This document shows, in pieces, positions 1-64,000 of a stretch of 64,000 nt of DNA. Numbering within the stretch: the first letter of the stretch is position 1; every line of letters starts with the position of its first letter. A model generated the notes under the pieces. That model saw only the letters and a program-made list of their open reading frames with translations, was not told the DNA's origin and ran no database searches. A program made the position numbers and the translations under genes. Source of the DNA: a virus (taxonomy: Duplodnaviria > Caudoviricetes); the IMG/VR virus record IMGVR_UViG_3300031992_002338. One strand, given 5' to 3'.

Positions 1-9
1 ACATAGTTG

Positions 10-82
10 TTGGACTTGAGGGATTCAAACCCCCAATCTTCTGAGCCAGAATCAGACGTGTTAATCATTCCACCAAAGTCCA
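10..82 (-). tRNA. tRNA-Gln(CTG)
   Basis: Cloverleaf: acceptor TGGACTT/AAGTCCA, anticodon arm TCTGA-TT CTG GC-TCAGA, T arm GGGGG-TTTGAAT-CCCTC; CCA not encoded. Confidence 0.92.
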
Positions 83-87
83 AGATA

Positions 88-173
88 AAAGTTGAAATTC
101 TCATGAGAATAGCCTATCACGTCATTCACTCAAGCTTTACTGAGCCGAATTGTAGTGCTATAATTCCAACTTT
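88..173 (-). ncRNA. Candidate structured RNA (irregular rod hairpin) between tRNAs
   Basis: 12-bp closing stem AAAGTTGGAATT/AATTTCAACTTT with nested ATAGC/GCTAT, ATTC/GAAT and GCTCAG/CTTGAGT pairings. Confidence 0.45.
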
Positions 174-182
174 ATATTATAA

Positions 183-258
183 GGGAACATTTTTAACTGT
201 ACTCTTAAAACCCAAATTTAATTACTTGTTAATTTAATAATACTTGCTGTGTGTTCCC
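183..258 (-). ncRNA. Stem-ACAGCAA small RNA with an anticodon stem-loop mimic (TGG)
   Basis: Closing stem GGGAACA/TGTTCCC, then ACAGCAA; internal TTAAA-TTTGGGT-TTTAA 5-bp stem with 7-nt loop at 205-221. Confidence 0.5.
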
Positions 259-263
259 ACTTG

Positions 264-337
264 TAGCGTTAGCGAGGCTCAAACTCGCAATCTCCACCTT
301 GAGAGGGTGGCGGCTTAATCAGTTCGCCTATAACGCC
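264..337 (-). tRNA. tRNA-Glu(CTC)
   Basis: Acceptor GGCGTTA/TAACGCT, anticodon arm CCACC-CT CTC AA-GGTGG. Confidence 0.92.
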
Positions 338-343
338 ATTGTT

Positions 344-437
344 GTATTGGGTAAAGGAATCGAACCAATATCCGTAGGGCTAGCTTCCCTACCGCTTTGA
401 ATATTGACACGTGCGCCATTAAGCTATCCGCAACACC
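344..437 (-). ncRNA. Degenerate or atypical tRNA-like element
   Basis: D-like AGCTTAATGG...AAAGC with a 17-nt insert, hairpin GTAGGG-AAGCTAG-CCCTAC, GGTTCGATTCC T-loop, ends GTGTTG/CAATAC; T stem is poor. Confidence 0.45.
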
Positions 438-448
438 ATTGCTTTTTG

Positions 449-520
449 TAGTCGGTACGAGATTTGAACTCGTGTGAACAGGTTGAAAACCTGTCATCCT
501 AACCCCTAGATGAACCGACC
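449..520 (-). tRNA. tRNA-Glu(TTC)
   Basis: Acceptor GGTCGGT/ACCGACT, anticodon arm ACAGG-TT TTC AA-CCTGT, T loop GTTCAAATC. Confidence 0.93.
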
Positions 521-525
521 ATTTT

Positions 526-655
526 TGAAGGGTGGGTAGTTTGTACCTACATTCTTCCACATTTATTAGATGCTTTGTCCTAACATTTGAGCGACCTAAC
601 ACTATTGATTTTTCTTCGCCTTTCGTTATTGAATCATCAACATGCTATCCCTTCA
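526..655 (-). ncRNA. Candidate ~130-nt structured RNA, first unit of the tRNA operon
   Basis: Starts right after a TAnnTTTG promoter; ends pair TGAAGGG/CCCTTCA; 3' GTGG..GTAG-GTACAAA-CTAC-CCAC hairpin. Confidence 0.4.
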
Positions 656-661
656 GCGATG

Positions 662-693
662 CAAAGATATGAAAAAAATTCCGAATATCCAAA
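662..693 (-). promoter_or_regulatory. Bacteroidota sigmaA-type promoter driving tRNA cluster 1
   Basis: TTTG-N20-TATCTTTG. Confidence 0.8.
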
Positions 694-729
694 TTTTTGG
701 CAAACTTTTAACATATTTAAACGTTTTAA

Positions 730-758
730 GGGTGAACATTCCGTAGATTGTTCACCCA
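730..758 (-). terminator. Hairpin, probable terminator
   Basis: GGGTGAACA...TGTTCACCC inverted repeat. Confidence 0.5.
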
Positions 759-827
759 ATATTATATATAATAAACATTATTTATTAAATAAGGTATATA
801 TAATAATTATATGATACGAATCTACAC

Positions 828-914
828 TTAACCTACGCACACGCCTCCTAGTCTTGGATATTCATACCCAAGCTCACGAGGCTGCTGTTCTATATGTAGA
901 TTAAATGTAATCAT
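828..914 (-). CDS. 28-aa small ORF (MITFNLHIEQQPRELGYEYPRLGGVCVG)
   Basis: ATG..TAA between an ATATTTATA motif (941-949) and a hairpin; not in the ORF track. Confidence 0.35.
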   Translation of the reverse strand: MITFNLHIEQQPRELGYEYPRLGGVCVG

Positions 915-988
915 ATTATTATTAAAATTTGTCGTTTATATATAAATATATGTATTTTTTAAAAAAGTTTCAAGAAGAAGTGGAAAAA

Positions 989-1258
989 TTATTTTTTCCA
1001 CAAATTAAATCTATAACGTTTTTGTTCTGAAAAACTTGTTGCAGATTCATTTTTAGGTACATCAACAGTAATTATCCTACCATCAGTAGTCCTAATTCTA
1101 TCCACCTTTTCATTTGGCTCATATCCTTCCAATTCATTTAGCAATTCATCGGATGTTTTACCGCCACAATGTGCAATTGCTTCGACAACTGACATCATAT
1201 ACCAACATTTTTTTGCTTTGCCGAAACCTTGTTCCAAATTAAAATTAACATTTACCAT
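989..1258 (-). CDS. hypothetical protein
   Basis: ORF in operon orientation. Confidence 0.7.
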   Translation of the reverse strand: MVNVNFNLEQGFGKAKKCWYMMSVVEAIAHCGGKTSDELLNELEGYEPNEKVDRIRTTDGRIITVDVPKNESATSFSEQKRYRFNLWKK

Positions 1259-1270
1259 AAAAAAATATTT

Positions 1271-1711
1271 TTATTCCGCTTCCACTTCTGCTGCTTTTCT
1301 CCAAGAAGCTGCTATCTCTGGAGTAACCTCTTGGTAAATATTAGTTCCATTTGCTATACCATATACACGATTAGTCCAACCAAAGATAGTAGACATCGTG
1401 CTACCAATCTTGAACCAAAGTTCTCCATTGTGGCTAGCATCGGATATTTCCCAAACTTGATGAACCATTGGGTATTCGTGTCCGTATTCGTCTTCCAAGA
1501 CACAGAACACAGCATCACCTCTCTTAACCTCAACTGGTACACAAGGCTTAATCTTGCAATACTCCATGTGATTGATTAGTGGCTGCATTGACGTACCAGC
1601 CTCCCAATGATATACAGTTTCTTTGTTTTCTAGGGCTTTCTTAATCTCCCATGAGTCTTGAACAACCCTTATGCCATCAATTTCTCGTGGCTCGTTTACA
1701 ATTCTTTTCAT
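1271..1711 (-). CDS. S24/S26-like peptidase domain protein
   Basis: GTSMQP (catalytic Ser motif), RGDAVF, VHQV. Confidence 0.5.
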   Translation of the reverse strand: MKRIVNEPREIDGIRVVQDSWEIKKALENKETVYHWEAGTSMQPLINHMEYCKIKPCVPVEVKRGDAVFCVLEDEYGHEYPMVHQVWEISDASHNGELWFKIGSTMSTIFGWTNRVYGIANGTNIYQEVTPEIAASWRKAAEVEAE

Positions 1712-1714
1712 TTA

Positions 1715-3193
1715 TTACTCTAATAGTTTTAATAATCTTCCAAACTGTGAATCAGAATTTCTTCTCACACTCTTATTTATTGCTGAAACAATATCAGCAC
1801 CCCCAAGTTTAGCCATTGTACCCAAATCCTCATTAAGTATTGTCAATGAACTAGTGAGATTATCGAAATAGGTATCAAGACTATTGACAATCATATCAAT
1901 TGACCCAATACTACCATTGAATTCGATATTTGGCATATGTGGAAATGTAGGAAGCTTCATGCGATAGCCCCTCATTCTATTAACTGCATTCTCAGCACGT
2001 TTACGCTGCTCCTTGATTCTCTTTTCCTCTTCAAGAATCTTGCGTTTACGCTCCTCTTCAGCTTTTTTAATCCTCTCTGCCTCTTTTCTAGCTTTTTCAG
2101 CTTTTAATGCCTCATATTCCTCAACGGTATAAGCGCCCAATTCATCCCAACTAATTTCAAAGAAATCATTAGGTGAAAGTCCATCTAAATATTTTGGCTC
2201 CACACCGAAACATCTATCGATGGATGTATAGCATTCTTTTTGCGCATTTCCGTATTCTCTCTTCAGTTTAATCATAACAAAAATTGTGTCATCAGAAGAA
2301 ATAAAGTTTGCATGATTAAACAAAAGATTCTTAGGATAAACCAATTGTATATCAAGATTAGTCTTGTCATTGATTACATAACCGTTACCGTAAACAATAG
2401 GCTCTTTGGTAGTAATCCTAAGTGTGTCCATAAAATGCTTCTCACTAATTAGGTGTCCACTAGGAGTGAGAATATATCCATCTAAGTAATCTTTGAAGCC
2501 ATCAAGTCTTAACAATACAAATCTAACAGTATTATCAACATCACTAACTGGTGTTGTTGCCAAGTTATTCTTGTCAAAAGGTATTTTCTCCTTAACCCTA
2601 ACCCAATTGAGGGTCTTTGGGAACAACTGCAAACCCTTTTCATATTCTATTCCATGATATTCACAATCATTCTTGGAAAGGGTGAAAATAATTCCTTGTT
2701 CACCAGCAATCTGCTTAACAATCACAGAATTAATGTTAGTTCCATAGAAATCATCAACCACCTTAATGAGCTTATAGACTTTGGTTTCCATTTCAAAACC
2801 ATCACAAGCAACTCCTTGAAGGGCATAGTTTTCTCCCTCAATGAATTTGGGTGTATGTGGCTCAGAAGCCTCAACAATATCAAATTCACTAAAGTCCACT
2901 GCCTCAAACAACTCTTTAGGTTGGGTAAACAGTTTCTCTATTTTCTCTTCAGACTTTGCTACTGCTGCTTGATTTCTAATAGCATTTGAGTATTTCCTAG
3001 ATGTAGTTATATCTTCGTATGAAATTAACATTTCTGGATTAACAATTTCTATTGTTCCGTCTCTAAATAAAACGGTCATATTATTATTGTTTTCGTCAAA
3101 AAATACGTTTAAAACATCCCAATCTCTTGGAATATTGATTGGGATGCTTTTTGGGCATGGTAGGGGTATATCACGTGGTCTTATCTTTCCCAT
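1715..3193 (-). CDS. hypothetical protein with C-terminal coiled coil
   Basis: 492-aa ORF directly after telA; EK-rich helix. Confidence 0.75.
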   Translation of the reverse strand: MGKIRPRDIPLPCPKSIPINIPRDWDVLNVFFDENNNNMTVLFRDGTIEIVNPEMLISYEDITTSRKYSNAIRNQAAVAKSEEKIEKLFTQPKELFEAVDFSEFDIVEASEPHTPKFIEGENYALQGVACDGFEMETKVYKLIKVVDDFYGTNINSVIVKQIAGEQGIIFTLSKNDCEYHGIEYEKGLQLFPKTLNWVRVKEKIPFDKNNLATTPVSDVDNTVRFVLLRLDGFKDYLDGYILTPSGHLISEKHFMDTLRITTKEPIVYGNGYVINDKTNLDIQLVYPKNLLFNHANFISSDDTIFVMIKLKREYGNAQKECYTSIDRCFGVEPKYLDGLSPNDFFEISWDELGAYTVEEYEALKAEKARKEAERIKKAEEERKRKILEEEKRIKEQRKRAENAVNRMRGYRMKLPTFPHMPNIEFNGSIGSIDMIVNSLDTYFDNLTSSLTILNEDLGTMAKLGGADIVSAINKSVRRNSDSQFGRLLKLLE

Positions 3194-3195
3194 GA

Positions 3196-4500
3196 TTACT
3201 CAAGTAGAAGATTCTTGTCCTTTCCTCTAAGTTCCTTTGCGATTACGTGCTGTGTAGAAGTAGCCACACCGATAGCGGTCTGTGACATCTGCTTCTCAAG
3301 CTTGAACAACTCTTGTTCAGCAGCAGCACGTTTCTGAGCACCCTCAAGCTGTGCTTTCTGAACACCCTCTACAGTAGCAAGGAGGTCAGATGTGGTCTTA
3401 CGCAGAGTCTCAATATCAATAACTGTACGCTGATTCTGCTTTGCAACCTCAATGGCTTGGGTCTTCATCATTTCAGCATTCTTCTTGAAAATCTCGTTGG
3501 TTGTATCAGCAACCTTACTGCTAATCTCAAGAGTCTGCTTCTGGTCATACAGAGCTACAGCCAACGAAAGCTGATTCTTCCACAGAGGAATTGTCATTGC
3601 AATCTGCTGTTCCGTATTGTTAGCGTTCATAATGTTTGTGCGCTGAATAATACGAATCTGTGTAAGAGACTGCTTGAAAGCATAGCGAAGCATGGTAAGG
3701 TCAGTTAGACGCTTATCAAGAGAGTTCTTGTACTCTTCCACATCACTAATCTGGTAATCGTCATACTCTTCCGAGTTGGCTTTCATATCCTCAATGAGCT
3801 TGTCAAGCTCTTGAGACTTAATCTTACCAGCAATGATGAGTTCGCCAAGCTGCTCAACATAGTCCACGTTGTTCTCAAATTGCTTCTGCAAGTTGTTGTT
3901 GTCACGAATAGAAATCTGACGTGCGGTTTCAAGCTTCTGCACGATACCATCAATATTTTTCTCGATGGTGTCATACTTAGCCTTAATCTGTTCCACAGAT
4001 ACAACTAGCTTGCGCAGTCCAGGAATCTTTCTCAAGAAACGCTTCACTGCACTAGGTGCTTCGAGGTCATCAATGTTCACCTCATGGAGTTCACCCAACA
4101 GATTAGAAATCAACTGAGCCGACTCGATGCTATTCTTGGAGTCAAACGACTGCTTCAAGAAATCACTAGAATAAGTGTCCATAGCCCTCTGAAGGTCAGA
4201 GCCATAGCTAGCAATGCTTGTCAAGTCCTTTTCATCAAGTACCTTGGCAATCTCACTGTAGTATGCCTTTTTCTGAGCAGGAATTAAGCTAACGTCAATC
4301 TCACCAGTATCAGACAATCTTGTCTTAGGCACATTGGCAATTTCAGTCTCACCATTAAGTTCAGCCTCTACCTCATCAGTGATAGCTTTTACAGCCTCTC
4401 TCTTCTCAGCAGCACTACGCTTAACAGTTGTCTTACGCTTTGGCTTAACCTCTTTTACTTCAACATCGACTAATGTCTCTTCATTTACTTTTTTTGCCAT
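3196..4500 (-). CDS. telA: Toxic anion resistance protein (TelA/KlaB family)
   Basis: SYGSDLQ, LDKRLTDL, QIRIIQRTN, TIPLWKNQL, DIETL motifs of TelA. Confidence 0.85.
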   Translation of the reverse strand: MAKKVNEETLVDVEVKEVKPKRKTTVKRSAAEKREAVKAITDEVEAELNGETEIANVPKTRLSDTGEIDVSLIPAQKKAYYSEIAKVLDEKDLTSIASYGSDLQRAMDTYSSDFLKQSFDSKNSIESAQLISNLLGELHEVNIDDLEAPSAVKRFLRKIPGLRKLVVSVEQIKAKYDTIEKNIDGIVQKLETARQISIRDNNNLQKQFENNVDYVEQLGELIIAGKIKSQELDKLIEDMKANSEEYDDYQISDVEEYKNSLDKRLTDLTMLRYAFKQSLTQIRIIQRTNIMNANNTEQQIAMTIPLWKNQLSLAVALYDQKQTLEISSKVADTTNEIFKKNAEMMKTQAIEVAKQNQRTVIDIETLRKTTSDLLATVEGVQKAQLEGAQKRAAAEQELFKLEKQMSQTAIGVATSTQHVIAKELRGKDKNLLLE

Positions 4501-4537
4501 ATTCTATTATGTTTAGTTATAATTTAAATCTTTTGTG

Positions 4538-4568
4538 CAAAGATATATATTTTTTACCTAATTCCAAA
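4538..4568 (-). promoter_or_regulatory. Bacteroidota-type promoter for the telA operon
   Basis: TTTG-N19-TATCTTTG. Confidence 0.75.
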
Positions 4569-4630
4569 ATTTTCTATATTAAAGAATGTTAATAAAAAAT
4601 GCCACCCAATTTTGAGTGGCAATTTAAAGA

Positions 4631-5077
4631 TTAGAATGGTAGGTCATCATCACTACCACCGTTGTCAACTACCTCTTGGGTTGCAGCTGGTGCTGCGGCA
4701 ACTGTTGCATGCTGTTGCTTCTTAAATGTTCCAGTTTCAGCTACTGCCTCATTTGACTGAGTAGTTCCACTGCCACTGTTAGAGAAGTCAACCCTATCTG
4801 CAAATACATCTACAGAAATTGCCTTGTCACCATCTTTGGTGGGATACAAAGAGAACTTTGGAGTACCCCTTACGATAACAGCACTACCCTTTTTCATGTG
4901 TTCTGCCATTTTTAGAGCACGGTCTCCTGACCACAAAACATTTACCCAAGTTGTAACATTCTCGCCACCAATGTAATCGTTGCTAGCGACACGCATTGAA
5001 ACAAATTTGTTTCCATTTTTAGCATCCTTGATTACTGCATCAGCACCAAGTCTGCCGCTAATATCAGCATATATCAT
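4631..5077 (-). CDS. ssb: Single-stranded DNA-binding protein
   Basis: GRLGAD, TTWVNV, KKGSAVIVRG OB fold; acidic DDDLPF tail. Confidence 0.93.
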   Translation of the reverse strand: MIYADISGRLGADAVIKDAKNGNKFVSMRVASNDYIGGENVTTWVNVLWSGDRALKMAEHMKKGSAVIVRGTPKFSLYPTKDGDKAISVDVFADRVDFSNSGSGTTQSNEAVAETGTFKKQQHATVAAAPAATQEVVDNGGSDDDLPF

Positions 5078-5097
5078 AAATTTAAATTGTTAAGAAA

Positions 5098-5361
5098 TTA
5101 ATTATTCAAATATAAAATAAGGTTTTTATTATCATCACTGAATGACCATCCTTGTTTTTTCAGTGTTTCCAACTCTTCTTTCGGAAATTCTGATTTGAGT
5201 AGTTCATCCACTTTCATTTCGTAGTAATAATCAAATGTATGTCTATCCATCAATAATTCGACATCTACGAATTTCATTATGTTTACCAAAGCGGATGCGC
5301 TAACAGAAGAAGTTGATAATGTATTACCATCTAATGCACTTTTTAGCTCATCTAAACTCAT
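5098..5361 (-). CDS. hypothetical protein
   Basis: ORF downstream of promoter 5382-5412. Confidence 0.7.
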   Translation of the reverse strand: MSLDELKSALDGNTLSTSSVSASALVNIMKFVDVELLMDRHTFDYYYEMKVDELLKSEFPKEELETLKKQGWSFSDDNKNLILYLNN

Positions 5362-5381
5362 ATTAAAATCGTTTAACAGTG

Positions 5382-5412
5382 CAAAGATATGAAAAAAAAA
5401 TTAAAAAACAAA
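5382..5412 (-). promoter_or_regulatory. Bacteroidota-type promoter
   Basis: TTTG-N19-TATCTTTG. Confidence 0.75.
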
Positions 5413-5432
5413 ATATTTATTAAAAAAAAATT

Positions 5433-5915
5433 ATGAAACCTTCAAAAATTAAATCAGTAAAAGGTAAAAAAGCTTGGTTTTTATTACCTAATTTCAAATC
5501 GTTAACGTGGATGGGTACTGCTTATTGTGCTAAATCTAAGGATGTTGAATTATTAAATAAGACAGATGAAATAGATAGCCAATTAAAATCTCACGAAACA
5601 ATACACGTTAGACAAGCAGAATCAACCCATAATTCTTGGTTCTTATTCTATTTAAGATATGTTTGGCAGTGGATTTTGAATATGCCATTGGTATTTTCTG
5701 ATTTCTATGCCCCATATAAATTTATGCCATTTGAACTTGAAGCATATCTTAACCAAGATGATTGGGATTACTGCCAACACGGTGGTGTTACACAGTGGAA
5801 GAAATTCGAAAAAATTAAATTAAAAACAAAACGTGAATGGGCGTGGGAATATTATCACACTTTCCCAAAACCATATTTCACCAAATTCCTAAGAGAAAAA
5901 ATAAATGAGGGCTAA
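5433..5915 (+). CDS. HExxH zincin-like hypothetical protein
   Basis: HETIHVRQ and PFELEAY motifs. Confidence 0.6.
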   Translation: MKPSKIKSVKGKKAWFLLPNFKSLTWMGTAYCAKSKDVELLNKTDEIDSQLKSHETIHVRQAESTHNSWFLFYLRYVWQWILNMPLVFSDFYAPYKFMPFELEAYLNQDDWDYCQHGGVTQWKKFEKIKLKTKREWAWEYYHTFPKPYFTKFLREKINEG

Positions 5916-5918
5916 TGA

Positions 5919-7262
5919 CTAGTCCTCATTTTCTTTTGTATCAGAAGCTTTGATGTTCATCATTGGCTTCATAAAGTATAAAATGTTCACAGTTGGCTCT
6001 ATCAACCTTACAATTTCCTCATAAGGTTTATAGGCTGCTGGGGCTTCATCTAAGGTAGAAACATCTGCTGTGGTAGTATATACTCCTGCTGCCTCCATAG
6101 TAGCCTTAAAATCCTCCACGTTGAGCTGCTGATGGGCTTTCGACCTTGAGAGTGCCCTACCACAGCCATGCGGGGCTGTACAATTCCAGTCATTGTTTGA
6201 CTTACCCTCACAGATTGAGATACCATCCCTCATATTGAATGGTATGATTAGTCTCTCTCCTTCATATGCTCTAACAGCACCTTTGCGAAGAATCATATCA
6301 TCCATATCAACATAATTGTGAGTAGTGTAGATTTCATCAACCTTTTTGCCACCATCTGACATCTTACGATATATCTCAGCAATTTGAGAATGAATTAATT
6401 CATGATTCAACCTAGCATATGCTTGTGCAATACATACATCGATAAGATACTTATATAAGTGTTCACCACTAAGAAAATTTGGAATCCTATCCCTAAGATA
6501 TTCCTCCTTTGCAAGCTTTAATTCCTCTTGCAACTTCTTTTTATCTTTATTTTTGGATTTAACATTATCTGTTAACGCCTTCATTTCATCCTTGGTGACA
6601 CACATACTCTTGGCAATCTTATCCCAATACTTGAAGACCTTTTGGCCAAGATTCCTAGACCCACAGTGTACACAAACGCAATACTTACCTAATTCTTTGT
6701 TGTAGTCTAACTCACAATAATGGTTTCCTCCCCCGACACTTCCAATGGACTTAATAAACACACCATAATCCATATTAAGCCGTTTGCACCAATCTTCCAA
6801 ATCCTTTTCCTTGGTAAAAGTGATAGCATAATCAGCAAACAATGGATGCTTTGAACACAATTTGTTAATTGCCTTATTGAAAGCTTTCATTATGGTTTTG
6901 GCATCAACTTTGGAGTGTTCATTAATATTAAAACCAAAAGGTATAGCTTTTCTTATTTTATGTTCAAATTCAGCAAGTTTATCTTCAATAATAGGCTTGT
7001 CATAAAACCAAGCACTAACTGTACAGCCAATATCCACACCTACTGCTTGAACACTAGCATATCCATGTTCAATGTCAATTGGGCAAGAAAATCCAATAAC
7101 GGTGTCACCAACACCCTTATGCACATCGGGCATTATCCTTACCTTCGCACCATCATACGCCTTCATTTCAGATATGTGATATAGCACAGATAATGCCTCT
7201 TCTTCTATATTATCAGTAAATATTTTAATGTCTTTACAGTATTTCCCTTTCAATTCTGTCAT
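5919..7262 (-). CDS. rtcB: RtcB RNA ligase (3'-phosphate/5'-OH)
   Basis: MPDVH, GVDIGC, GGGNHY, HCGSRNLG, HNY, RKGA, HGCGR, DEAPAAYK. Confidence 0.95.
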   Translation of the reverse strand: MTELKGKYCKDIKIFTDNIEEEALSVLYHISEMKAYDGAKVRIMPDVHKGVGDTVIGFSCPIDIEHGYASVQAVGVDIGCTVSAWFYDKPIIEDKLAEFEHKIRKAIPFGFNINEHSKVDAKTIMKAFNKAINKLCSKHPLFADYAITFTKEKDLEDWCKRLNMDYGVFIKSIGSVGGGNHYCELDYNKELGKYCVCVHCGSRNLGQKVFKYWDKIAKSMCVTKDEMKALTDNVKSKNKDKKKLQEELKLAKEEYLRDRIPNFLSGEHLYKYLIDVCIAQAYARLNHELIHSQIAEIYRKMSDGGKKVDEIYTTHNYVDMDDMILRKGAVRAYEGERLIIPFNMRDGISICEGKSNNDWNCTAPHGCGRALSRSKAHQQLNVEDFKATMEAAGVYTTTADVSTLDEAPAAYKPYEEIVRLIEPTVNILYFMKPMMNIKASDTKENED

Positions 7263-7267
7263 TTTTT

Positions 7268-7468
7268 TTAATCTTTATTAACAGTTATAAACTTGTCTAT
7301 TAAACCACCATTGTCATTAACATAACATAGTTTTAATTCTCCATTAAGCGTATGGAATGAAATAGAATGGTCTTTAGGGCACTCTACTATTGCTTTGGCA
7401 ATTTTATCAAAATCCACATGCTTTCTACTAAGTGGAAGCCACTTATCTGAATAAGGATATTTAACCAT
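7268..7468 (-). CDS. hypothetical protein
   Basis: Small ORF in operon; TTG/GTG-type start uncertain. Confidence 0.5.
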   Translation of the reverse strand: MVKYPYSDKWLPLSRKHVDFDKIAKAIVECPKDHSISFHTLNGELKLCYVNDNGGLIDKFITVNKD

Positions 7469-7517
7469 TATTGTGTATTTTAACTAATTTTCATGTTTTT
7501 TTAAGTAATATATTAAT

Positions 7518-7769
7518 TTACCTTTTTTTCAACATATAATCGCAAAACGACATCGCTAAATAGCACCCAATAAAATTGGTTGATGCTTGCACAGCTATTG
7601 CAATCCATAAGTCTACTTCTGCAATGAATTTGATTACTACCGCAGAAAACGTGTAGCATACACAATTTGCTAGTGAAGCAATTAGTTTGCTTGACTTAAT
7701 AACCAAAATGCTTCTTACTATGTGTAAGAACACGTTAGTTAATGATATTACAATGTACAACAGAATCAT
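7518..7769 (-). CDS. small multi-pass membrane protein
   Basis: Three hydrophobic segments. Confidence 0.65.
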   Translation of the reverse strand: MILLYIVISLTNVFLHIVRSILVIKSSKLIASLANCVCYTFSAVVIKFIAEVDLWIAIAVQASTNFIGCYLAMSFCDYMLKKR

Positions 7770-7792
7770 ATTGATTAATTTTCTTTATGGTG

Positions 7793-7839
7793 CAAAGATA
7801 CGAAAAAAATCTGAGACAGCCAAAACAATCTCAGATTTT
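7793..7839 (-). promoter_or_regulatory. Promoter overlapping a terminator hairpin
   Basis: TTTG-N20-TATCTTTG; the TTTG lies in the loop of AAAATCTGAGA/TCTCAGATTTT. Confidence 0.75.
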
Positions 7840-7848
7840 TAACATCAT

Positions 7849-8235
7849 TTAACGATGCCCATATTTAGGTTTTTTCTCAGTAATTAAATCCTTACTAACT
7901 TCTGTGCGGCTAAGAACAATTGGCCTTAAATCAACTTTTACTATTTGAGCACCAAGAATAGGATACTCATTTGTTAAACCCCACCCAATATAAAAGATAC
8001 GTGCCACGTAGTAATAAACATCGGATAGCTTATCGTATAATTTGGCTTTATGAAATTCTGGTGTGAGATACGCATTAGAAGCATTGGATGCAGAGTATAG
8101 TGGCGATTTACCATCCCATCCTTTTATCTGTTTCCATTTAAAACTTCCAATACTGTGCTGCCAAGTTTCATCTTCCCATTTTTCTGTGGCTAACCTTTTC
8201 TTGTCTACGAAAACTTGTATTGCGTACTTTATCAT
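7849..8235 (-). CDS. hypothetical protein
   Basis: ORF overlapping the upstream stop (ATGA). Confidence 0.7.
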   Translation of the reverse strand: MIKYAIQVFVDKKRLATEKWEDETWQHSIGSFKWKQIKGWDGKSPLYSASNASNAYLTPEFHKAKLYDKLSDVYYYVARIFYIGWGLTNEYPILGAQIVKVDLRPIVLSRTEVSKDLITEKKPKYGHR

Positions 8236-9251
8236 TGTTTACCTAGTCTAACAAGTAAAATGTTGGCTGGTTCTAACATGTGCATACCATCATGTTTTTC
8301 ATCACTCCAACTACGCTTCTTTTTACCAACCTCATCACCATCAAAGATTTTTATTTTTTTCTCAGAGTCACCGCACACAACGCCAAACGAAATGTCAGTA
8401 TGACCTCCCCAATCTTTTCTGACATACGCAACCACATCACCGTAATGAAGCTTCTGATTCTTGTTGTCAGTGTGTCGTATTGGAGTGCCTACAGGTATTT
8501 CTGGTGCCTCTGCCTTTTTCTTCTCAGATTTTGTCTTAGCGTTAAGGTATTCTCTCAGTGCTCTATCGGCTACAGTTTTATCCATGTGGATAGAGTATTT
8601 CTTATCATCTGGATAATCCTCACCAGATACATAAAAAGACTTATCACTGAATTTAGAAGCATTTTCTTCATATTCAGAATTACAACAGTCGAAACGATAG
8701 TGCTCAGTTAAAATGTTGAAATGCTCATTATCGTTATACCAACGGTTGTTATAAGAAATTTCTTGTACAGTCTCTTCATGAACAACATCATGCTCCTTGT
8801 CTACGACATAGAGTTTGTCACCCTCCTTGAGAGCACCAAGGTACTTACCGTTATTTATCTTATTCAGCCTTTTAACAGCCTCTTCCATGCTAGTACAAAT
8901 CAGTCCACTTACTGATTTATTATACATACATGAAGCTCTTTTCATGTTAGGTGGTATATTTCTACCATAGAACGTGTCATAGTCTGGTTTAAAATCACGA
9001 TTGTTCTTAATATCGCAATAATAGAATACCATTACACCATGATAATCTTTGTAGATGTATTTTACATTACAACGATTGATGGTCTTATTGGCAAGGTCTA
9101 TCTCAAATATGACATCACCACAATTAACGACATCATATTTGTCTAGCTCACCTCTACTAGCACGTCTGCATTCACATTCGCCATGCTCCGTACCATCTTC
9201 TCTACGTCTCAGACGGACTCCGATTAACTCGCCAAATTTCTTACTTGCCAT
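8232..9251 (-). CDS. hypothetical protein
   Basis: 339-aa ORF. Confidence 0.75.
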   Translation of the reverse strand: MASKKFGELIGVRLRRREDGTEHGECECRRASRGELDKYDVVNCGDVIFEIDLANKTINRCNVKYIYKDYHGVMVFYYCDIKNNRDFKPDYDTFYGRNIPPNMKRASCMYNKSVSGLICTSMEEAVKRLNKINNGKYLGALKEGDKLYVVDKEHDVVHEETVQEISYNNRWYNDNEHFNILTEHYRFDCCNSEYEENASKFSDKSFYVSGEDYPDDKKYSIHMDKTVADRALREYLNAKTKSEKKKAEAPEIPVGTPIRHTDNKNQKLHYGDVVAYVRKDWGGHTDISFGVVCGDSEKKIKIFDGDEVGKKKRSWSDEKHDGMHMLEPANILLVRLGKQ

Positions 9252-9254
9252 AGT

Positions 9255-10262
9255 CTAAGAAATACTACCGTTTTTCTCAAGAATAGTACCCTTAAATGGG
9301 TCAATGGTAAAAGGACGCTGCTTGCGCTTGAATTCACTCTTCCAAGAGCGCATGCATACACCTCTTACAGTGTCAATGCCATACTTGTCACCAAGGGTAG
9401 GAACAAACTCCTTACCACTCTTCTGACAAGATTCCATTCTACGCTGTTTAACATCCTCGTTCTCATTATCGAACTGAGTGTTTTTGATGGACTCAGTGAG
9501 ACCGTCAGCCGCATAAATAGGCTTAATCTTTTCAGAGAGATTTACCCAATGGTAGAGAATATCATCCACATCATCATAGGTTTTTCCAGGGGCAATCTGA
9601 GCCAAATCACCACCAGCCTTTACACCGTTACCATCGGTAGGCATGATTGCAATAGCAGCCTCAAGAGCCTTGGAATCCTTATAGACGTTTTCCTTCATCC
9701 ACTTGGCAAGACCATACACCTCATGCTTCCACAGACAACCGATAGGGTTAAAATCACCATCATCACCATGAATAGTCCAGAAGCCAAGGAAATGCTCTGT
9801 GAAATTATCGGTATCAACAACAATACCACCCATCTTTGAGGCAATGTCATACAGCGTAATCATACGCAAACGTGCCTTGATGTTACCTTGAGAGATTCGT
9901 GTGGTTTCTAATCCACTAGCAGCTTCACAGAACTTATTTACTGTGTCAAACGTTGGCTGAAGATTAACCTCCTTGAAAGAATCACAGAACTCATTTCCTG
10001 CCAATACAGCAGAACTTACCTCATCAGCTTCGTTAGTTGAACAAGGCATACTGATACCAATAAGAGGAATGTTAATCTTATCTGATACAACCTTACAAAT
10101 TGCTGCCGTGAGGGTACTGTCAATACCACCAGAAATACCAAGCACCATCGCCTTGATGCCATTATCTGTGAGATACTTACAAGTTCCGTTTACAATATTC
10201 TTATAAGTCTCTGCATAGTCAAGAGGCGTAGCACGCACATACTTTTCAATACCGTCTTTCAT
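9255..10262 (-). CDS. nadE: NH3-dependent NAD+ synthetase
   Basis: LGISGGIDS PP-loop, GNIKARLRM, GFWTIHGD, WKHEVY. Confidence 0.92.
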   Translation of the reverse strand: MKDGIEKYVRATPLDYAETYKNIVNGTCKYLTDNGIKAMVLGISGGIDSTLTAAICKVVSDKINIPLIGISMPCSTNEADEVSSAVLAGNEFCDSFKEVNLQPTFDTVNKFCEAASGLETTRISQGNIKARLRMITLYDIASKMGGIVVDTDNFTEHFLGFWTIHGDDGDFNPIGCLWKHEVYGLAKWMKENVYKDSKALEAAIAIMPTDGNGVKAGGDLAQIAPGKTYDDVDDILYHWVNLSEKIKPIYAADGLTESIKNTQFDNENEDVKQRRMESCQKSGKEFVPTLGDKYGIDTVRGVCMRSWKSEFKRKQRPFTIDPFKGTILEKNGSIS

Positions 10263-10264
10263 AT

Positions 10265-10762
10265 TTATTTGTTTATTATGTCTTCTACTGTTCTAATTCT
10301 TTTATTCTCTAAATTGTAGTTCATTACAGTGTCATTACACTTCTTAATGAAATCATCTATTTCTTTACCATACCCAATACAATATCTGAGGTACAAATCT
10401 GTCTTACCATCATCATGTGCTGATGGCTCAAAATCCACAACAAACTTTAAGTTGAGGTTTTTATCAACCGCAATAAAAGCAATCAACCCACAATATCTTT
10501 TAGCCGCAATCTTAAGCTTGAATTTATCATAAGGTTTTCTAACTTGATACTCATTAGACCCCATAAAATTTTCGAACCTATTATTGAGGCTATTAACCCA
10601 ATTAAGCGTAATTGGGTCATATTTGCAATTTCTAATTAGCTTATCGTAATCACGTGACACTTCTTCTTTGGCTTTATCCTTTTCTTCCTCGTGGTCACTG
10701 TATATTGACACAACACCCCAAAGGATAAAAATGCCAAATCCTATCAATATAAACTGTAACAT
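10265..10762 (-). CDS. hypothetical membrane-anchored protein
   Basis: N-terminal TM helix. Confidence 0.7.
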   Translation of the reverse strand: MLQFILIGFGIFILWGVVSIYSDHEEEKDKAKEEVSRDYDKLIRNCKYDPITLNWVNSLNNRFENFMGSNEYQVRKPYDKFKLKIAAKRYCGLIAFIAVDKNLNLKFVVDFEPSAHDDGKTDLYLRYCIGYGKEIDDFIKKCNDTVMNYNLENKRIRTVEDIINK

Positions 10763-10763
10763 A

Positions 10764-11411
10764 TTAACTCTTAATTATTGTGTCAATTTTGCTTTTAACT
10801 TCCTCAAAGTTAGCGCACTCATAATCAGCACCAACCAAATTCCACTCAAGTAAAGGTGTACCCAATTCATAGTCATACTTAACCATTACGAATACCTTGT
10901 TTTCACCCTTTGTAAGAGCATCTTTCATGTCTTTGGCATAATCTGTTTCCTTAGACGAAAGAGGCTCACCACCCTCACCCTTAGTTCCAAGGGAATTAAG
11001 GTATTTCACGCACGATTTAATCTCATTACTTGTTTCGACAGAGAACTCAAAGGTTTCGTCTGTCTCATTCATGAATTTCTGGAACATCTTTGCCTTACTT
11101 TTCAGAATATGAAACTGAATGTATATCTCGTGAGTTTCCTTGTCTTCTGGTTTTGTATATCTAACAAGAATATCGTCAGTATCCGCATAACGTTTGCTTG
11201 CAATTTCCATTGCCAATGCAAATGCATGTGCTGACACAAACTCCTTAACGTCAAAGATAATTGGCTCTACTGTTATTTCCACGCCATCAAGCTTAGAGAG
11301 TACCTTATTGGCATTCTCCAACGCAACAGCATTTTCAGCATCCAACTGTTCTTTAGATTTACAATTTCTTTTAACCCAATCAATGAGCCATTCATCTGTT
11401 AGATAATCCAT
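10764..11411 (-). CDS. hypothetical protein
   Basis: Start moved to ATG (MDYL) because the ORF-track start overlaps the promoter. Confidence 0.7.
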   Translation of the reverse strand: MDYLTDEWLIDWVKRNCKSKEQLDAENAVALENANKVLSKLDGVEITVEPIIFDVKEFVSAHAFALAMEIASKRYADTDDILVRYTKPEDKETHEIYIQFHILKSKAKMFQKFMNETDETFEFSVETSNEIKSCVKYLNSLGTKGEGGEPLSSKETDYAKDMKDALTKGENKVFVMVKYDYELGTPLLEWNLVGADYECANFEEVKSKIDTIIKS

Positions 11412-11429
11412 ATTGACTTTTATTTTTTG

Positions 11430-11476
11430 CAAAGATACGAAAAAAAATTGGAATAGCCAAATACTATCCCAATTTT
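11430..11476 (-). promoter_or_regulatory. Promoter overlapping the tyrS terminator hairpin
   Basis: TTTG-N20-TATCTTTG; TTTG in the loop of the AAAATTGGAATAG/CTATCCCAATTTT hairpin. Confidence 0.75.
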
Positions 11477-11490
11477 TAACATTATTTAAT

Positions 11491-12780
11491 TTATTTTGCT
11501 GTAACTAGCGTATAATCCTTACGACCCTTGGTCAACAACAAATACTTTCCATTAATCAAACTAGAACTGTCAATAATATCCTTCTCACTAGATACCTTTA
11601 CCTTATTAATTGAAAAACCATTTCCTTTAATAAGCTTTCTAGCCTCAGACTTTGAAGGTACTTTATCATGCATTGCTGCAAGCTCAATAACACTTACGCC
11701 ACTAACAAGGCTTTCTTTTGAAATCTCCACTTGAGCAACACCATGCATGGCTGACAATAACGTTGCATCATCAATACTTGCAAGCTGCTCAGTAGTACCA
11801 TTACCAAACAATATCTCAGATGCCTCTACAGCCTTGTTATAAGCCTCCTCAGAGTGTACAAGGCAAGTCATGTACTTTGCCAACTCCTTCTGTAAATAAC
11901 GCTCTGACGGCTTCTCTCTGTGCTTCGCAATCATCTTCTCAATTTCATCAAGAGGAATCAATGTGAACTTCTTAATGAATGATTCAGCATCAACATCAGT
12001 GGTATTTATCCAATATTGATAAAAATTATAAACTGATGTCTTATTGGGGTCAAGGAATACTGCATTACCCTCGGTCTTACCAAATTTCCTACCATCTGCG
12101 CAAGTAATCAAATCCCAAGTAAGCCCGCAAACATCGTCTTTACCAAGCATTTTATGAACAAGGTCTTGCCCAGTCACCATATTGCCTAAGTTATCCGTTC
12201 CCGCAATCTGAAGTTTACACCCATAATTCTTATACAAATGAACGAAATCATAACCTTGAAGCAAACCATAAGAAAATTCTTGAAATGATATTCCGCTACC
12301 CTCACGCTCAAGACGTTTTCTAACATTCTCTTTTGCCATAAGGTAATTGACCGTAATCTTCTTACCAACGTCACGAATAAAATCAAGGAACTTATAATCC
12401 TTATACCAATCCCAATTGTTTACCATAACGGCTGCATTAGGAGCATCTGATTCAAAATCAATAATCTTCGAAATCTGCTTCTTAACGCATTCAACATTAT
12501 GGAACACTGCGTCCATTGAAATGGTATTTCGCTCTTCGCTTTTTCCACTTGGGTCTCCAATAGCACAAGTTGCGCCACCAACGAGGATGATTGGTTTATG
12601 ACCATACTTTTGCATAATCTTAGCAACCATAAGACCAACCATGTGATGAACACCCAATGAATCAGAAGTTGGGTCTAAACCTATATAAAAGGTTGTTGGC
12701 TTACTAAAACACTCTTCAAGATTACCAAAGGTCTGAGAAATCAAACCCCTTTCTGTCAATTCTTTAATTAATGGATTCAT
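11491..12780 (-). CDS. tyrS: Tyrosyl-tRNA synthetase
   Basis: YIGLDPT, IGDPSGKSEER, FSYGLLQGYDF, KFGKT, C-terminal S4 domain; HIGH motif altered to GVHH. Confidence 0.95.
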   Translation of the reverse strand: MNPLIKELTERGLISQTFGNLEECFSKPTTFYIGLDPTSDSLGVHHMVGLMVAKIMQKYGHKPIILVGGATCAIGDPSGKSEERNTISMDAVFHNVECVKKQISKIIDFESDAPNAAVMVNNWDWYKDYKFLDFIRDVGKKITVNYLMAKENVRKRLEREGSGISFQEFSYGLLQGYDFVHLYKNYGCKLQIAGTDNLGNMVTGQDLVHKMLGKDDVCGLTWDLITCADGRKFGKTEGNAVFLDPNKTSVYNFYQYWINTTDVDAESFIKKFTLIPLDEIEKMIAKHREKPSERYLQKELAKYMTCLVHSEEAYNKAVEASEILFGNGTTEQLASIDDATLLSAMHGVAQVEISKESLVSGVSVIELAAMHDKVPSKSEARKLIKGNGFSINKVKVSSEKDIIDSSSLINGKYLLLTKGRKDYTLVTAK

Positions 12781-12842
12781 TTTATATTTCGTTTGTTTTT
12801 AAAAATTTTTCTTTCTGAGTTTCAACGCCAAAATTGATACAA

Positions 12843-13007
12843 TTAAAACGACTCTACATAAACCATTAATCTTTTCTTTCTCATAATGGTTTGAGAGATA
12901 GCATCCATTTGTTCACGTGTAATTCCATATTTCTTTGAGGAACTACTAACCGCTTTCTGTCTATTCCTCTTCCTTTTAGACCTACTTTTTTTGAAAAAAA
13001 AGAACAT
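12843..13007 (-). CDS. 54-aa basic small protein
   Basis: ATG..TAA (MFFFFKKSRSKRKRNRQK...) right after promoter 13033-13064. Confidence 0.45.
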   Translation of the reverse strand: MFFFFKKSRSKRKRNRQKAVSSSSKKYGITREQMDAISQTIMRKKRLMVYVESF

Positions 13008-13032
13008 AGTTTAATCATTTAATTTGTTTATG

Positions 13033-13064
13033 CAAAGATATACAAAAAAACTTGCATAAACAAA
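13033..13064 (-). promoter_or_regulatory. Bacteroidota-type promoter
   Basis: TTTG-N20-TATCTTTG. Confidence 0.75.
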
Positions 13065-13140
13065 TACATTAACATAGTTTAACAAAAAAAAATGAGCACC
13101 AATTTCTATTGATGCCCATTATAGATGGATACGTCAGCCA

Positions 13141-14805
13141 TTACAGCTTGATGTATGTAAGAATCTCTTGGTTGAGAGCCTTTGCGACAAGCTCTTCTGC
13201 TGTCATCTGACGAACTTGACCAGTTCGCTCATCGACCACTCGTGTATCTCCCATCAACATAGTAATGATTGAAGGGTCAAAGCCACTAAGGAAAGTACAT
13301 CCTGGTGTGATACTATCTCCCTCAAAGTGGTTCACACCGTGCCTAGCGACACAGTCCCACCAAATGAACTTCATATTGTCCACAAAGTCACTTGGGAATA
13401 CCTCTTTCAAAGCATTCTTGGAATACTCGTAGTTTGTCTCAGTTTGGTGAATTCTTCCACCACTCCAACTACGATTTAGAGAATTGAACTCCATATCACT
13501 AACTACTAGGACCGTTGTCGGGTACTCTTCCAATGGTATTTCTGGGTGTTGCTTCCTAATCTTGATGATTTCATCGACAGCTGATTGGAAGTTTGTTCCG
13601 CCACATCCAACTCTAGGGAGATTGAGAACTCTATCACAGAATGACTCTCCTACCATATCATATGGTGTTGAGACATTATCAAACATAATGAGCTTGTTGT
13701 GGAATGGCCCGCTATTGAGGTCTGCGAAGAACAATGCAAGTGATGTTGCAATGTCTGAACAATAGACATCTTTCAGTCCTTTAACTGGCTGGTTCATTGA
13801 CCCACTAGTATCAAGACAGCACCACACATTCTCAGAAATCTTGCCATCAGCACGAGCCTTATCGACAAGACCCTTGAACTGTGCGTCAAGTGTGTGCTTA
13901 ACCTCAATTGGAAGATTAGTTTTTTTACCGTATCCATACCTACTACCTCCAACAGCCTCACGAAGCTTACGTGCAAGCTCGAAAACATAACCTGTGAACT
14001 TAGCAACTGGCTGCTGCAAAATCCACTGAGTGTAGTTGCCTTTCAGATTGTGGTTTGAAAGGAACTTACTTGTTACAAGGAGATTCAGAGCACGACCTGG
14101 AATATGATTCCAATTCAGTGCATCATAGTTGCGAGAGCAAATGAGCTTTTGGAAAGTATGCGCATTACCACTACTCTTTGTCTTATTGTAGTCCTTATAG
14201 CTCAGACCCATATGCTTTGCAAAGGACTTTGCAAGGTCATTGGTAATCTGATTCCACTCTGTTGTACACTTGCTATGGCTTTCGATACGAGGCATAAACT
14301 TCTTAACCAAGTCAACATGGGTATCGCAAAGAAGACCTTGTGCGATAATCTCAAACATTGCTTTTTGGTTAATGACATTTAGATTCTCCTTGATGTCATA
14401 GAACATAAGAGTCCACATATCCTTCCAAGAGCCAACAAGAGGCAATATCCAGATATTATTATAAAAAGCCTCTGGATGCTCTTTCGCAATCCAAAGCAAA
14501 CGCTTAAAGGACTCGTCACGAGCACCTTGTCCATTCTGAACCTTATCGGTCTCATTGTTGGCATTAACCTTCACCTTACGTGTAACCATACGAAGGTAGA
14601 ATGGGAATCGCAAAGCAGCCTCTGCGTTTTCTGCCCAAATCTGAGCTTGTTCAGCGAACACCTCATTTATGTCGCGTCCCCTAAAGTTTCCAGCCTTGCC
14701 AAATTGGTCAACAAGTGCTGAATTTGTTGTGACATAGGTTTTTGCGCCATTTTCAGTTTCTGTGAAAGCTGCCTTGTCAAAGGCGATGTCTGTAAATCTG
14801 TTCAT
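13141..14805 (-). CDS. DUF2828-family protein (Ro/TROVE-like helical domain plus vWA)
   Basis: TENGA N-terminus, GQGARD, GSWKD, vWA MIDAS DTSGSM, GGTNF, VVSDMEF. Confidence 0.8.
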   Translation of the reverse strand: MNRFTDIAFDKAAFTETENGAKTYVTTNSALVDQFGKAGNFRGRDINEVFAEQAQIWAENAEAALRFPFYLRMVTRKVKVNANNETDKVQNGQGARDESFKRLLWIAKEHPEAFYNNIWILPLVGSWKDMWTLMFYDIKENLNVINQKAMFEIIAQGLLCDTHVDLVKKFMPRIESHSKCTTEWNQITNDLAKSFAKHMGLSYKDYNKTKSSGNAHTFQKLICSRNYDALNWNHIPGRALNLLVTSKFLSNHNLKGNYTQWILQQPVAKFTGYVFELARKLREAVGGSRYGYGKKTNLPIEVKHTLDAQFKGLVDKARADGKISENVWCCLDTSGSMNQPVKGLKDVYCSDIATSLALFFADLNSGPFHNKLIMFDNVSTPYDMVGESFCDRVLNLPRVGCGGTNFQSAVDEIIKIRKQHPEIPLEEYPTTVLVVSDMEFNSLNRSWSGGRIHQTETNYEYSKNALKEVFPSDFVDNMKFIWWDCVARHGVNHFEGDSITPGCTFLSGFDPSIITMLMGDTRVVDERTGQVRQMTAEELVAKALNQEILTYIKL

Positions 14806-14834
14806 CTTTTTTTTTCTTGTTTTTGTTTATGATG

Positions 14835-14866
14835 CAAAGATATGAAAAAAAATTGGAATATCCAAA
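14835..14866 (-). promoter_or_regulatory. Bacteroidota-type promoter
   Basis: TTTG-N20-TATCTTTG. Confidence 0.78.
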
Positions 14867-14932
14867 TATTTTAACGTTTTTTTATAAAAAAATTGATATT
14901 TATAGTAGATAACGTTATAAAACTTAATTCAT

Positions 14933-15412
14933 ATGAATAAAATTGATAATATTATTACAGAAGCTATAGATAACTTTGTTAATGAGTCTATCATTTCTGA
15001 AGGTACACTTGATGATATTAAAAACTTGCTAAAAGCATATAAAGGAAAATCCAATCTATCACTAGCTGACTTAAGAAAAGAGAGAAAACTCAAGAAGAAA
15101 GCTGAAAAAGCTAAGAAAGGTACTAAGAAGTTGCGTAGAACCAAAGGTGGCGGTAAGGTCTATTATGACTATAATGACTATGAGAGAAAACATAGAAAGT
15201 TAGCAAAAGGTGACACTGATTCAATCACTGACACCGTAGACCAAGAGAATACAGACATTGCTGCTGTAGCAAGAAGTATATTCCCAGACCACACAGAAGA
15301 GGGTGCTCAATCACAGCTTCGTAAGATTTTGAACCATGAGCGTCCAATGACTAAGGACGTTGCTTCAAAAATCGAAAGAATGATTTCAAGAGGTAGGATT
15401 GCCGTTAAATAA
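14933..15412 (+). CDS. Basic protein with leader-like N-terminus and possible C-terminal HTH
   Basis: IDNIITEAIDNFVNESIISE leader; K-rich middle; DIAAVARSIF...SQLRKILNHERPMT resembles an XRE HTH; ATATTTATA upstream at 14896. Confidence 0.6.
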   Translation: MNKIDNIITEAIDNFVNESIISEGTLDDIKNLLKAYKGKSNLSLADLRKERKLKKKAEKAKKGTKKLRRTKGGGKVYYDYNDYERKHRKLAKGDTDSITDTVDQENTDIAAVARSIFPDHTEEGAQSQLRKILNHERPMTKDVASKIERMISRGRIAVK

Positions 15413-15445
15413 AGGGTAGTGTTTTTCACCACCCTTTTTTTATGC

Positions 15446-16399
15446 TTACAACTCTGAAAGTCGATTCTCGTACTCTTCCCTAAGAGTTTTCATTGCTCCT
15501 AGCTCTAGTTGTCTTACTCTTTCTGATGTAAGACCTAGAATCTCAGCAATTTCATTCAATTCATACTCACGATGAAGACCATTGTCCTCATAAAGGCCAA
15601 AACGCATCTTTATAATTTGCTGTTCTCTTGGAGAAAGCACTACTAACAAAGAGGAAATGAGCTTTGAGTTAAATTCGCTTGTCTCAGTTTTTTCATATTC
15701 ATTATACGATGCACTTGCACGGTTATAATTAACAATGTCACCACCGCTATAGTTATCATCGTCATCACTTGCATCAGCATCAATACTTGCGTAATTAAGG
15801 TCGAGCAAATCGTTTTTGTCCTTGATGTCTTTGCCGTACACATCATTCAATATCTCAAGAAGTTCGTCAGTGGTTGGCTCACGCTCATTCTCTTGCATAA
15901 ACTTGTTCTTTGCTTTTGACATTACATGGAACGTCTTATAGAGGTTACTTTTCTGTACCATTTCTGCATCACCATACTTATAGGTGTTAATGGCACGGAT
16001 GATATACCACATTGCATAGCTAGCAAACTTTACACCCTTTGATACATCATACTTATCAATTGCCTCAATGAGGCCAAAATTAATCTCATCAATGTAATCG
16101 GTAAGTGTATCTGTGGTTGAATAGTTTTTTGCTGCTGCAATAATTAATCTCTGATTACTAAGGATGATAAACTCCCTAACCTTTTCGTAGTCACGACATG
16201 CTTTGACATATGATTCCCTATCAAGCGACTTTTCAAGACGCTTCATATTTTCTTTAGCCTCTTTAAGCTTGGTAAACCACTCAATTTCTTCGTCCTTATC
16301 AAAAGGTTTGTAATCTTTAATGTCTTTGTAGTATCTCGTTGTATTTTCTGAACGGTCTACAAGTCCCGTTTCTGCTTTTAGATTTATTACAAATCCCAT
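15446..16399 (-). CDS. RNA polymerase sigma70-family factor (RpoD/RpoS-like)
   Basis: Region 2 SNQRLI...GLIEAIDKYD..KGVKFASYAMWYI; region 3 REPT; region 4 LSPREQQIIKMRFGL, TSERVRQLE. Confidence 0.9.
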   Translation of the reverse strand: MGFVINLKAETGLVDRSENTTRYYKDIKDYKPFDKDEEIEWFTKLKEAKENMKRLEKSLDRESYVKACRDYEKVREFIILSNQRLIIAAAKNYSTTDTLTDYIDEINFGLIEAIDKYDVSKGVKFASYAMWYIIRAINTYKYGDAEMVQKSNLYKTFHVMSKAKNKFMQENEREPTTDELLEILNDVYGKDIKDKNDLLDLNYASIDADASDDDDNYSGGDIVNYNRASASYNEYEKTETSEFNSKLISSLLVVLSPREQQIIKMRFGLYEDNGLHREYELNEIAEILGLTSERVRQLELGAMKTLREEYENRLSEL

Positions 16400-16430
16400 T
16401 AATTGTTTATTTTATTCGTTAAACACTAAA

Positions 16431-16958
16431 TTATGACCTTTTCTTGAGGATAACAACGGTCTTATTACCTTCGTCTTTTGGGGTTGACTCTGGTACTGCA
16501 ACATCATCCATCATAACAATGAACTCCAAGATAGACTTCTTATTGTCCTCTCTTCTATATAGCTCTCTACCTTTCATAGAAAGTGTAACTCGTACCCTAC
16601 TACCATCTTCAATGAATTTCTTAGCATTATTGGCTTTAGTTTCCAAATCATGCTTTGCAATGTTCACACTGAGCTGTATCTCCTTGAGTGGCTTTACTTG
16701 CTGCTTGTTCTTTTTTGCTGCCTTTTTCAACTCATAAAGCATCTTTTCGTAGTTACACACCCTTACAATAGGGACATCTGATTTTCCTTGAATCTCCACA
16801 AGGTCAAGCTCCATATCTTCAGCAATCTTACGTGCCTCAGACATAGCTACAACCTTACTCTCGATACCTTCTCCTACAATTCTGACGTTACCGTCAACTC
16901 TAATTTCGTCATTTACACGAAACTTTGAAGAAAAATCGTTTTTCTTAGCTTTTGTCAT
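16431..16958 (-). CDS. infC: Translation initiation factor IF-3
   Basis: VNDEIR, LDLVEI, YEKMLYE, KEIQLSVNIAKHDLETK, KGRE. Confidence 0.92.
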   Translation of the reverse strand: MTKAKKNDFSSKFRVNDEIRVDGNVRIVGEGIESKVVAMSEARKIAEDMELDLVEIQGKSDVPIVRVCNYEKMLYELKKAAKKNKQQVKPLKEIQLSVNIAKHDLETKANNAKKFIEDGSRVRVTLSMKGRELYRREDNKKSILEFIVMMDDVAVPESTPKDEGNKTVVILKKRS

Positions 16959-17307
16959 CTAACTGTCGTTCTAAATCCTTTATTTTATTTTCTAAATCTT
17001 TTATCTTATCTTTTCTTTCTTTAAGTTGTCTTTCTTCACTTTCAAGAAAAAACTTCTGAAATGTTAGTTCACGTTTCAACCCCTCCAATGTAGGAGGCTC
17101 ATTCATATGCCTTTTAACCTCTTCCTCAACCTTTGCCGCACGTTCAAGAAATCTACGTGCTGATTCTCCGCTAAGTGTAGGAATAGGCTTACCGCTATCA
17201 TTTGCCAATGCTGTTGGCTCATCCTCATCGAATGCAAAGGTACGATTTTTTTCTGACATAGCCAAATTTTTCTTCTTAATTTTTGTTAATTCTTGACTTC
17301 TTCCCAT
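16945..17307 (-). CDS. hypothetical protein
   Basis: IPTLSGESARRF; C-terminal coiled coil. Confidence 0.65.
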   Translation of the reverse strand: MGRSQELTKIKKKNLAMSEKNRTFAFDEDEPTALANDSGKPIPTLSGESARRFLERAAKVEEEVKRHMNEPPTLEGLKRELTFQKFFLESEERQLKERKDKIKDLENKIKDLERQLDDKS

Positions 17308-17657
17308 ATGAGGTCTGAATCTTTAGCCTTATATTCGGTATTTGGCTTTATTCCTTCAAGCACCTTTTGATGCAAAAGTGTCTCAATTAAATAGAGGTTT
17401 TTTGACACATAATGATATGTGTCAAGCATATACTTCTCCACATCATCTGGATATGCTGCACCATCTGCATCCTCCTCAGTACCTTTTATTGCCTTATCCC
17501 TCAATCCTAGAATCATTGCAATGTCATCCAAGATATGAGTTTGCATTGTTAGCATGACTTTCTTATTAATTTTGAGAAAATCATCATCTTTGTCTTCAAT
17601 GTTTAAAAATCTAACCAATTTTAAATGGTCTTCTGTTAAATTTAAATGTAATATCAT
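17286..17657 (-). CDS. hypothetical protein
   Basis: Overlapping operon ORF. Confidence 0.7.
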   Translation of the reverse strand: MILHLNLTEDHLKLVRFLNIEDKDDDFLKINKKVMLTMQTHILDDIAMILGLRDKAIKGTEEDADGAAYPDDVEKYMLDTYHYVSKNLYLIETLLHQKVLEGIKPNTEYKAKDSDLIWEEVKN

Positions 17658-18016
17658 ATTTCTTTTTGTTTATCATAATTATGCTCTCTTAAAAAATTTA
17701 CCCATTCATTAGAAAGGCAATACATTAGGTCTACATCACTGTAACACCAACGAAAACTGAATGGCACATATGTAAAAATACTACCCCATTTTTTGTCAAT
17801 TACGCTAGATGTATCTATATAGTTTAATATCATACTATTTTCGTTAGTAAGATTCATTATTTTGAATAAATCATATGGCATTATATTTTTACTCGTAAAA
17901 ATCATTCTTTTGAAAAATACATACTTACCTTTAAGTCTAAGAAACCACACCAACAATTTATAATTATGCCAATGTCTTTCAATACCTTCTATGTCCGTTC
18001 TTCTTAAATCTTTCAT
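17654..18016 (-). CDS. hypothetical protein
   Basis: Overlapping operon ORF. Confidence 0.6.
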   Translation of the reverse strand: MKDLRRTDIEGIERHWHNYKLLVWFLRLKGKYVFFKRMIFTSKNIMPYDLFKIMNLTNENSMILNYIDTSSVIDKKWGSIFTYVPFSFRWCYSDVDLMYCLSNEWVNFLREHNYDKQKEI

Positions 18017-18590
18017 CTGCTTTTTTCTTACGTTCAGATACCATTTTGTAATAAGCCTTTCTATCCTCTTTTTTTACAGCTAGCTCTCTATCCCTCACTT
18101 CCTTCATTTCTTCGGCTCTAGACTTCTGGAAATAGTCATATATTGTAACGTCCACATTAGTTAATGATTTGTTAAAAATCTCCATAATACGTTCTTTGTC
18201 CCCATTGCCATCGAACCTACTAGAACCAAGCAAAGGGCAAGCGATTTTCTTGCCCTTATATTTGATATTCACTAGCTTAAGAGCATTTTCCAATGCATCA
18301 TATGAAAGATAGTCTTTTTCTAAATCTGGTCTAAAATTATAACCCTTTGCAATAAAACAAAGACAAAACGTAGGCTCATTTTCAGATTTGCATTCAAGTA
18401 TCGTACCCATCTTATCCATATCACCGTATTTGGTCTCTAGATTCTTCTCATAGACATACGGATAGTTAAGCATAACTTTCAACTGTATGCCTTGAGACAT
18501 GGTGCAATATATGTTTGTTCCTATGAGTATAATGTCATAGTCACAAAAGTGCAAGTATATGTCTTCGTCTTTAATTACATTAATCATCAA
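17979..18590 (-). CDS. Macrodomain (ADP-ribose hydrolase-like) protein
   Basis: GTNIYCTMSQGIQ, YDALENAL, IACPLLGS resemble phage macrodomains. Confidence 0.65.
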   Translation of the reverse strand: MMINVIKDEDIYLHFCDYDIILIGTNIYCTMSQGIQLKVMLNYPYVYEKNLETKYGDMDKMGTILECKSENEPTFCLCFIAKGYNFRPDLEKDYLSYDALENALKLVNIKYKGKKIACPLLGSSRFDGNGDKERIMEIFNKSLTNVDVTIYDYFQKSRAEEMKEVRDRELAVKKEDRKAYYKMVSERKKKADERFKKNGHRRY

Positions 18591-19636
18591 CCAAATCCTT
18601 TCACTACTTTAACACTTTTTTGAGGAACACGCTCTAGATTAGGATGCGGATTGCACCTAGTTTGAGTTGCTGGAATTTCGCATGGTTCATCAATCCAATC
18701 GTTCTGCATTGAATTTTCGCCCACATTATTAGTAAAACCAATTTTCTTAGCTTCGTCCTCAGTAACCTTAATCTTACCGTTACGTTTGATAATTTCTTCA
18801 AGTCTATCGAAAATGGCAACCTCACTGATTCCATCCACATAAATACCTTGAATAACCTCTTTTACAAAGTCGAAAGTATAACCCTCAGTCTTTGAAACAT
18901 ATCTCTCGATGTCAGCCTTAACGTTTTCATCGTTTACGTCTATGCCACTATCTGACAGTTTCATTTCAATATATGCCTTTCTAATCTCAGCATTAGGCTT
19001 CTTATACTCAATAACAAGATTAAAACGGCTAGGTCTGCAAGTAAACCTCTTCTCAAGAATCTCTGGATAGTTTGTTGTTGCAATCGTAACCACATTGTCA
19101 AACTGTCCGTTACCATCCAATGTTTGAAGTAGTAACGCAGTATAGCTTTCATGGTTTGCCAAACGCTCAAAGTCCTCAATGATTGTAACAACTTTTCTAT
19201 TTGGCTCTACATTTCTGAAACGCTCCATCACAGTCCTATATGAAGATAGGTCTTCTGTACTGTCAATGCAGATAACTATACCATCGTATTCATCAATAAG
19301 CTTCTTTGAAATAATATTAATGAGGGAGGTTTTACCATTACCTGGAAGAGAATATAGCAATATGTTCCTCTTATACACATTACCAAACTTACGATACCTA
19401 TCTTCTGATTTCCAGAATGTCTGAATATCATTCAAAATGGCATTCTGTACGTCATTAGGTAACACATAAAGGTTAGGCATTATAACCTCTTTACTTGCTA
19501 AATAAACTCTATTGTGATAACTGTCATATACTGGCTTATAGAAGCCGCTAGGAAGGATGTCTCTAGTCTCACCTATCGGTTCGTAACAATTTCCTTCTTT
19601 TAGATAACGCTCATAATGTCGCTCTTTTTTTTCCAT
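18587..19636 (-). CDS. AAA+ ATPase
   Basis: Walker A variant YSLPGNGKT, Walker B IIEDFE, ATTNYPE, RPSRF. Confidence 0.88.
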   Translation of the reverse strand: MEKKERHYERYLKEGNCYEPIGETRDILPSGFYKPVYDSYHNRVYLASKEVIMPNLYVLPNDVQNAILNDIQTFWKSEDRYRKFGNVYKRNILLYSLPGNGKTSLINIISKKLIDEYDGIVICIDSTEDLSSYRTVMERFRNVEPNRKVVTIIEDFERLANHESYTALLLQTLDGNGQFDNVVTIATTNYPEILEKRFTCRPSRFNLVIEYKKPNAEIRKAYIEMKLSDSGIDVNDENVKADIERYVSKTEGYTFDFVKEVIQGIYVDGISEVAIFDRLEEIIKRNGKIKVTEDEAKKIGFTNNVGENSMQNDWIDEPCEIPATQTRCNPHPNLERVPQKSVKVVKGFG

Positions 19637-19643
19637 ATTTGAA

Positions 19644-20720
19644 TTATTTGAAATTTTGATGTTCTTTAAGCTTTAAAAGAAGTTTTTTCTCTTCTTCCGT
19701 AACATTCTTAGGTATTTTAATATTAACTATACCCAACATATCTCCTGCTTTGTTAGTGCCATATATAGGAATACCATAACCCCTAAATCTAAGCTTATGC
19801 CCATCAGATGTACCACTAGGAATCTTAGCTGTTAACTGTTTACCATCAACAGTATTAACATCAACATTGCAACCAAGAATGGCATCTATAATATTTAACT
19901 CTATTGGGAAATATAAATCATTTCCATCAACCTCATATCTACCGTCATCAGCTATTTGAATATTAATAATCAAATCACCAACAGTACCTTTTCCGTGAGG
20001 TGGGTAATTACCTTTTCCACCAATTATTACATTCATGCCATCAAGCAATCCTTTGCCTAATTTTATTTCAGTCTCTTCAGTGACCTTCTGAACAATTCCA
20101 TGGCCTTGACAATGAGGACAAGGATTTTCAACTTGTTTTCCTTTACCACCACAAGTTGGGCAAGTCTGATGCATGGACATAAAGCCATTTTGAGAGAATA
20201 TAAAACCACTTCCACCACAAGTTCTACATACCTTTTCTTTGGTTTTATCAGTTTTACCAGTACCACCACAATGTTCACAAGGTTCAAACCTCTTATATTT
20301 TATCTTCTTGGTAACACCTTTGTATGAATCCTCCAAAGTAAGCTTTAAATTAATTCTAATACTGCTGCCCTTAACGTTTCTTGGTTCACTCTTTCTAGAG
20401 CTACCAAAACCAAAATCCATTCCACCAAAACCAAAATGTCTGAGTATGTCTTCCATACCCATTCCACCAAAATCTGGCCCTCCGCTAGAATAAAAATCAA
20501 AGTTGGAATGTGGGTTGTCATACTCTTCTTTTTTCTTTGGGTCTGACAACACTTCATAAGCTTCAGCAGCTTCCTTAAACTTAGCTTCTGCTTCCTTATC
20601 TCCTGGATTTCTATCTGGATGAAACTTCAAAGATAATTTGCGGAAAGCTTTTTTAATTTCATCTTGAGTTGCATCTTTACTAACACCAAGAATTTTATAA
20701 TAATCTTTTTTATCAGCCAT
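19644..20720 (-). CDS. dnaJ: Chaperone DnaJ
   Basis: J domain HPD, G/F-rich region, four CxxCxGxG repeats. Confidence 0.96.
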
Positions 20721-20749
20721 TATTCTTCTATTAAGTTATCAATTTTATG

Positions 20750-20781
20750 CAAAGATATAAATTTTATTTCAAAAACACAAA
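20750..20781 (-). promoter_or_regulatory. Bacteroidota-type promoter for the dnaJ operon
   Basis: TTTG-N20-TATCTTTG. Confidence 0.72.
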
Positions 20782-20789
20782 TAAAAACA

Positions 20790-20830
20790 TAAAAATCTGA
20801 GAGACTTGTTGGGAAAGCCCCTCAGATTTA
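20790..20830 (-). terminator. dnaK terminator
   Basis: AAAATCTGAG...CTCAGATTTT inverted repeat with U-tract. Confidence 0.65.
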
Positions 20831-20849
20831 CCCTAATTATTTTTCTTAA

Positions 20850-22751
20850 TCAACCTACCTCTTCAAAATCTGCATCTTGTACGTCATTAGGCTGTTCTGC
20901 TGCTGATTCTGCAACCTCTTCGTCAGTAGGCTGCTGTGTGGTATGCTGACTTTGATTGTTGGCATATACACGCTGAGAAACTGTTTGCCAAGTCTCATTG
21001 ATAGAAGCCTCAAGTTCGTTAATCTTATTAACGTCTTTTGCTTTAACAGCATCCTTCATCTGAGAAACCAAACCATCAAGCTTTGTCTTTTCATCTGAAG
21101 TGAGATTGCCTTTCTGCTCTTCAATAAGTTTCTCTTGAGAGAATACAATATTCTCACCCTTATTAATTGTTTCAGCCTCTTCCTTTGCTTTCTTGTCAGC
21201 ATCAGCATACTTCTCAGCCTCTGCCTTGATGCGGTTAATCTCTTCATCAGAAAGCTTATTACTGCCCTCAATACGAATTGATTGCTCCTTTCCAGTACCT
21301 TTATCCTTTGCAGAAACCTTAAGGATACCATTGACATCCATATCGAACGAAACCTCAATCTGAGGAACGTGTGCGGGCGCAGGAAGTATTCCTTCCAAAT
21401 TAAACTGGCCAAGTGACTTGTTATCTTTAGCCATAGGACGTTCACCTTGCATAACATTCACTGTTACAACCGTCTGATTTGCTACTGCCGTAGTGAACGT
21501 TTCTTTCTTTGTGCAAGGAATTGTAGTGTTTGCCTCAATCAACTTGGTGAAAACACCACCCATAGTTTCAATTCCTAAACTGATTGGACAAACGTCCACC
21601 AACAATATGTCAGTTGACCCTTCACCTCCTACAATGTTATTGGCTTGGATTGCCGCACCTTCTGCTACAGCCAAATCCATATTTGAACTCTTAATCAGTT
21701 CAACGCCAAATTCAGCTTTAAGCCTCTCTTGTACAAAAGGAATACGACAAGAACCACCAATAAGTAAGATACCATCAAGCTCGCTCTTATCAATCTTTGC
21801 AAGCTCAACTGCTTTCTTTGCACATCCAATCAACTTGTCTACAATTGGTGTAATAAGCTGTTCAAACTTAGCCTTAGTAAGACTTGTTGCCAAATGCAAA
21901 GGCGTATTGTCCTTAATAGTTATATAAGGTATGTTAATGTCAGTAGATGATGCATTAGATAGCTCAATCTTTGCTTTCTCAACAGCCTCAAGAACTCTAG
22001 TCATTGCTTGTGGGTCTTTAGTTATGTCAACACCATTTAACTCGTTGAACTCCTTAACAACGTGGTCAGCAACCAACTTGTCAATGTCACTACCTCCAAG
22101 GTAAACATCACCATTTGTAGACAATATCTCAACAACACCATCAGAAATATCAGCAATAGAGTTATCTTCAGTGCTACCACCGAAGTCTACTACCATATAT
22201 TTACCACCCTTTTGCATATCAATGTTTGATGACAAGATGGCAGCAGTAGGCTCTGCAATAATACGAAGAACATTAAGTCCAGCTAATTCACCAGCTTGCT
22301 TGGTTGCTTGTCTAGCAGCATCATTAAAAAATGCTGGAACCGTTATTACTGCGTCTTTGACTTCTTCGCCAAGATAATCTTCTGCAACCTTTTTCATCTT
22401 ACCAACAATGTATGATGAAATTTCTTCTGGTGAAAATGTTCTATCGTCAATTTTAACCCTTGGTTTATTGTTTTCATTTACAATGTCATATTGGACATGC
22501 TTAATTGCTTCTGAGCTTTCAGCATATGTTGCGCCCATAAACCTTTTAATAAGGTATACAGTATTTTTAGGATTAACAATTTGTTGCCTTTTTGCTGAAG
22601 CACCAACTTTACGCTCCCCATTATTAATTGACACTACTGATGGTGTTAGATAACTGCCATCTTCATTTGCAACAACTGTTGCTTTACCACCTTCAATAAT
22701 AGCCACCTCTGATTGGGTGCTGCCTAAATCAATACCAATAACTTTACTCAT
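20850..22751 (-). CDS. dnaK: Chaperone DnaK (Hsp70)
   Basis: GIDLG, TVPAFF, EPTAA, DILLVDV linker, [15 protein letters not shown] tail. Confidence 0.97.
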
Positions 22752-22804
22752 TTTATTTTTTTTTATTTATATTATATATTATTTTTTCCTTTTGCCTTTA
22801 TATA

Positions 22805-22820
22805 TGCAAATACTGTGCCA
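22805..22820 (-). promoter_or_regulatory. sigma54 (-24/-12) promoter upstream of dnaK
   Basis: TGGCAC-AGTAT-TTGCA with exact GG-N10-GC spacing. Confidence 0.7.
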
Positions 22821-22822
22821 AA

Positions 22823-23125
22823 CTATTTATTTTTAAAAAATTCAATTGCAGCTTCTTTCGAGAAAAAGATAATCTCATTATCATGAGTTTTTACTGTGGG
22901 ATAACTAACTACTTTTGAATATGTGTCTGTAAATTTTGGATGAGCATTGATGGTTTTACCATTCTTATCAAACCCAAAATGGAAATACAATACATCTTTA
23001 GGATTTCCCATCAAGCCATACTCTTTAACAGTTCTACTACAAATGTATTTCCCATCATTATTGTAAAAATACACTCTGTCCCTTAATCTTAAATCTCTTG
23101 CTGTTTTCATAAAATTAAATTTCAA
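22823..23125 (-). CDS. hypothetical protein
   Basis: ORF after promoter; likely start is ATG at ~23110. Confidence 0.6.
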   Translation of the reverse strand: MKFNFMKTARDLRLRDRVYFYNNDGKYICSRTVKEYGLMGNPKDVLYFHFGFDKNGKTINAHPKFTDTYSKVVSYPTVKTHDNEIIFFSKEAAIEFFKNK

Positions 23126-23160
23126 AATTTATCACTAAATGGTGTTATTAACATTCTATG

Positions 23161-23210
23161 CAAATATACGAAAAAAAATTGAGATAACCAAATTATTATC
23201 TCAACTTTTA
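23161..23210 (-). promoter_or_regulatory. Promoter overlapping a terminator hairpin
   Basis: TTTG-N20-TATATTTG; TTTG in the loop of TTGAGATAA/TTATCTCAA. Confidence 0.72.
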
Positions 23211-23235
23211 ATATTATTTAACAAAAAGTCAACTT

Positions 23236-23646
23236 TTAAGGCAAATATTCTTCTATGTCTTCCGTAATGTGTGCCAATTTCGTATAAATTTCTGCCATAA
23301 TAGCATCATCCGTAAGCATTGTGACATCTGATGTTTCAAGTGAACCTAATGTTTGTCCCTTTTCAATCCTTGATTTTGCAATATCTATACCAATTTGTTC
23401 GTCAAACGTGTCAGATGGGTGACAAATTGACACACCTAGTGTCAGTTTTCTTTTTAATAGTTTATTTGAAGGATATGAAAGAACACCATCAACAAATGAG
23501 CCTTCCTTAACTTCTACTGGTACAACCTCTTGTACAATTTGCCGTTCTCTTGTTTGTACAAGCTTTCCAACAACTGTAACAATATGCTTCTCTCCGATTG
23601 AGTCTTCACAAGAGGCATACATACTAAAATACTTTACTCTACTCAT
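23236..23646 (-). CDS. hypothetical phage protein
   Basis: SICHPSDTFDEQIG motif. Confidence 0.75.
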   Translation of the reverse strand: MSRVKYFSMYASCEDSIGEKHIVTVVGKLVQTRERQIVQEVVPVEVKEGSFVDGVLSYPSNKLLKRKLTLGVSICHPSDTFDEQIGIDIAKSRIEKGQTLGSLETSDVTMLTDDAIMAEIYTKLAHITEDIEEYLP

Positions 23647-23657
23647 AACTAGATAGT

Positions 23658-23825
23658 TTAATTTGAATTATTATTTCCACTTACAATTATTTCATCGTCA
23701 GGTTTTAACAAACGATAAACTTCAATAATTTCTTCTGGTGTAGCGTTTGTGAAATCATATTCGTTTTCGTTTACCTTGAATTTCTCAAAGTTCTTCCACA
23801 ACAATTCTCTGTCATCCAATTTCAT
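23658..23825 (-). CDS. 55-aa small protein
   Basis: ATG..TAA filling the operon gap (MKLDDRELLWKNFEK...). Confidence 0.6.
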   Translation of the reverse strand: MKLDDRELLWKNFEKFKVNENEYDFTNATPEEIIEVYRLLKPDDEIIVSGNNNSN

Positions 23826-23826
23826 A

Positions 23827-24027
23827 TTAAAATGTATTCTTTTGAATTTTTACTTTCCTCACATAATTTGAATCTTGAATTAAGTTTAGGAATATGGAAT
23901 TATATCCAGATGGTATAGGTCCACCATTTACCCATATCTGCCCTCTAAAGGCAATTATTTCCGTTCCCTCTGGCAATCTGCCATATTGACATTCATAAGG
24001 TTTAATTAATATATACTTTTCGTTCAT
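23827..24027 (-). CDS. hypothetical protein
   Basis: Operon ORF. Confidence 0.65.
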   Translation of the reverse strand: MNEKYILIKPYECQYGRLPEGTEIIAFRGQIWVNGGPIPSGYNSIFLNLIQDSNYVRKVKIQKNTF

Positions 24028-24506
24028 GATTTAATTTTTTCTAAGTTGTCACTAATATGTTTCAATATCGGTGACATTATTTCATCTACTTTTTTCCAAT
24101 CAACGTGTGGTCTGTTACAACCTTCTAACCACTCGTGTGGCGAATTTACATTACGGTCATCAATACAGAAGACAGCAAAGCTTTTTGTAACCCCATCTTC
24201 ATCTTGTAATGGATTCCTTCTTAAACCATAAAGTTTTATACCTTCATTTTCAAGAATTGTTAGTGGTTCTTTTAAAATTTCATCGTGTCTCATTGAATTA
24301 AGAATCCAACCTACATTATAATCCTTAGTCCAACGTTTCATAACTTCAAAAGCTTCGTAATTAAGTTCCATTGTTCCCTTTTCCCAAGAGGAACATTTAG
24401 TTAATGTATAATCCCAATCAACTTCAATTGGAATTATCCATCTTCCGTCTTCACTACGCTCACTATAATACAATACTTCATCTATAATACCATTATACTT
24501 TTCCAT
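24024..24506 (-). CDS. HAD-superfamily phosphatase-like protein
   Basis: VDWDYTL motif I, ILNSMR, IDDRN motif IV. Confidence 0.75.
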   Translation of the reverse strand: MEKYNGIIDEVLYYSERSEDGRWIIPIEVDWDYTLTKCSSWEKGTMELNYEAFEVMKRWTKDYNVGWILNSMRHDEILKEPLTILENEGIKLYGLRRNPLQDEDGVTKSFAVFCIDDRNVNSPHEWLEGCNRPHVDWKKVDEIMSPILKHISDNLEKIKS

Positions 24507-24593
24507 TTCTATTATTTTTGGTAATAATATAGCAGTTGGCCTATTTTATACTTTTAAGAAAGGCAACCACTTTATCTGCTTTTTCTTTATTAA

Positions 24594-25157
24594 TCATCTT
24601 TCTGGGTGTACTAATTCATCCTCATAATCCTCACCATTGGCATAGCAATTTATCTTATGCTTTTTCCAATAAGCATGATTAAGTCTTCTTAATACCCCTT
24701 GATTCAATATAGTTGTATAGTCGTTTCTGTCTTCATACTCTATATCGAAATCCTCTCCGAATGTTCTGTAGATGAACTCACCGAAAGCACGAGAACGAGA
24801 CATACCAGCCCTACAATGAATGTAGAAAGTTGTTCTGCCTTGGTTAACCATATTCTCAATGAACTCAACGGCTTTCTCTGCTTGCTCCATCCTCATTGTC
24901 TTGAAGATGTGTCCGTCATAATCTACATCGGTTGAAATATCATCAAAATCTAGGTTTAACACATTTTCATGGTGATTCATGAAAAAGTGCTTTGTCTCAC
25001 CTTCATCAAGATAATACTCTAAGCATTCTCTAGTTCCTATAATAGATATGAAAGCAGTATCTTTCAGATTATCTACATTTTGATTATTCAACCCCCATTC
25101 TCTCATCTTCTCATCAAACAGATAATGAGAAAGTACAACTATTTTACCTTTAGCCAT
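24594..25157 (-). CDS. Protein-tyrosine/dual-specificity phosphatase
   Basis: HCRAGMSRS (CX5R), LDFDD. Confidence 0.85.
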   Translation of the reverse strand: MAKGKIVVLSHYLFDEKMREWGLNNQNVDNLKDTAFISIIGTRECLEYYLDEGETKHFFMNHHENVLNLDFDDISTDVDYDGHIFKTMRMEQAEKAVEFIENMVNQGRTTFYIHCRAGMSRSRAFGEFIYRTFGEDFDIEYEDRNDYTTILNQGVLRRLNHAYWKKHKINCYANGEDYEDELVHPER

Positions 25158-25429
25158 TTATTTAATTTTGTTTTATACGACCATTTTAATGATGGTATTG
25201 CTTTTTGTAATGCTTTCTTGTAAGCACCTAGAAGCTTTTCATCATGTACCCAAAATCCAAATGAGCCATTCATTTTCTCTTTATTATATTTGGTTACATA
25301 TATCTGGTATACCATATCATTTGTTTCACTGTAAGCCCAAAACTCTGCTCCCATTGGTCTATATAACTTCATCACCTCGACTTTTAGACCAAATACTTTA
25401 GCTACAGTATTAAATATTTTTTCATACAT
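25139..25429 (-). CDS. hypothetical protein
   Basis: Operon ORF. Confidence 0.6.
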   Translation of the reverse strand: MYEKIFNTVAKVFGLKVEVMKLYRPMGAEFWAYSETNDMVYQIYVTKYNKEKMNGSFGFWVHDEKLLGAYKKALQKAIPSLKWSYKTKLNKWLKVK

Positions 25430-25432
25430 AAT

Positions 25433-25777
25433 TTAATAAATATAACATGAATCGTAATTTGAGTAGGTTCTAGAAGAATACGTATAAGATGTTGTGGTTG
25501 TATAATCGTTATACCCTTTTAAATATTCATTCAAGTATTTACCCCAATCAAATTTAGGTCTATATTCAACTTCGTTTACAGTGCCATATAACTCCCTTTT
25601 ATATTTAAGTGACAAACTTTTTAATTTGTAGAAAGTCATATATAATGCATCTAGCTCGTCATCTGTTTTTGCTAGAGATTGGAAATAATAGAAATCTACA
25701 AGGCTGCTATTTATCACTTTCTTTAGATTCTCTATTCTTTTTCTCATTTGCTCTAGATTCCATTTTTTCTCAATCAT
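25433..25777 (-). CDS. hypothetical protein
   Basis: Start at ATG (MIEKK) overlapping the upstream stop. Confidence 0.6.
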   Translation of the reverse strand: MIEKKWNLEQMRKRIENLKKVINSSLVDFYYFQSLAKTDDELDALYMTFYKLKSLSLKYKRELYGTVNEVEYRPKFDWGKYLNEYLKGYNDYTTTTSYTYSSRTYSNYDSCYIY

Positions 25778-25928
25778 ATAAGAATTCTTCTTCCCAGTTA
25801 TCAAAATCCATTGGTAATTTCTTTACTGCTCTCCTAAATGTATCATACAGCAATGAAGATGTCACTGCCGCAAATACAAATACCCCTATAACACTCAATA
25901 AGGCAAACTTTTTTATATTTGTTTTCAT
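25770..25928 (-). CDS. 52-aa membrane peptide
   Basis: MKTNIKKFALLSVIGVFVFAAVTSSLLY...; fills the operon gap. Confidence 0.55.
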   Translation of the reverse strand: MKTNIKKFALLSVIGVFVFAAVTSSLLYDTFRRAVKKLPMDFDNWEEEFLYD

Positions 25929-25948
25929 AACATTAACTGATTATTAGT

Positions 25949-26797
25949 TTATAATACTTCTCTTAATCTGCTTGTTACATCTTGTAACGCAAGTAATTCG
26001 TAGCTTCCATCATCTTTCAGCCATACTATTCGTCTCGCAATAACCTTGAGTCCAATATCCTCTAGTGGAATCTGATAACAACTCAACTGCAATGTATAGA
26101 AAGACTTTGGTTCATCATATAAATCTCCAAACGGAGGCGCAAGGAACTTTCCAATCTCATGACTGAACTGTTTTGTCAACTCCTTATTGGTCTTAAAGTC
26201 AAATATACACAAACCACTCTTGGAATCATCCTCTTCATCCTTATAGTAGAACAGAATATCAAACGTACCGCAATAATCTTGCTTTAGGTTTGTAAGTTCC
26301 TTGTTTTTTCCTGTATATACTTTTGTTTCAGCCAACACAAAGTGAAGATTAGGATGTAGTTCATTGTAAAACTTTAGTATTGCCTCTTCTTTTGGTCTTG
26401 TTGGTATCAGCCAATTCTTATCTTTAATATACTTACACTTATTATCTTCTGTTATCAACTCTGGATGTCCATTTTTCAACCATCCTAGCGATTCACCATA
26501 AGCGTGTACCAATGTACCAGTTGTTGTTGCTCTAAGATTTTTAAATTTCCATTCATCAAGCCAATGCTGTGGTGTTTCTCCATGTTTTTCAGCGTATGCT
26601 ATTGCTTGTGCTTGTTCATCAAATGGATATGCACAGAATTGGTGTGTAACCTCTGAAACAGAAGGTAGCTGTGTTCCATTTAGAAAATACTTATGCCCTT
26701 CTTCTATAAACTTAAGGTCTTTAAACTCTTCTAATATTTTATTTCTTATATCTGTAACTTCCTTTGGTTCTCCTTTAACTATTAGTTTTTTAATCAT
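25949..26797 (-). CDS. PD-(D/E)xK exonuclease (Cas4/RecB-like)
   Basis: PSVS, GTLVH, GTFDIL, DFKTNK, YTLQLSCY. Confidence 0.8.
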   Translation of the reverse strand: MIKKLIVKGEPKEVTDIRNKILEEFKDLKFIEEGHKYFLNGTQLPSVSEVTHQFCAYPFDEQAQAIAYAEKHGETPQHWLDEWKFKNLRATTTGTLVHAYGESLGWLKNGHPELITEDNKCKYIKDKNWLIPTRPKEEAILKFYNELHPNLHFVLAETKVYTGKNKELTNLKQDYCGTFDILFYYKDEEDDSKSGLCIFDFKTNKELTKQFSHEIGKFLAPPFGDLYDEPKSFYTLQLSCYQIPLEDIGLKVIARRIVWLKDDGSYELLALQDVTSRLREVL

Positions 26798-26818
26798 TAT
26801 ATATTATATATTTTTTTG

Positions 26819-26850
26819 CAAAGATATATAAAATATATTAAAAAAACAAA
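26819..26850 (-). promoter_or_regulatory. Bacteroidota-type promoter
   Basis: TTTG-N20-TATCTTTG. Confidence 0.72.
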
Positions 26851-26932
26851 TATATATATCATATTTTTTAATAAAAAAGAGGAATTGCGCATAACAATTC
26901 CTCATGATTTACATTTTATTCCCAAATTATGA

Positions 26933-27910
26933 CTACTCACAATATGGACGTGTAGACACATTGGTTGCTTTTTCTCCATTAACAATGGGTATTCCATTTA
27001 TCATTATTAATCTTTGAAATATTAATTCATTCGAGCTATTTTTTCTAAGAAAATAATCTTCCCAATCACTTGGGCAATACACAATTTCTAAAGAATTTTC
27101 ACAACCGCCAAATGGATTAGTACTACTTGAATATTTAAAATGTTTATTATCATAACCTCCAGAATCAATCCAAATTCCTCTTAAACTAGTTAATCCACTA
27201 AATGCGCCATCTAAGATATACGAACTATAACCTAATTCCCTGCCCGTTTGAACGCTACTATCTTTAGAAAAATGTCCACAAGGAATATATAAAAAATTTA
27301 TGTCATCAGTATTTGTTATACAATTTGCAGAAATACAGCCATCATCATCAAGTTTTCTAGTACCATATTCAACAAACGGTTCTATCACTTGACCATCATT
27401 ACTCACTATTCCAGCGTAAACTACACCAGAATTCTTATTATGTCTGATGTCTATAATTGGGTTAATTCCACCTTTAGAATACTTAAAATCATCGCAGATA
27501 GTAAATACTACCTCCCAATATGCTGATAAAGTCATGGTATAGTTAGATGCATTACCACAATATACTGTTTTCCCAGAAAAGTCATTTTCTCTAATGTATC
27601 TAGTCGGTTCAAATGGGGTACCAGAAACATTATCCCTATATTCAGTTGTTGAACAGTGCCCAACAATTCTGCATACTACTTGAGAGATTCCATCAGTACC
27701 AAAACTCTCACCTAAATTATATTCATTTGGTAATGGTTTATGTTTAAACCATGCTATTATTTTTTGGTTATTACAATTACTCCTAATTATTTCTTCTTTT
27801 ACTGGAACGTCATCACAATTATAATATGTTACAGAACTAGGACTATCCGCACCCCAAGGTTGACATGGATTATTAATTTGTATTCTAATTTTTCCTACTA
27901 TATCATCCAT
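26933..27910 (-). CDS. Tail/adhesin-module protein with a degenerate LRR at the C-terminus
   Basis: GAFSGLTSL, PFGGCENSL; in operon with BspA and tail fibre genes. Confidence 0.6.
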   Translation of the reverse strand: MDDIVGKIRIQINNPCQPWGADSPSSVTYYNCDDVPVKEEIIRSNCNNQKIIAWFKHKPLPNEYNLGESFGTDGISQVVCRIVGHCSTTEYRDNVSGTPFEPTRYIRENDFSGKTVYCGNASNYTMTLSAYWEVVFTICDDFKYSKGGINPIIDIRHNKNSGVVYAGIVSNDGQVIEPFVEYGTRKLDDDGCISANCITNTDDINFLYIPCGHFSKDSSVQTGRELGYSSYILDGAFSGLTSLRGIWIDSGGYDNKHFKYSSSTNPFGGCENSLEIVYCPSDWEDYFLRKNSSNELIFQRLIMINGIPIVNGEKATNVSTRPYCE

Positions 27911-27936
27911 AATTTATTTAACTATTTTAAAATTAT

Positions 27937-29274
27937 TCAATAAAAAATTCTATCTACATCATCATCAGTTACATTATTGGCTATATTTTGCAACTCGCTT
28001 TTTTGTTTAGGGATACTAGTATTAGCAAATGCGTGGTCTCCAATATCTTGACCTGACCCTAATTTATTATAAGATTGAAGACTCGTAATTCCCGTACAAC
28101 CAGAAAATGCTCCTTCAGGAATGCAATTATTACTTGTAATATTTTCAAATTCCAACATGCCAGACAAACTAGTGCAATTAGCAAAACAATACGTACCACC
28201 AGACAAATTTATATTTTTGGGTATTGTCATTCTATTCCCATCGTCTTCATATTTATCAGAATTATTAATGAAATAACCATTAATTTTTTTTAAATTAGTA
28301 CAATTGGCAAATGCGTAACTACCTATTTTATATTTACCATCATATATTGGATGAGGTGCTATTTTATGTATGTTACATTCAGCATTATCGTTATCTATAC
28401 AAAAATTTTCATTTCCAAATATTTCATAATTCACAGAAGAATTAAAAAATGTAATACTTGAAATACTAGTACATCCATTAAATGAATTGTTTCCGCAATC
28501 AAAGCATACTTTTAAACAATTTCTCAAATCATCACCATTTTCATGATTTGAGATTAATTGTGTATTTTTATCATTATAATTTATTCCTATTTTGTCATTA
28601 CAAGCAATTTCATTTCCTATTAAGCTTGTACAGCCAGAAAATGCTGCATTTTCAACTTTACTAACAGTATGATAGCAGTAAAATTCTTTTAATTCAGTAC
28701 AACCGCTAAATGCACCTTCCCCTATTGTTAAACCACTATAATCATCAGGATTATCACTACAAGATGTTGAAACTAGTTTTACGCAATATGGTAATTTTAT
28801 GGTTAAAATATCAGTATTGCTAAACAAGCCATTTTCTATTTTAGTTATTTGCTCAAAATCTTTTGAAAGATACTCAACTGTGAAGGTGTCATTTTTAATA
28901 GTTACTCCACTTAAAACATGATATAAATCTTTTCCAGACACAACCACTTCATAATTGCCATCATCTATTATTTGATGAGCCAATACTGTTGGATTATTAT
29001 TTAATGCAGTACAATTTAATAAATTCACTGTTGTACCACTTTTGTGTGTTGCATATACATTATATGAACACAAAGAATCATTAACATAGTACTTATTACC
29101 ATTTAACTCGATTAAAATGTCAGTTCCAATCAAATTTGGATTTGCTATCTTTTGGCCATCGGATTCTTCGAAAAACGGATAATTCCCATTAGTCTTATAT
29201 TTTCCACAAAGCCTTTCTCTTTCTACACTATCATCAACGCTTGGAAAAGCATATAAGTCAACATTTGTTTCCAT
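27937..29274 (-). CDS. BspA-type (LRR_5) leucine-rich repeat protein
   Basis: Repeated IGxxAFxxCTxL motifs. Confidence 0.82.
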   Translation of the reverse strand: METNVDLYAFPSVDDSVERERLCGKYKTNGNYPFFEESDGQKIANPNLIGTDILIELNGNKYYVNDSLCSYNVYATHKSGTTVNLLNCTALNNNPTVLAHQIIDDGNYEVVVSGKDLYHVLSGVTIKNDTFTVEYLSKDFEQITKIENGLFSNTDILTIKLPYCVKLVSTSCSDNPDDYSGLTIGEGAFSGCTELKEFYCYHTVSKVENAAFSGCTSLIGNEIACNDKIGINYNDKNTQLISNHENGDDLRNCLKVCFDCGNNSFNGCTSISSITFFNSSVNYEIFGNENFCIDNDNAECNIHKIAPHPIYDGKYKIGSYAFANCTNLKKINGYFINNSDKYEDDGNRMTIPKNINLSGGTYCFANCTSLSGMLEFENITSNNCIPEGAFSGCTGITSLQSYNKLGSGQDIGDHAFANTSIPKQKSELQNIANNVTDDDVDRIFY

Positions 29275-29319
29275 ATATTTAATATATTATGATTAATAAT
29301 TTGTTTTATTTTTGTTTTC

Positions 29320-30603
29320 TTATTGAGCAAGCACAAATCCACAACCAATTGAAGGATACTTTGAAATTAATCCTTTACAGCAATCCTCACCTTCTGGTGG
29401 AGTTCCATCTTGACAGTATTCACAACAAACAACATTATTGTCATAACAAGTGTTTTTAAGTTTAACACAAATTTTGAACTTTAAACTGCTAGTATCATAG
29501 TTTTTTTCAAAAAACATTATAAGTTTGTTTGGTTCATAATAGGTCTGTACTATATCAATATACGTTTCTTCATCTTTCTTTATGTAAACCGTATTCTCGG
29601 TCATAAAAACAACATCAAGTTCTGTCTCTTCTTCGCCATTAACTAAAAATGCTGTTATTTCAACTCCGTCAAGTGCGGCATTTTCGCTCCCACTATATGT
29701 TCCGAAATTTTTTTGGCCTTTGTCATCCCAAGGCACATTACTATTACAATTATTATAATAATTGGTTGAATCAAAAGTAAATGACTCTTCCACTCTTCCT
29801 GCTCTTTGTATATTGCAAGTTGCCTTTTTCTCGCAATCTTTAAATATAGAATGAATTGTTAAATTAACATTGGAACTACTCACAGAACTTGCTGTTATTC
29901 CAACACAGTCTTCTGATGTTATGGTTTGGTTTTCAAAAGAAACTTGGAACAAATCATCTTTATTAAATGTAGCCCCATCAACTGTTGCCCCTGAATTCAT
30001 AAAGTCTTCAAATGACATAGTTACACTACTACTAGTGCTACTTGAAAAAGTTACTGCTGATATTATATCATTCCAAGCCCCTGGTTTACTTTTATATTCA
30101 TCATATGTTATAGTAATTGACGAGACTTCATTTTCAATAAAATTATTATTATTATCGCATTCTATTCTTTTTCTAGTGGCTTTATACTCAAAATTTATTG
30201 TTCCACTATCTTCGCAAGAACTAATACTAAAACCAGAAAGCTTAAAATCATCAAATGTTGTGAAATCAAAAGTAATACTAGATAAAGGTACGTTTGTAAC
30301 ACCAGCGCAGCAAGATGAGACTTCCCAAGATGGATTAGTCACGTTAAATCCATCTTGGTCTTTAGTCCCATACGTACTAGCAGACCAATTTTGAAATCTA
30401 ATATTTCCAGTATTAGCTGTAAGTTCAATATATGTTGGAGAATAGCCACTAAACCCAATATCGCCACAGCACCCTTCATGGGTTTTAGTACCTGCGCTTG
30501 AATAATTGGTACAGTCCAAATCAGCAAGTGACAACATTTGATTCATGTCTTCAATTGTCACTAATTTATTGCAATGTATTGTGTCACAGCAATTATTTGC
30601 CAT
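29320..30603 (-). CDS. Cys-rich virion/tail-associated protein
   Basis: S/T/N/C-rich with CC pairs; downstream of the tail fibre. Confidence 0.6.
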   Translation of the reverse strand: MANNCCDTIHCNKLVTIEDMNQMLSLADLDCTNYSSAGTKTHEGCCGDIGFSGYSPTYIELTANTGNIRFQNWSASTYGTKDQDGFNVTNPSWEVSSCCAGVTNVPLSSITFDFTTFDDFKLSGFSISSCEDSGTINFEYKATRKRIECDNNNNFIENEVSSITITYDEYKSKPGAWNDIISAVTFSSSTSSSVTMSFEDFMNSGATVDGATFNKDDLFQVSFENQTITSEDCVGITASSVSSSNVNLTIHSIFKDCEKKATCNIQRAGRVEESFTFDSTNYYNNCNSNVPWDDKGQKNFGTYSGSENAALDGVEITAFLVNGEEETELDVVFMTENTVYIKKDEETYIDIVQTYYEPNKLIMFFEKNYDTSSLKFKICVKLKNTCYDNNVVCCEYCQDGTPPEGEDCCKGLISKYPSIGCGFVLAQ

Positions 30604-30663
30604 AATTCAAATTGTTTTTATTTTAATTAAATGCCCATATGGGAATGGGCATTTAATTTATTA

Positions 30664-33384
30664 TTATTTTCCAAAATTAAGTCTGTTTGATAAGATATTA
30701 ACCCTAGTGGTTAATTCTTTAATGGTATTCTCCATACTTGCAATCTTTAAAAGAAGTAGTGATGTATAATCAACACTTAAAGCCCCTTCCTCATTTGTGT
30801 GAACAATGTTGTTCAAACCAGCTGACTGAACCTCTTGAGCAATTACACCATATGTCTTCCTCTTGGTTTCGTCATCCTTGAAGTTAAATGATTTAATACC
30901 GACATTTCTAGCCTTCTCCAAGTCCTCAACAGTCAAAGATTCAATGTTCTCCTTCAAATTCCTATCAGAAGATGAGAAGAACGAATTGGCAACAACTGTT
31001 CCACTAACACATAAATTAGAATCAATCTTAAGGCAATCATTACCACATCCATTATCGCTAAAGTGAACCTTACCTCCGCTTATATCTTGGATATATTTTG
31101 GAATTGTGATTTCAGTATAAGCTGTACAAGGATGATATGAGGTATTATTTGCATTGCAAACAGAGCCATAATTTATCGTAAGTTTTTGTAAATCTCCACA
31201 ACTTAGTCCTCCACCACTTTCTCCGCAGCAAGGTATATCAATTATTTGATAATCTTCATTACATCCGCTTGTGCCAGCACTTGGGTCGTATATTTCATCA
31301 CCCCTACCATTGTTAAAATGGAATTTTAATTTTTTGATATTTCCTAAATCGCTTAAGTTTTTTGGAATTGTGATTTTAGTATTAGCTGTACAAGGATGAT
31401 ATGAGGTATTATTTGCATTGCAAACAGAACCATATTCTACCGTAAGATTTTCTAAGTCATTACAACTTAGTCCACCACCTTCACCTTTAGGTATTGACAC
31501 TGTTACTGTACCTGGTTCGCATCCATTTTCAGTAGAAGCTGGGTCATATGTGAAATATGGCACTGCATCTCCCTCCCTCTTAAAATCAAGCTTAGTATAA
31601 CTTAAATGTTTTAAGGCTTTAGGAATTGTGATTTCTCCACCATTACAAGGCGTATATGCACTTTCAGTTGCTTGTTTACTACAAGTAGCTCCATACTTAA
31701 CAACTAATGGCTCATCGCAAGAAACTCCAGGTTCTACCTTTGGAATTATAATTTCTCCTCCAGTACAAGGATAATAATCTATAAGTTTATTAGCTGTTGA
31801 GCCACTATTCCCATACCAAATTGTTAATGGCTCATTGCAAGAAACTCCAGGCTCTATCTTTGGTATTGTAACTGAACCACCACTACAAGGATAATAATCA
31901 ATTAACTTAGTAGTGTTATCACCATAATATATTGATAAAGGTGAATTACATGGCTCTGGTATTATTGGCTCTGGTATTGTTATAGTCTTAGTTTCATGTA
32001 TATTAAACGTTCCTACAGATGAACTTCCATAATTAATAGTTAATGCTCCATGAGGCACTTTTACAGTCTTAGGGTCTGATGTGTTATAAGTATTTGCAGT
32101 AAATTCACCAGCCTCAAATGTTAAGGTACTATGTGATAGTGTCCAAGCAGAACTGACTGCTGGGTCATATACATAACTTGTGCCATTATGTGTTGCAGTA
32201 AGATTTTTTCTCTTAAGATGTGCAACATCAGAAGGTATAGTGATGTTTGATGACCTAATTGTATTGACTGTTCCACTACCTGGGTCATAGCTTTGAGTAG
32301 ATTCCCCGCTAGTTGAACCATAATTAACATTTAATGTATTCCTATATAAATGGTTTACATCAGTTGCTGCTGTAATGTTAAGCGAGTTGGAGAGTGGGTT
32401 AAATACCCAGTTTGTAGCGTCTCTATTAGACTTAACGTCACCGCTTACAGATGTCAATGAGAATGCACTTACTTCATGTTCCTTTGGTATATCAATGCTA
32501 CCAATTGTCCTTTGACAAGTAGTACCACTATCTTGTATAAATGTATATGTACGTAGTATATCACCAGTACCTGGAGTATCAGTCATGTATATCTTACTTC
32601 TGTCGAATACCTCATCAAGAGCACCATCAACTGTATTTGCCTTAATATCACATTGCCCATTCTTAGGTCTACGCTCATAGGTAATCGAACTAGTTCCACC
32701 ACTGTTAGAGCAGTCTTTTCCTCCAATGTGCAAGTGTGTCTTTGCAAAAATGGAAACGGTGTCACCACTTTCGCACAACATATTATCTGCGAATATATTC
32801 CCATTATTTACATCAACATCAAGCAAGCTTCCGCAGCCATCGTTTTTACCCTTAATTTCAGTTGTACCGTTAAGAGTTGCGTGACAAGTTGTAGTCACTG
32901 AACTAAATGATGGGTTAGCATCAATCATAGCATATTGAGACATATCAATAGCTAGACCAGCACCATCTTTATAGCTACCAGCAGAAATTGGATTAATTAA
33001 ATTACCATAAATGTCCTTTGCTCCGTTTACTTTTTCATCATAAGGACTATAATCAGTGTCCTCTGGAACAACTTGATTAAGCTTAATAATAAGGTTTGAC
33101 TTATTATTTAAAAGGTCTTGTTCTGTAACCCCACCAACTTGTGAATTATCAGAACCTCTCATATATGCCTCATATGGGAACACCTCTTTTTGCTCCATCC
33201 ACCCAATAATGGTTTCATCCTCAGAGAACCTAACGACTTCTCCATTACTGTTTTTTGTAGAAATAAACGCATTACCTTTTGCGTTGTTCACGCCCAATTC
33301 ACCAAGCTCAAGGGTTGCTGGTGTTGGTTGTTTGTCATTCACACTGCTGTGAATGTGTAACAGTTTTCTTCTGTCTTTACTCAT
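30664..33384 (-). CDS. Tail fibre with C-terminal peptidase S74 intramolecular chaperone
   Basis: LELGELGVN N-terminus, repeated YxP...ITIP modules, SSDRNLKENI..YGVIAQEV..VDY chaperone. Confidence 0.85.
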   Translation of the reverse strand: MSKDRRKLLHIHSSVNDKQPTPATLELGELGVNNAKGNAFISTKNSNGEVVRFSEDETIIGWMEQKEVFPYEAYMRGSDNSQVGGVTEQDLLNNKSNLIIKLNQVVPEDTDYSPYDEKVNGAKDIYGNLINPISAGSYKDGAGLAIDMSQYAMIDANPSFSSVTTTCHATLNGTTEIKGKNDGCGSLLDVDVNNGNIFADNMLCESGDTVSIFAKTHLHIGGKDCSNSGGTSSITYERRPKNGQCDIKANTVDGALDEVFDRSKIYMTDTPGTGDILRTYTFIQDSGTTCQRTIGSIDIPKEHEVSAFSLTSVSGDVKSNRDATNWVFNPLSNSLNITAATDVNHLYRNTLNVNYGSTSGESTQSYDPGSGTVNTIRSSNITIPSDVAHLKRKNLTATHNGTSYVYDPAVSSAWTLSHSTLTFEAGEFTANTYNTSDPKTVKVPHGALTINYGSSSVGTFNIHETKTITIPEPIIPEPCNSPLSIYYGDNTTKLIDYYPCSGGSVTIPKIEPGVSCNEPLTIWYGNSGSTANKLIDYYPCTGGEIIIPKVEPGVSCDEPLVVKYGATCSKQATESAYTPCNGGEITIPKALKHLSYTKLDFKREGDAVPYFTYDPASTENGCEPGTVTVSIPKGEGGGLSCNDLENLTVEYGSVCNANNTSYHPCTANTKITIPKNLSDLGNIKKLKFHFNNGRGDEIYDPSAGTSGCNEDYQIIDIPCCGESGGGLSCGDLQKLTINYGSVCNANNTSYHPCTAYTEITIPKYIQDISGGKVHFSDNGCGNDCLKIDSNLCVSGTVVANSFFSSSDRNLKENIESLTVEDLEKARNVGIKSFNFKDDETKRKTYGVIAQEVQSAGLNNIVHTNEEGALSVDYTSLLLLKIASMENTIKELTTRVNILSNRLNFGK
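31096..31480. repeat. Near-identical direct repeat pair inside the tail fibre (~31096-31220 and ~31360-31480)
   Basis: Shared agctgtacaaggatgatatgaggtattatttgcattgcaaacaga; protein YGSVCNANNTSYHPCTA occurs twice. Confidence 0.85.
31707..31910. repeat. Second direct repeat pair in the tail fibre
   Basis: KLIDYYPC..G...IPK.EPGVSC.EPL occurs twice. Confidence 0.75.
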
Positions 33385-33469
33385 TTTTTTTTATGCTACT
33401 ATTTAGTATTATTAAAAAAGCAAATATATATTTGCTTAACTATTATTTTAATATAAATATTAAGCCAAA

Positions 33470-33500
33470 TAAAAAAGAGCACCATAAAATGATGCTCTTT
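33470..33500 (-). terminator. Intrinsic terminator
   Basis: AAAAGAGCACCA/TGATGCTCTTTT hairpin. Confidence 0.7.
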
Positions 33501-33541
33501 TGTAAAGCTTATATGAATTTGATATTTTATAAGATGAATTC

Positions 33542-34201
33542 TCAACCAACCACAGGGCGAACCGAGTAGCCGAGCTTACGGTAGAAATCGCCCACGACCT
33601 TGCTACCATTGAAAAAGCTCAAGTAGTAAGCGCTATTACTACCATTAGGAGAAGAACCCCAATAGTAACCGCCATTGCCTACATTGTTCTGGCTACCATT
33701 GCCCCAGTAGCCAGCAGCAGGAATGAATAAAACAGCCCCATTGGTAGCTGTGAATGTGCCGCCATTTATTCCACTACCTTTGTAGTTTGTTACCCACTGA
33801 TAAGTAGTATTAGCTGTCAATTCTTGCATTTGTGTTCTCGTTGGCATATGCCAAGAGCCACCCCATACTTGGGATGCCGTATCTACAGAAGAATCTAGTG
33901 GGTCTTCTGTTCCACCATAGTTGCTATCGCCACTTGTTGCTGCATACTGAGCAGCACCCTTACCGTATTGATAGTAATTACCATAATCCGTTTCTGATGA
34001 AGCACCAACGTTCATTGTAGCCCACTTTGTACCACTTGGAAGTCCAAGGTCAACATATTCATGTCCAACATAGGGGTCAACATAAGGATTATAATATACC
34101 TCATTCTCGTTCACACAGTAACTTACATTAGGCAAAATTAAGTTTTGCCTAGCTTCCTCATATTCGGCATAAGTTTTAAATAGTTTTAAATATATTCCCA
34201 T
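33542..34201 (-). CDS. C-type-lectin-fold protein (VDLGLPSG family), putative DGR target
   Basis: YVDLGLPSGTKWATMNVGA, WHMPT, FIPAAG, YYWGSS, GYSVRPV C-terminus. Confidence 0.75.
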   Translation of the reverse strand: MGIYLKLFKTYAEYEEARQNLILPNVSYCVNENEVYYNPYVDPYVGHEYVDLGLPSGTKWATMNVGASSETDYGNYYQYGKGAAQYAATSGDSNYGGTEDPLDSSVDTASQVWGGSWHMPTRTQMQELTANTTYQWVTNYKGSGINGGTFTATNGAVLFIPAAGYWGNGSQNNVGNGGYYWGSSPNGSNSAYYLSFFNGSKVVGDFYRKLGYSVRPVVG

Positions 34202-34222
34202 AGTTTTAATTACCTTTTTTAT

Positions 34223-34236
34223 TATAAATATTTATA
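34223..34236. promoter_or_regulatory. Palindromic TATAAATATTTATA, candidate bidirectional phage late promoter
   Basis: ATATTTATA on both strands between divergent genes. Confidence 0.45.
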
Positions 34237-34275
34237 ATTTGTCAATTATGTATTATTTTTATATAAAAAGATATT

Positions 34276-34737
34276 ATGGGATACGTTTATTTAATAGGTG
34301 AAATCGGTAAGGAAGGTAGATATAAAATAGGTTCTACTAGAGCCAAAGATGTGAACAAGAGACTGAAGCAACTACAAACTGGGAACTCTTCAGAACTCTT
34401 TATTAAGGAAAGTTATGAGACAGAGCATCCATTCAAACTTGAAAAAATGCTCCACAATCACTTCAAATCATCAAACCTTATGGGGGAATGGTTTGAACTG
34501 TCCGAAAGCGATACAGAGGCTTTTAGAGGGGTCTGTGAGGAAAAAGAAAAGATTATATCATGTCTTAAAGACAATCCGTTCTATTTTAATGCTAGAATTA
34601 AAATGAATTTTGATAAACTAGATAGATACGGAAGAGTCTATGACCAAGAAACAATGAAAAGACTTATTGAAGATTTTAATGTGAGATTAAAAGAATCTGA
34701 GGATGTCTTAGGGGAACTTAACCATCCATTACGATAA
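34276..34737 (+). CDS. T5orf172/GIY-YIG-like nuclease with a prohead-protease-like C-terminal fragment
   Basis: YVYLI..YKIG..RLKQLQTGN..LEKMLH..GEWFEL; tail GRVYD...LGELNHP. Confidence 0.8.
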   Translation: MGYVYLIGEIGKEGRYKIGSTRAKDVNKRLKQLQTGNSSELFIKESYETEHPFKLEKMLHNHFKSSNLMGEWFELSESDTEAFRGVCEEKEKIISCLKDNPFYFNARIKMNFDKLDRYGRVYDQETMKRLIEDFNVRLKESEDVLGELNHPLR

Positions 34738-34766
34738 AAGGGAACTACCGAAATAGTTCCCTTATT
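34736..34766. terminator. Bidirectional terminator between convergent genes
   Basis: AAGGGAACTA/TAGTTCCCTT. Confidence 0.7.
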
Positions 34767-34767
34767 T

Positions 34768-35454
34768 TTAAGCCCAACACCTTGCTCTTGTTCTTGCAGT
34801 CATATGGTCTCCTACAGAGAATGGGTCTGTACCATCGTCTGCAATCTTCTTCAATGTACCAATGGCATCCTCAAGCTGACTGATTGCCTTGAATGTCTTT
34901 CCAGCTAATGTCTGTAATCCAAGCCTCCTACCGTTGCCATTGATGCATTCCTCATTTTTATAAAGCTCCATGAGTCCGCTTTCAACAGCACCATTCATCA
35001 AATTGGTGATATGGGTCTTAATGTCCTCAAGTTTCCAAGCAATCTTTTCCACATACTGGTATGCAGCTTTCTCGTTTCTCTTAGCCATCTTCTGTACCTC
35101 TTCAACGAGGCTAGAAAGCTCACTGACATTCACACGGTAATGCACGAAATGAGGGCGAATCTTGCGATGCTCAAGAATCTCGTTGGCAATAGTACCCCAC
35201 TGACGATAAGCATGGTCATAGTATGCTGACAGAGACTTGAGAGTTGTGATAGGCTTCAGCATCTTCTCAATCTCCATTGCAACAGCACTAATCTCTTTAA
35301 CGACCTTCTTGCGTTTTTTGTTTTTTTTACCTTCGGCTTCTTTCTTCTCTTTCAGTATCTTCTTATACTCAGCCATAGTATAAGACTTGCCACCAACAGT
35401 AATCTTACAAGTGTCTCTCTCCATAGAGGACATTGATGTATAACCGCTTGCCAT
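34768..35454 (-). CDS. hypothetical protein
   Basis: 228-aa ORF. Confidence 0.75.
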   Translation of the reverse strand: MASGYTSMSSMERDTCKITVGGKSYTMAEYKKILKEKKEAEGKKNKKRKKVVKEISAVAMEIEKMLKPITTLKSLSAYYDHAYRQWGTIANEILEHRKIRPHFVHYRVNVSELSSLVEEVQKMAKRNEKAAYQYVEKIAWKLEDIKTHITNLMNGAVESGLMELYKNEECINGNGRRLGLQTLAGKTFKAISQLEDAIGTLKKIADDGTDPFSVGDHMTARTRARCWA

Positions 35455-35456
35455 AA

Positions 35457-35778
35457 TTATTCCTCCAAATAGGTTTTAGATGAAAGAAGATGCTCAAGTG
35501 CAATCTCTCGCTTCTCCTTATCGGTTGTCAACTGCCACATAATCTTATGCAAGTCTTTTGTATCAAGCATATTGATATTACGGACACTGTAACTATCGTC
35601 TATCCAAAATACAGAATTACCATTCTTATACATGGACACAATTCTCTTGCGTTCCTTATGACGGAACGTACCCTCAACAAACTCACACCAAAACTGTTTC
35701 TTCAACTTAATCTTGCCGCTTGTTCGTGCATCAACTTTTTCCTTAATCAATTTAAGGGTTTTCTGTCTAGAAATCATA
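35457..35778 (-). CDS. hypothetical protein
   Basis: Start moved to ATG (MISRQK) downstream of the promoter. Confidence 0.65.
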
Positions 35779-35808
35779 ATATAACAATGTTTTTTTTTAA
35801 TTCTACTG

Positions 35809-35860
35809 CAAATGTACGAAAAAAAGTTGAACTGACCAAACATACAGCTCAACTTTTAGC
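35809..35860 (-). promoter_or_regulatory. Promoter overlapping a terminator hairpin (near-copy of 55595-55646)
   Basis: TTTG-N20-TACATTTG; hairpin AAAAGTTGA/TCAACTTTT. Confidence 0.72.
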
Positions 35861-36256
35861 ATTTTTTAACTTTTTTATTTCTTCTAACTTCTCCTTAATA
35901 AGTTTCCTCTGTAATCTATCTGCAATTATATCGCAATGGCATGGTAATGGTTTGCAAAAGCACCCTAACCATATTTCTTTACCATTTTTATAGTTTTCAT
36001 ATATTTTATCAAAGGCAGTTGTTAATTCTTCGTCAACACCATATGCCTTATCAAAATATTCCCCAAATGCTGCTATTGCCTCTTCTCTAGTTTTAAACGA
36101 TAAATTTGCTATACTAGTTTTCACACCATTGTGCGTGAATGGATTGCCTAAAGGATTATCATTCTGCTTTGTCTTGGGGTTTCTATGTCTTCCACAATAG
36201 TAATAGCATTCTTCATTAGACCTATCCTCATTGTGTATGTTAATTACGTGTATCAT
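35849..36256 (-). CDS. DUF4326-family protein
   Basis: YCGR, LGNPF, LGCFCKPLPCHCDII. Confidence 0.8.
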   Translation of the reverse strand: MIHVINIHNEDRSNEECYYYCGRHRNPKTKQNDNPLGNPFTHNGVKTSIANLSFKTREEAIAAFGEYFDKAYGVDEELTTAFDKIYENYKNGKEIWLGCFCKPLPCHCDIIADRLQRKLIKEKLEEIKKLKNAKS

Positions 36257-36756
36257 TTCTTCAGTTTAAAATTATAGCACTCTCCTTTTTTAAAAGGGCT
36301 ATTTATCTTTTTCTCACTATCATCAATATACTCCTTTAAGAACTTGTTCCATAAACGCCTATAATATACAACGTACATCCCAATACCTTTGCGCTCATTC
36401 CATTTTGTTATTCTAGGTCTTGTGAATAATACCTCGCCTTTGACATTTTTAACTAGTATTTCATAAGGCTTGTTGCCATGCTCTTTTATCCACGTATCTC
36501 TGATAATAAAAAAGCGAGGATTTTTAAATAGCTTATGCGTAAGATTTGGCGCAAGAATGAATAACCTAGTCATGAAATTATTTAAAGCTCTATTATTCCT
36601 AGATAAATAATCCTCAACAAAGGTATTTTTGTATAACCTTCTCTTGAGGAAATATTTGTTTCCGTTATCGTTCATTATTATATTCCTGAAGAATAGATAT
36701 TCATCCAATATACAGTTTTTCTTCAGAAACATTAAAAATACTTGTGTTGCTGTCAT
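36253..36756 (-). CDS. hypothetical protein
   Basis: Operon ORF. Confidence 0.65.
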   Translation of the reverse strand: MTATQVFLMFLKKNCILDEYLFFRNIIMNDNGNKYFLKRRLYKNTFVEDYLSRNNRALNNFMTRLFILAPNLTHKLFKNPRFFIIRDTWIKEHGNKPYEILVKNVKGEVLFTRPRITKWNERKGIGMYVVYYRRLWNKFLKEYIDDSEKKINSPFKKGECYNFKLKK

Positions 36757-36959
36757 GCTAACGCCCCATCTACCATTTTCAAAACACTATTGATTTCCGT
36801 TGGTGTTTTTTTGGATAGTTTGTTAAAAACCCTAATAGCCCTATTCCTATCAATCTCATTACTCCTAAATGCTTCTGCTGCATTCAGTATAGCATCAACT
36901 TGGTCACTAGGCATGTTCAACATTGATGCCATAGTCTTCTTCAAAAAAATATTTGCCAT
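36753..36959 (-). CDS. hypothetical protein
   Basis: Likely start MANIF, downstream of promoter 36978-37009. Confidence 0.6.
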   Translation of the reverse strand: MANIFLKKTMASMLNMPSDQVDAILNAAEAFRSNEIDRNRAIRVFNKLSKKTPTEINSVLKMVDGALA

Positions 36960-36977
36960 AATATAATCTATTTTATG

Positions 36978-37009
36978 CAAAGATATATAAAATATTTCAA
37001 AAAAACAAA
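36978..37009 (-). promoter_or_regulatory. Bacteroidota-type promoter
   Basis: TTTG-N20-TATCTTTG. Confidence 0.72.
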
Positions 37010-37180
37010 TTAAAATACATTTTTTATCTTATCTAATGATTCATATAATGCTTTCATATCATCCCTATCAACCTTAGTTGAATCTATATAGTGTCCATAC
37101 TTGTCATACATAGTTACAGTAAACTCTCTCTCATGAGAATCATACTCAATTTCAATTTTATCACTTCTAAATATGTTCAT
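37010..37180 (-). CDS. 56-aa small protein
   Basis: MNIFRSDKIEIEYDSHEREFTV...; not in the ORF track. Confidence 0.55.
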   Translation of the reverse strand: MNIFRSDKIEIEYDSHEREFTVTMYDKYGHYIDSTKVDRDDMKALYESLDKIKNVF

Positions 37181-37301
37181 AATTTTACAATTTTAGAATA
37201 AATATAAACATATTTTCAAAAAGAAAATGCTAGCTATCTTCACAGATAACTAGCACTAATAAAATAAAAATAACATCAGTCACAAAGACTGTCTTGACAC
37301 T

Positions 37302-37505
37302 TCAATCCCAACCCCATATCTCATGTGACATAGGAAATCTCATAGCCATACGTTTTAGAGATTCCTCAGTAAACCATTTCTTCTTTCGGAAGAACCACTT
37401 GAATTTTTTATGGTTACTGCTCATCACATGAGCTTTCCAAGATTTCTTATGAGGCATCTTGTTCCAAAACCTTTTTGGGGTTTTATATTTCTTACCTTTA
37501 GACAT
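37302..37505 (-). CDS. basic hypothetical protein
   Basis: K/W-rich ORF after the tRNAs. Confidence 0.6.
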   Translation of the reverse strand: MSKGKKYKTPKRFWNKMPHKKSWKAHVMSSNHKKFKWFFRKKKWFTEESLKRMAMRFPMSHEIWGWD

Positions 37506-37521
37506 ATTAAATTGGTTTTAG

Positions 37522-37592
37522 TTGGACATAGAGGAATCGAACCTCTACCCTGACAGCCAAAATGTCATGTGCGACCATCACACTGATGTCCA
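37522..37592 (-). tRNA. tRNA-Gln(TTG)
   Basis: Acceptor TGGACAT/ATGTCCA, anticodon arm TGACA-TT TTG GC-TGTCA, GGTTCGATTCC. Confidence 0.93.
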
Positions 37593-37653
37593 ATATATTA
37601 TAGTAGCTCTGGAGGGATTCGAACCCTACGAGCCCAGCTGGGCAGCAGATTTT

Positions 37654-38429
37654 CTTACCACTATTGTTTTTACACAATCCAACTCACTGAGTTGTTGTAG
37701 TCTGGACTATTTCATCACCATGCAAAAACTGTTTAGGTGTCTCGTATATAGTCTCTACGCCATTTATCAGTATAATACTGAACTTAGAGAGTCATCGCCA
37801 AAGAATGTGTCACCACATTCGAGGTTTCTGTTTGTTAGCGAGATTCTACGCCCCAATGATTGTCAGTCATTGTTTTCTCCTTTCGGAAAGGGCGCACTCT
37901 TATTTCGACCACGATAATTGTCTGTTTGAGCATGGCAATTAGGACAAAGTATCTCAATATTTTCAATTCTATTGTCTCTATTGTTACCATTTTTATGGTG
38001 AACTTCTAAAGGAATTTCTTTGCCATTCCACTCAGTTCTTCCACAGCACTCACACTTTTTTTCCTTCACACCTTGTTCAAATAATTTAAACTTTAATTTA
38101 TATGATTGATAGTTGGAATCTTCTACCAAAATTTCTTCTAAAGCTAATGGAGGATTTGGGTTAAATTTCAACCCAACATTCCATCCTTGCCCAGTGAAAT
38201 GACTAGTATCGATGTTATATTCTGCTATTGCGTTTTTAACAACCCTATAATTTCCACCTATCGGCTTAATGCCCAAATTCCTACACATTTGTGCAATACT
38301 CAGCGCGTTTTTAGCCGCTTGCTCATATTCTTCTTTACTTTTTTTCATAATGTATACCATTTAACAATAAATAGTATAAAAACTCAAAAAGTAAAAGGTG
38401 TTAGACAACTTTTTATCGCGTCTCACTGA
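37654..38429 (-). mobile_element. Group I intron (776 nt) in the tRNA-Leu anticodon, carrying an HNH endonuclease
   Basis: Exon ends in U with CUU/GAG P1 pairing; R-like GTAGAGACTATA and S-like GAAATAGTCC (P7); terminal G. Confidence 0.88.
37863..38360 (-). CDS. Intron-encoded HNH homing endonuclease
   Basis: CECCG, LEVHHKNGNNRDNRIENIEILCPNCHAQT. Confidence 0.92.
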   Translation of the reverse strand: MVYIMKKSKEEYEQAAKNALSIAQMCRNLGIKPIGGNYRVVKNAIAEYNIDTSHFTGQGWNVGLKFNPNPPLALEEILVEDSNYQSYKLKFKLFEQGVKEKKCECCGRTEWNGKEIPLEVHHKNGNNRDNRIENIEILCPNCHAQTDNYRGRNKSAPFPKGENND

Positions 38430-38470
38430 AAGTCTACCGTGTCTACCTCTGCACCACAGAGCCATATTTG

Positions 38471-38554
38471 TACCCTCGGAGGGATTCGAACCCTCAATGC
38501 CCTTTAGGACTCTACATCCTTAGTGTAGCGTGTCTGCCGTTCCACCACGAAGGT
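38471..38554 (-). tRNA. tRNA-Leu(AAG)
   Basis: Acceptor ACCTTCG/CGAGGGT, anticodon arm CTACA-CT AAG GA-TGTAG, long variable arm. Confidence 0.9.
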
Positions 38555-38561
38555 ATATTTG

Positions 38562-38642
38562 TAGCTCTAGTGGGAGTCGAACCCACATACCTTTCGGCAC
38601 CTGATTTTGAGTCAAGCGTGTCTACCATTGCACCATAGAGCC
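38562..38642 (-). tRNA. tRNA-Leu(CAA)
   Basis: Acceptor GGCTCTA/TAGAGCT, anticodon arm CTTGA-CT CAA AA-TCAGG, long variable arm. Confidence 0.93.
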
Positions 38643-38652
38643 ATATGTTTTT

Positions 38653-38723
38653 GCAACCTACACAAGACCGCTAATCTCCTTCCTGCCACACACCTATAAT
38701 CGCCTCGGTTGCTGTTTAGTCCT
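38653..38723 (-). ncRNA. Second stem-ACAGCAA small RNA candidate
   Basis: AGGACT-AAACAGCAA...GGTCTT closing stem; alternative GCAACC/GGTTGC pairing. Confidence 0.4.
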
Positions 38724-38770
38724 AATAAAACAAATGCATCGTAAATCAGATACTAACCCAATTCACGATG

Positions 38771-38802
38771 CAAAGATATGAAAAATTTTTCAATTAACCA
38801 AA
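38771..38802 (-). promoter_or_regulatory. Bacteroidota-type promoter driving tRNA cluster 2
   Basis: TTTG-N20-TATCTTTG; followed by TGCATCGTGAAT/ATTTACGATGCA hairpin. Confidence 0.8.
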
Positions 38803-38816
38803 TATTTTAGAGCTTT

Positions 38817-38948
38817 TTAACGAATAATTCTTTTTTCTGCTCTTCTGATTCTTCCACCCTCACTAAGTGGTCTACTTGGTCTTGTTGGTGCTGTTACCTT
38901 ATTCACGGCAGCACTATTTCCTTTGTTTTTACTACATCCACATGCCAT
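38817..38948 (-). CDS. 43-aa MACGC-leader basic peptide
   Basis: MACGCSKNKGNSAAVNKVTAPTRPSRPLSEGGRIRRAEKRIIR. Confidence 0.6.
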   Translation of the reverse strand: MACGCSKNKGNSAAVNKVTAPTRPSRPLSEGGRIRRAEKRIIR

Positions 38949-38976
38949 AGTTTCTTATATATTTTTAATAACGTTA

Positions 38977-39447
38977 TTATTCATTATAAGGATTTTCATC
39001 AAAGAAATAATTCTCTTCACTTGGAACGTCATAATCGCTGTAATCGACCTCAATGTTATTTTGAAGAGCTTTTTGAATGATTCCATTGTCTTCTATTGGA
39101 GTGCAATCACCATCTTGGCAATAATCAATCTCAATTACTTCAACTTCTGGATTATCAATTATCTCATCTGGGTCATCTGGCACGTCATAGTCATTGCTTC
39201 TCATACCTTGCTTCAAATATGGGCTACATAAGACATTGTACTTTACGTAAGCAAATGTGTCTTCGCCTAACTCTACCTCTGCCTCGTTCTCTCCTGGACT
39301 TGCGCTCAGTTGTTGCTGAACCAATCCTTGAGCAATGTCTTGTAAGAGTAGGTCATCACCACCTTGCTCACGCAAAATTCTCTCAACGCTACGTTGAATG
39401 AGATTGTGCAAATCTGACTCAGTTAATCTAATTATTTTTTTCATCAA
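38977..39447 (-). CDS. RLTESDL-leader acidic protein
   Basis: MKKIIRLTESDLHNLIQRSVERILRE; ATATTTATA at 39466-39474. Confidence 0.8.
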   Translation of the reverse strand: MMKKIIRLTESDLHNLIQRSVERILREQGGDDLLLQDIAQGLVQQQLSASPGENEAEVELGEDTFAYVKYNVLCSPYLKQGMRSNDYDVPDDPDEIIDNPEVEVIEIDYCQDGDCTPIEDNGIIQKALQNNIEVDYSDYDVPSEENYFFDENPYNE

Positions 39448-39603
39448 AAAATTATTTCTTTATATTATAAATATAACAAACTACGAAAAATATTCAATAT
39501 TTTTTGATATTTTTGTTAATATTGTCATATTCTTTAGTCACATAATGATATATGGCATATTCAGTACCCACAATGAATACTAAAAATAGTATTTCAAATG
39601 TTA

Positions 39604-40041
39604 TCATAATCCAAGATAGTCTAATATTGGATAGCAATTTTTTCTTATCTCTTCTTTCTCGTCTTTTGTGTATTTTGATTTATCACTGATAAGGTAATCA
39701 ACCTCTTCCCTACCATTTCTTACAGCTACGCATTTGGTAAGGTGACTACATTCCCAATCTATAACTGCACCAAGCCAATCAATCTTATTCATGCCATTTC
39801 TTCTACCGTAGAAGATATGGTGCTTATTATGATGCTTATGCCATTGTCTTACTCGGTTATAATCGCCCCAAATAAGTTTAAGCCAAGGCTTCTCAATGTC
39901 ATGTAAAAGCCATTTAGGTTTCCATACACCTAGCTTCCATGCAGTATAGTTGAAAGCAAAATAGTGCCAAGCCCAATATTTAAAACTAGATTTTTGAGAA
40001 ACATCAAATTTTCTCCATTTAATTTTTAAATTTTTAAACAT
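39604..40041 (-). CDS. HD-like (DUF5662-like) protein
   Basis: LHDIEK, HKHHNKHH, IDWEC. Confidence 0.6.
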   Translation of the reverse strand: MFKNLKIKWRKFDVSQKSSFKYWAWHYFAFNYTAWKLGVWKPKWLLHDIEKPWLKLIWGDYNRVRQWHKHHNKHHIFYGRRNGMNKIDWLGAVIDWECSHLTKCVAVRNGREEVDYLISDKSKYTKDEKEEIRKNCYPILDYLGL

Positions 40042-40043
40042 AA

Positions 40044-40595
40044 TTACTGTTGATAATATGGAGAGCTATATACGCTGTCAGAATATACTATATCAGCATC
40101 CTCATTGGCTCTCTCCAATACTTTGTTCTTGATTACTAAAATATCATTTGTGTTGTATAATGGGATATTATAGTGCCTACATACAAGTCTAACATTATCA
40201 TACCTATAGAAATTAGGATTGCAGAATACAATTAATTTTCTAGTTCTTGCAAATAGTCCTAGCTCCATGAGTGATATTGGTGACTTTGAGTTACCCAATA
40301 TATTCATCACAATTAGGTCAGCCCTCTCAAGATGGTATAACTCCCAATTGATTTGTTTTTCAATCTCATTATTATCATTACTATCTGGCCAATCCTCTCT
40401 CCTTGGATTATAAATCATAATAGGATGAACCGTATCTTCTTTATTTAATTCATCAATAATGGCTTGTTGGTGGTTTACCGAATCGCCACAATCTATAGTA
40501 CCTCCTAGAAATAGGTTTAATGGTACTACACCATCTATTGTGTAAACACTATTATCATAATTGAAAGGAGGTAAAAATAATTTGTTCTTCTTCAT
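40044..40595 (-). CDS. Nucleoside 2-deoxyribosyltransferase-like protein
   Basis: LFLGGTI, YNPRREDW, QINWEL, SPISLMELGL. Confidence 0.85.
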   Translation of the reverse strand: MKKNKLFLPPFNYDNSVYTIDGVVPLNLFLGGTIDCGDSVNHQQAIIDELNKEDTVHPIMIYNPRREDWPDSNDNNEIEKQINWELYHLERADLIVMNILGNSKSPISLMELGLFARTRKLIVFCNPNFYRYDNVRLVCRHYNIPLYNTNDILVIKNKVLERANEDADIVYSDSVYSSPYYQQ

Positions 40596-40602
40596 AACAG
40601 CG

Positions 40603-40634
40603 CAAATATATAGATTTAAAATGGGAAATCCAAA
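40603..40634 (-). promoter_or_regulatory. Bacteroidota-type promoter
   Basis: TTTG-N20-TATATTTG. Confidence 0.7.
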
Positions 40635-40642
40635 TAAATCAC

Positions 40643-41311
40643 TTATTTTTTAGGCGAAATTAAGACTTTATCTGCAATACCCAAATCTTCTACAGCTTCT
40701 TGCCCTATATACCACTTATCCCTATCACATAAATGTTCAATTTCTTCAAATGATTTTCCACAATTCTCTGAAAGAATATGGTATATATCATTTTGGCATC
40801 GTATAGTTTGTTCCATTTCAATCTTTATATCAGCAGTATGCCCTTGAAATCCGCTTGAGACAGAATGCACCATTACCCTACTATGTGGAAGAACAAATCT
40901 CTTTCCCTTTGTTCCACAGCTTAAAATTACAGCGCCCATTGATGCTGCCATGCCTAGGCATACTGTTGAAACATCTGACTCTATGTAATTAATAGTATCA
41001 ATGAGTGAAAGACCCGATACTACATCCCCTCCTGGACTATTTATGTAAATGCTAACATCCCTATTATCCACTGAATTTAAATATAGCAATTGAGCAATCA
41101 TAATGTCCATCGTTTGGGCATCTACTTGCCCACTAAGAAAAAGAATTCTATCTTGAATCAAGCGGCTAAATACATTCATTTCTGAAACTCGCATGGCTGA
41201 ATCTCGTTCTTCTATAATTGTTGGATAAACAGATTCAGCAAAAGATGAATCCACATTAACCTTGTCTTTTGCGAAATGTTTAAAATCTTCAAAAGTGCCT
41301 ATTTTATTCAT
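40643..41311 (-). CDS. clpP: ATP-dependent Clp protease proteolytic subunit
   Basis: FSRLIQDRILFL, YINSPGG, AASMGA, MVH, DRD. Confidence 0.95.
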   Translation of the reverse strand: MNKIGTFEDFKHFAKDKVNVDSSFAESVYPTIIEERDSAMRVSEMNVFSRLIQDRILFLSGQVDAQTMDIMIAQLLYLNSVDNRDVSIYINSPGGDVVSGLSLIDTINYIESDVSTVCLGMAASMGAVILSCGTKGKRFVLPHSRVMVHSVSSGFQGHTADIKIEMEQTIRCQNDIYHILSENCGKSFEEIEHLCDRDKWYIGQEAVEDLGIADKVLISPKK

Positions 41312-41330
41312 AATTTATATAAATTAACGG

Positions 41331-42233
41331 TTATTTTCCCCTCTCTTTTGGATAGTCATATGTTTTATTTAATTCTAAAAACTTTTTCCTTAATTGTTTT
41401 GTTTCTTTTTTGTCTCTACCTAAAACAAAAGCATACTTCCCTTTTGGTTTAACTTCAACTTTTTCTGCTTTGCTAAACATTTCTTTAGAGCAGTCTCTAA
41501 GTTGTTTCTCAATTTCATCTGGAATGTTTTCCCAATATATCTTATCGCCCTTATTCCAATTATCTTTCCATTCGATTCCTAAGTCTTTTGCATATCGTTT
41601 ATAAAAGCTTCTACTTCGGAATTGCCTATCAGAAATCACGCTATTTGGATTATATGGATTAATACACATAATTTTACGACCAGTTCCATTACCCAAAAAA
41701 TAAAAATTTAAAGCTCTGTATATCCTTCCGTCTTCTTTGGCTGATGAATCACTATAGCACGTAAACAGTCTATATTGTGTATTATCTACCATCCATTTAA
41801 TACACCACATCAGAAACTTACTGCCAAGGTTTTTTGGAGAAAAACTTGCGCTTGCGCCTCTTGCAATAAGTCTTTCGTATTCTCTTGTGTTATCGCCTAA
41901 AAGCTTACTAAACGCATAAGGCATTGCAAACATTATAACACCGCCTAGAATGCCTTTATAGCGTGCTGTGAATATATGGCTTACAAATACCCCATTGCAG
42001 CTACCTAACCACTCATATTTTTCAATAAACCTATATGTTTCGTCTTTTTTTGCTTTATCGTCCTTATCGACATATTCAAACGTAAAATCGTCAAGAGAAA
42101 TATCATCAATATCACTTTGAGACCAACCATATTTTTCCATATCTTCTTGTAATGTGTCTAGTCTCTTCTGATATTGATAACACCAAGGTTTATCATAGTT
42201 TTTTATTTTCTCAAGTAATTTTATATCACTCAT
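41331..42233 (-). CDS. Mom-like (GNAT) DNA adenine-modification protein
   Basis: FIEKYEWLG, LIARGA, YSDSSAKEDGRIYRALNFYFLG. Confidence 0.65.
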   Translation of the reverse strand: MSDIKLLEKIKNYDKPWCYQYQKRLDTLQEDMEKYGWSQSDIDDISLDDFTFEYVDKDDKAKKDETYRFIEKYEWLGSCNGVFVSHIFTARYKGILGGVIMFAMPYAFSKLLGDNTREYERLIARGASASFSPKNLGSKFLMWCIKWMVDNTQYRLFTCYSDSSAKEDGRIYRALNFYFLGNGTGRKIMCINPYNPNSVISDRQFRSRSFYKRYAKDLGIEWKDNWNKGDKIYWENIPDEIEKQLRDCSKEMFSKAEKVEVKPKGKYAFVLGRDKKETKQLRKKFLELNKTYDYPKERGK

Positions 42234-42536
42234 TTAACTTTTTCTTTTAATTCCTATTGTACAATAAAAAACATCATCCAAAGAATCATTTTCCATTTTT
42301 ATCATCCAAGCATCAAATCCATTTACAGACAAACCATCAAAAGTTCTTGTCAAACCTTTCAAGTAATTTATCCAATTTCCGTTTCCATTAAGTCCGCCAG
42401 TAAGTTTAACAATAAATGTTCCATATTCGTCAACAATATAATCAGATGCAAATATATTACTGTCTTCTAACCTATAAGACTCAACTAGTGCCTTAACGTC
42501 ACCCCAAAGCCCTATCAAATCTAAATTCTCATTCAT
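42234..42536 (-). CDS. hypothetical protein
   Basis: Operon ORF. Confidence 0.65.
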   Translation of the reverse strand: MNENLDLIGLWGDVKALVESYRLEDSNIFASDYIVDEYGTFIVKLTGGLNGNGNWINYLKGLTRTFDGLSVNGFDAWMIKMENDSLDDVFYCTIGIKRKS

Positions 42537-42551
42537 TTTTTTTATCTAATT

Positions 42552-43256
42552 CTAATTTGTTGAAATCTTCTTACCAATCTCTTTTTCGTATTCTGTAGTT
42601 GCCTTTAATGCCTCTTCATTAAGTGTATCACAGAATGACAATGTTGCAGCATCAAGTGATGCACCAGTATTGGCCATGCTTCTATAATTGCTAACAGCAC
42701 AATTAATCATATCATAGTTATTAGCAAACTTCTTTCTTGATGAATATGTCTTGAACTTAAATCCAAGTTCGTCAGCAGCTTTAGATGATGTAATATCACA
42801 GCCTTGGTACATAAATTCCCAAGAATACTTCTCGGTCTGCTCCTTAATCTTCTCTTGAACTGTCTTCAAGCTATACTCTCTAGAAGCATTTTCCATACCG
42901 TCAGTCATAACAACAACAAGTGTCTTACCTGGCATTTCCTCACCATTTACATCCTTTGCATGAAGCCACTTACCAACATTGTCAATACCAACTCCGATAC
43001 CGTCATTCATTGCAGTTGAACCACCTGCGCTATACTTGAACTCCTTGATGTCGTTAATGTCAATTCCAAGATATTCCTCAGTTACCTTCTCGTTAAATGT
43101 ATAAAGTGATACAGTAACCTTACCATCCTTAATTGCTTTTTGTTCATCAATAATCTTATTGAATCCACCAATAACATCTTGTGTTGATGGGTACATACTT
43201 CCACTCTTGTCAATGATAAAGACAAGATTCAACCATTTAGTGTTTAAATTTGCCAT
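42552..43256 (-). CDS. vWA domain protein
   Basis: IIDKSGSM MIDAS, GSTAMND, MTDGMENAS. Confidence 0.88.
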   Translation of the reverse strand: MANLNTKWLNLVFIIDKSGSMYPSTQDVIGGFNKIIDEQKAIKDGKVTVSLYTFNEKVTEEYLGIDINDIKEFKYSAGGSTAMNDGIGVGIDNVGKWLHAKDVNGEEMPGKTLVVVMTDGMENASREYSLKTVQEKIKEQTEKYSWEFMYQGCDITSSKAADELGFKFKTYSSRKKFANNYDMINCAVSNYRSMANTGASLDAATLSFCDTLNEEALKATTEYEKEIGKKISTN

Positions 43257-43275
43257 TGTTAAATTATTTTACTCA

Positions 43276-43500
43276 TTATTTTTGCTCTTCTCCCTTATAG
43301 AACATTCTCATCTGACCAGTATCATCAACCGCCACATCAACGTTGTTGATAATGTCTATCAATTCCTTCCTCTTTTCTTCAGAATCTACGAGATTCGGAT
43401 ATTGCTTTGCAATCTCCCTAAAGGCTTGGTCTCTAACCTTGCTCTTCTTTCTGCTCTTGTGACCCCTTGGGGCTGGAGCCTTTCCAATTACCTTTGCCAT
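43276..43500 (-). CDS. hypothetical protein
   Basis: Operon ORF. Confidence 0.65.
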   Translation of the reverse strand: MAKVIGKAPAPRGHKSRKKSKVRDQAFREIAKQYPNLVDSEEKRKELIDIINNVDVAVDDTGQMRMFYKGEEQK

Positions 43501-43970
43501 TATCGATTCTTCTTTTTGGCTTCTATTGCAGCAGCCTTTTGAGCTTTTTCGGCTTCCTTTCTCTCCTTTTCCTCTTCCTCAATCTGGTTGATTACAAGGT
43601 ATGAAGCCTCCATTATGTCTACATAGTTCTCATACTTTCTGCGCATCCTAAATATTTCTTTTGCAATATCAGTATCAACAAGTAGTTTGTCTTTCTCTGT
43701 ATCGTATGAAATGTTAGAAAAAACGCCATCTAGAAGTTTATCTTTATATTCATCACTTAACCTATCGAAAGCCTCTTCATAGATGATAAGAAAAGCATCC
43801 TTTTTAGTTAGATAATTAATTGTTGCACCAGCTTTTGATGCTTTTAAAACAGTCTTTGCCTTTGTTACTGAAAGCAGTTTAAGCTCAATGCCCATCTGTG
43901 CAAGCCCTGTTTCCTCCCACTTTGCTTGACAAAGTTCTGCAATATCACTGCTCGTTTCAAAAAACTTCAT
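43500..43970 (-). CDS. hypothetical protein (weakly phage-metallopeptidase-like, no HExxH)
   Basis: LIIYEEAFDRLSDE segment. Confidence 0.55.
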   Translation of the reverse strand: MKFFETSSDIAELCQAKWEETGLAQMGIELKLLSVTKAKTVLKASKAGATINYLTKKDAFLIIYEEAFDRLSDEYKDKLLDGVFSNISYDTEKDKLLVDTDIAKEIFRMRRKYENYVDIMEASYLVINQIEEEEKERKEAEKAQKAAAIEAKKKNR

Positions 43971-43972
43971 AT

Positions 43973-44290
43973 TTATTTATTTTTTAATATATTATTTTCT
44001 TCTAATAATGTATTTATTTTTTTCCCCATCCAACTTATAAGTTCAATAAGTGGTTTAATTCCATCTTCTTCATTGAATGGGGTATATTCCTCTCTTTGTA
44101 ATTCACAAGGATTGTCACAATATTTACCAAGACAATGTATAATTTGTTTTCTACCAACTAAATCTTTGTTTTCTTCATAATGAGACAAATCGCCACTCAT
44201 AATTTCCATTAATTTTTCGTGGCATCCACCTTTGCAAATATTCCTACATCTATCACATATAAAAGAACCATTATTTTTATACTCTTTCAT
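43973..44290 (-). CDS. Cys-rich hypothetical protein
   Basis: CDRCRNICKGGC. Confidence 0.6.
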   Translation of the reverse strand: MKEYKNNGSFICDRCRNICKGGCHEKLMEIMSGDLSHYEENKDLVGRKQIIHCLGKYCDNPCELQREEYTPFNEEDGIKPLIELISWMGKKINTLLEENNILKNK

Positions 44291-44484
44291 ATTTTCCTAA
44301 TTTTGTCTATGCTTAAATTAACGATGCTAGCATTCAGCCTTTCTTCACCGTTTTTCTCGTTGGTAATCTTACCATCCCTCAATATCACAATAGTACATAA
44401 ATCTCCTTTACTGAGGCTGTAGAGATACCATTCTCTACCTTTTTTCCAATCGTCTATGTACTCTACAATATCACCTATTTTCAT
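44287..44484 (-). CDS. hypothetical protein
   Basis: MKIGDIV start directly after the promoter. Confidence 0.6.
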   Translation of the reverse strand: MKIGDIVEYIDDWKKGREWYLYSLSKGDLCTIVILRDGKITNEKNGEERLNASIVNLSIDKIRKI

Positions 44485-44491
44485 CTTTTTG

Positions 44492-44523
44492 CAAAGATAT
44501 ATAAAAAAGGTTAAAAAAACAAA
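44492..44523 (-). promoter_or_regulatory. Bacteroidota-type promoter
   Basis: TTTG-N20-TATCTTTG. Confidence 0.72.
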
Positions 44524-44569
44524 TTTTCATTTAATTTTTTTACAATTTAATTATTTTTTATAAAAAGAT

Positions 44570-45265
44570 ATGCCTCGTAGAAATAAAAAGAAAATATACA
44601 GCATTATTTTAGTTAATCACGGTAAGCAACTGAAAACAATATATAGTGACACAACAGAGGTAAAAATATACAAGAAATTTAACGAGATATTAAAAGAGAA
44701 TCAAAAGGTTTCATTCCCTGTTCAATATAACAACTTAGAGCATATAATGGTAGAATCAGAATATGAATTGGTTATAATTAAATGTAAAGAGTTTGGAGAT
44801 AAAAGCGTTAATAAAATTAGGGATGAATATGGTCAGTTTACTAACTACGAATCTTCAGATGATGATTGGATTGTTGTTGACCGTGCTAATTATAATATTG
44901 AGGAAACATTCTGGGTGTATGGCTACCATCCAATATTACAAAGGAAAACGTTTGATTGGGTGTTTGATAACTTTATTTCCAAGGATGCCAAAAACAAATA
45001 TATGTTCAAATCTATTCAAGTATATTTGAATAAAGTGTTGATTGAATGTAATGGAAAATTAGAAATTGTTATCTGCAAAAACAAAAAAGACTCCATAAGG
45101 TTCTATAACCAAATGGAGAAATGGTGTACCGATAGAAAAATGAAATATGTAATGTTCATGGGTGATATTGCCCACAGCAAATATAAAAAGGATTGGATTG
45201 ATAAAATACAAGATTTAACCCATTGGAGTCGCACCAAGATAAACAGAAACTCAACAAGACCGTAG
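44570..45265 (+). CDS. hypothetical protein (probable homing target)
   Basis: 231-aa ORF ending KINRNSTRP. Confidence 0.75.
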   Translation: MPRRNKKKIYSIILVNHGKQLKTIYSDTTEVKIYKKFNEILKENQKVSFPVQYNNLEHIMVESEYELVIIKCKEFGDKSVNKIRDEYGQFTNYESSDDDWIVVDRANYNIEETFWVYGYHPILQRKTFDWVFDNFISKDAKNKYMFKSIQVYLNKVLIECNGKLEIVICKNKKDSIRFYNQMEKWCTDRKMKYVMFMGDIAHSKYKKDWIDKIQDLTHWSRTKINRNSTRP

Positions 45266-45349
45266 TGGTGTTCCATTAAAAAATAAAATGATAAAAAACA
45301 AGACCTTTTTTTAATTTTCATAATATTTATTATTAAGAAAAATAAAATT

Positions 45350-46450
45350 ATGAAAACAAAAGATTTTATAAAAAAAGCTATAAAAATTCATGGTAATAGA
45401 TATGATTATTCAAAAGTAAATTATATTGATACAAACACCAAAGTTTGCATAATTTGTCCAGAGCATGGCGAATTTTGGCAAACCCCACATAATCATTTAC
45501 GTGGAAGAAAATGTAAAAAATGTTATTTTGATTCAGAAAAATTAAATACGATTAGTTTTATAGAAAAAGCAAAGAAAGTTCATGGGGATAAATATGACTA
45601 TTCAAAAGTAGAATATATTGATAGTAAAACTAAGGTATGTATAATATGTCCTAAACATGGAGAATTCTTACAGACACCACATAATCATCTTTCTTGTAAA
45701 GGATGTCCAAAATGTAGCGGAACAAAAAAATTAGACACTAATATTTTTATACAAAAAGCTAAAGAAATTCATGGTGATATATATGATTATTCAAAAGTAG
45801 AATATAAAGGGTCAAAAGAAAAAATATGTATAATATGTCCTAAACATGGAGAATTTTGGCAAACCCCAAATAACCACCTTTCTAATCAAGGATGTCCTAA
45901 ATGTAGCATTGACAATATAACAAATAAAAACAAGTTTACTACTGCTTTTTTCATTGAAAAATCGAAGAAAGTTCACGGTGATAAGTATAACTATTCGAAA
46001 GTAGAATACGTAAATTCAAAAACTAAAATTTGCATTATATGTCCTATACATGGAGAGTTTTTGCAAGCACCAAACAAACATCTTTTAGGGCAAGGATGCC
46101 CACTATGTAGTGAAAGTAAATTAGAAGAAGAGACTAGAATATTATTAGAAAATAATAAAATAAGATTCGAATATCAAAAAAGGTTTGATTGGCTAGGTAA
46201 AAAAAGTTTAGACTTCTATCTTCCAGATTATAATATTGCAATTGAATGCCAAGGTAAACAGCATTTTATTCCTAGTGATTTTTTTGGTGGAGAAAAAAGG
46301 TTATTAGAAACCAAAGCAAGGGATAAAGAAAAAGCCATCTTATGTAAAACTAACGATGTAAATCTAATATATTATAATTATAACGAAAATACGAGAATAT
46401 TAAAAAATAAATTGTATGATAAAATAAACAGAACAAGTACACGACCATAA
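45350..46450 (+). CDS. Zn-ribbon-repeat (DUF723-like) homing endonuclease with PD-(D/E)xK/Vsr-like C-terminus
   Basis: Four HGDKYDYSKVEY..CIICPxHGEFxQ..H..GCPxC repeats; LDFYLP..IAIECQGKQH. Confidence 0.85.
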   Translation: MKTKDFIKKAIKIHGNRYDYSKVNYIDTNTKVCIICPEHGEFWQTPHNHLRGRKCKKCYFDSEKLNTISFIEKAKKVHGDKYDYSKVEYIDSKTKVCIICPKHGEFLQTPHNHLSCKGCPKCSGTKKLDTNIFIQKAKEIHGDIYDYSKVEYKGSKEKICIICPKHGEFWQTPNNHLSNQGCPKCSIDNITNKNKFTTAFFIEKSKKVHGDKYNYSKVEYVNSKTKICIICPIHGEFLQAPNKHLLGQGCPLCSESKLEEETRILLENNKIRFEYQKRFDWLGKKSLDFYLPDYNIAIECQGKQHFIPSDFFGGEKRLLETKARDKEKAILCKTNDVNLIYYNYNENTRILKNKLYDKINRTSTRP

Positions 46451-46463
46451 AAAAGGTGAAGAA

Positions 46464-46718
46464 CTAATCTTCACCTTTTTCTTTAATTATTATCTTAACT
46501 AATTCAAAGTTTATATCTATTTCACCCTCAGATGGAATAAACTCTTGAGATTCATCCTTTCTATTTCTGTAATATAAATCCTCATCTATTTTTTTGAATT
46601 CTTCACTAGCCACATAAACAGTCAGAATTGACTGTATTGTAACACCATCTTCCTTCAATTTCGATGATATGAACTGACCTAGTTCAAATATACTCATTGT
46701 TCCAAACTTAAACTCCAT
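46464..46718 (-). CDS. hypothetical protein
   Basis: Operon ORF. Confidence 0.65.
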   Translation of the reverse strand: MEFKFGTMSIFELGQFISSKLKEDGVTIQSILTVYVASEEFKKIDEDLYYRNRKDESQEFIPSEGEIDINFELVKIIIKEKGED

Positions 46719-46936
46719 AGCAATCTATCAAAACCATTTTTTATTCTTCTCCATAGTGAGAACTTAACTTGTTTTTTTCCCTCTAGAACGTCTTTCATAT
46801 CTTGACCCATTGAACTGTTCAACTGCTGTGCAATCGTCCACTGGTGACCCTTTAAGGCTAGTTTATCCATACGTCTCTCACTATCTAGAGACTGTAATTC
46901 TCTACTCATTTCCTTGTTCATAACTATTCGTTTCAA
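46694..46936 (-). CDS. hypothetical protein
   Basis: Operon ORF; start uncertain. Confidence 0.6.
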   Translation of the reverse strand: MKRIVMNKEMSRELQSLDSERRMDKLALKGHQWTIAQQLNSSMGQDMKDVLEGKKQVKFSLWRRIKNGFDRLLWSLSLEQ

Positions 46937-47273
46937 AATAATTTTGAATCGTGTTAATTAACCAGTTACTGCTGCTAACAAATGCCCCATCTAAAAACAC
47001 TGTTATGTACCAATATTCTAATGGCAAATAAACCATAGCCATTGGAGTAAATGATATTGTAGGAATGACTAACAAATTAAGTGCTGACATTCCAAATCCA
47101 AGCCACCACCCACTACATATAAAGCATGAAAGCATTTCATCTAATTGTGGGTGTATCTTTTTTGCGATTTCATGCATTTTATCAAAGCAATGAAATGGTC
47201 CATGAGCATATATTATTGTATTGGCGATACCATAACAAATAATTATATAAATGAATAATATTAACCACTGCAT
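46902..47273 (-). CDS. DUF1360-like membrane protein
   Basis: TM helices with LSCFICSGWW. Confidence 0.6.
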   Translation of the reverse strand: MQWLILFIYIIICYGIANTIIYAHGPFHCFDKMHEIAKKIHPQLDEMLSCFICSGWWLGFGMSALNLLVIPTISFTPMAMVYLPLEYWYITVFLDGAFVSSSNWLINTIQNYFETNSYEQGNE

Positions 47274-48163
47274 ATATTTACTAATTCTTTAATTTTATCT
47301 TCTAATTTATCATTATAATTTATATAGAACAAATTTAAATTATTATCATTGCACAATATAAATTTATTTTTATCTAACATTTTTCTATATTCAAATGCTT
47401 TTTTACCGCCAAAAAATTTTATTGGTTCAAAATGCTGTATACCTTGGCATTCAATAGCTACATTATATTCTGGTAAATAAAAATCCAAACTTTGCCTACC
47501 TAACCATGATAAATCTTTTTTTCTGCAATGCCAAACATATTTTAAATTATTTTTTTCTAATTCTTTAGCAACTTTTTCTTCTAATGAACTATTTTGACAA
47601 TGCGGACACCCAACACCCCTCATATGATGCATGGGATAAGTAAAAAATTCGCCATGTTTGGGGCAAATAACGCATACTTTTGTTTTTTGATTTATATATG
47701 CCGTTTTACTATAATCATACTTCTCACCATATAATTTTTTACAAATTGAAACAAATTCGTTAGTCGTATAATTATGTGTCATAGAACATTTTTTGCAGCC
47801 ACACCCATTAAAATGGTGTTGTGGCGTTTGCCAAAATTCTCCATGAATAGGGCATATTATACAAACTTTGGTTTGATTATTTACATATTCTACTTTAGAA
47901 TAATCATATTTATCGCCATGAATTTGTTTGGCTTTACTTATAAATTCTTCTAATGAATATCTAATACTTCTATGTGAACAGTATGGGCAATTCTGTCCAT
48001 GCAAATGGTCTAATGGGAGTTGTAAAAAATTACCGTGAATTTTACAAACTATTTCAACTGGTTTTTGTGCTGATTCATATACAACTTTGGAATAGTCATA
48101 TTTATCACCATGTACATTTTTAGCTTGCTCTATAAATTCCTCAGTAGTTTTCTTTTTTGACAT
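47261..48163 (-). CDS. Zn-ribbon-repeat (DUF723-like) homing endonuclease
   Basis: Three repeats plus LDFYLPEYNVAIECQGIQH; paralog of 45350-46450. Confidence 0.85.
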   Translation of the reverse strand: MSKKKTTEEFIEQAKNVHGDKYDYSKVVYESAQKPVEIVCKIHGNFLQLPLDHLHGQNCPYCSHRSIRYSLEEFISKAKQIHGDKYDYSKVEYVNNQTKVCIICPIHGEFWQTPQHHFNGCGCKKCSMTHNYTTNEFVSICKKLYGEKYDYSKTAYINQKTKVCVICPKHGEFFTYPMHHMRGVGCPHCQNSSLEEKVAKELEKNNLKYVWHCRKKDLSWLGRQSLDFYLPEYNVAIECQGIQHFEPIKFFGGKKAFEYRKMLDKNKFILCNDNNLNLFYINYNDKLEDKIKELVNICSG

Positions 48164-48645
48164 TACTCTGTAATTGTTTCATCTGCTGGTACTACTTCAG
48201 CATTATTGTCTTCATATACCTCTGTAGGTTTTTCTTCCTCTACTTTCACCTTTTTCTTAACATACTTTCTTTTAGGCTTTGTAGGTTTCTCAATCACAAA
48301 CTGTAGATTCAACAAGTCATCATAAGACGTATTCTGGAACAACTCCTTCAATTCTTCAACCTTATCTTTCAAAAGTTTAAGCTTTAGAACAATGTCTTGG
48401 TTCGCCTTTATTGTTTGTTCAACAAGGTCAAACATTTCCTCGTATGTTGTATCTTTTGAATCAGCGTAGTAATATGTTATATTTGGGTCTGTCTCTGATG
48501 GTGTGACTTTAATTCTGCCATCATCACTTGGGTATGCTTTCCATTTGTTTGGATACGCAACTTTAACCATGATTGCCTCATTATACATTTCGATACCACG
48601 AAAATAGGCTCTCATGTCATTCATTCTCTCTTGTAACGTTTTCAT
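48163..48645 (-). CDS. hypothetical protein
   Basis: Operon ORF with coiled coil. Confidence 0.7.
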   Translation of the reverse strand: MKTLQERMNDMRAYFRGIEMYNEAIMVKVAYPNKWKAYPSDDGRIKVTPSETDPNITYYYADSKDTTYEEMFDLVEQTIKANQDIVLKLKLLKDKVEELKELFQNTSYDDLLNLQFVIEKPTKPKRKYVKKKVKVEEEKPTEVYEDNNAEVVPADETITE

Positions 48646-48840
48646 TTAAAAACCACAAATTAAGATTGTTATTATATACGCAACGGCAGCACCAAATAAT
48701 GCCAAGCCCCTTTCTGAAGAAACTAGTTTACCCTTCTTCAATCTGAAGATTGTAACTGTATGCAAGATTCCTGCCAATACAACAAATATTGCCATAATGA
48801 ACAAGAACACTTTTAATTCTAATAATAAACTGACTATCAT
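48646..48840 (-). CDS. small two-TM membrane protein
   Basis: Two hydrophobic helices. Confidence 0.65.
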   Translation of the reverse strand: MIVSLLLELKVFLFIMAIFVVLAGILHTVTIFRLKKGKLVSSERGLALFGAAVAYIITILICGF

Positions 48841-48936
48841 AACTAATATTTTTTATATTATATTAAATATTTTATTCTTTATAAAAGATAAAAAAAATGC
48901 TTAACAATTAAAGTGTTGTTAAGCATTTATCATCAA

Positions 48937-49803
48937 TTAATAACCACTTTCTGCATCATTAGAAAAATCGCCAGATTTAATCTTTGTATATATTATTCTA
49001 GCAAGTTGCTCACCAAGTGTACTATTAAACCAATTTTCAAATTGTGATGTGTGTAAATCATTTGGATTCATTTGATGCCCAAAACCGCTATGTCCTAATA
49101 CTACATCATCAACTTGGAAGTCTCCGTCAAATGTTCCTCTGAATGACACGGCTTCTGACATACCCTCACCATAATCAGCCTCAAATTCATAATATGAATC
49201 TCCTGTTTCCCATACATATACCTTTCTTAAATCATCTGGTTTTATATGTGAGACATCTGATATTGGGTCTATATCATCATCACCCATTTCATATGGGTCA
49301 CTAGTGCTAGCAAAATCACCGTCTGAATATTGGTTGAAATCTTCTTTTAAAATACGTCTAACAGAGTTTTCAATTATTTGACGTAAATCGCTCTCTGTTA
49401 ATCTTATAATCTTCTTCATGCGTTTTTTATTTTCTACTATATTAGTTTTGGCATATTGACCTTGTGTTGGGTCAATCCAAGCTACATCGTCTAAATTAAC
49501 AACTTTACTATAAACTTTATTACTACCAGCATAACTCATGGCTTCCATCTTAGATGGTGTGACAAATGCACCATTTTTAATTGGATAGGAACTATAAACC
49601 ACAATTTTTCCGCTATTTAACGCATTTATTGCGTCTTTTTTTGAAAAATCTGGAGTTATTCCATATATTTCACCTTCTTCTTGCCAAACCTCTTCATATG
49701 TTTTTATATCAGAAACATCTTTAATCCATGTATGATTGCCTAGTTCTGAATTGAAGGGATTGCCATTAGTTATAAGTTCAAATTGTTTTTGTTTGTCTAC
49801 CAT
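48937..49803 (-). CDS. Two-domain protein: ART-like N-domain, internal RLTESDL motif, acidic C-domain
   Basis: VVYSS..I.NGAFVTPS..EA..YAG..KVY..V...DVAW; internal MKKIIRLTESDLRQIIENSVRRILKE. Confidence 0.7.
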   Translation of the reverse strand: MVDKQKQFELITNGNPFNSELGNHTWIKDVSDIKTYEEVWQEEGEIYGITPDFSKKDAINALNSGKIVVYSSYPIKNGAFVTPSKMEAMSYAGSNKVYSKVVNLDDVAWIDPTQGQYAKTNIVENKKRMKKIIRLTESDLRQIIENSVRRILKEDFNQYSDGDFASTSDPYEMGDDDIDPISDVSHIKPDDLRKVYVWETGDSYYEFEADYGEGMSEAVSFRGTFDGDFQVDDVVLGHSGFGHQMNPNDLHTSQFENWFNSTLGEQLARIIYTKIKSGDFSNDAESGY

Positions 49804-50495
49804 TATTTTGCCAAATCAAACGTAACTGAAGCACCAGCCATTATTCCCCATTGTTTATTTACTATGTCATAACCTGCTGTAAAAGATGGACCCACACTAA
49901 ATCTACTTAGAAACTTACGTTTTCCTTTTTTATTAAAAACTGTAACATTAGATATATTTCCGTTATTGTTAGAACCGATAGTTATATGGTTTATTCCATC
50001 TTCTTCTTTATTTACAATTGTAAATTTATTTTTAGTTCTAACATTTAAAGAATACCAATTGGGTTCTGTATACGAATTTACATTTAACTTATATTGAAAA
50101 GTATCATTTAGCTCACTATTATACTCATATGTTTTTGCCATCAATGTCTCACTAATCTTAATGGTATCAAACACTATGCTGTCTACAATATTCGGTTTAG
50201 TTTCTATTTTACCAGTTTCATATTCTTTTTCGTGAGTAAATTGTACAATGAAATCAATTTTATCTTTGTACTGTTTTAAGGAATCATAGAGTTCTTTATT
50301 TTCTTTTTTTAATTCCTTAAATGTTTTACTGTAATATATTTTGTTATAGTTATTCAAACTGTCATAATATTCAACCTCTTCTATTAATTTTTTAGAAGAT
50401 TCATATTGTTTATTTGAAAACCATATTAAACCGCACGTTACCAAAAACAATGCAAGTACTATGTAAAAACATTTTTCCTTAAATAGTTTTTTCAT
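49803..50495 (-). CDS. Membrane-anchored protein (possible spanin-like)
   Basis: N-terminal TM, coiled coil, C-terminal beta strands FSVGPSFTAGY. Confidence 0.5.
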   Translation of the reverse strand: MKKLFKEKCFYIVLALFLVTCGLIWFSNKQYESSKKLIEEVEYYDSLNNYNKIYYSKTFKELKKENKELYDSLKQYKDKIDFIVQFTHEKEYETGKIETKPNIVDSIVFDTIKISETLMAKTYEYNSELNDTFQYKLNVNSYTEPNWYSLNVRTKNKFTIVNKEEDGINHITIGSNNNGNISNVTVFNKKGKRKFLSRFSVGPSFTAGYDIVNKQWGIMAGASVTFDLAK

Positions 50496-51283
50496 TTTTC
50501 GCTTATATTTTTTCTTTTACTTAGTTGGACTTGCAAATCAAGAAGTTCACTAATTGTATTACCATAAGATTTTAGTTTAGAAGCAATTAAATCATTTGAA
50601 GGTAAAGACTCTAGATTATGAAACGTAACGCCAAGAAAACCAATAGGTCCTTCACTGCCATTTAAATAAATCATTGAAACATATTTTCCACCTTCTTCTT
50701 TTATATATTTTGCAAATTCATAATCCACACTCTCTATTTCATCTATAGTACCAACAAAGAATTTGTTTTTATACATATAATTTGGATATGTATACATATT
50801 TAATGGAACATCTTGGAATTTTTGATAGCACCTAACAACGCCTTTTTCCCTGTTTGTTATTTCGTATGACATATCAGCATATCTGAAAGGCAATCCGCTC
50901 ATATTTTTTTTGCCGTTGTGAAGCTCAAAAATAAATACCCTATCTGCCCCCAATGTATAAAGTAGTACCTCTATATCATGTTGAACTTTTGGAGTAACAA
51001 CAAAATCTCTTAAATCTTCTTCTTCTTTAGAATTTTCTACAATCTTATGCGATGTCTCTTTAATGAACTCTTCATTTTTAACAATATTATAAGCATAAAA
51101 TGCTGTCAATGCGGTGGCTAGAAAGAAAAACGTAACGAAGTAAACTTTAATTATTTTAGTCCATTTTGCATTTGCGATTGTACTTGTAAACCATTTACCA
51201 ACTTGTGTATAAACTGGTTCTTTTTTATCCTCTTTTGGGCTGATATTAATGTTTATATCATTGTTTTTCATTTCAAAATACAA
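50492..51283 (-). CDS. Single-TM protein with GAF-like domain (possible T-type holin)
   Basis: TM ~45-65; ADRVFIFELHNG...PIGFLGV. Confidence 0.45.
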   Translation of the reverse strand: MYFEMKNNDININISPKEDKKEPVYTQVGKWFTSTIANAKWTKIIKVYFVTFFFLATALTAFYAYNIVKNEEFIKETSHKIVENSKEEEDLRDFVVTPKVQHDIEVLLYTLGADRVFIFELHNGKKNMSGLPFRYADMSYEITNREKGVVRCYQKFQDVPLNMYTYPNYMYKNKFFVGTIDEIESVDYEFAKYIKEEGGKYVSMIYLNGSEGPIGFLGVTFHNLESLPSNDLIASKLKSYGNTISELLDLQVQLSKRKNISEK

Positions 51284-51297
51284 ATATTAAATCATTA

Positions 51298-52116
51298 TTA
51301 ATCTATTAACTTTCTAGCCTTTTTGACCATATCAGCAAATTCCTTATCCTCTTGAATTCTGAAATTAGAAGTTGATGTTTTAGCTTCTGCGCTTTTATAA
51401 CCCCAAAGCTGTTTTATTCTCTCCTTCTGCTCATTTACTAGAGTCATGTTAAGCTTCTTAGTTATGTTAGGCTCTTTTGCTGTCCACTCTACCAAATACT
51501 GGTTGTCAGCACCGTCTCTCATAATAAATCTCTTACCTTCAACCTTAAATTCATCTGGTATCATCGTTCTCATATGACCCTCTGAAAGAAATTTGGTGTT
51601 CTTGAAGGAAAGCATCTTAATCTTTTTAGATTCTTCCATTGTTTCCGTATTTTTTTCAATGTCATTTTTATTTAGCTCACGTCCAGTGAGACCAATTTCA
51701 GCAGCTGTATCTTTTCCTTGCTTAACTGCCTTTGCATGTTCTTTGGCTGCATTGTAGATGTTCTCATCTTTATCAAATGTAGCGTTTCCAAACTCATCGT
51801 TCTTGTGTTTGTCTTCAGCATCCTTTGATACATAACCCTTCATCTGGGACTTGATTCTGTCCTTAAAAGGCTTGCTGATATTGTCGTAAGCCAAATCGTG
51901 CATACCCTTATTATCGGTTGCACTTATGCCACCTCCAAGCTTCTTAGTTCCTTTAGAAAGTCCACCATCATAATTATCGGTTTCCTTTTTAATGTCGCTG
52001 TAAGCCTTATCGTTGATTTTTTTCGACTCATCATTTCCAAAAACTACTGGTTTGAATTCGTTTTGACTTTCCTTGATAACTCTTCTCAATTCGCCTACAC
52101 TAATTTTTGTTACCAT
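51298..52116 (-). CDS. Leader-bearing hypothetical protein
   Basis: KISVGELRRVIKES N-terminus. Confidence 0.75.
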   Translation of the reverse strand: MVTKISVGELRRVIKESQNEFKPVVFGNDESKKINDKAYSDIKKETDNYDGGLSKGTKKLGGGISATDNKGMHDLAYDNISKPFKDRIKSQMKGYVSKDAEDKHKNDEFGNATFDKDENIYNAAKEHAKAVKQGKDTAAEIGLTGRELNKNDIEKNTETMEESKKIKMLSFKNTKFLSEGHMRTMIPDEFKVEGKRFIMRDGADNQYLVEWTAKEPNITKKLNMTLVNEQKERIKQLWGYKSAEAKTSTSNFRIQEDKEFADMVKKARKLID

Positions 52117-52123
52117 AATTTAT

Positions 52124-52270
52124 TTAATTAAATTGATTTATGTATAATCCCCTTAATAATTGCTCGAACATTAACTTTGTTCTAGCTTTACCATCAGTCT
52201 CTTCATTAAGCTTATCACTTATCTCCCTGACTTTCTTAATTGTATCTGCATTTGCTTCGTAATCTATCAT
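52124..52270 (-). CDS. 48-aa small protein
   Basis: MIDYEANADTIKKVREISDKLNEE...; overlaps the upstream stop. Confidence 0.55.
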   Translation of the reverse strand: MIDYEANADTIKKVREISDKLNEETDGKARTKLMFEQLLRGLYINQFN

Positions 52271-53028
52271 TGTATATCAAAATCACCTAAATTAAATATA
52301 TGCTCATCAGAATTTGGACAATACTTTTTTAAAAGTGCATTCCAAGGATTTTGACCGTGTGAAGCAGCAATTTTCCCAACCAAACATATTTTGCCATTTA
52401 CTTCAGAAACATATGCTTTTTGGTTTTTTTCCCAAACTTTAGGATTGGCATTCCTATCCTTATATGCTCTTGGGAATTTTTTAATTAAGTCTTTTACACT
52501 CATTTGCTGCCTTTGCTGTTGCATAACTGTTGTATTGGTAGAATCATTTCCTTGTATATGAGAATTTTGTGCATTTGCTTGCATTGGACTCATTGCCATC
52601 ATCCCACCAAGTGCAGCACCTTTCAGCCAATTTCCAATACTTTCGTCTATAACATCATCTACTTTTTTTTTACTTTCAACACGTTGTATTGCCATTGAAC
52701 CGTTTTTAAAGTCCTTGCTTCTCTTTTCAGTTTCACCCATATCAACTTGATTCGTCTTTGCTTGTGTGACATCACCAAGATTATGAGCTTGTCTCATTAT
52801 AGGTTCACTAAATGCATTACCGCCTACTTTTTTTTTGTTTTTTCCGCCAAAAGCGGGTGCATCAATATGGTTTTTAGCTTGGCCAGTTGGGTCTGAAGGC
52901 CCGCCTGCAGGGGAATTAACGCTGAAACTTGATGTTCCACCTAATCCTTCTTCTTTCAAAATTCTATTTACAGTTTCTTTTACAATATTATGTAAATCGC
53001 TTTCTGTAAGTCTTATAATCTTTCTCAT
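52267..53028 (-). CDS. RLTESDL-leader protein
   Basis: MRKIIRLTESDLHNIVKETVNRILKEE; internal DESIGNWLKGAALGGMM; tandem ATATTTATA at 53048-53062. Confidence 0.8.
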   Translation of the reverse strand: MRKIIRLTESDLHNIVKETVNRILKEEGLGGTSSFSVNSPAGGPSDPTGQAKNHIDAPAFGGKNKKKVGGNAFSEPIMRQAHNLGDVTQAKTNQVDMGETEKRSKDFKNGSMAIQRVESKKKVDDVIDESIGNWLKGAALGGMMAMSPMQANAQNSHIQGNDSTNTTVMQQQRQQMSVKDLIKKFPRAYKDRNANPKVWEKNQKAYVSEVNGKICLVGKIAASHGQNPWNALLKKYCPNSDEHIFNLGDFDIQ

Positions 53029-53073
53029 ATTAACGCATTTATTTATATATAAATATAAATATTAGTTAAAATA

Positions 53074-53105
53074 TTTGGTTAATTCAAAGTTTTTTCATAC
53101 CTTTG
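53074..53105 (+). promoter_or_regulatory. Bacteroidota-type promoter
   Basis: TTTG-N20-TACCTTTG. Confidence 0.75.
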
Positions 53106-53137
53106 CAGCGTAAAACAAAAATAAACATTATATTAAT

Positions 53138-53350
53138 ATGGAAAAAATTCAAAAAATGATTAAAGCCTATAATAAAAAGGCTAAAAAATGGGGATATGAT
53201 GAAATTTCAATTGAAAACAATCAAATCAATAAGCCATTTATTGAAAAGACTACAATTGGATGCTCATTTTGGAGGAAAATCAAAATAGCATATCAAAATG
53301 GATACTTAAAAGAAGATTATGAAAAAATTGAAAAAGCACTGAATATTTAA
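53138..53350 (+). CDS. hypothetical protein
   Basis: Has its own promoter and terminator (53333-53362). Confidence 0.7.
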   Translation: MEKIQKMIKAYNKKAKKWGYDEISIENNQINKPFIEKTTIGCSFWRKIKIAYQNGYLKEDYEKIEKALNI

Positions 53351-53365
53351 CTCAGTGCTTTTATT

Positions 53366-53959
53366 TTATCTAATTGTTTTTCTAGGTCTTCTAGATTCAT
53401 CGCTTCTGCCTGCCATCAAGCCATTGTTAGGGTTTGTTGGTTGTATTGGTTTTCCCATTGCATTCAATTTTTGTTGCATTTGTGGCTGTTGCTGTTGTCC
53501 TTGAGTTTGTTGTTGTCCACCTTGTGGCTGTTGCTGTTGTCCTTGAGCTTGTTGTTGATTATTTGCAAATCCGCTATTTACTTGTGTATTGAATTGAGGC
53601 TTAGTATTAGCTACGTTTTGAGCCATTTGGCTAAATTCTTGAGCAGTCTTTGTAAATTGTTGGCTAACTGTGTCTAAGTCGCTTACAACTTGTTGATTTC
53701 CACTTTTTTGAGCCACTTGTTGCATTTGTTGAATAATTTTTTGAACTTGCTGTTCATATTTATTGAAAGATGATGCCCAATTACCAGCTTTATATGTTTG
53801 CCCAACATTAAGATTACCTTGTTTCATACCATTCCAAACATTTTTCAAGCCACCCCAAACACCTTCTTGCATTCCATTTTCTCTAATGTATCCCCTTACA
53901 GCTTCTTCCACAAGGAAATGAAGGTCTTGTTCTGTTAATCTAATTGGTTTCTTATCCAT
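53366..53959 (-). CDS. RLTE-leader Gln-rich protein
   Basis: PIRLTEQDLHFLVEEAVRGYIRE; EGVWGGLK; poly-Q. Confidence 0.8.
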   Translation of the reverse strand: MDKKPIRLTEQDLHFLVEEAVRGYIRENGMQEGVWGGLKNVWNGMKQGNLNVGQTYKAGNWASSFNKYEQQVQKIIQQMQQVAQKSGNQQVVSDLDTVSQQFTKTAQEFSQMAQNVANTKPQFNTQVNSGFANNQQQAQGQQQQPQGGQQQTQGQQQQPQMQQKLNAMGKPIQPTNPNNGLMAGRSDESRRPRKTIR

Positions 53960-53985
53960 TGCCTTTATAAAACGTTTTATATTAA

Positions 53986-54138
53986 TTATTTGCCTATTCT
54001 GTTAACTACTCTATACTCTCCATTTTTTGAAATTGTAGCACCACTATTATCTGGGTTCATTACGAAATTACTACCATCCTTAGTTATGCAACCGTCATCA
54101 AAACCATAAAAGTCTAGTGTTCTAATCTTTTGTTTCAT
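53986..54138 (-). CDS. 50-aa small protein
   Basis: MKQKIRTLDFYGFDDGC...; overlaps the upstream stop. Confidence 0.5.
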   Translation of the reverse strand: MKQKIRTLDFYGFDDGCITKDGSNFVMNPDNSGATISKNGEYRVVNRIGK

Positions 54139-54689
54139 ATTTTTCTATTTTTTATTTTGTTATTATATATGTCAGTTGCTTGTTTAACATATTCAGGCGC
54201 ATCTTCACTACTAATTACCCCCATTGTCAATGGTGAGGCTAACATTGTGTCGATTTGACCTCTCATAGTTAAATCATTTCCTAATTCATTCTTATGCAGC
54301 ATTAAGCCTTTTGATGTATGGTATGCTTCAGCTATTGATGTCAAACTGCTATGCAACTTTCTTAGTTTATCCTTGAAATTCTCCCTAGGAACACTGTACT
54401 TAACATAATACCTTGACGTTTGGCTTCCGTCAGTTTCATCATAAGGCTCACGAATATCTTCTTCCTTTTTGATTACCCCATAATCTAACAGTTTCTTCCT
54501 CAACATTCCATTATGTAAACCATAATCCCTCAATATCTCGCTTGGTTTCGTTCCGATTGGGTCATTTAGTAAACCCTTTATAAACTTTAAAATCTCTTCA
54601 TAAAATGTTTGAAATGGGAGTCCTTTATTTTCTTCATCTTCAGTTAAAACTCTATTGAATGAAGATTCGTTTATATGTATTATTTTCAT
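54135..54689 (-). CDS. Leader-bearing hypothetical protein
   Basis: MKIIHINESSFNRVLTE start overlapping the upstream stop. Confidence 0.7.
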   Translation of the reverse strand: MKIIHINESSFNRVLTEDEENKGLPFQTFYEEILKFIKGLLNDPIGTKPSEILRDYGLHNGMLRKKLLDYGVIKKEEDIREPYDETDGSQTSRYYVKYSVPRENFKDKLRKLHSSLTSIAEAYHTSKGLMLHKNELGNDLTMRGQIDTMLASPLTMGVISSEDAPEYVKQATDIYNNKIKNRKI

Positions 54690-54895
54690 CTTGTAACTCC
54701 CCCCCTCCATGTGCTGCTACGATTCCAAAGAGTCCTAAACAAATCCTCAATAACGTCAGCAGTCACTTCCTTAACTGCCTTCTTGAAATCCCTTGAATCA
54801 TATGAAGATGAAAGCTTTCTAGAAACTATTGCCTCAACATCAGTCTTGCTAATCTCTTCACTTATTATTTGCCTAATCCTTTCGTCTGAAACCAT
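54686..54895 (-). CDS. hypothetical protein
   Basis: Likely start MVSDERIRQIISEE, downstream of ATATTTATA 54916-54924. Confidence 0.65.
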   Translation of the reverse strand: MVSDERIRQIISEEISKTDVEAIVSRKLSSSYDSRDFKKAVKEVTADVIEDLFRTLWNRSSTWRGGVTR

Positions 54896-54978
54896 ATCTA
54901 TATTTATTATATATATATAAATATTAAGATAAACAAAAAATGCAACCATTTCTAGCTGCATTTTTTGTATCGGCTATT

Positions 54979-55455
54979 TCACCATTTTTTATTAACATAT
55001 TCTTGTTGGGAATTAGTTAAATGAGCATTATCACCATATGGTATTGTGTTTGAAAATTCCATTCTGTCCATTCCATTATGATGCTTTTTAAAATTATCAT
55101 CATTTAAATTAGCTAGGTTAGTGCGTTGTTTTTGTTTTCTCAAAACAAAATTTTCTATCATTTCTAAATAAGTTAGCATTTTTCTAGCTTGACCACTTCC
55201 AGTAGAAGTTCCTTTCCAATTTGTATTACCTAATGTGTATGAATTAAGCGAATCGTCATCATTATAAACGTAATTTTCTAAATATTCACGTATTTCTTTT
55301 ATGCTTTTAAGTATTTCATCACTATTATCCAAATATTCAGATTTTCCAGCTGCTGAATCACTTTTTAGCCAGCTTATTTCCGAAATTATCCTTTTAGTAG
55401 ATTCTTTCACAATCTTATGAAGGTCATTCTCTGTTAATCTAACTATTTTTTTCAT
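54979..55455 (-). CDS. RLTE-leader protein
   Basis: MKKIVRLTENDLHKIVKESTKRIISE. Confidence 0.8.
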   Translation of the reverse strand: MKKIVRLTENDLHKIVKESTKRIISEISWLKSDSAAGKSEYLDNSDEILKSIKEIREYLENYVYNDDDSLNSYTLGNTNWKGTSTGSGQARKMLTYLEMIENFVLRKQKQRTNLANLNDDNFKKHHNGMDRMEFSNTIPYGDNAHLTNSQQEYVNKKW

Positions 55456-55493
55456 ATTTATCTCTTTATTTTATACATAAATATTAAGATAAA

Positions 55494-55524
55494 CAAAAAA
55501 GGATGCTAAAAATAGCATCCTTTT
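55494..55524 (-). terminator. Intrinsic terminator
   Basis: AAAAGGATGCTA/TAGCATCCTTTT. Confidence 0.7.
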
Positions 55525-55531
55525 AGTCGTA

Positions 55532-55567
55532 TGAACTCACCCCCACCTAAAGGTAGGGGACTTCTTG
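55532..55567 (-). mobile_element. Possible IS200/IS605-family end remnant
   Basis: AGAAGTCCCCTACCTTTAGGTGGGGGTGAGTTCA GC-rich hairpin, no transposase nearby. Confidence 0.45.
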
Positions 55568-55594
55568 TGATAAATGATTAAAATTTTCTAAATG

Positions 55595-55646
55595 CAAATA
55601 TACGAAAAAAAGTTGAACTGACAAAATATCAATTCAACTTTTAGCT
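55595..55646 (-). promoter_or_regulatory. Promoter overlapping a terminator hairpin
   Basis: TTTG-N19-TATATTTG; AAAAGTTGAA/TTCAACTTTT. Confidence 0.7.
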
Positions 55647-56372
55647 TCACTTAACATTTACCACTTCGCCATCATCTATTATACAATTTGGCGGGATGTT
55701 GTTCAATGTATACAAACCATACTTATGATTTTGGTCATTAAAAAATTTAATATTTTTTGGTAGTTTATTGACATCAATCTTCAAAATAGAATATATACCA
55801 TCATTAAAATCCCTTGTTGCATAATTATTCAATGCTTTAGCAGAATTCACGATTTCAGAAGTTGGAGTATCTCCTTTTAAAAAATAAACTCTGCTTGGAT
55901 AGTTAAACAATATGTTTTTACTGTATGGACATAAACCAATTCTTTTTATCTTGTCCTTATTTGAATGATGAGTCACGTGATATAATATATCATCAATTTC
56001 TTGTTCCTCTTCCTCAAACTTTGGCTCGTAGTGTATTCTATCTAAACCATCCATTGACATCCTAATAGATTCAAAATATTCACATAGGTTCATTGCCTTG
56101 TCAACACGTTCTTGAAATCTTTCATTTTTGGGTAAGTCAATTGCAATGCATTTAACACCATTGTTCTCATAATCGTGCATATAGAATCTAGGTATATTGA
56201 AGTATTCCATAACATATCTCATCATTGTCTCAAATGGATACGTCTTAATTAAACCCTCATTCAGATTTTCACTGCACATATCAATGGACAACGGATTGTC
56301 ATAAGACACACTAACTTGTTCTTCAAAAAGACTCCTATATTGATGTTCTGAAATCCTAACTTTTTTATTCAT
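55647..56372 (-). CDS. Leader-bearing protein with C-terminal ADP-ribosyltransferase-like (Tpt1/KptA-like) domain
   Basis: KVRISEHQYRSLFEE, LNEG; LYHVT..N...I...GL.P, RVYF, ILKID, IPPNCI. Confidence 0.65.
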   Translation of the reverse strand: MNKKVRISEHQYRSLFEEQVSVSYDNPLSIDMCSENLNEGLIKTYPFETMMRYVMEYFNIPRFYMHDYENNGVKCIAIDLPKNERFQERVDKAMNLCEYFESIRMSMDGLDRIHYEPKFEEEEQEIDDILYHVTHHSNKDKIKRIGLCPYSKNILFNYPSRVYFLKGDTPTSEIVNSAKALNNYATRDFNDGIYSILKIDVNKLPKNIKFFNDQNHKYGLYTLNNIPPNCIIDDGEVVNVK

Positions 56373-56937
56373 TACTATTTGCTGCCTTTTTAAGTTTCTC
56401 CATTAAATCGCCATCTTGTGTAATGGAATTACGCCAGTTCATATAAGCATCACGGACTTTACCAATAGTTCTAGCATTTGTTTCACTTAATTGCATAGCA
56501 TCGCACCATAAATAACAGCCATCGGCCCCAGAAGGGTCTGAGTATCTAAATTGAAAAGTAAGATTTAATGATGGTATCTTACCATCAAGTGTCATATCAT
56601 CTGCATCAGGATAATATTTCAATGCATTACTTTCAAATTTAATGTTATCATTAATTGTTTTACGCAATGCCTCTTCTTGTGATGTTCTTACATCACCGAA
56701 CTGTGGGGTATCCTTCTTTATTTCAAATGTTTTTTTGTGGTCATCATCAAGCACTTCCTCTGTCAAGACTTTTTTTTTATCAACAGCCTCTTCCATAAGA
56801 ATCTTAGACCTTGTTATAAAGTTATCAGGTTCGACTTCCTCTTTAACGAACACTTGCGATGCTTGTTTTGCTTGATTAACTCTTCCTTGTCTCAAAGTAG
56901 CTAACATCTTCTTTGTAATACTCATTTCACTTGCCAT
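56365..56937 (-). CDS. hypothetical protein
   Basis: Operon ORF; ILMEE/VLTEE motifs. Confidence 0.7.
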   Translation of the reverse strand: MASEMSITKKMLATLRQGRVNQAKQASQVFVKEEVEPDNFITRSKILMEEAVDKKKVLTEEVLDDDHKKTFEIKKDTPQFGDVRTSQEEALRKTINDNIKFESNALKYYPDADDMTLDGKIPSLNLTFQFRYSDPSGADGCYLWCDAMQLSETNARTIGKVRDAYMNWRNSITQDGDLMEKLKKAANSNE

Positions 56938-56940
56938 ATA

Positions 56941-57372
56941 TTAGTAATCCATTTCTTGACCGTTCCAGAGATAACCAAATATATTGTCTATTCTTTGATT
57001 AACCCTCTCGTTATTTACTTTTTTGATTTCTGTAATCTTTTCTTTAGCTTTCTCAACCATTTCCTCTTCGTTCATGGTGAGTAGTTCGTCTAAATTGTTG
57101 TTTTTTTCTACCAATATCTCACTAGCAACGTGTCTCATAACTTGCTCTTGAAATACCTTGTCATCTTCTGGCTCATTCTCCACTACAACTGACTTATCGG
57201 ATTCCTTATATAAATCCTCATAGTTTAACTCAGGTTTTTCTACCTCAACTACTTCCTCAGTCTGTACTGGTTCAGTTATTGCCACTTCTTCTATCTTTTC
57301 AACTTTTTTAGCCGCAACTTTCTTTGTTGTTTTCTTGGCTGTAGTTTTCTTTACAGTTTCTTTCTTTGCCAT
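56941..57372 (-). CDS. hypothetical protein with histone-like K/A/T N-terminus
   Basis: MAKKETVKKTTAKKTTKK; ATATTTATA at 57394-57402. Confidence 0.7.
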   Translation of the reverse strand: MAKKETVKKTTAKKTTKKVAAKKVEKIEEVAITEPVQTEEVVEVEKPELNYEDLYKESDKSVVVENEPEDDKVFQEQVMRHVASEILVEKNNNLDELLTMNEEEMVEKAKEKITEIKKVNNERVNQRIDNIFGYLWNGQEMDY

Positions 57373-57404
57373 ATCATTATAACTTTTACTAATTATAAAT
57401 ATTA

Positions 57405-58145
57405 TTAAACAAATAATTCTTCCAAATCATCATATAATAATATTTTGGAACGTAACTTTCTTAAGCTTACTAATTTTATTTGTCTAACCCTCTCACTACT
57501 CAAATTATATTTTTTGCCAATTTCACTTAAGGTCAATTCTTTGTTGCTATTAAGACCATAATAGTTTTCAATAATGTCACGTTCTCTATCTGATAATGTA
57601 CCTATTATACTTGTGATGATATTTCTCTGGTTCTCAGTCACTTCTCTACTCTTTTCATCATTTTCATTTGATAAATCATTGTTGAATGAGACATCATCTT
57701 CATCATCCTCAATAAGTTTCTTATCCATTGAGGCATCATTATCTATATTTGGCTCTATCTCAACAAAATTAATGGTATTTTTCTTCTTAATAGATTCAAG
57801 CATCGCTTGTCTAATCCACCATACTGCATACGATATAAATTTTACATCTTTCGATTCATCAAATTTATCAATCGCCTTTAATAGCCCCATATTCCCATCC
57901 GATATAAGCTCTGAAATAGGTACTCCACGACCTGTGTAGTGCTTGGCAATATCGAAAACAAACCTAAGATTGGCTTCTAATATTTCATTTTTAGCTTTTA
58001 GATTACCTTTCTTACATTTCTTCAGCAAGCGTTTTTCTTTCGCTTTCGTAAGAGGTTTGTATTTTTTCAAGTCATCATAATAGGCCCTAACGGTTTCTGT
58101 AAAATCATTAGCATATTGGTTCATATTGATTGGTAATATTAACAT
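57405..58145 (-). CDS. RNA polymerase sigma70-family factor
   Basis: ANLRFV, GNMGLLKAIDKFD..KFISYAVWWIRQ, LTLSEIG..SSERVRQI. Confidence 0.92.
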   Translation of the reverse strand: MLILPINMNQYANDFTETVRAYYDDLKKYKPLTKAKEKRLLKKCKKGNLKAKNEILEANLRFVFDIAKHYTGRGVPISELISDGNMGLLKAIDKFDESKDVKFISYAVWWIRQAMLESIKKKNTINFVEIEPNIDNDASMDKKLIEDDEDDVSFNNDLSNENDEKSREVTENQRNIITSIIGTLSDRERDIIENYYGLNSNKELTLSEIGKKYNLSSERVRQIKLVSLRKLRSKILLYDDLEELFV

Positions 58146-60514
58146 TATTTCAAAACAATCTTTGAAATATTATTTTCTTTTTTAACTACAACGTTATCAT
58201 CACACCAGTCTTTTATCTCATCATTATGGCTTATTATCCACACAAAATCGTATGACTCGGCAATTTTATGGCATAAATGTTTTATATTATCGTAGTTCTC
58301 TTTTGCTACACGTCCAAAAATTTCATCCCAAACAACTGTATTCATTCTTGGTATCGTTGACATATCAGCCAACACTGCTCTCAGTGCCAATGCTGACGCT
58401 GTAAGCTCAAATCCACTACCACTACTTAGGTCTGAATAGACACCATCTTTAACAAGATAGAACATAACCTCATTCTTTAGGTTAATTCCGACTTCCACAT
58501 CAAAGTCGCACACGTCACCAAGCAACTGAGCCAACCTTGCATTAATAATAGGCAATGTCTTTCTAAGTACCATCTTAGTAATACCATTCTTTCCAACAAG
58601 CTCAAGATAAATCTTCCAGTTCTTAATTAAAACCTCTTCCTCCTTAATCTTATTGATAAGTTTCATTCGAGTTTCAATCTGCTCTCTCTGGTTCTTCATA
58701 TCAGATTCATTCTTTGCAATGAAAGATGCATTACTCTCTCTAGTGTTACGCTTGTCACGAATGAATGCATCAGTATTTCTAATCTGGATGTTTATCTCAT
58801 TATTTTTATCAATAGCCTCACTATTTTTCTCATACTCATCTTTTATATGCTTTTTTTCCTTATATTCGTTTCTTAAACGCTCGACATTTACTTCTAGTGC
58901 AGACTTCTTGATTGTCAACTGTGACTTTTTATTATATTGCTCTCTATTCGCTTTCTGCTTGTCTATCTTCTCTTGTATCGTTTTTTGTTCTTCTCTCTTT
59001 TTCTTACCTTCGTTACTAATCTCTTCTACCTCATGTCCTAATATGCAAAGTTTGGCTTGGTCGAAATTTTGCATTTCTCTTCCACAAACTGGGCACAATC
59101 TACTTGACTGAAGGTGTTTGTAATTCTTGTCTGCTGTTCTATACCTCTCAGTTATTACAGCAATCTCAGAATTTACCTTAGATAATTCCTCTTGGAGTTT
59201 GTCGTACTCTTCTACTGAGAAATCAACCTCTCCTATTTCTTGTATCTCTTTGTCGATAAGTTTTATTTCCTCGCTTTTTTTCTTACCTTCGGCAACATCG
59301 TTTGCCATTCTAGCCTTGAGTGTGGTAATATCAATTTTCAGAAGATTCTCATCAATTTGCCTCTTAGAAGATAGTAATGCTGATTTATTGTTTTCTAGAT
59401 TGGCAATTTCTTTTTCTAAACTAGAATTTTCTTTGATATATTTCTTATTCTCTGCTGCCAAAGTCTTGATATTAAGTTCGTAAGCACTAATCTCTTGTCT
59501 CAATGTCTCTTCATTGAACTGGTTTGATACCAACCTTGTTTTAACCTCTGAATTGAATTTCTCCCTAGCAAGAATATCTTTTTCCTCAATAGGAAGCAAA
59601 CCAATCCATCTTGACAGTAATCTACCTCTTTCAGCTTCTTTTTTATTAACAAGGTCATCTAATGAAGACTCTGTAACAGACATAATCAAGTCGAAATCGC
59701 TTTCTCTTCCTATCGCCTCTTTTATAACTTTATTTGTCTGGATACTATTCTCTTCTTGCTGATTATCAATGTAGTCTTCCAACTCTTCTTTATTATCACC
59801 AATAACCTTGTAATATTCTACTCTCTGTGTGGTTTTGCTCTTGGAAGTTCTTTTATCGAGAGCTGGTCTTGACAATGTTCTCTTGATAATATAATCTACG
59901 CCATCAATGTTGATGCAACCCTCAACAACAACGTTAATAGCTTCTGGTATGTGTTTATTGAATATCTTATCTTGTGTTGCAACCTTGGTAGTTTTTCCAA
60001 ACAACAAGAAATGCAGCAAATCTATGGCAAATGTTGTCTTACCACTCTGATTTGCTGGCTCACCACTCAACAATACAAGATGCTTGATACTTGTGAAGTC
60101 GAAATAGTTATCCTCGCCATAACTTAGAAAATTGCTCCACTTAATCCACTTGATAGAATACCTCCTATACTTGTCATATACTTGGTAGTCAATTTGGGCA
60201 TTAATCTCAGAGTCAATCTTCTTTATTAACTCGAAGTCATAGTCAGTTATCTTATTGACATTGAGATAGTCTTGGAACAATTTTAACTGGAATTGAGGGT
60301 CTTGAATGTTCTGAATAATGTCAGTTGCCAATGCAATATCCCCACTACCATCATTTGATATAATAAACTCTGGTATGACTTTTATTCTATCTTTTGGAAT
60401 TTCATATTTCTTGCTAGCTTTAGCAATCAACGAATTAAGCTTCTCCTTAGAATAATCATAAGGAGAAACCTTCCAGTGTATATTTACTTTTGATTTACTT
60501 TTAATGTCAATCAT
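58145..60514 (-). CDS. SbcC/Rad50 (gp46-like) recombination ATPase
   Basis: NFLSYG, Walker A NQSGKTT, coiled coil with CPVC hook, SGSGFE signature, WDE, IISH. Confidence 0.9.
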   Translation of the reverse strand: MIDIKSKSKVNIHWKVSPYDYSKEKLNSLIAKASKKYEIPKDRIKVIPEFIISNDGSGDIALATDIIQNIQDPQFQLKLFQDYLNVNKITDYDFELIKKIDSEINAQIDYQVYDKYRRYSIKWIKWSNFLSYGEDNYFDFTSIKHLVLLSGEPANQSGKTTFAIDLLHFLLFGKTTKVATQDKIFNKHIPEAINVVVEGCINIDGVDYIIKRTLSRPALDKRTSKSKTTQRVEYYKVIGDNKEELEDYIDNQQEENSIQTNKVIKEAIGRESDFDLIMSVTESSLDDLVNKKEAERGRLLSRWIGLLPIEEKDILAREKFNSEVKTRLVSNQFNEETLRQEISAYELNIKTLAAENKKYIKENSSLEKEIANLENNKSALLSSKRQIDENLLKIDITTLKARMANDVAEGKKKSEEIKLIDKEIQEIGEVDFSVEEYDKLQEELSKVNSEIAVITERYRTADKNYKHLQSSRLCPVCGREMQNFDQAKLCILGHEVEEISNEGKKKREEQKTIQEKIDKQKANREQYNKKSQLTIKKSALEVNVERLRNEYKEKKHIKDEYEKNSEAIDKNNEINIQIRNTDAFIRDKRNTRESNASFIAKNESDMKNQREQIETRMKLINKIKEEEVLIKNWKIYLELVGKNGITKMVLRKTLPIINARLAQLLGDVCDFDVEVGINLKNEVMFYLVKDGVYSDLSSGSGFELTASALALRAVLADMSTIPRMNTVVWDEIFGRVAKENYDNIKHLCHKIAESYDFVWIISHNDEIKDWCDDNVVVKKENNISKIVLK

Positions 60515-60662
60515 GTTTAATTTTTATTAATTGATGTTTTCCAATTTTTTCATTATATATTTGATAAGCAACAGTTTCTCCACGATTGTTTTTTAATACT
60601 GGAACAAGCTTACCTATGGAATACAAATATTCAAACCCAAATATTCTTCTCTTCTTTCTCAT
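60507..60662 (-). CDS. 51-aa small protein
   Basis: MRKKRRIFGFEYLYSIGK...; overlaps both neighbours. Confidence 0.5.
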   Translation of the reverse strand: MRKKRRIFGFEYLYSIGKLVPVLKNNRGETVAYQIYNEKIGKHQLIKIKHD

Positions 60663-61015
60663 TGTTTCTTAATAATTCGTATTTTTCTTACTGTTACATT
60701 TTCTTTTCTTTCTTCAGTTGGTTGACTTTCTTCTTCTGAGTGGTCAACAAATCTGCTAGGATGTCCTTCATCTTGTTTTCCCTCATCCTCTGTGCGAGAT
60801 TCCTTTTTCTTTGTACTTGAGGCATTTTTCTTAATGTCTTTAATTCCGTTATTTTCCCTGTCAATATTGTCTTTTGGTGATACACCGAACTTAACGATAT
60901 TAAAGCCTTGCATTGCGCATCTATTTGCAAATGCGTTGATGTCTTCGATATCGTTAAACTCGCAATAAGACCTAATAGATTTTTCTAATGTAGAATTAAT
61001 ATATAATCTAGCCAT
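60659..61015 (-). CDS. hypothetical protein
   Basis: First ORF after promoter 61030-61061. Confidence 0.7.
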   Translation of the reverse strand: MARLYINSTLEKSIRSYCEFNDIEDINAFANRCAMQGFNIVKFGVSPKDNIDRENNGIKDIKKNASSTKKKESRTEDEGKQDEGHPSRFVDHSEEESQPTEERKENVTVRKIRIIKKQ

Positions 61016-61029
61016 TTAACATATTTTTG

Positions 61030-61061
61030 CAAATATATATAAAATTTATATAAATTCCAAA
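61030..61061 (-). promoter_or_regulatory. Bacteroidota-type promoter
   Basis: TTTG-N20-TATATTTG. Confidence 0.7.
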
Positions 61062-61124
61062 TATTTGTTAAATTATATTTAAATTTATAATAATATATTG
61101 TATTTTTTAATAAAATATATTAAA

Positions 61125-61895
61125 ATGGATATTAAGAATAATATTATACTAGGACTTGACATCAGTACAAAAACAATTGGTTTTTGCTTGTTAGAAGATA
61201 ATGGAACTGAATATGGTAAAATATTAGAACTTACTCACATAAACCCAAAAGTTTCATCTAAAATATGTTCTACTGAACAACTATTTTTAAAGAAAAAAAT
61301 TTTTAAAGAATTTATACTAAAATACAAAGATTTAGGCATTAAAACAGTAGTAATAGAAAGTCCATTACTTAGGTCAAATAATGTAAATACTGTTTCAACT
61401 TTATTAAAATTCAATGGAATGATTTCAGATTGCATTTACAATGTGCTAGGGATTGTCCCTCAATATATATCATCATATGAAGCAAGAGAATATGCATTTC
61501 CTGACTTAATGGCAACTAGAAAATATGGTAAAGATGGAAAGCAATACCCATTTTCAAAAATACATAAAGAAATTAAAGATTGTAAATTAGTCTTATTTGG
61601 TAGCTATCCTTGGGCAATTGACAAAAAAATTGTTATGCAAGAAAAGGTTGCAGAAATATTCCCAGATATAAAATGGATTTATGATAAAAAAGGCGAATTA
61701 AAGAAAGAAAATTACGATGCAGTAGACAGTTTTGTTTGCTTAATAGGTTGGCTAAATAAACAAAGATTTGGAGAACTTAAATTTTCTAGCGAAATTATCG
61801 GTGAATCAAACGATGGAAAAGGAACAAGGGAAATTTTGTACGTTGTTAAATATTGGAATAAAACTGAAGAAAGAAAGACTTTCATAAACTATTAA
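61125..61895 (+). CDS. RuvC-like Holliday junction resolvase
   Basis: ILGLDISTKTIG, VIESP, YDAVDS; ATG start at 61125. Confidence 0.78.
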   Translation: MDIKNNIILGLDISTKTIGFCLLEDNGTEYGKILELTHINPKVSSKICSTEQLFLKKKIFKEFILKYKDLGIKTVVIESPLLRSNNVNTVSTLLKFNGMISDCIYNVLGIVPQYISSYEAREYAFPDLMATRKYGKDGKQYPFSKIHKEIKDCKLVLFGSYPWAIDKKIVMQEKVAEIFPDIKWIYDKKGELKKENYDAVDSFVCLIGWLNKQRFGELKFSSEIIGESNDGKGTREILYVVKYWNKTEERKTFINY

Positions 61896-61900
61896 AAAAG

Positions 61901-61933
61901 AAAAGCGAGATTCAACAAAGAGTCTCGCTTTTT
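61901..61933. terminator. Bidirectional terminator
   Basis: AAAAGCGAGA/TCTCGCTTTT between convergent genes. Confidence 0.72.
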
Positions 61934-61936
61934 GAT

Positions 61937-63487
61937 TTAATATATTGCGACATTAAATGTCTCTAACTTTTTATGCGCATTCATCATTGCATGAAATTCA
62001 GCCTTAAGCTGTTCAATTGTTTTCTTTTTTCTTGTATTGCTTGCTTGTGGTACTCTATCAGCCCATTCAATACCATCGACACTCTCACTATTATATGTTG
62101 CTGTATATTTATGCTTAGAATGTGTACCATTCCAATAGAAAAATTCAGATTTGCATATGTTCTTATCTAAGTATATAACTTTTACATTTTTATTTTTCCA
62201 AGAAACATAGTTAAATGATAATTGGTCTCTGTGTGACCCATTTTTTAACTCCTTAAACCAATCTTCCATCAATTTAATACAATCTGGTTTATTATGTTTT
62301 CTTAAGATAATGTTGCTCTGTAATAAACCATATTTTTCTGGAAACCCTTCTTTTTTGTATTTTTCCATTTGAGGCTTTGTTATATTACTTTTGTCTTTAC
62401 CCATTCTTACAACTGCATTTGCTTCTGCATAAATACAGTTTCTTTGTGGGTGTTTCGGAACATATACTGAACAATCAGATGTCATTACATTTTTAACAAA
62501 CTTATTAAGGTCTCCTTTAAGTGTGACATTCCCATCAACCCAAATTGATATATCATATTCACTAAGTAAAAGATGTGGGTTTATTTTAACAAATCTCTGT
62601 TTTTTAATTTGAGATAATCCTTCAGTTTCTTTTGGTAACGGTCTTATATCCCAAATATCGCTTTTTAACGTTTTATTGTCAGTAAAACATATATAATCAA
62701 ATCCTTCTGTTATGTGTTTAGGATTTATTAACGAATCGTATTCACCAGTTATACAAGTATATACAACATTTTTGTTTTTTTCATTTGACCACAACTTTTT
62801 ATGTATTTTAAGCCATTCATCAATAGTTCTGTTATGAATTTTTGTGGTTGTATCCATCCAAGAAGCATTGTTATAGTGTTCGATATAATCTGATACTTTT
62901 ATATCTCTATGTTTCAACCCTATTGAGTCTTTACACAGTACTGCGCCAGTATCATACATATCTCCAAGTGGTGTTTTTCTTAGTCCATGCATAAAATTGT
63001 CATCAAAATAATGTATGTTATGCTTTTTGCACATTTCAGTATTTATGAAACATATGAATGGTAATATTCTATTTATTTTTGATGTTGGCTGATTTTGAAG
63101 TTCTCCAACATATATACAATCATCTTGGAATAAATCAGAACAATCTCTTTTTAATAGAACATCTGAATCCATAAGTATGAAATTATCGTTTATAATTTCC
63201 ATACTTTTTTCAACACTAATACAATGTTTTGCGCTGCCCCAATAGTTTCTTCTACCTCCAGACATCTTTCTATTAGGATAATTTTCAAGCCACTTATCAA
63301 AATTGATTATCTGACCTTTTGTATTATCAAAAACAGTGACGTTATCAAATTTAGCTGTAAAAGGTTTTTCATTACTATTATCAAAAATATAAATAATAGC
63401 ATCCTTTACAAATAAATTAATACTCCTTACCAAACACTCAGTAAGGTAAGGAGTATTATAATGTACTATTAGTATGTTTTTATCCAT
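61937..63487 (-). CDS. Two-domain glycosyltransferase (GT-A plus DUF616/TOD1-like)
   Basis: IVHYNT, FDNS, MDSDV; VYTCITGEYD, CFTDN, WVDGN, HPQRNCIY, RDQLSFNY. Confidence 0.8.
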   Translation of the reverse strand: MDKNILIVHYNTPYLTECLVRSINLFVKDAIIYIFDNSNEKPFTAKFDNVTVFDNTKGQIINFDKWLENYPNRKMSGGRRNYWGSAKHCISVEKSMEIINDNFILMDSDVLLKRDCSDLFQDDCIYVGELQNQPTSKINRILPFICFINTEMCKKHNIHYFDDNFMHGLRKTPLGDMYDTGAVLCKDSIGLKHRDIKVSDYIEHYNNASWMDTTTKIHNRTIDEWLKIHKKLWSNEKNKNVVYTCITGEYDSLINPKHITEGFDYICFTDNKTLKSDIWDIRPLPKETEGLSQIKKQRFVKINPHLLLSEYDISIWVDGNVTLKGDLNKFVKNVMTSDCSVYVPKHPQRNCIYAEANAVVRMGKDKSNITKPQMEKYKKEGFPEKYGLLQSNIILRKHNKPDCIKLMEDWFKELKNGSHRDQLSFNYVSWKNKNVKVIYLDKNICKSEFFYWNGTHSKHKYTATYNSESVDGIEWADRVPQASNTRKKKTIEQLKAEFHAMMNAHKKLETFNVAIY

Positions 63488-63506
63488 CGTTAACTATATG
63501 TAAAAA

Positions 63507-64000
63507 TTATTTTTCAATACCTTTTGAATACCCGTAGTTATATCCAGCTTCGTTATCAAAACCTAATTTAGGGTTTTTCTTATAGTTATCCCACGCTTTA
63601 TCGCTTGCGTCACTTGCAATTCTTTGTTGTTTAGTTCTTGCATCAACGCTACCATATTTATCATTATGGTATCTTGGTCTTGCAGCTGCTCTGCCCCTAA
63701 CTGCATTTAAAGCAAAATTTCCACGAGGGGTGTCACCAATCTCATTTAAATAGTTTTTTACAGATTCTTTAATAAGTCTATGCAAATCTGATTCCGTTAA
63801 TTTAATAATTTGCTTGTTCATTTTAGTATCTTTTTTAGATTCATTTGACCAACCTTTTCCATTTACATAATGAGATTTCCCACTATTAAAATCTTCAACA
63901 TCCTTCTCAGCATCACGGAATTTTTTACCCATATCATTATTACCATAGAATTCCTCTGGGGTTGTTTCGTGGGCATAATCCCACATTCTAGTCCTTCCAT
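63507..64000 (-). CDS. RLTESDL-motif protein (5' part probably outside the window)
   Basis: Internal MNKQIIKLTESDLHRLIKESVKNYLNE. Confidence 0.7.
   Translation of the reverse strand, partial: GRTRMWDYAHETTPEEFYGNNDMGKKFRDAEKDVEDFNSGKSHYVNGKGWSNESKKDTKMNKQIIKLTESDLHRLIKESVKNYLNEIGDTPRGNFALNAVRGRAAARPRYHNDKYGSVDARTKQQRIASDASDKAWDNYKKNPKLGFDNEAGYNYGYSKGIEK

Follow-up and report, generated by a model that had tools for sequence, protein, structure and literature searches.

A conserved 26-residue leader on diverse proteins of uncultured Bacteroidota jumbo phages is a candidate capsid-targeting propeptide

A 26-residue leader with the consensus M-K-K-I-I-R-L-T-E-S-D-L-H-x-I-V-K-E-S-V-x-R-I-L-x-E recurs on diverse phage proteins, and the explanation that we favor, with modest confidence, is that it represents a lengthened and much-expanded form of the T4 capsid-targeting sequence (CTS) that loads proteins into the capsid for injection. 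The window analyzed here, a stretch of 64,000 nucleotides of DNA, belongs to a T4-like Bacteroidota phage of ~400 kb that is uncultured. The leader would be a portable capsid-targeting propeptide of ~300-410 kb Bacteroidota jumbo phages with T4-like heads: leader-tagged proteins would be made late, alongside head proteins; the leader, which combines basic initial residues, a short stretch of strand-like character (I-I-R-L-T) and an amphipathic helix, would bind the assembling scaffold or core; the core-bound proteins would become enclosed in the prohead; a gp21-type (S77) prohead protease would cut after at least one of L-T-E (residue 9), V-K-E (residue 18) and [L/I]-x-E (residue 26); and the hypervariable cargo, freed in the head, would exit with the DNA at infection. 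Likely roles for the cargoes would be anti-defense or host take-over, with one cargo an ART-fold enzyme, like T4 Alt. We infer the late timing, core binding, cleavage, packaging and injection of the leader proteins; all of the indirect tests (the protease, position in the head module, the promoter, the point where conservation ends, the ORFan and ART cargoes, and the near-absence from cells) agree with capsid targeting and cleavage, which they support in part.

In the window, a relaxed regular expression applied to all six frames (~128,000 residues) gave 8 matches only, each on the minus strand and each at the start of an ORF or at a module boundary. A leader profile built from 116 instances returned six significant copies (independent E 1.5e-19 to 7.4e-15; Table 1), of which four are N-terminal and two internal, and the next-best match in the window had E>3. 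The original prediction had proposed such a profile scan and had named these same six copies, with coordinates on which the profile agrees; the scan also finds the leader to be common in relatives. The proposed total of about 11 motif-bearing proteins was too high, six being firm and two likely. Synonymous codons vary widely among the six copies (for example TCA or AGC for Ser, TTA or CTT for Leu), and these many differences indicate that selection acts on the leader peptide; an origin by chance or as a DNA repeat was rejected on the same ground.

Table 1. Leader copies, neighboring proteins and promoter-like elements in the 64,000-nt window.
Feature	Position	Strand	Evidence
Canonical N-terminal leader MKKIIRLTESDLHNLIQRSVERILRE of ORF 38977-39444	39367..39444	-	Profile E 9.8e-19
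TATTTAT promoter-like element, upstream side of leader gene 38977-39444	39467..39473	-	
Internal leader, residues 129-154 of ORF 48937-49803	49342..49419	-	Profile E 2.3e-18
N-terminal domain fused in frame before the leader, residues 1-128 of ORF 48937-49803	49420..49803	-	PHROG match, synteny
272-aa conserved neighbor of leader genes, N-terminus MVTKISVGELRRVIKES	51298..52116	-	Likeness to the helix part of the leader only
Canonical N-terminal leader MRKIIRLTESDLHNIVKETVNRILKE of ORF 52267-53028	52951..53028	-	Profile E 1.5e-19
Overlapping pair of TATTTAT elements upstream of leader gene 52267-53028	53049..53061	-	
N-terminal leader variant MDKKPIRLTEQDLHFLVEEAVRGYIRE of ORF 53366-53959	53879..53959	-	Profile E 7.4e-15
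Protein with divergent leader MKIIHINESSFNRVLTEDEE	54135..54689	-	N-terminal relaxed-regex match, below profile significance; conserved in relatives
Small presumed-late protein, other N-terminal type MVSDERIRQIISEEISKTDVE	54686..54895	-	TATTTAT at 54917-54923
Canonical N-terminal leader MKKIVRLTENDLHKIVKESTKRIISE of ORF 54979-55455	55378..55455	-	Profile E 8.4e-17
TATTTAT element, 22-28 nt upstream of leader gene 54979-55455	55477..55483	-	
ADP-ribosyltransferase-superfamily fold (KptA/Tpt1-like), divergent leader MNKKVRISEHQYRSLFEE	55647..56372	-	AF2 and Foldseek
Phage factor of the sigma-70 family, immediately upstream of the leader-gene cluster	57405..58145	-	Pfam Sigma70_r2 1.2e-18, Sigma70_r4 1.3e-14
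Internal leader MNKQIIKLTESDLHRLIKESVKNYLNE, residues 56-82 of 63507-63986	63741..63821	-	Profile E 1.2e-17

On sequence comparison, the internal leader copies are in-frame fusions of neighboring modules. Residues 129-288 of ORF 48937-49803 share 71-74% identity with ORFs of two relatives (G002 and G004) that are 158 aa long and start at the leader Met, and residues 1-128 match a large PHROG family (phrog_13543, E 1.6e-30, positions 1358-1459 of 1879). The syntenic gap at 49420-49812 is 393 nt in the window versus 8 nt in G002 and G004; this stretch, absent from both relatives, consists of 49420..49803 and the 9 nt upstream of the start codon (to 49812). The second copy lies in ORF 63507->64000, which extends past the window edge, encodes the last part of a multi-module protein, and is 93% identical to the end of a 498-aa two-leader protein (L058:1606-3102). 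Since the orthologues are stand-alone genes starting at the leader Met, the internal copies arose by fusion, and the suggestion in the original prediction that they mark polyproteins cut at the tag is not supported as stated.

Beyond the window the leader matches 11,714 protein clusters, and strict copies number 8-19 per ~300-410 kb genome, ~94% of them N-terminal; among 128 unique instances from 78 related loci, 120 lie at the N-terminus and have Met at -2/-3. Many proteins bear 2-3 copies spaced ~100 aa apart, and the leader also occupies internal positions and, in rare cases, the very C-terminus, followed by a genuine stop codon, an ill fit to a purely N-terminal signal. It is nearly confined to phages: 185,579 prokaryote genomes gave 7 matches, all on MAG contigs. 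A tblastn search of 50,697 GenBank phage records, among which T4-like phages are to be expected, with a whole leader protein and with the leader alone found no relative, and no cultured phage is known to carry it. More speculatively, and as a proposal that we would call plausible but short of probable, the RLTESDL leader may be the universal head-loading address of a large clade of uncultured rumen and gut Bacteroidota jumbo phages, working N-terminally, internally and C-terminally, with leader and cargo modules being shuffled, fused and exchanged; this would be by far the largest known phage-injected effector repertoire, with ART-fold enzymes among its thousands of ORFan families. If true, a head-loading leader would parallel, at the protein level, the effector signal of a secretion system.

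As no head genes were found in the window itself, the evidence on the protease is drawn from relatives. An S77 (PF03420) prohead protease of the T4 gp21 type is present in nine of ten large leader-carrying contigs (E 1e-23 to 1e-25), and the window is syntenic, at ~70% nucleotide identity, with three S77-encoding contigs; no S77 protease was found in G009, a leader-carrying contig that is 95% complete, which counts against capsid targeting. The major capsid protein of one relative, G001, is a gp23 homologue (5e-29) whose gene lies alongside genes that, by eye in the ORF list, are presumed to encode the portal and terminase, and this capsid protein has L-I-Y-E|A where the T4 propeptide site would lie. 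Leader genes are located inside the head module, at most 1-2 kb from the protease gene, in G001, G002, G004 and G008, as is one in G006. This position of leader genes, adjoining the prohead protease gene, argues against a different and rather improbable explanation, in which the leader acts inside the infected cell as an interaction module, not virion-related, that binds a common partner from phage or host (candidates being the phage DnaK/DnaJ, ClpP as a degron, a sigma factor or polymerase) and so controls the folding, stability or activity of late accessory proteins. DnaK- and DnaJ-like proteins (by eye), ClpP (PF00574, 6.7e-58) and two sigma factors are indeed encoded in the window, and the basic-flanked hydrophobic core at the leader start, K-K-I-I-R-L, resembles an Hsp70 site; however, nothing specific favors such a module, and in G008, a complete genome of 295 kb, 8 leaders and an S77 protease were found but no ClpP.

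The late timing of the leader genes is presumed from a common 7-mer, TATTTAT, which in G001 precedes the terminase, portal, protease, scaffold and capsid genes together with other large ORFs (presumed virion genes). The element precedes 60 of 107 leader genes (56%) versus 114 of 599 other ORFs (19%), including 37 of the 42 leader genes with AT-rich upstream DNA, and mostly lies 21-33 nt before the leader-gene ATG; the host-type (early) element TAnnTTTG precedes only 6 of the 107. Within the window, the element at 55477..55483 probably heads an operon running down to 53366, and the sigma-70-family factor listed in Table 1 is a candidate for reading TATTTAT promoters.

All 26 leader residues are strongly conserved, with an L-T-E that is invariant or close to it (E in 116/116 instances). 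In alignment A3, conservation is maintained through the terminal [I/V]-[L/I]-x-E (positions 24-27: I/V 80%, L/I 91%, x, E 86%) and then collapses, with no residue above 12% at the next position; between orthologues, leaders are 73-96% identical versus 52-60% for cargoes. The leader contains three hydrophobic-x-Glu sites, of which V-K-E is common, and the cut site may be the invariant L-T-E (residues 7-9), instead of or besides the terminal I-L-x-E. Hydrophobic-x-Glu is present in residues 4-14 of 45% of presumed-late non-leader ORFs versus 16% of early ORFs. Counting against cleavage are the unconstrained residue that follows the last leader Glu and the background frequency of hydrophobic-x-Glu, 15-20% per 11-residue stretch in this Glu/Lys/Ile-rich proteome. 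Because the leader is 26 aa long and conserved throughout, unlike the ~10-aa tag of T4, the helix may serve a separate purpose once the protein is mature.

Conservation of 26 out of 26 residues, beyond the needs of a simple cleavable tag, is also what would be expected of an uncleaved docking or anchor module, a strand plus helix kept on the mature protein, by which many different small late proteins would attach to a single shared site, either on the virion (as capsid decoration, or a tail or baseplate accessory) or on another late assembly. Conserved N-terminal anchors that bear variable tail-fiber tips provide a model for such docking, and the internal and C-terminal leader positions, the late promoter element, the head-module neighbors, and the AF2 model of ORF 38977-39444, in which the leader helix runs on into the first cargo helix, would all fit it. 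We nevertheless judge docking unlikely: conservation ends exactly at [L/I]-x-E, after three protease-type sites including the invariant L-T-E; the ART-fold enzyme and the highly charged ORFan cargoes resemble effectors, not structural add-ons; and the AF2 models give a low-confidence leader that is detached from the cargo fold and not packed on well-folded cargo (pLDDT ~50 for the leader and 84-91 for the cargo of ORF 38977-39444).

The cargoes show no similarity to each other and share no common Pfam or PHROG family, in agreement with the original prediction, which had described the regions after the motif as unrelated and as including acidic, Gln-rich and ART-like examples; apart from the ART-fold protein, they are mostly ORFans. 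ORF 38977-39444 has a very acidic 129-aa cargo (pI 4.1, as found in two cargoes), and its model has no fold match in the PDB. The 227-aa cargo of ORF 52267-53028, for which there is no Pfam or PHROG family, is basic, with orthologue cargoes of 113-261 aa in relatives, and that of ORF 53366-53959 is the Gln-rich one, also basic (pI 10.2). That several cargoes are basic, and that the K-K-I-I-R-L-T-E-S-D-L-helix by eye resembles the strand-helix A start of ribbon-helix-helix (RHH) proteins, could suggest a DNA-binding arm on small late regulators or on a DNA-coating family. Such an arm is highly improbable given that half of the cargoes are strongly acidic, that the leader has one conserved helix and no conserved second helix, that no RHH or other Pfam match appears down to E=1, that the AF2 models have no strand and no strand pairing in the leader, and that so many proteins carry leader copies in series ~100 aa apart.

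The ART-like assignment is supported at the fold level for 55647-56372. In a Foldseek search of the PDB, its AF2 model (mean pLDDT 77; residues 1-43 low) matches KptA/Tpt1 (E 8e-6 to 8e-4, prob 1.00, TM ~0.45 per target), which accounts for at least 16 of the top 17 matches, with PltA, DarT and pertussis toxin S1 next in rank; the nearest named Atlas clusters are DarT/PARP and Arr. The family alignment (A5) has invariant H132, T134, R161 and D213 and nearly invariant Y131 and Y163; catalytic residues in ARTs are the Arg-His-Arg-Arg tetrad of Tpt1 or the H-Y-E/R-S-E triads.

Like the gp21-removed CTS of T4 IPI-III and Alt, the leader is a short conserved N-terminal tag on diverse, fast-evolving proteins, and in its phage lineage the genes for the capsid, the portal and the S77 protease are of the T4 type. 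The T4 internal proteins are a highly diverse set in which the CTS alone is conserved (PMC3012670, PMC5694885), and Alt is cleaved by gp21 at ITE-6 and LTE-619 (PMC5694885); both tags contain hydrophobic-x-Glu, the invariant L-T-E of the leader is the motif cut in Alt, and one leader cargo shares the ART fold of Alt. The leader differs in its length (26 aa versus ~10-20 aa in T4, with no similarity by eye), its three candidate cut sites versus one, its abundance (8-19 strict copies per genome and 11,714 clusters versus four proteins in T4), its occurrence internally and in tandem modules, and its Bacteroidota hosts, and its packaging and cleavage are putative. The missing sequence likeness counts against homology, but leaves room for a similar mechanism.

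Phages of the phiKZ-like giant type also use a gp21-related protease to trim many head-internal proteins after Glu, with several sites per propeptide possible, and the SPN3US paralogues gp53/gp54 have identical N-termini (PMC5694885); the S80 proteases phiKZ gp175 and SPN3US gp245 act at S/A/G-x-E or A-x-E sites (PMC5694885). Unlike the leader, their propeptides are often >100 aa with no single portable consensus on unrelated proteins, and P3 is a small residue where the leader has Leu/Ile; the leader-phage protease matches the T4-type Pfam family S77. Encapsulin cargo-loading peptides have no sequence relation to the leader and offer a functional analogy, in that a short conserved peptide directs diverse cargoes into an HK97-fold shell, but they are usually C-terminal and uncleaved, bind the shell protein, and belong to bacterial and archaeal nanocompartments. 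The P1 Dar proteins and MuF-fused polymorphic toxins are, as is proposed for the leader cargoes, head-loaded effectors of variable repertoire delivered with DNA, but their loading occurs via specific partners or fusion to a head-protein domain, with no common short leader.

Besides the six firm copies, the relaxed regular expression matched only 55647-56372 (MNKKVRISEHQYRSLFEE) and 54135-54689 (MKIIHINESSFNRVL), whose N-termini are of a recurrent type, 'ISE.Q[FY]R', present at the starts of other presumed-late ORFs; because of these matches and this recurrence, both are credible divergent relatives of the motif. They are two of five degenerate copies that had been proposed, none of which is significant in the leader profile search, and the remaining three were not borne out, having a partial helix likeness or other N-termini. 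The local profile match of 51298-52116 is not significant (E 5.4); identity of the protein is 74-98% across 13 related loci, falling to 54-57% in two that are more distant. With no profile match and a different N-terminal type, 54686-54895 was rejected as a motif copy; its family, MISDERI[KR]xIINEE, recurs among presumed-late ORFs of relatives. The protein at 14933-15412 likewise has an N-terminal type other than RLTESDL, and its gene has the late promoter element.

A profile of the leader, built from 116 non-identical instances and run on the window and on sequence databases, establishes that the motif is real, largely as the original prediction described it. The window contains six significant copies (E 1.5e-19 to 7.4e-15; the next match has E>3), and a relaxed regular expression applied in all six frames finds eight places only, each of them minus-strand and at the start of an ORF or the boundary of a module. 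Where eleven copies had been proposed, six are firm by profile, two are likely, and the remainder are unsupported. None of the five described as degenerate is significant by profile: those at 51298-52116, 54686-54895 and 14933-15412 are unsupported as copies of this motif; 55647-56372 and 54135-54689, the sole remaining regular-expression matches, fit an N-terminal type ('ISE.Q[FY]R') that recurs on other late ORFs, and on this resemblance we accept them as probable carriers of divergent leaders. The six window copies show many synonymous codon differences, and therefore selection has acted on the leader peptide, not on the DNA; these differences, together with the unrelated cargoes (the protein remainders behind the leaders), rule out a DNA repeat or a recent duplication as the origin of the copies.

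The IMG/VR scan gives at least 189 confirmed leader matches; among the matches listed, 78 loci were kept, and of the 128 unique instances in them 120 sit at the N-terminus, with a Met at -2/-3. Each complete genome of 295-413 kb has 8-19 copies, and a profile search of 1.84 billion cluster representatives recovers 11,714 proteins at E<=1e-3 (1,761 at E<=1e-10). Across 185,579 prokaryote species, one genome each, there are seven matches, all on MAG contigs, which bear labels such as Prevotella, Bacteroidaceae and Paludibacteraceae. Among GenBank phages the leader sequence alone returns merely two chance-level matches, both uncultured records, and none in a cultured phage; Pfam and PHROGs, searched with ten candidate proteins and 150 database members, contain no leader family and almost no cargo families; a word-index search with leader residues 1-40 yields 28 proteins with no further domain information; and in the literature the string 'LTESDL' occurs in no paper, nor does any paper link a capsid-targeting tag to Bacteroidota phages. 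Should it turn out not to serve packaging, the 26-residue module, found in over 11,000 protein clusters and missing from Pfam and PHROGs, would still merit a family definition.

Coordinates of leaders, promoter elements and other features in the window and in two related loci within contig G001 (L094, L095)
Feature	Coordinates	Strand	Basis or remark
N-terminal leaders	ORFs ending 39444, 53028, 53959, 55455	-	profile
Internal leaders	48937-49803 residues 129-154; 63507-63986 residues 56-82	-	profile
TATTTAT upstream of leader genes	38977-39444, 52267-53028, 54979-55455	-	
TAnnTTTGC sites (examples)	4520-4535, 5380-5395, 7790-7800, 11430-11445, 13030-13040, 14830-14845, 20745-20760, 26815-26830, 36975-36990, 44500-44515, 53100-53115 (+), 61030-61045		
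Very acidic 129-aa cargo	ORF 38977-39444	-	pI
Sigma-70-family factors	15446-16399, 57405-58145	-	Pfam r2 and r4
ClpP, DnaJ, DnaK, IF3-like, TyrRS-like, NadE-like, RtcB-like	40643-41311, 19644-22751, 16431-16958, 11491-12780, 9255-10262, 5919-7262	-	ClpP Pfam, others by eye
Paralogous zinc-ribbon-repeat proteins	45350-46450 (+), 47261-48163 (-)		repeated 'HG(D)KYDYSKV.Y....K..IIC..HGEF' units (DUF723/DUF4379), nuclease-like C-terminus
Three predicted membrane proteins within the leader-gene cluster	48646-48840, 49803-50495, 50492-51283	-	hydrophobic segments
Head-module proteins with short N-terminal tags ending in hydrophobic-x-Glu	L094 (G001:36000-55999) 2659, 9086, 13747-14448	-	MKKIYLKE, MKNKRILE; protease MKKAELEIIKE
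661-aa protein: unrelated N-terminal domain, then two divergent internal leaders	L095:7804-9789 (G001:387803-389788)		QIKLSEAELKQVVKEAAMKILSE, PMKVTENELKTIVKEAAVKLIKE

The leader consensus reads M-K-K-I-I-R-L-T-E-S-D-L-H-x-I-V-K-E-S-V-x-R-I-L-x-E. Within it, Glu9 is invariant (116/116), I5, R6, L7, T8 and L12 each exceed 90%, and the leader closes with I/V (80%), L/I (91%), x and E (86%); directly after the last Glu the commonest residue reaches at most 12%. Three places fit hydrophobic-x-Glu: L-T-E and V-K-E, each with a Ser directly behind it, and [L/I]-x-E. Orthologues of 38977-39444 are 73-96% identical in the leader versus 52-60% in the rest, and in the AlphaFold models made for two leader proteins the cargo is confidently folded and the low-confidence leader (pLDDT ~45-65) is not packed against it. 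Such a segment could be an uncleaved docking helix, which we consider unlikely, or a propeptide that would be cut after hydrophobic-x-Glu by a prohead protease; genomic context makes a putative capsid-targeting tag the best-supported explanation, and we lean modestly toward it.

A T4 gp21-type prohead protease (PF03420, E ~1e-23) is present in nine of ten large leader-carrying contigs, the one without a match being a 95%-complete linear contig. A single block of G001 holds a presumed terminase and portal (both assigned by eye), the protease, an acidic scaffold-like protein and a capsid protein homologous to T4 gp23 (5e-29), as well as three leader genes, two of which adjoin the protease gene. 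In L094 coordinates the protease gene spans 13747-14451, the scaffold gene 14621-16069 and the capsid gene 16142-18175. Leader genes also lie in the head block by the protease in contigs G002 and G004 and in the more distant, complete G008, and in G006 one divergent leader adjoins the protease gene. The G001 capsid protein has L-I-Y-E↓A at the alignment place of the T4 propeptide site, which suggests that Leu/Ile-x-Glu protease specificity may have been kept, and the tags in L094 suggest that short T4-like propeptides could exist beside the long leader in its head module. Among late ORFs without a leader, 45% have hydrophobic-x-Glu within residues 4-14; for early ORFs the figure is 16%, and a control position gives 15-20%, a comparison that is descriptive given the redundant sample. 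Judged from sequence context, the leader system follows T4 logic point by point; it differs from the T4 tag in its length of 26 aa, in having no similarity to T4's sequence and three candidate cut sites, and in being used on a far larger scale, also in tandem and internally. In phiKZ-like giant phages many head proteins are trimmed after Glu, but without one portable consensus (PMC5694885).

A candidate promoter element groups the leader genes with the head genes. In G001, TATTTAT stands upstream of almost every head gene and other presumed structural gene, and across the loci it precedes 60 of 107 leader genes versus 114 of 599 other ORFs, where its distance to the ATG is mostly 21-33 nt; among leader genes with AT-rich upstream DNA the count is 37/42. 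A host-type promoter element, by comparison, is upstream of 6/107 leader genes versus 98/599 others. The remaining leader genes of the window belong to these minus-strand runs of genes, further downstream, and are presumably co-transcribed. As a bare 7-mer TATTTAT shows no enrichment in the window (48 versus 41 expected) and is informative by its placement upstream of genes only. Pfam finds a VWA protein and two sigma-70-family factors in the window, and one or both of these factors may read the TATTTAT promoters of head and leader genes. About 14 window genes are preceded by T-rich DNA and TAnnTTTGC (e.g. TATCTTTGCA); TAnnTTTG matches the -7 element found in Bacteroidota housekeeping promoters. 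The genes marked by these sites probably form an early class, transcribed by the host polymerase, and the sites point to a Bacteroidota host.

The window is AT-rich (~33% GC), has nearly every gene on the minus strand and six tRNA genes, and is syntenic, at ~65-78% nucleotide identity, with G001, G002 and G004 (IMG/VR, 410-413 kb, complete by CheckV); in GenBank phages no DNA or protein relative of it was found. Given these syntenic contigs, the TAnnTTTG promoters and the MAG labels of the cellular leader matches, it is a fragment of an uncultured Bacteroidota jumbo phage, probably from rumen or gut. It encodes ClpP (Pfam 6.7e-58) and, assigned by eye, DnaK-, DnaJ-, IF3-, TyrRS-, NadE-, RtcB-like and tail-fibre-like proteins; apart from the last, these genes and the tRNAs make up a big host-like chaperone and translation gene set. 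A leader acting inside the cell as an interaction module, for instance as a ClpP degron, seems to us distinctly improbable. ClpP is not universal among leader-carrying phages, and the degron form is weakened because G008 carries leaders yet no ClpP.

For a capsid-targeting tag, the T4 class of head-packaged, injected proteins is the relevant background; it has four members and has given restriction inhibitors that are specific as well as an ART that modifies RNA polymerase. Should the leader prove to be a packaging address, its sequence profile would list candidate injected proteins for an entire clade of uncultured jumbo phages of rumen and gut, amounting to thousands of ORFan families probably active during the very first seconds of infection, against defences or in taking over the host, and the leader would be a ready tag for loading foreign proteins into Bacteroidota phage capsids. 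A fold search with the acidic cargo of 38977-39444 gave no match; the other window cargoes are a basic 227-aa, a Gln-rich basic and a near-neutral 132-aa cargo, a second acidic domain and a basic 77-aa tail. For 55647-56372, the best Foldseek match is KptA/Tpt1 (E 8e-6, prob 1.00), with PltA, DarT and pertussis toxin S1 ranking next, and Atlas agrees; its predicted fold is that of the ADP-ribosyltransferase superfamily. It would share this fold with the ART Alt of T4, which is packaged in the head and processed by gp21 (PMC5694885).

Judging from stand-alone orthologues, an in-frame insertion and multi-module proteins, the internal leaders are fusions of leader-plus-cargo modules. Residues 129-288 of 48937-49803 match, at 71-74% identity, 158-aa genes that stand alone in G002 and G004 and start at the leader Met, 8 nt behind the upstream neighbor; relative to these, a 393-nt in-frame insertion in the window supplies a further 128-aa domain, which resembles part of phrog_13543. 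The ORF 63507->64000 forms the last part of a multi-module protein resembling that of a related locus (L058:1606-3102), which has the order domain, leader, 'DWKTYASA' module, leader, stop. The best-scoring database proteins have 2-3 leaders each, typically ~100 aa apart, a ranking that favors multi-copy proteins; internal copies make up ~6% in unbiased loci. The original prediction had the internal copies as polyproteins cut at the tag; a logo of 146 internal copies reveals no site conserved upstream of them, and a cleavage-like 'NES[KR]' motif was dropped, since the logo shows polar/charged composition only. In the L095 protein, the last divergent leader is followed by the 'YGDSPKGQY' module type, as in window 63507-63740.

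A weak Pfam match to the Mom family (E 2.6e-6, slightly above the cut-off) hints that 41331-42233 (-) may be a DNA-modification protein. The zinc-ribbon-repeat genes have numerous partial DNA copies dispersed in related genomes, as would be expected for homing-endonuclease-like mobile genes. Of the predicted membrane proteins, the small one contains two hydrophobic segments; the other two each have just one, at the N-terminus.
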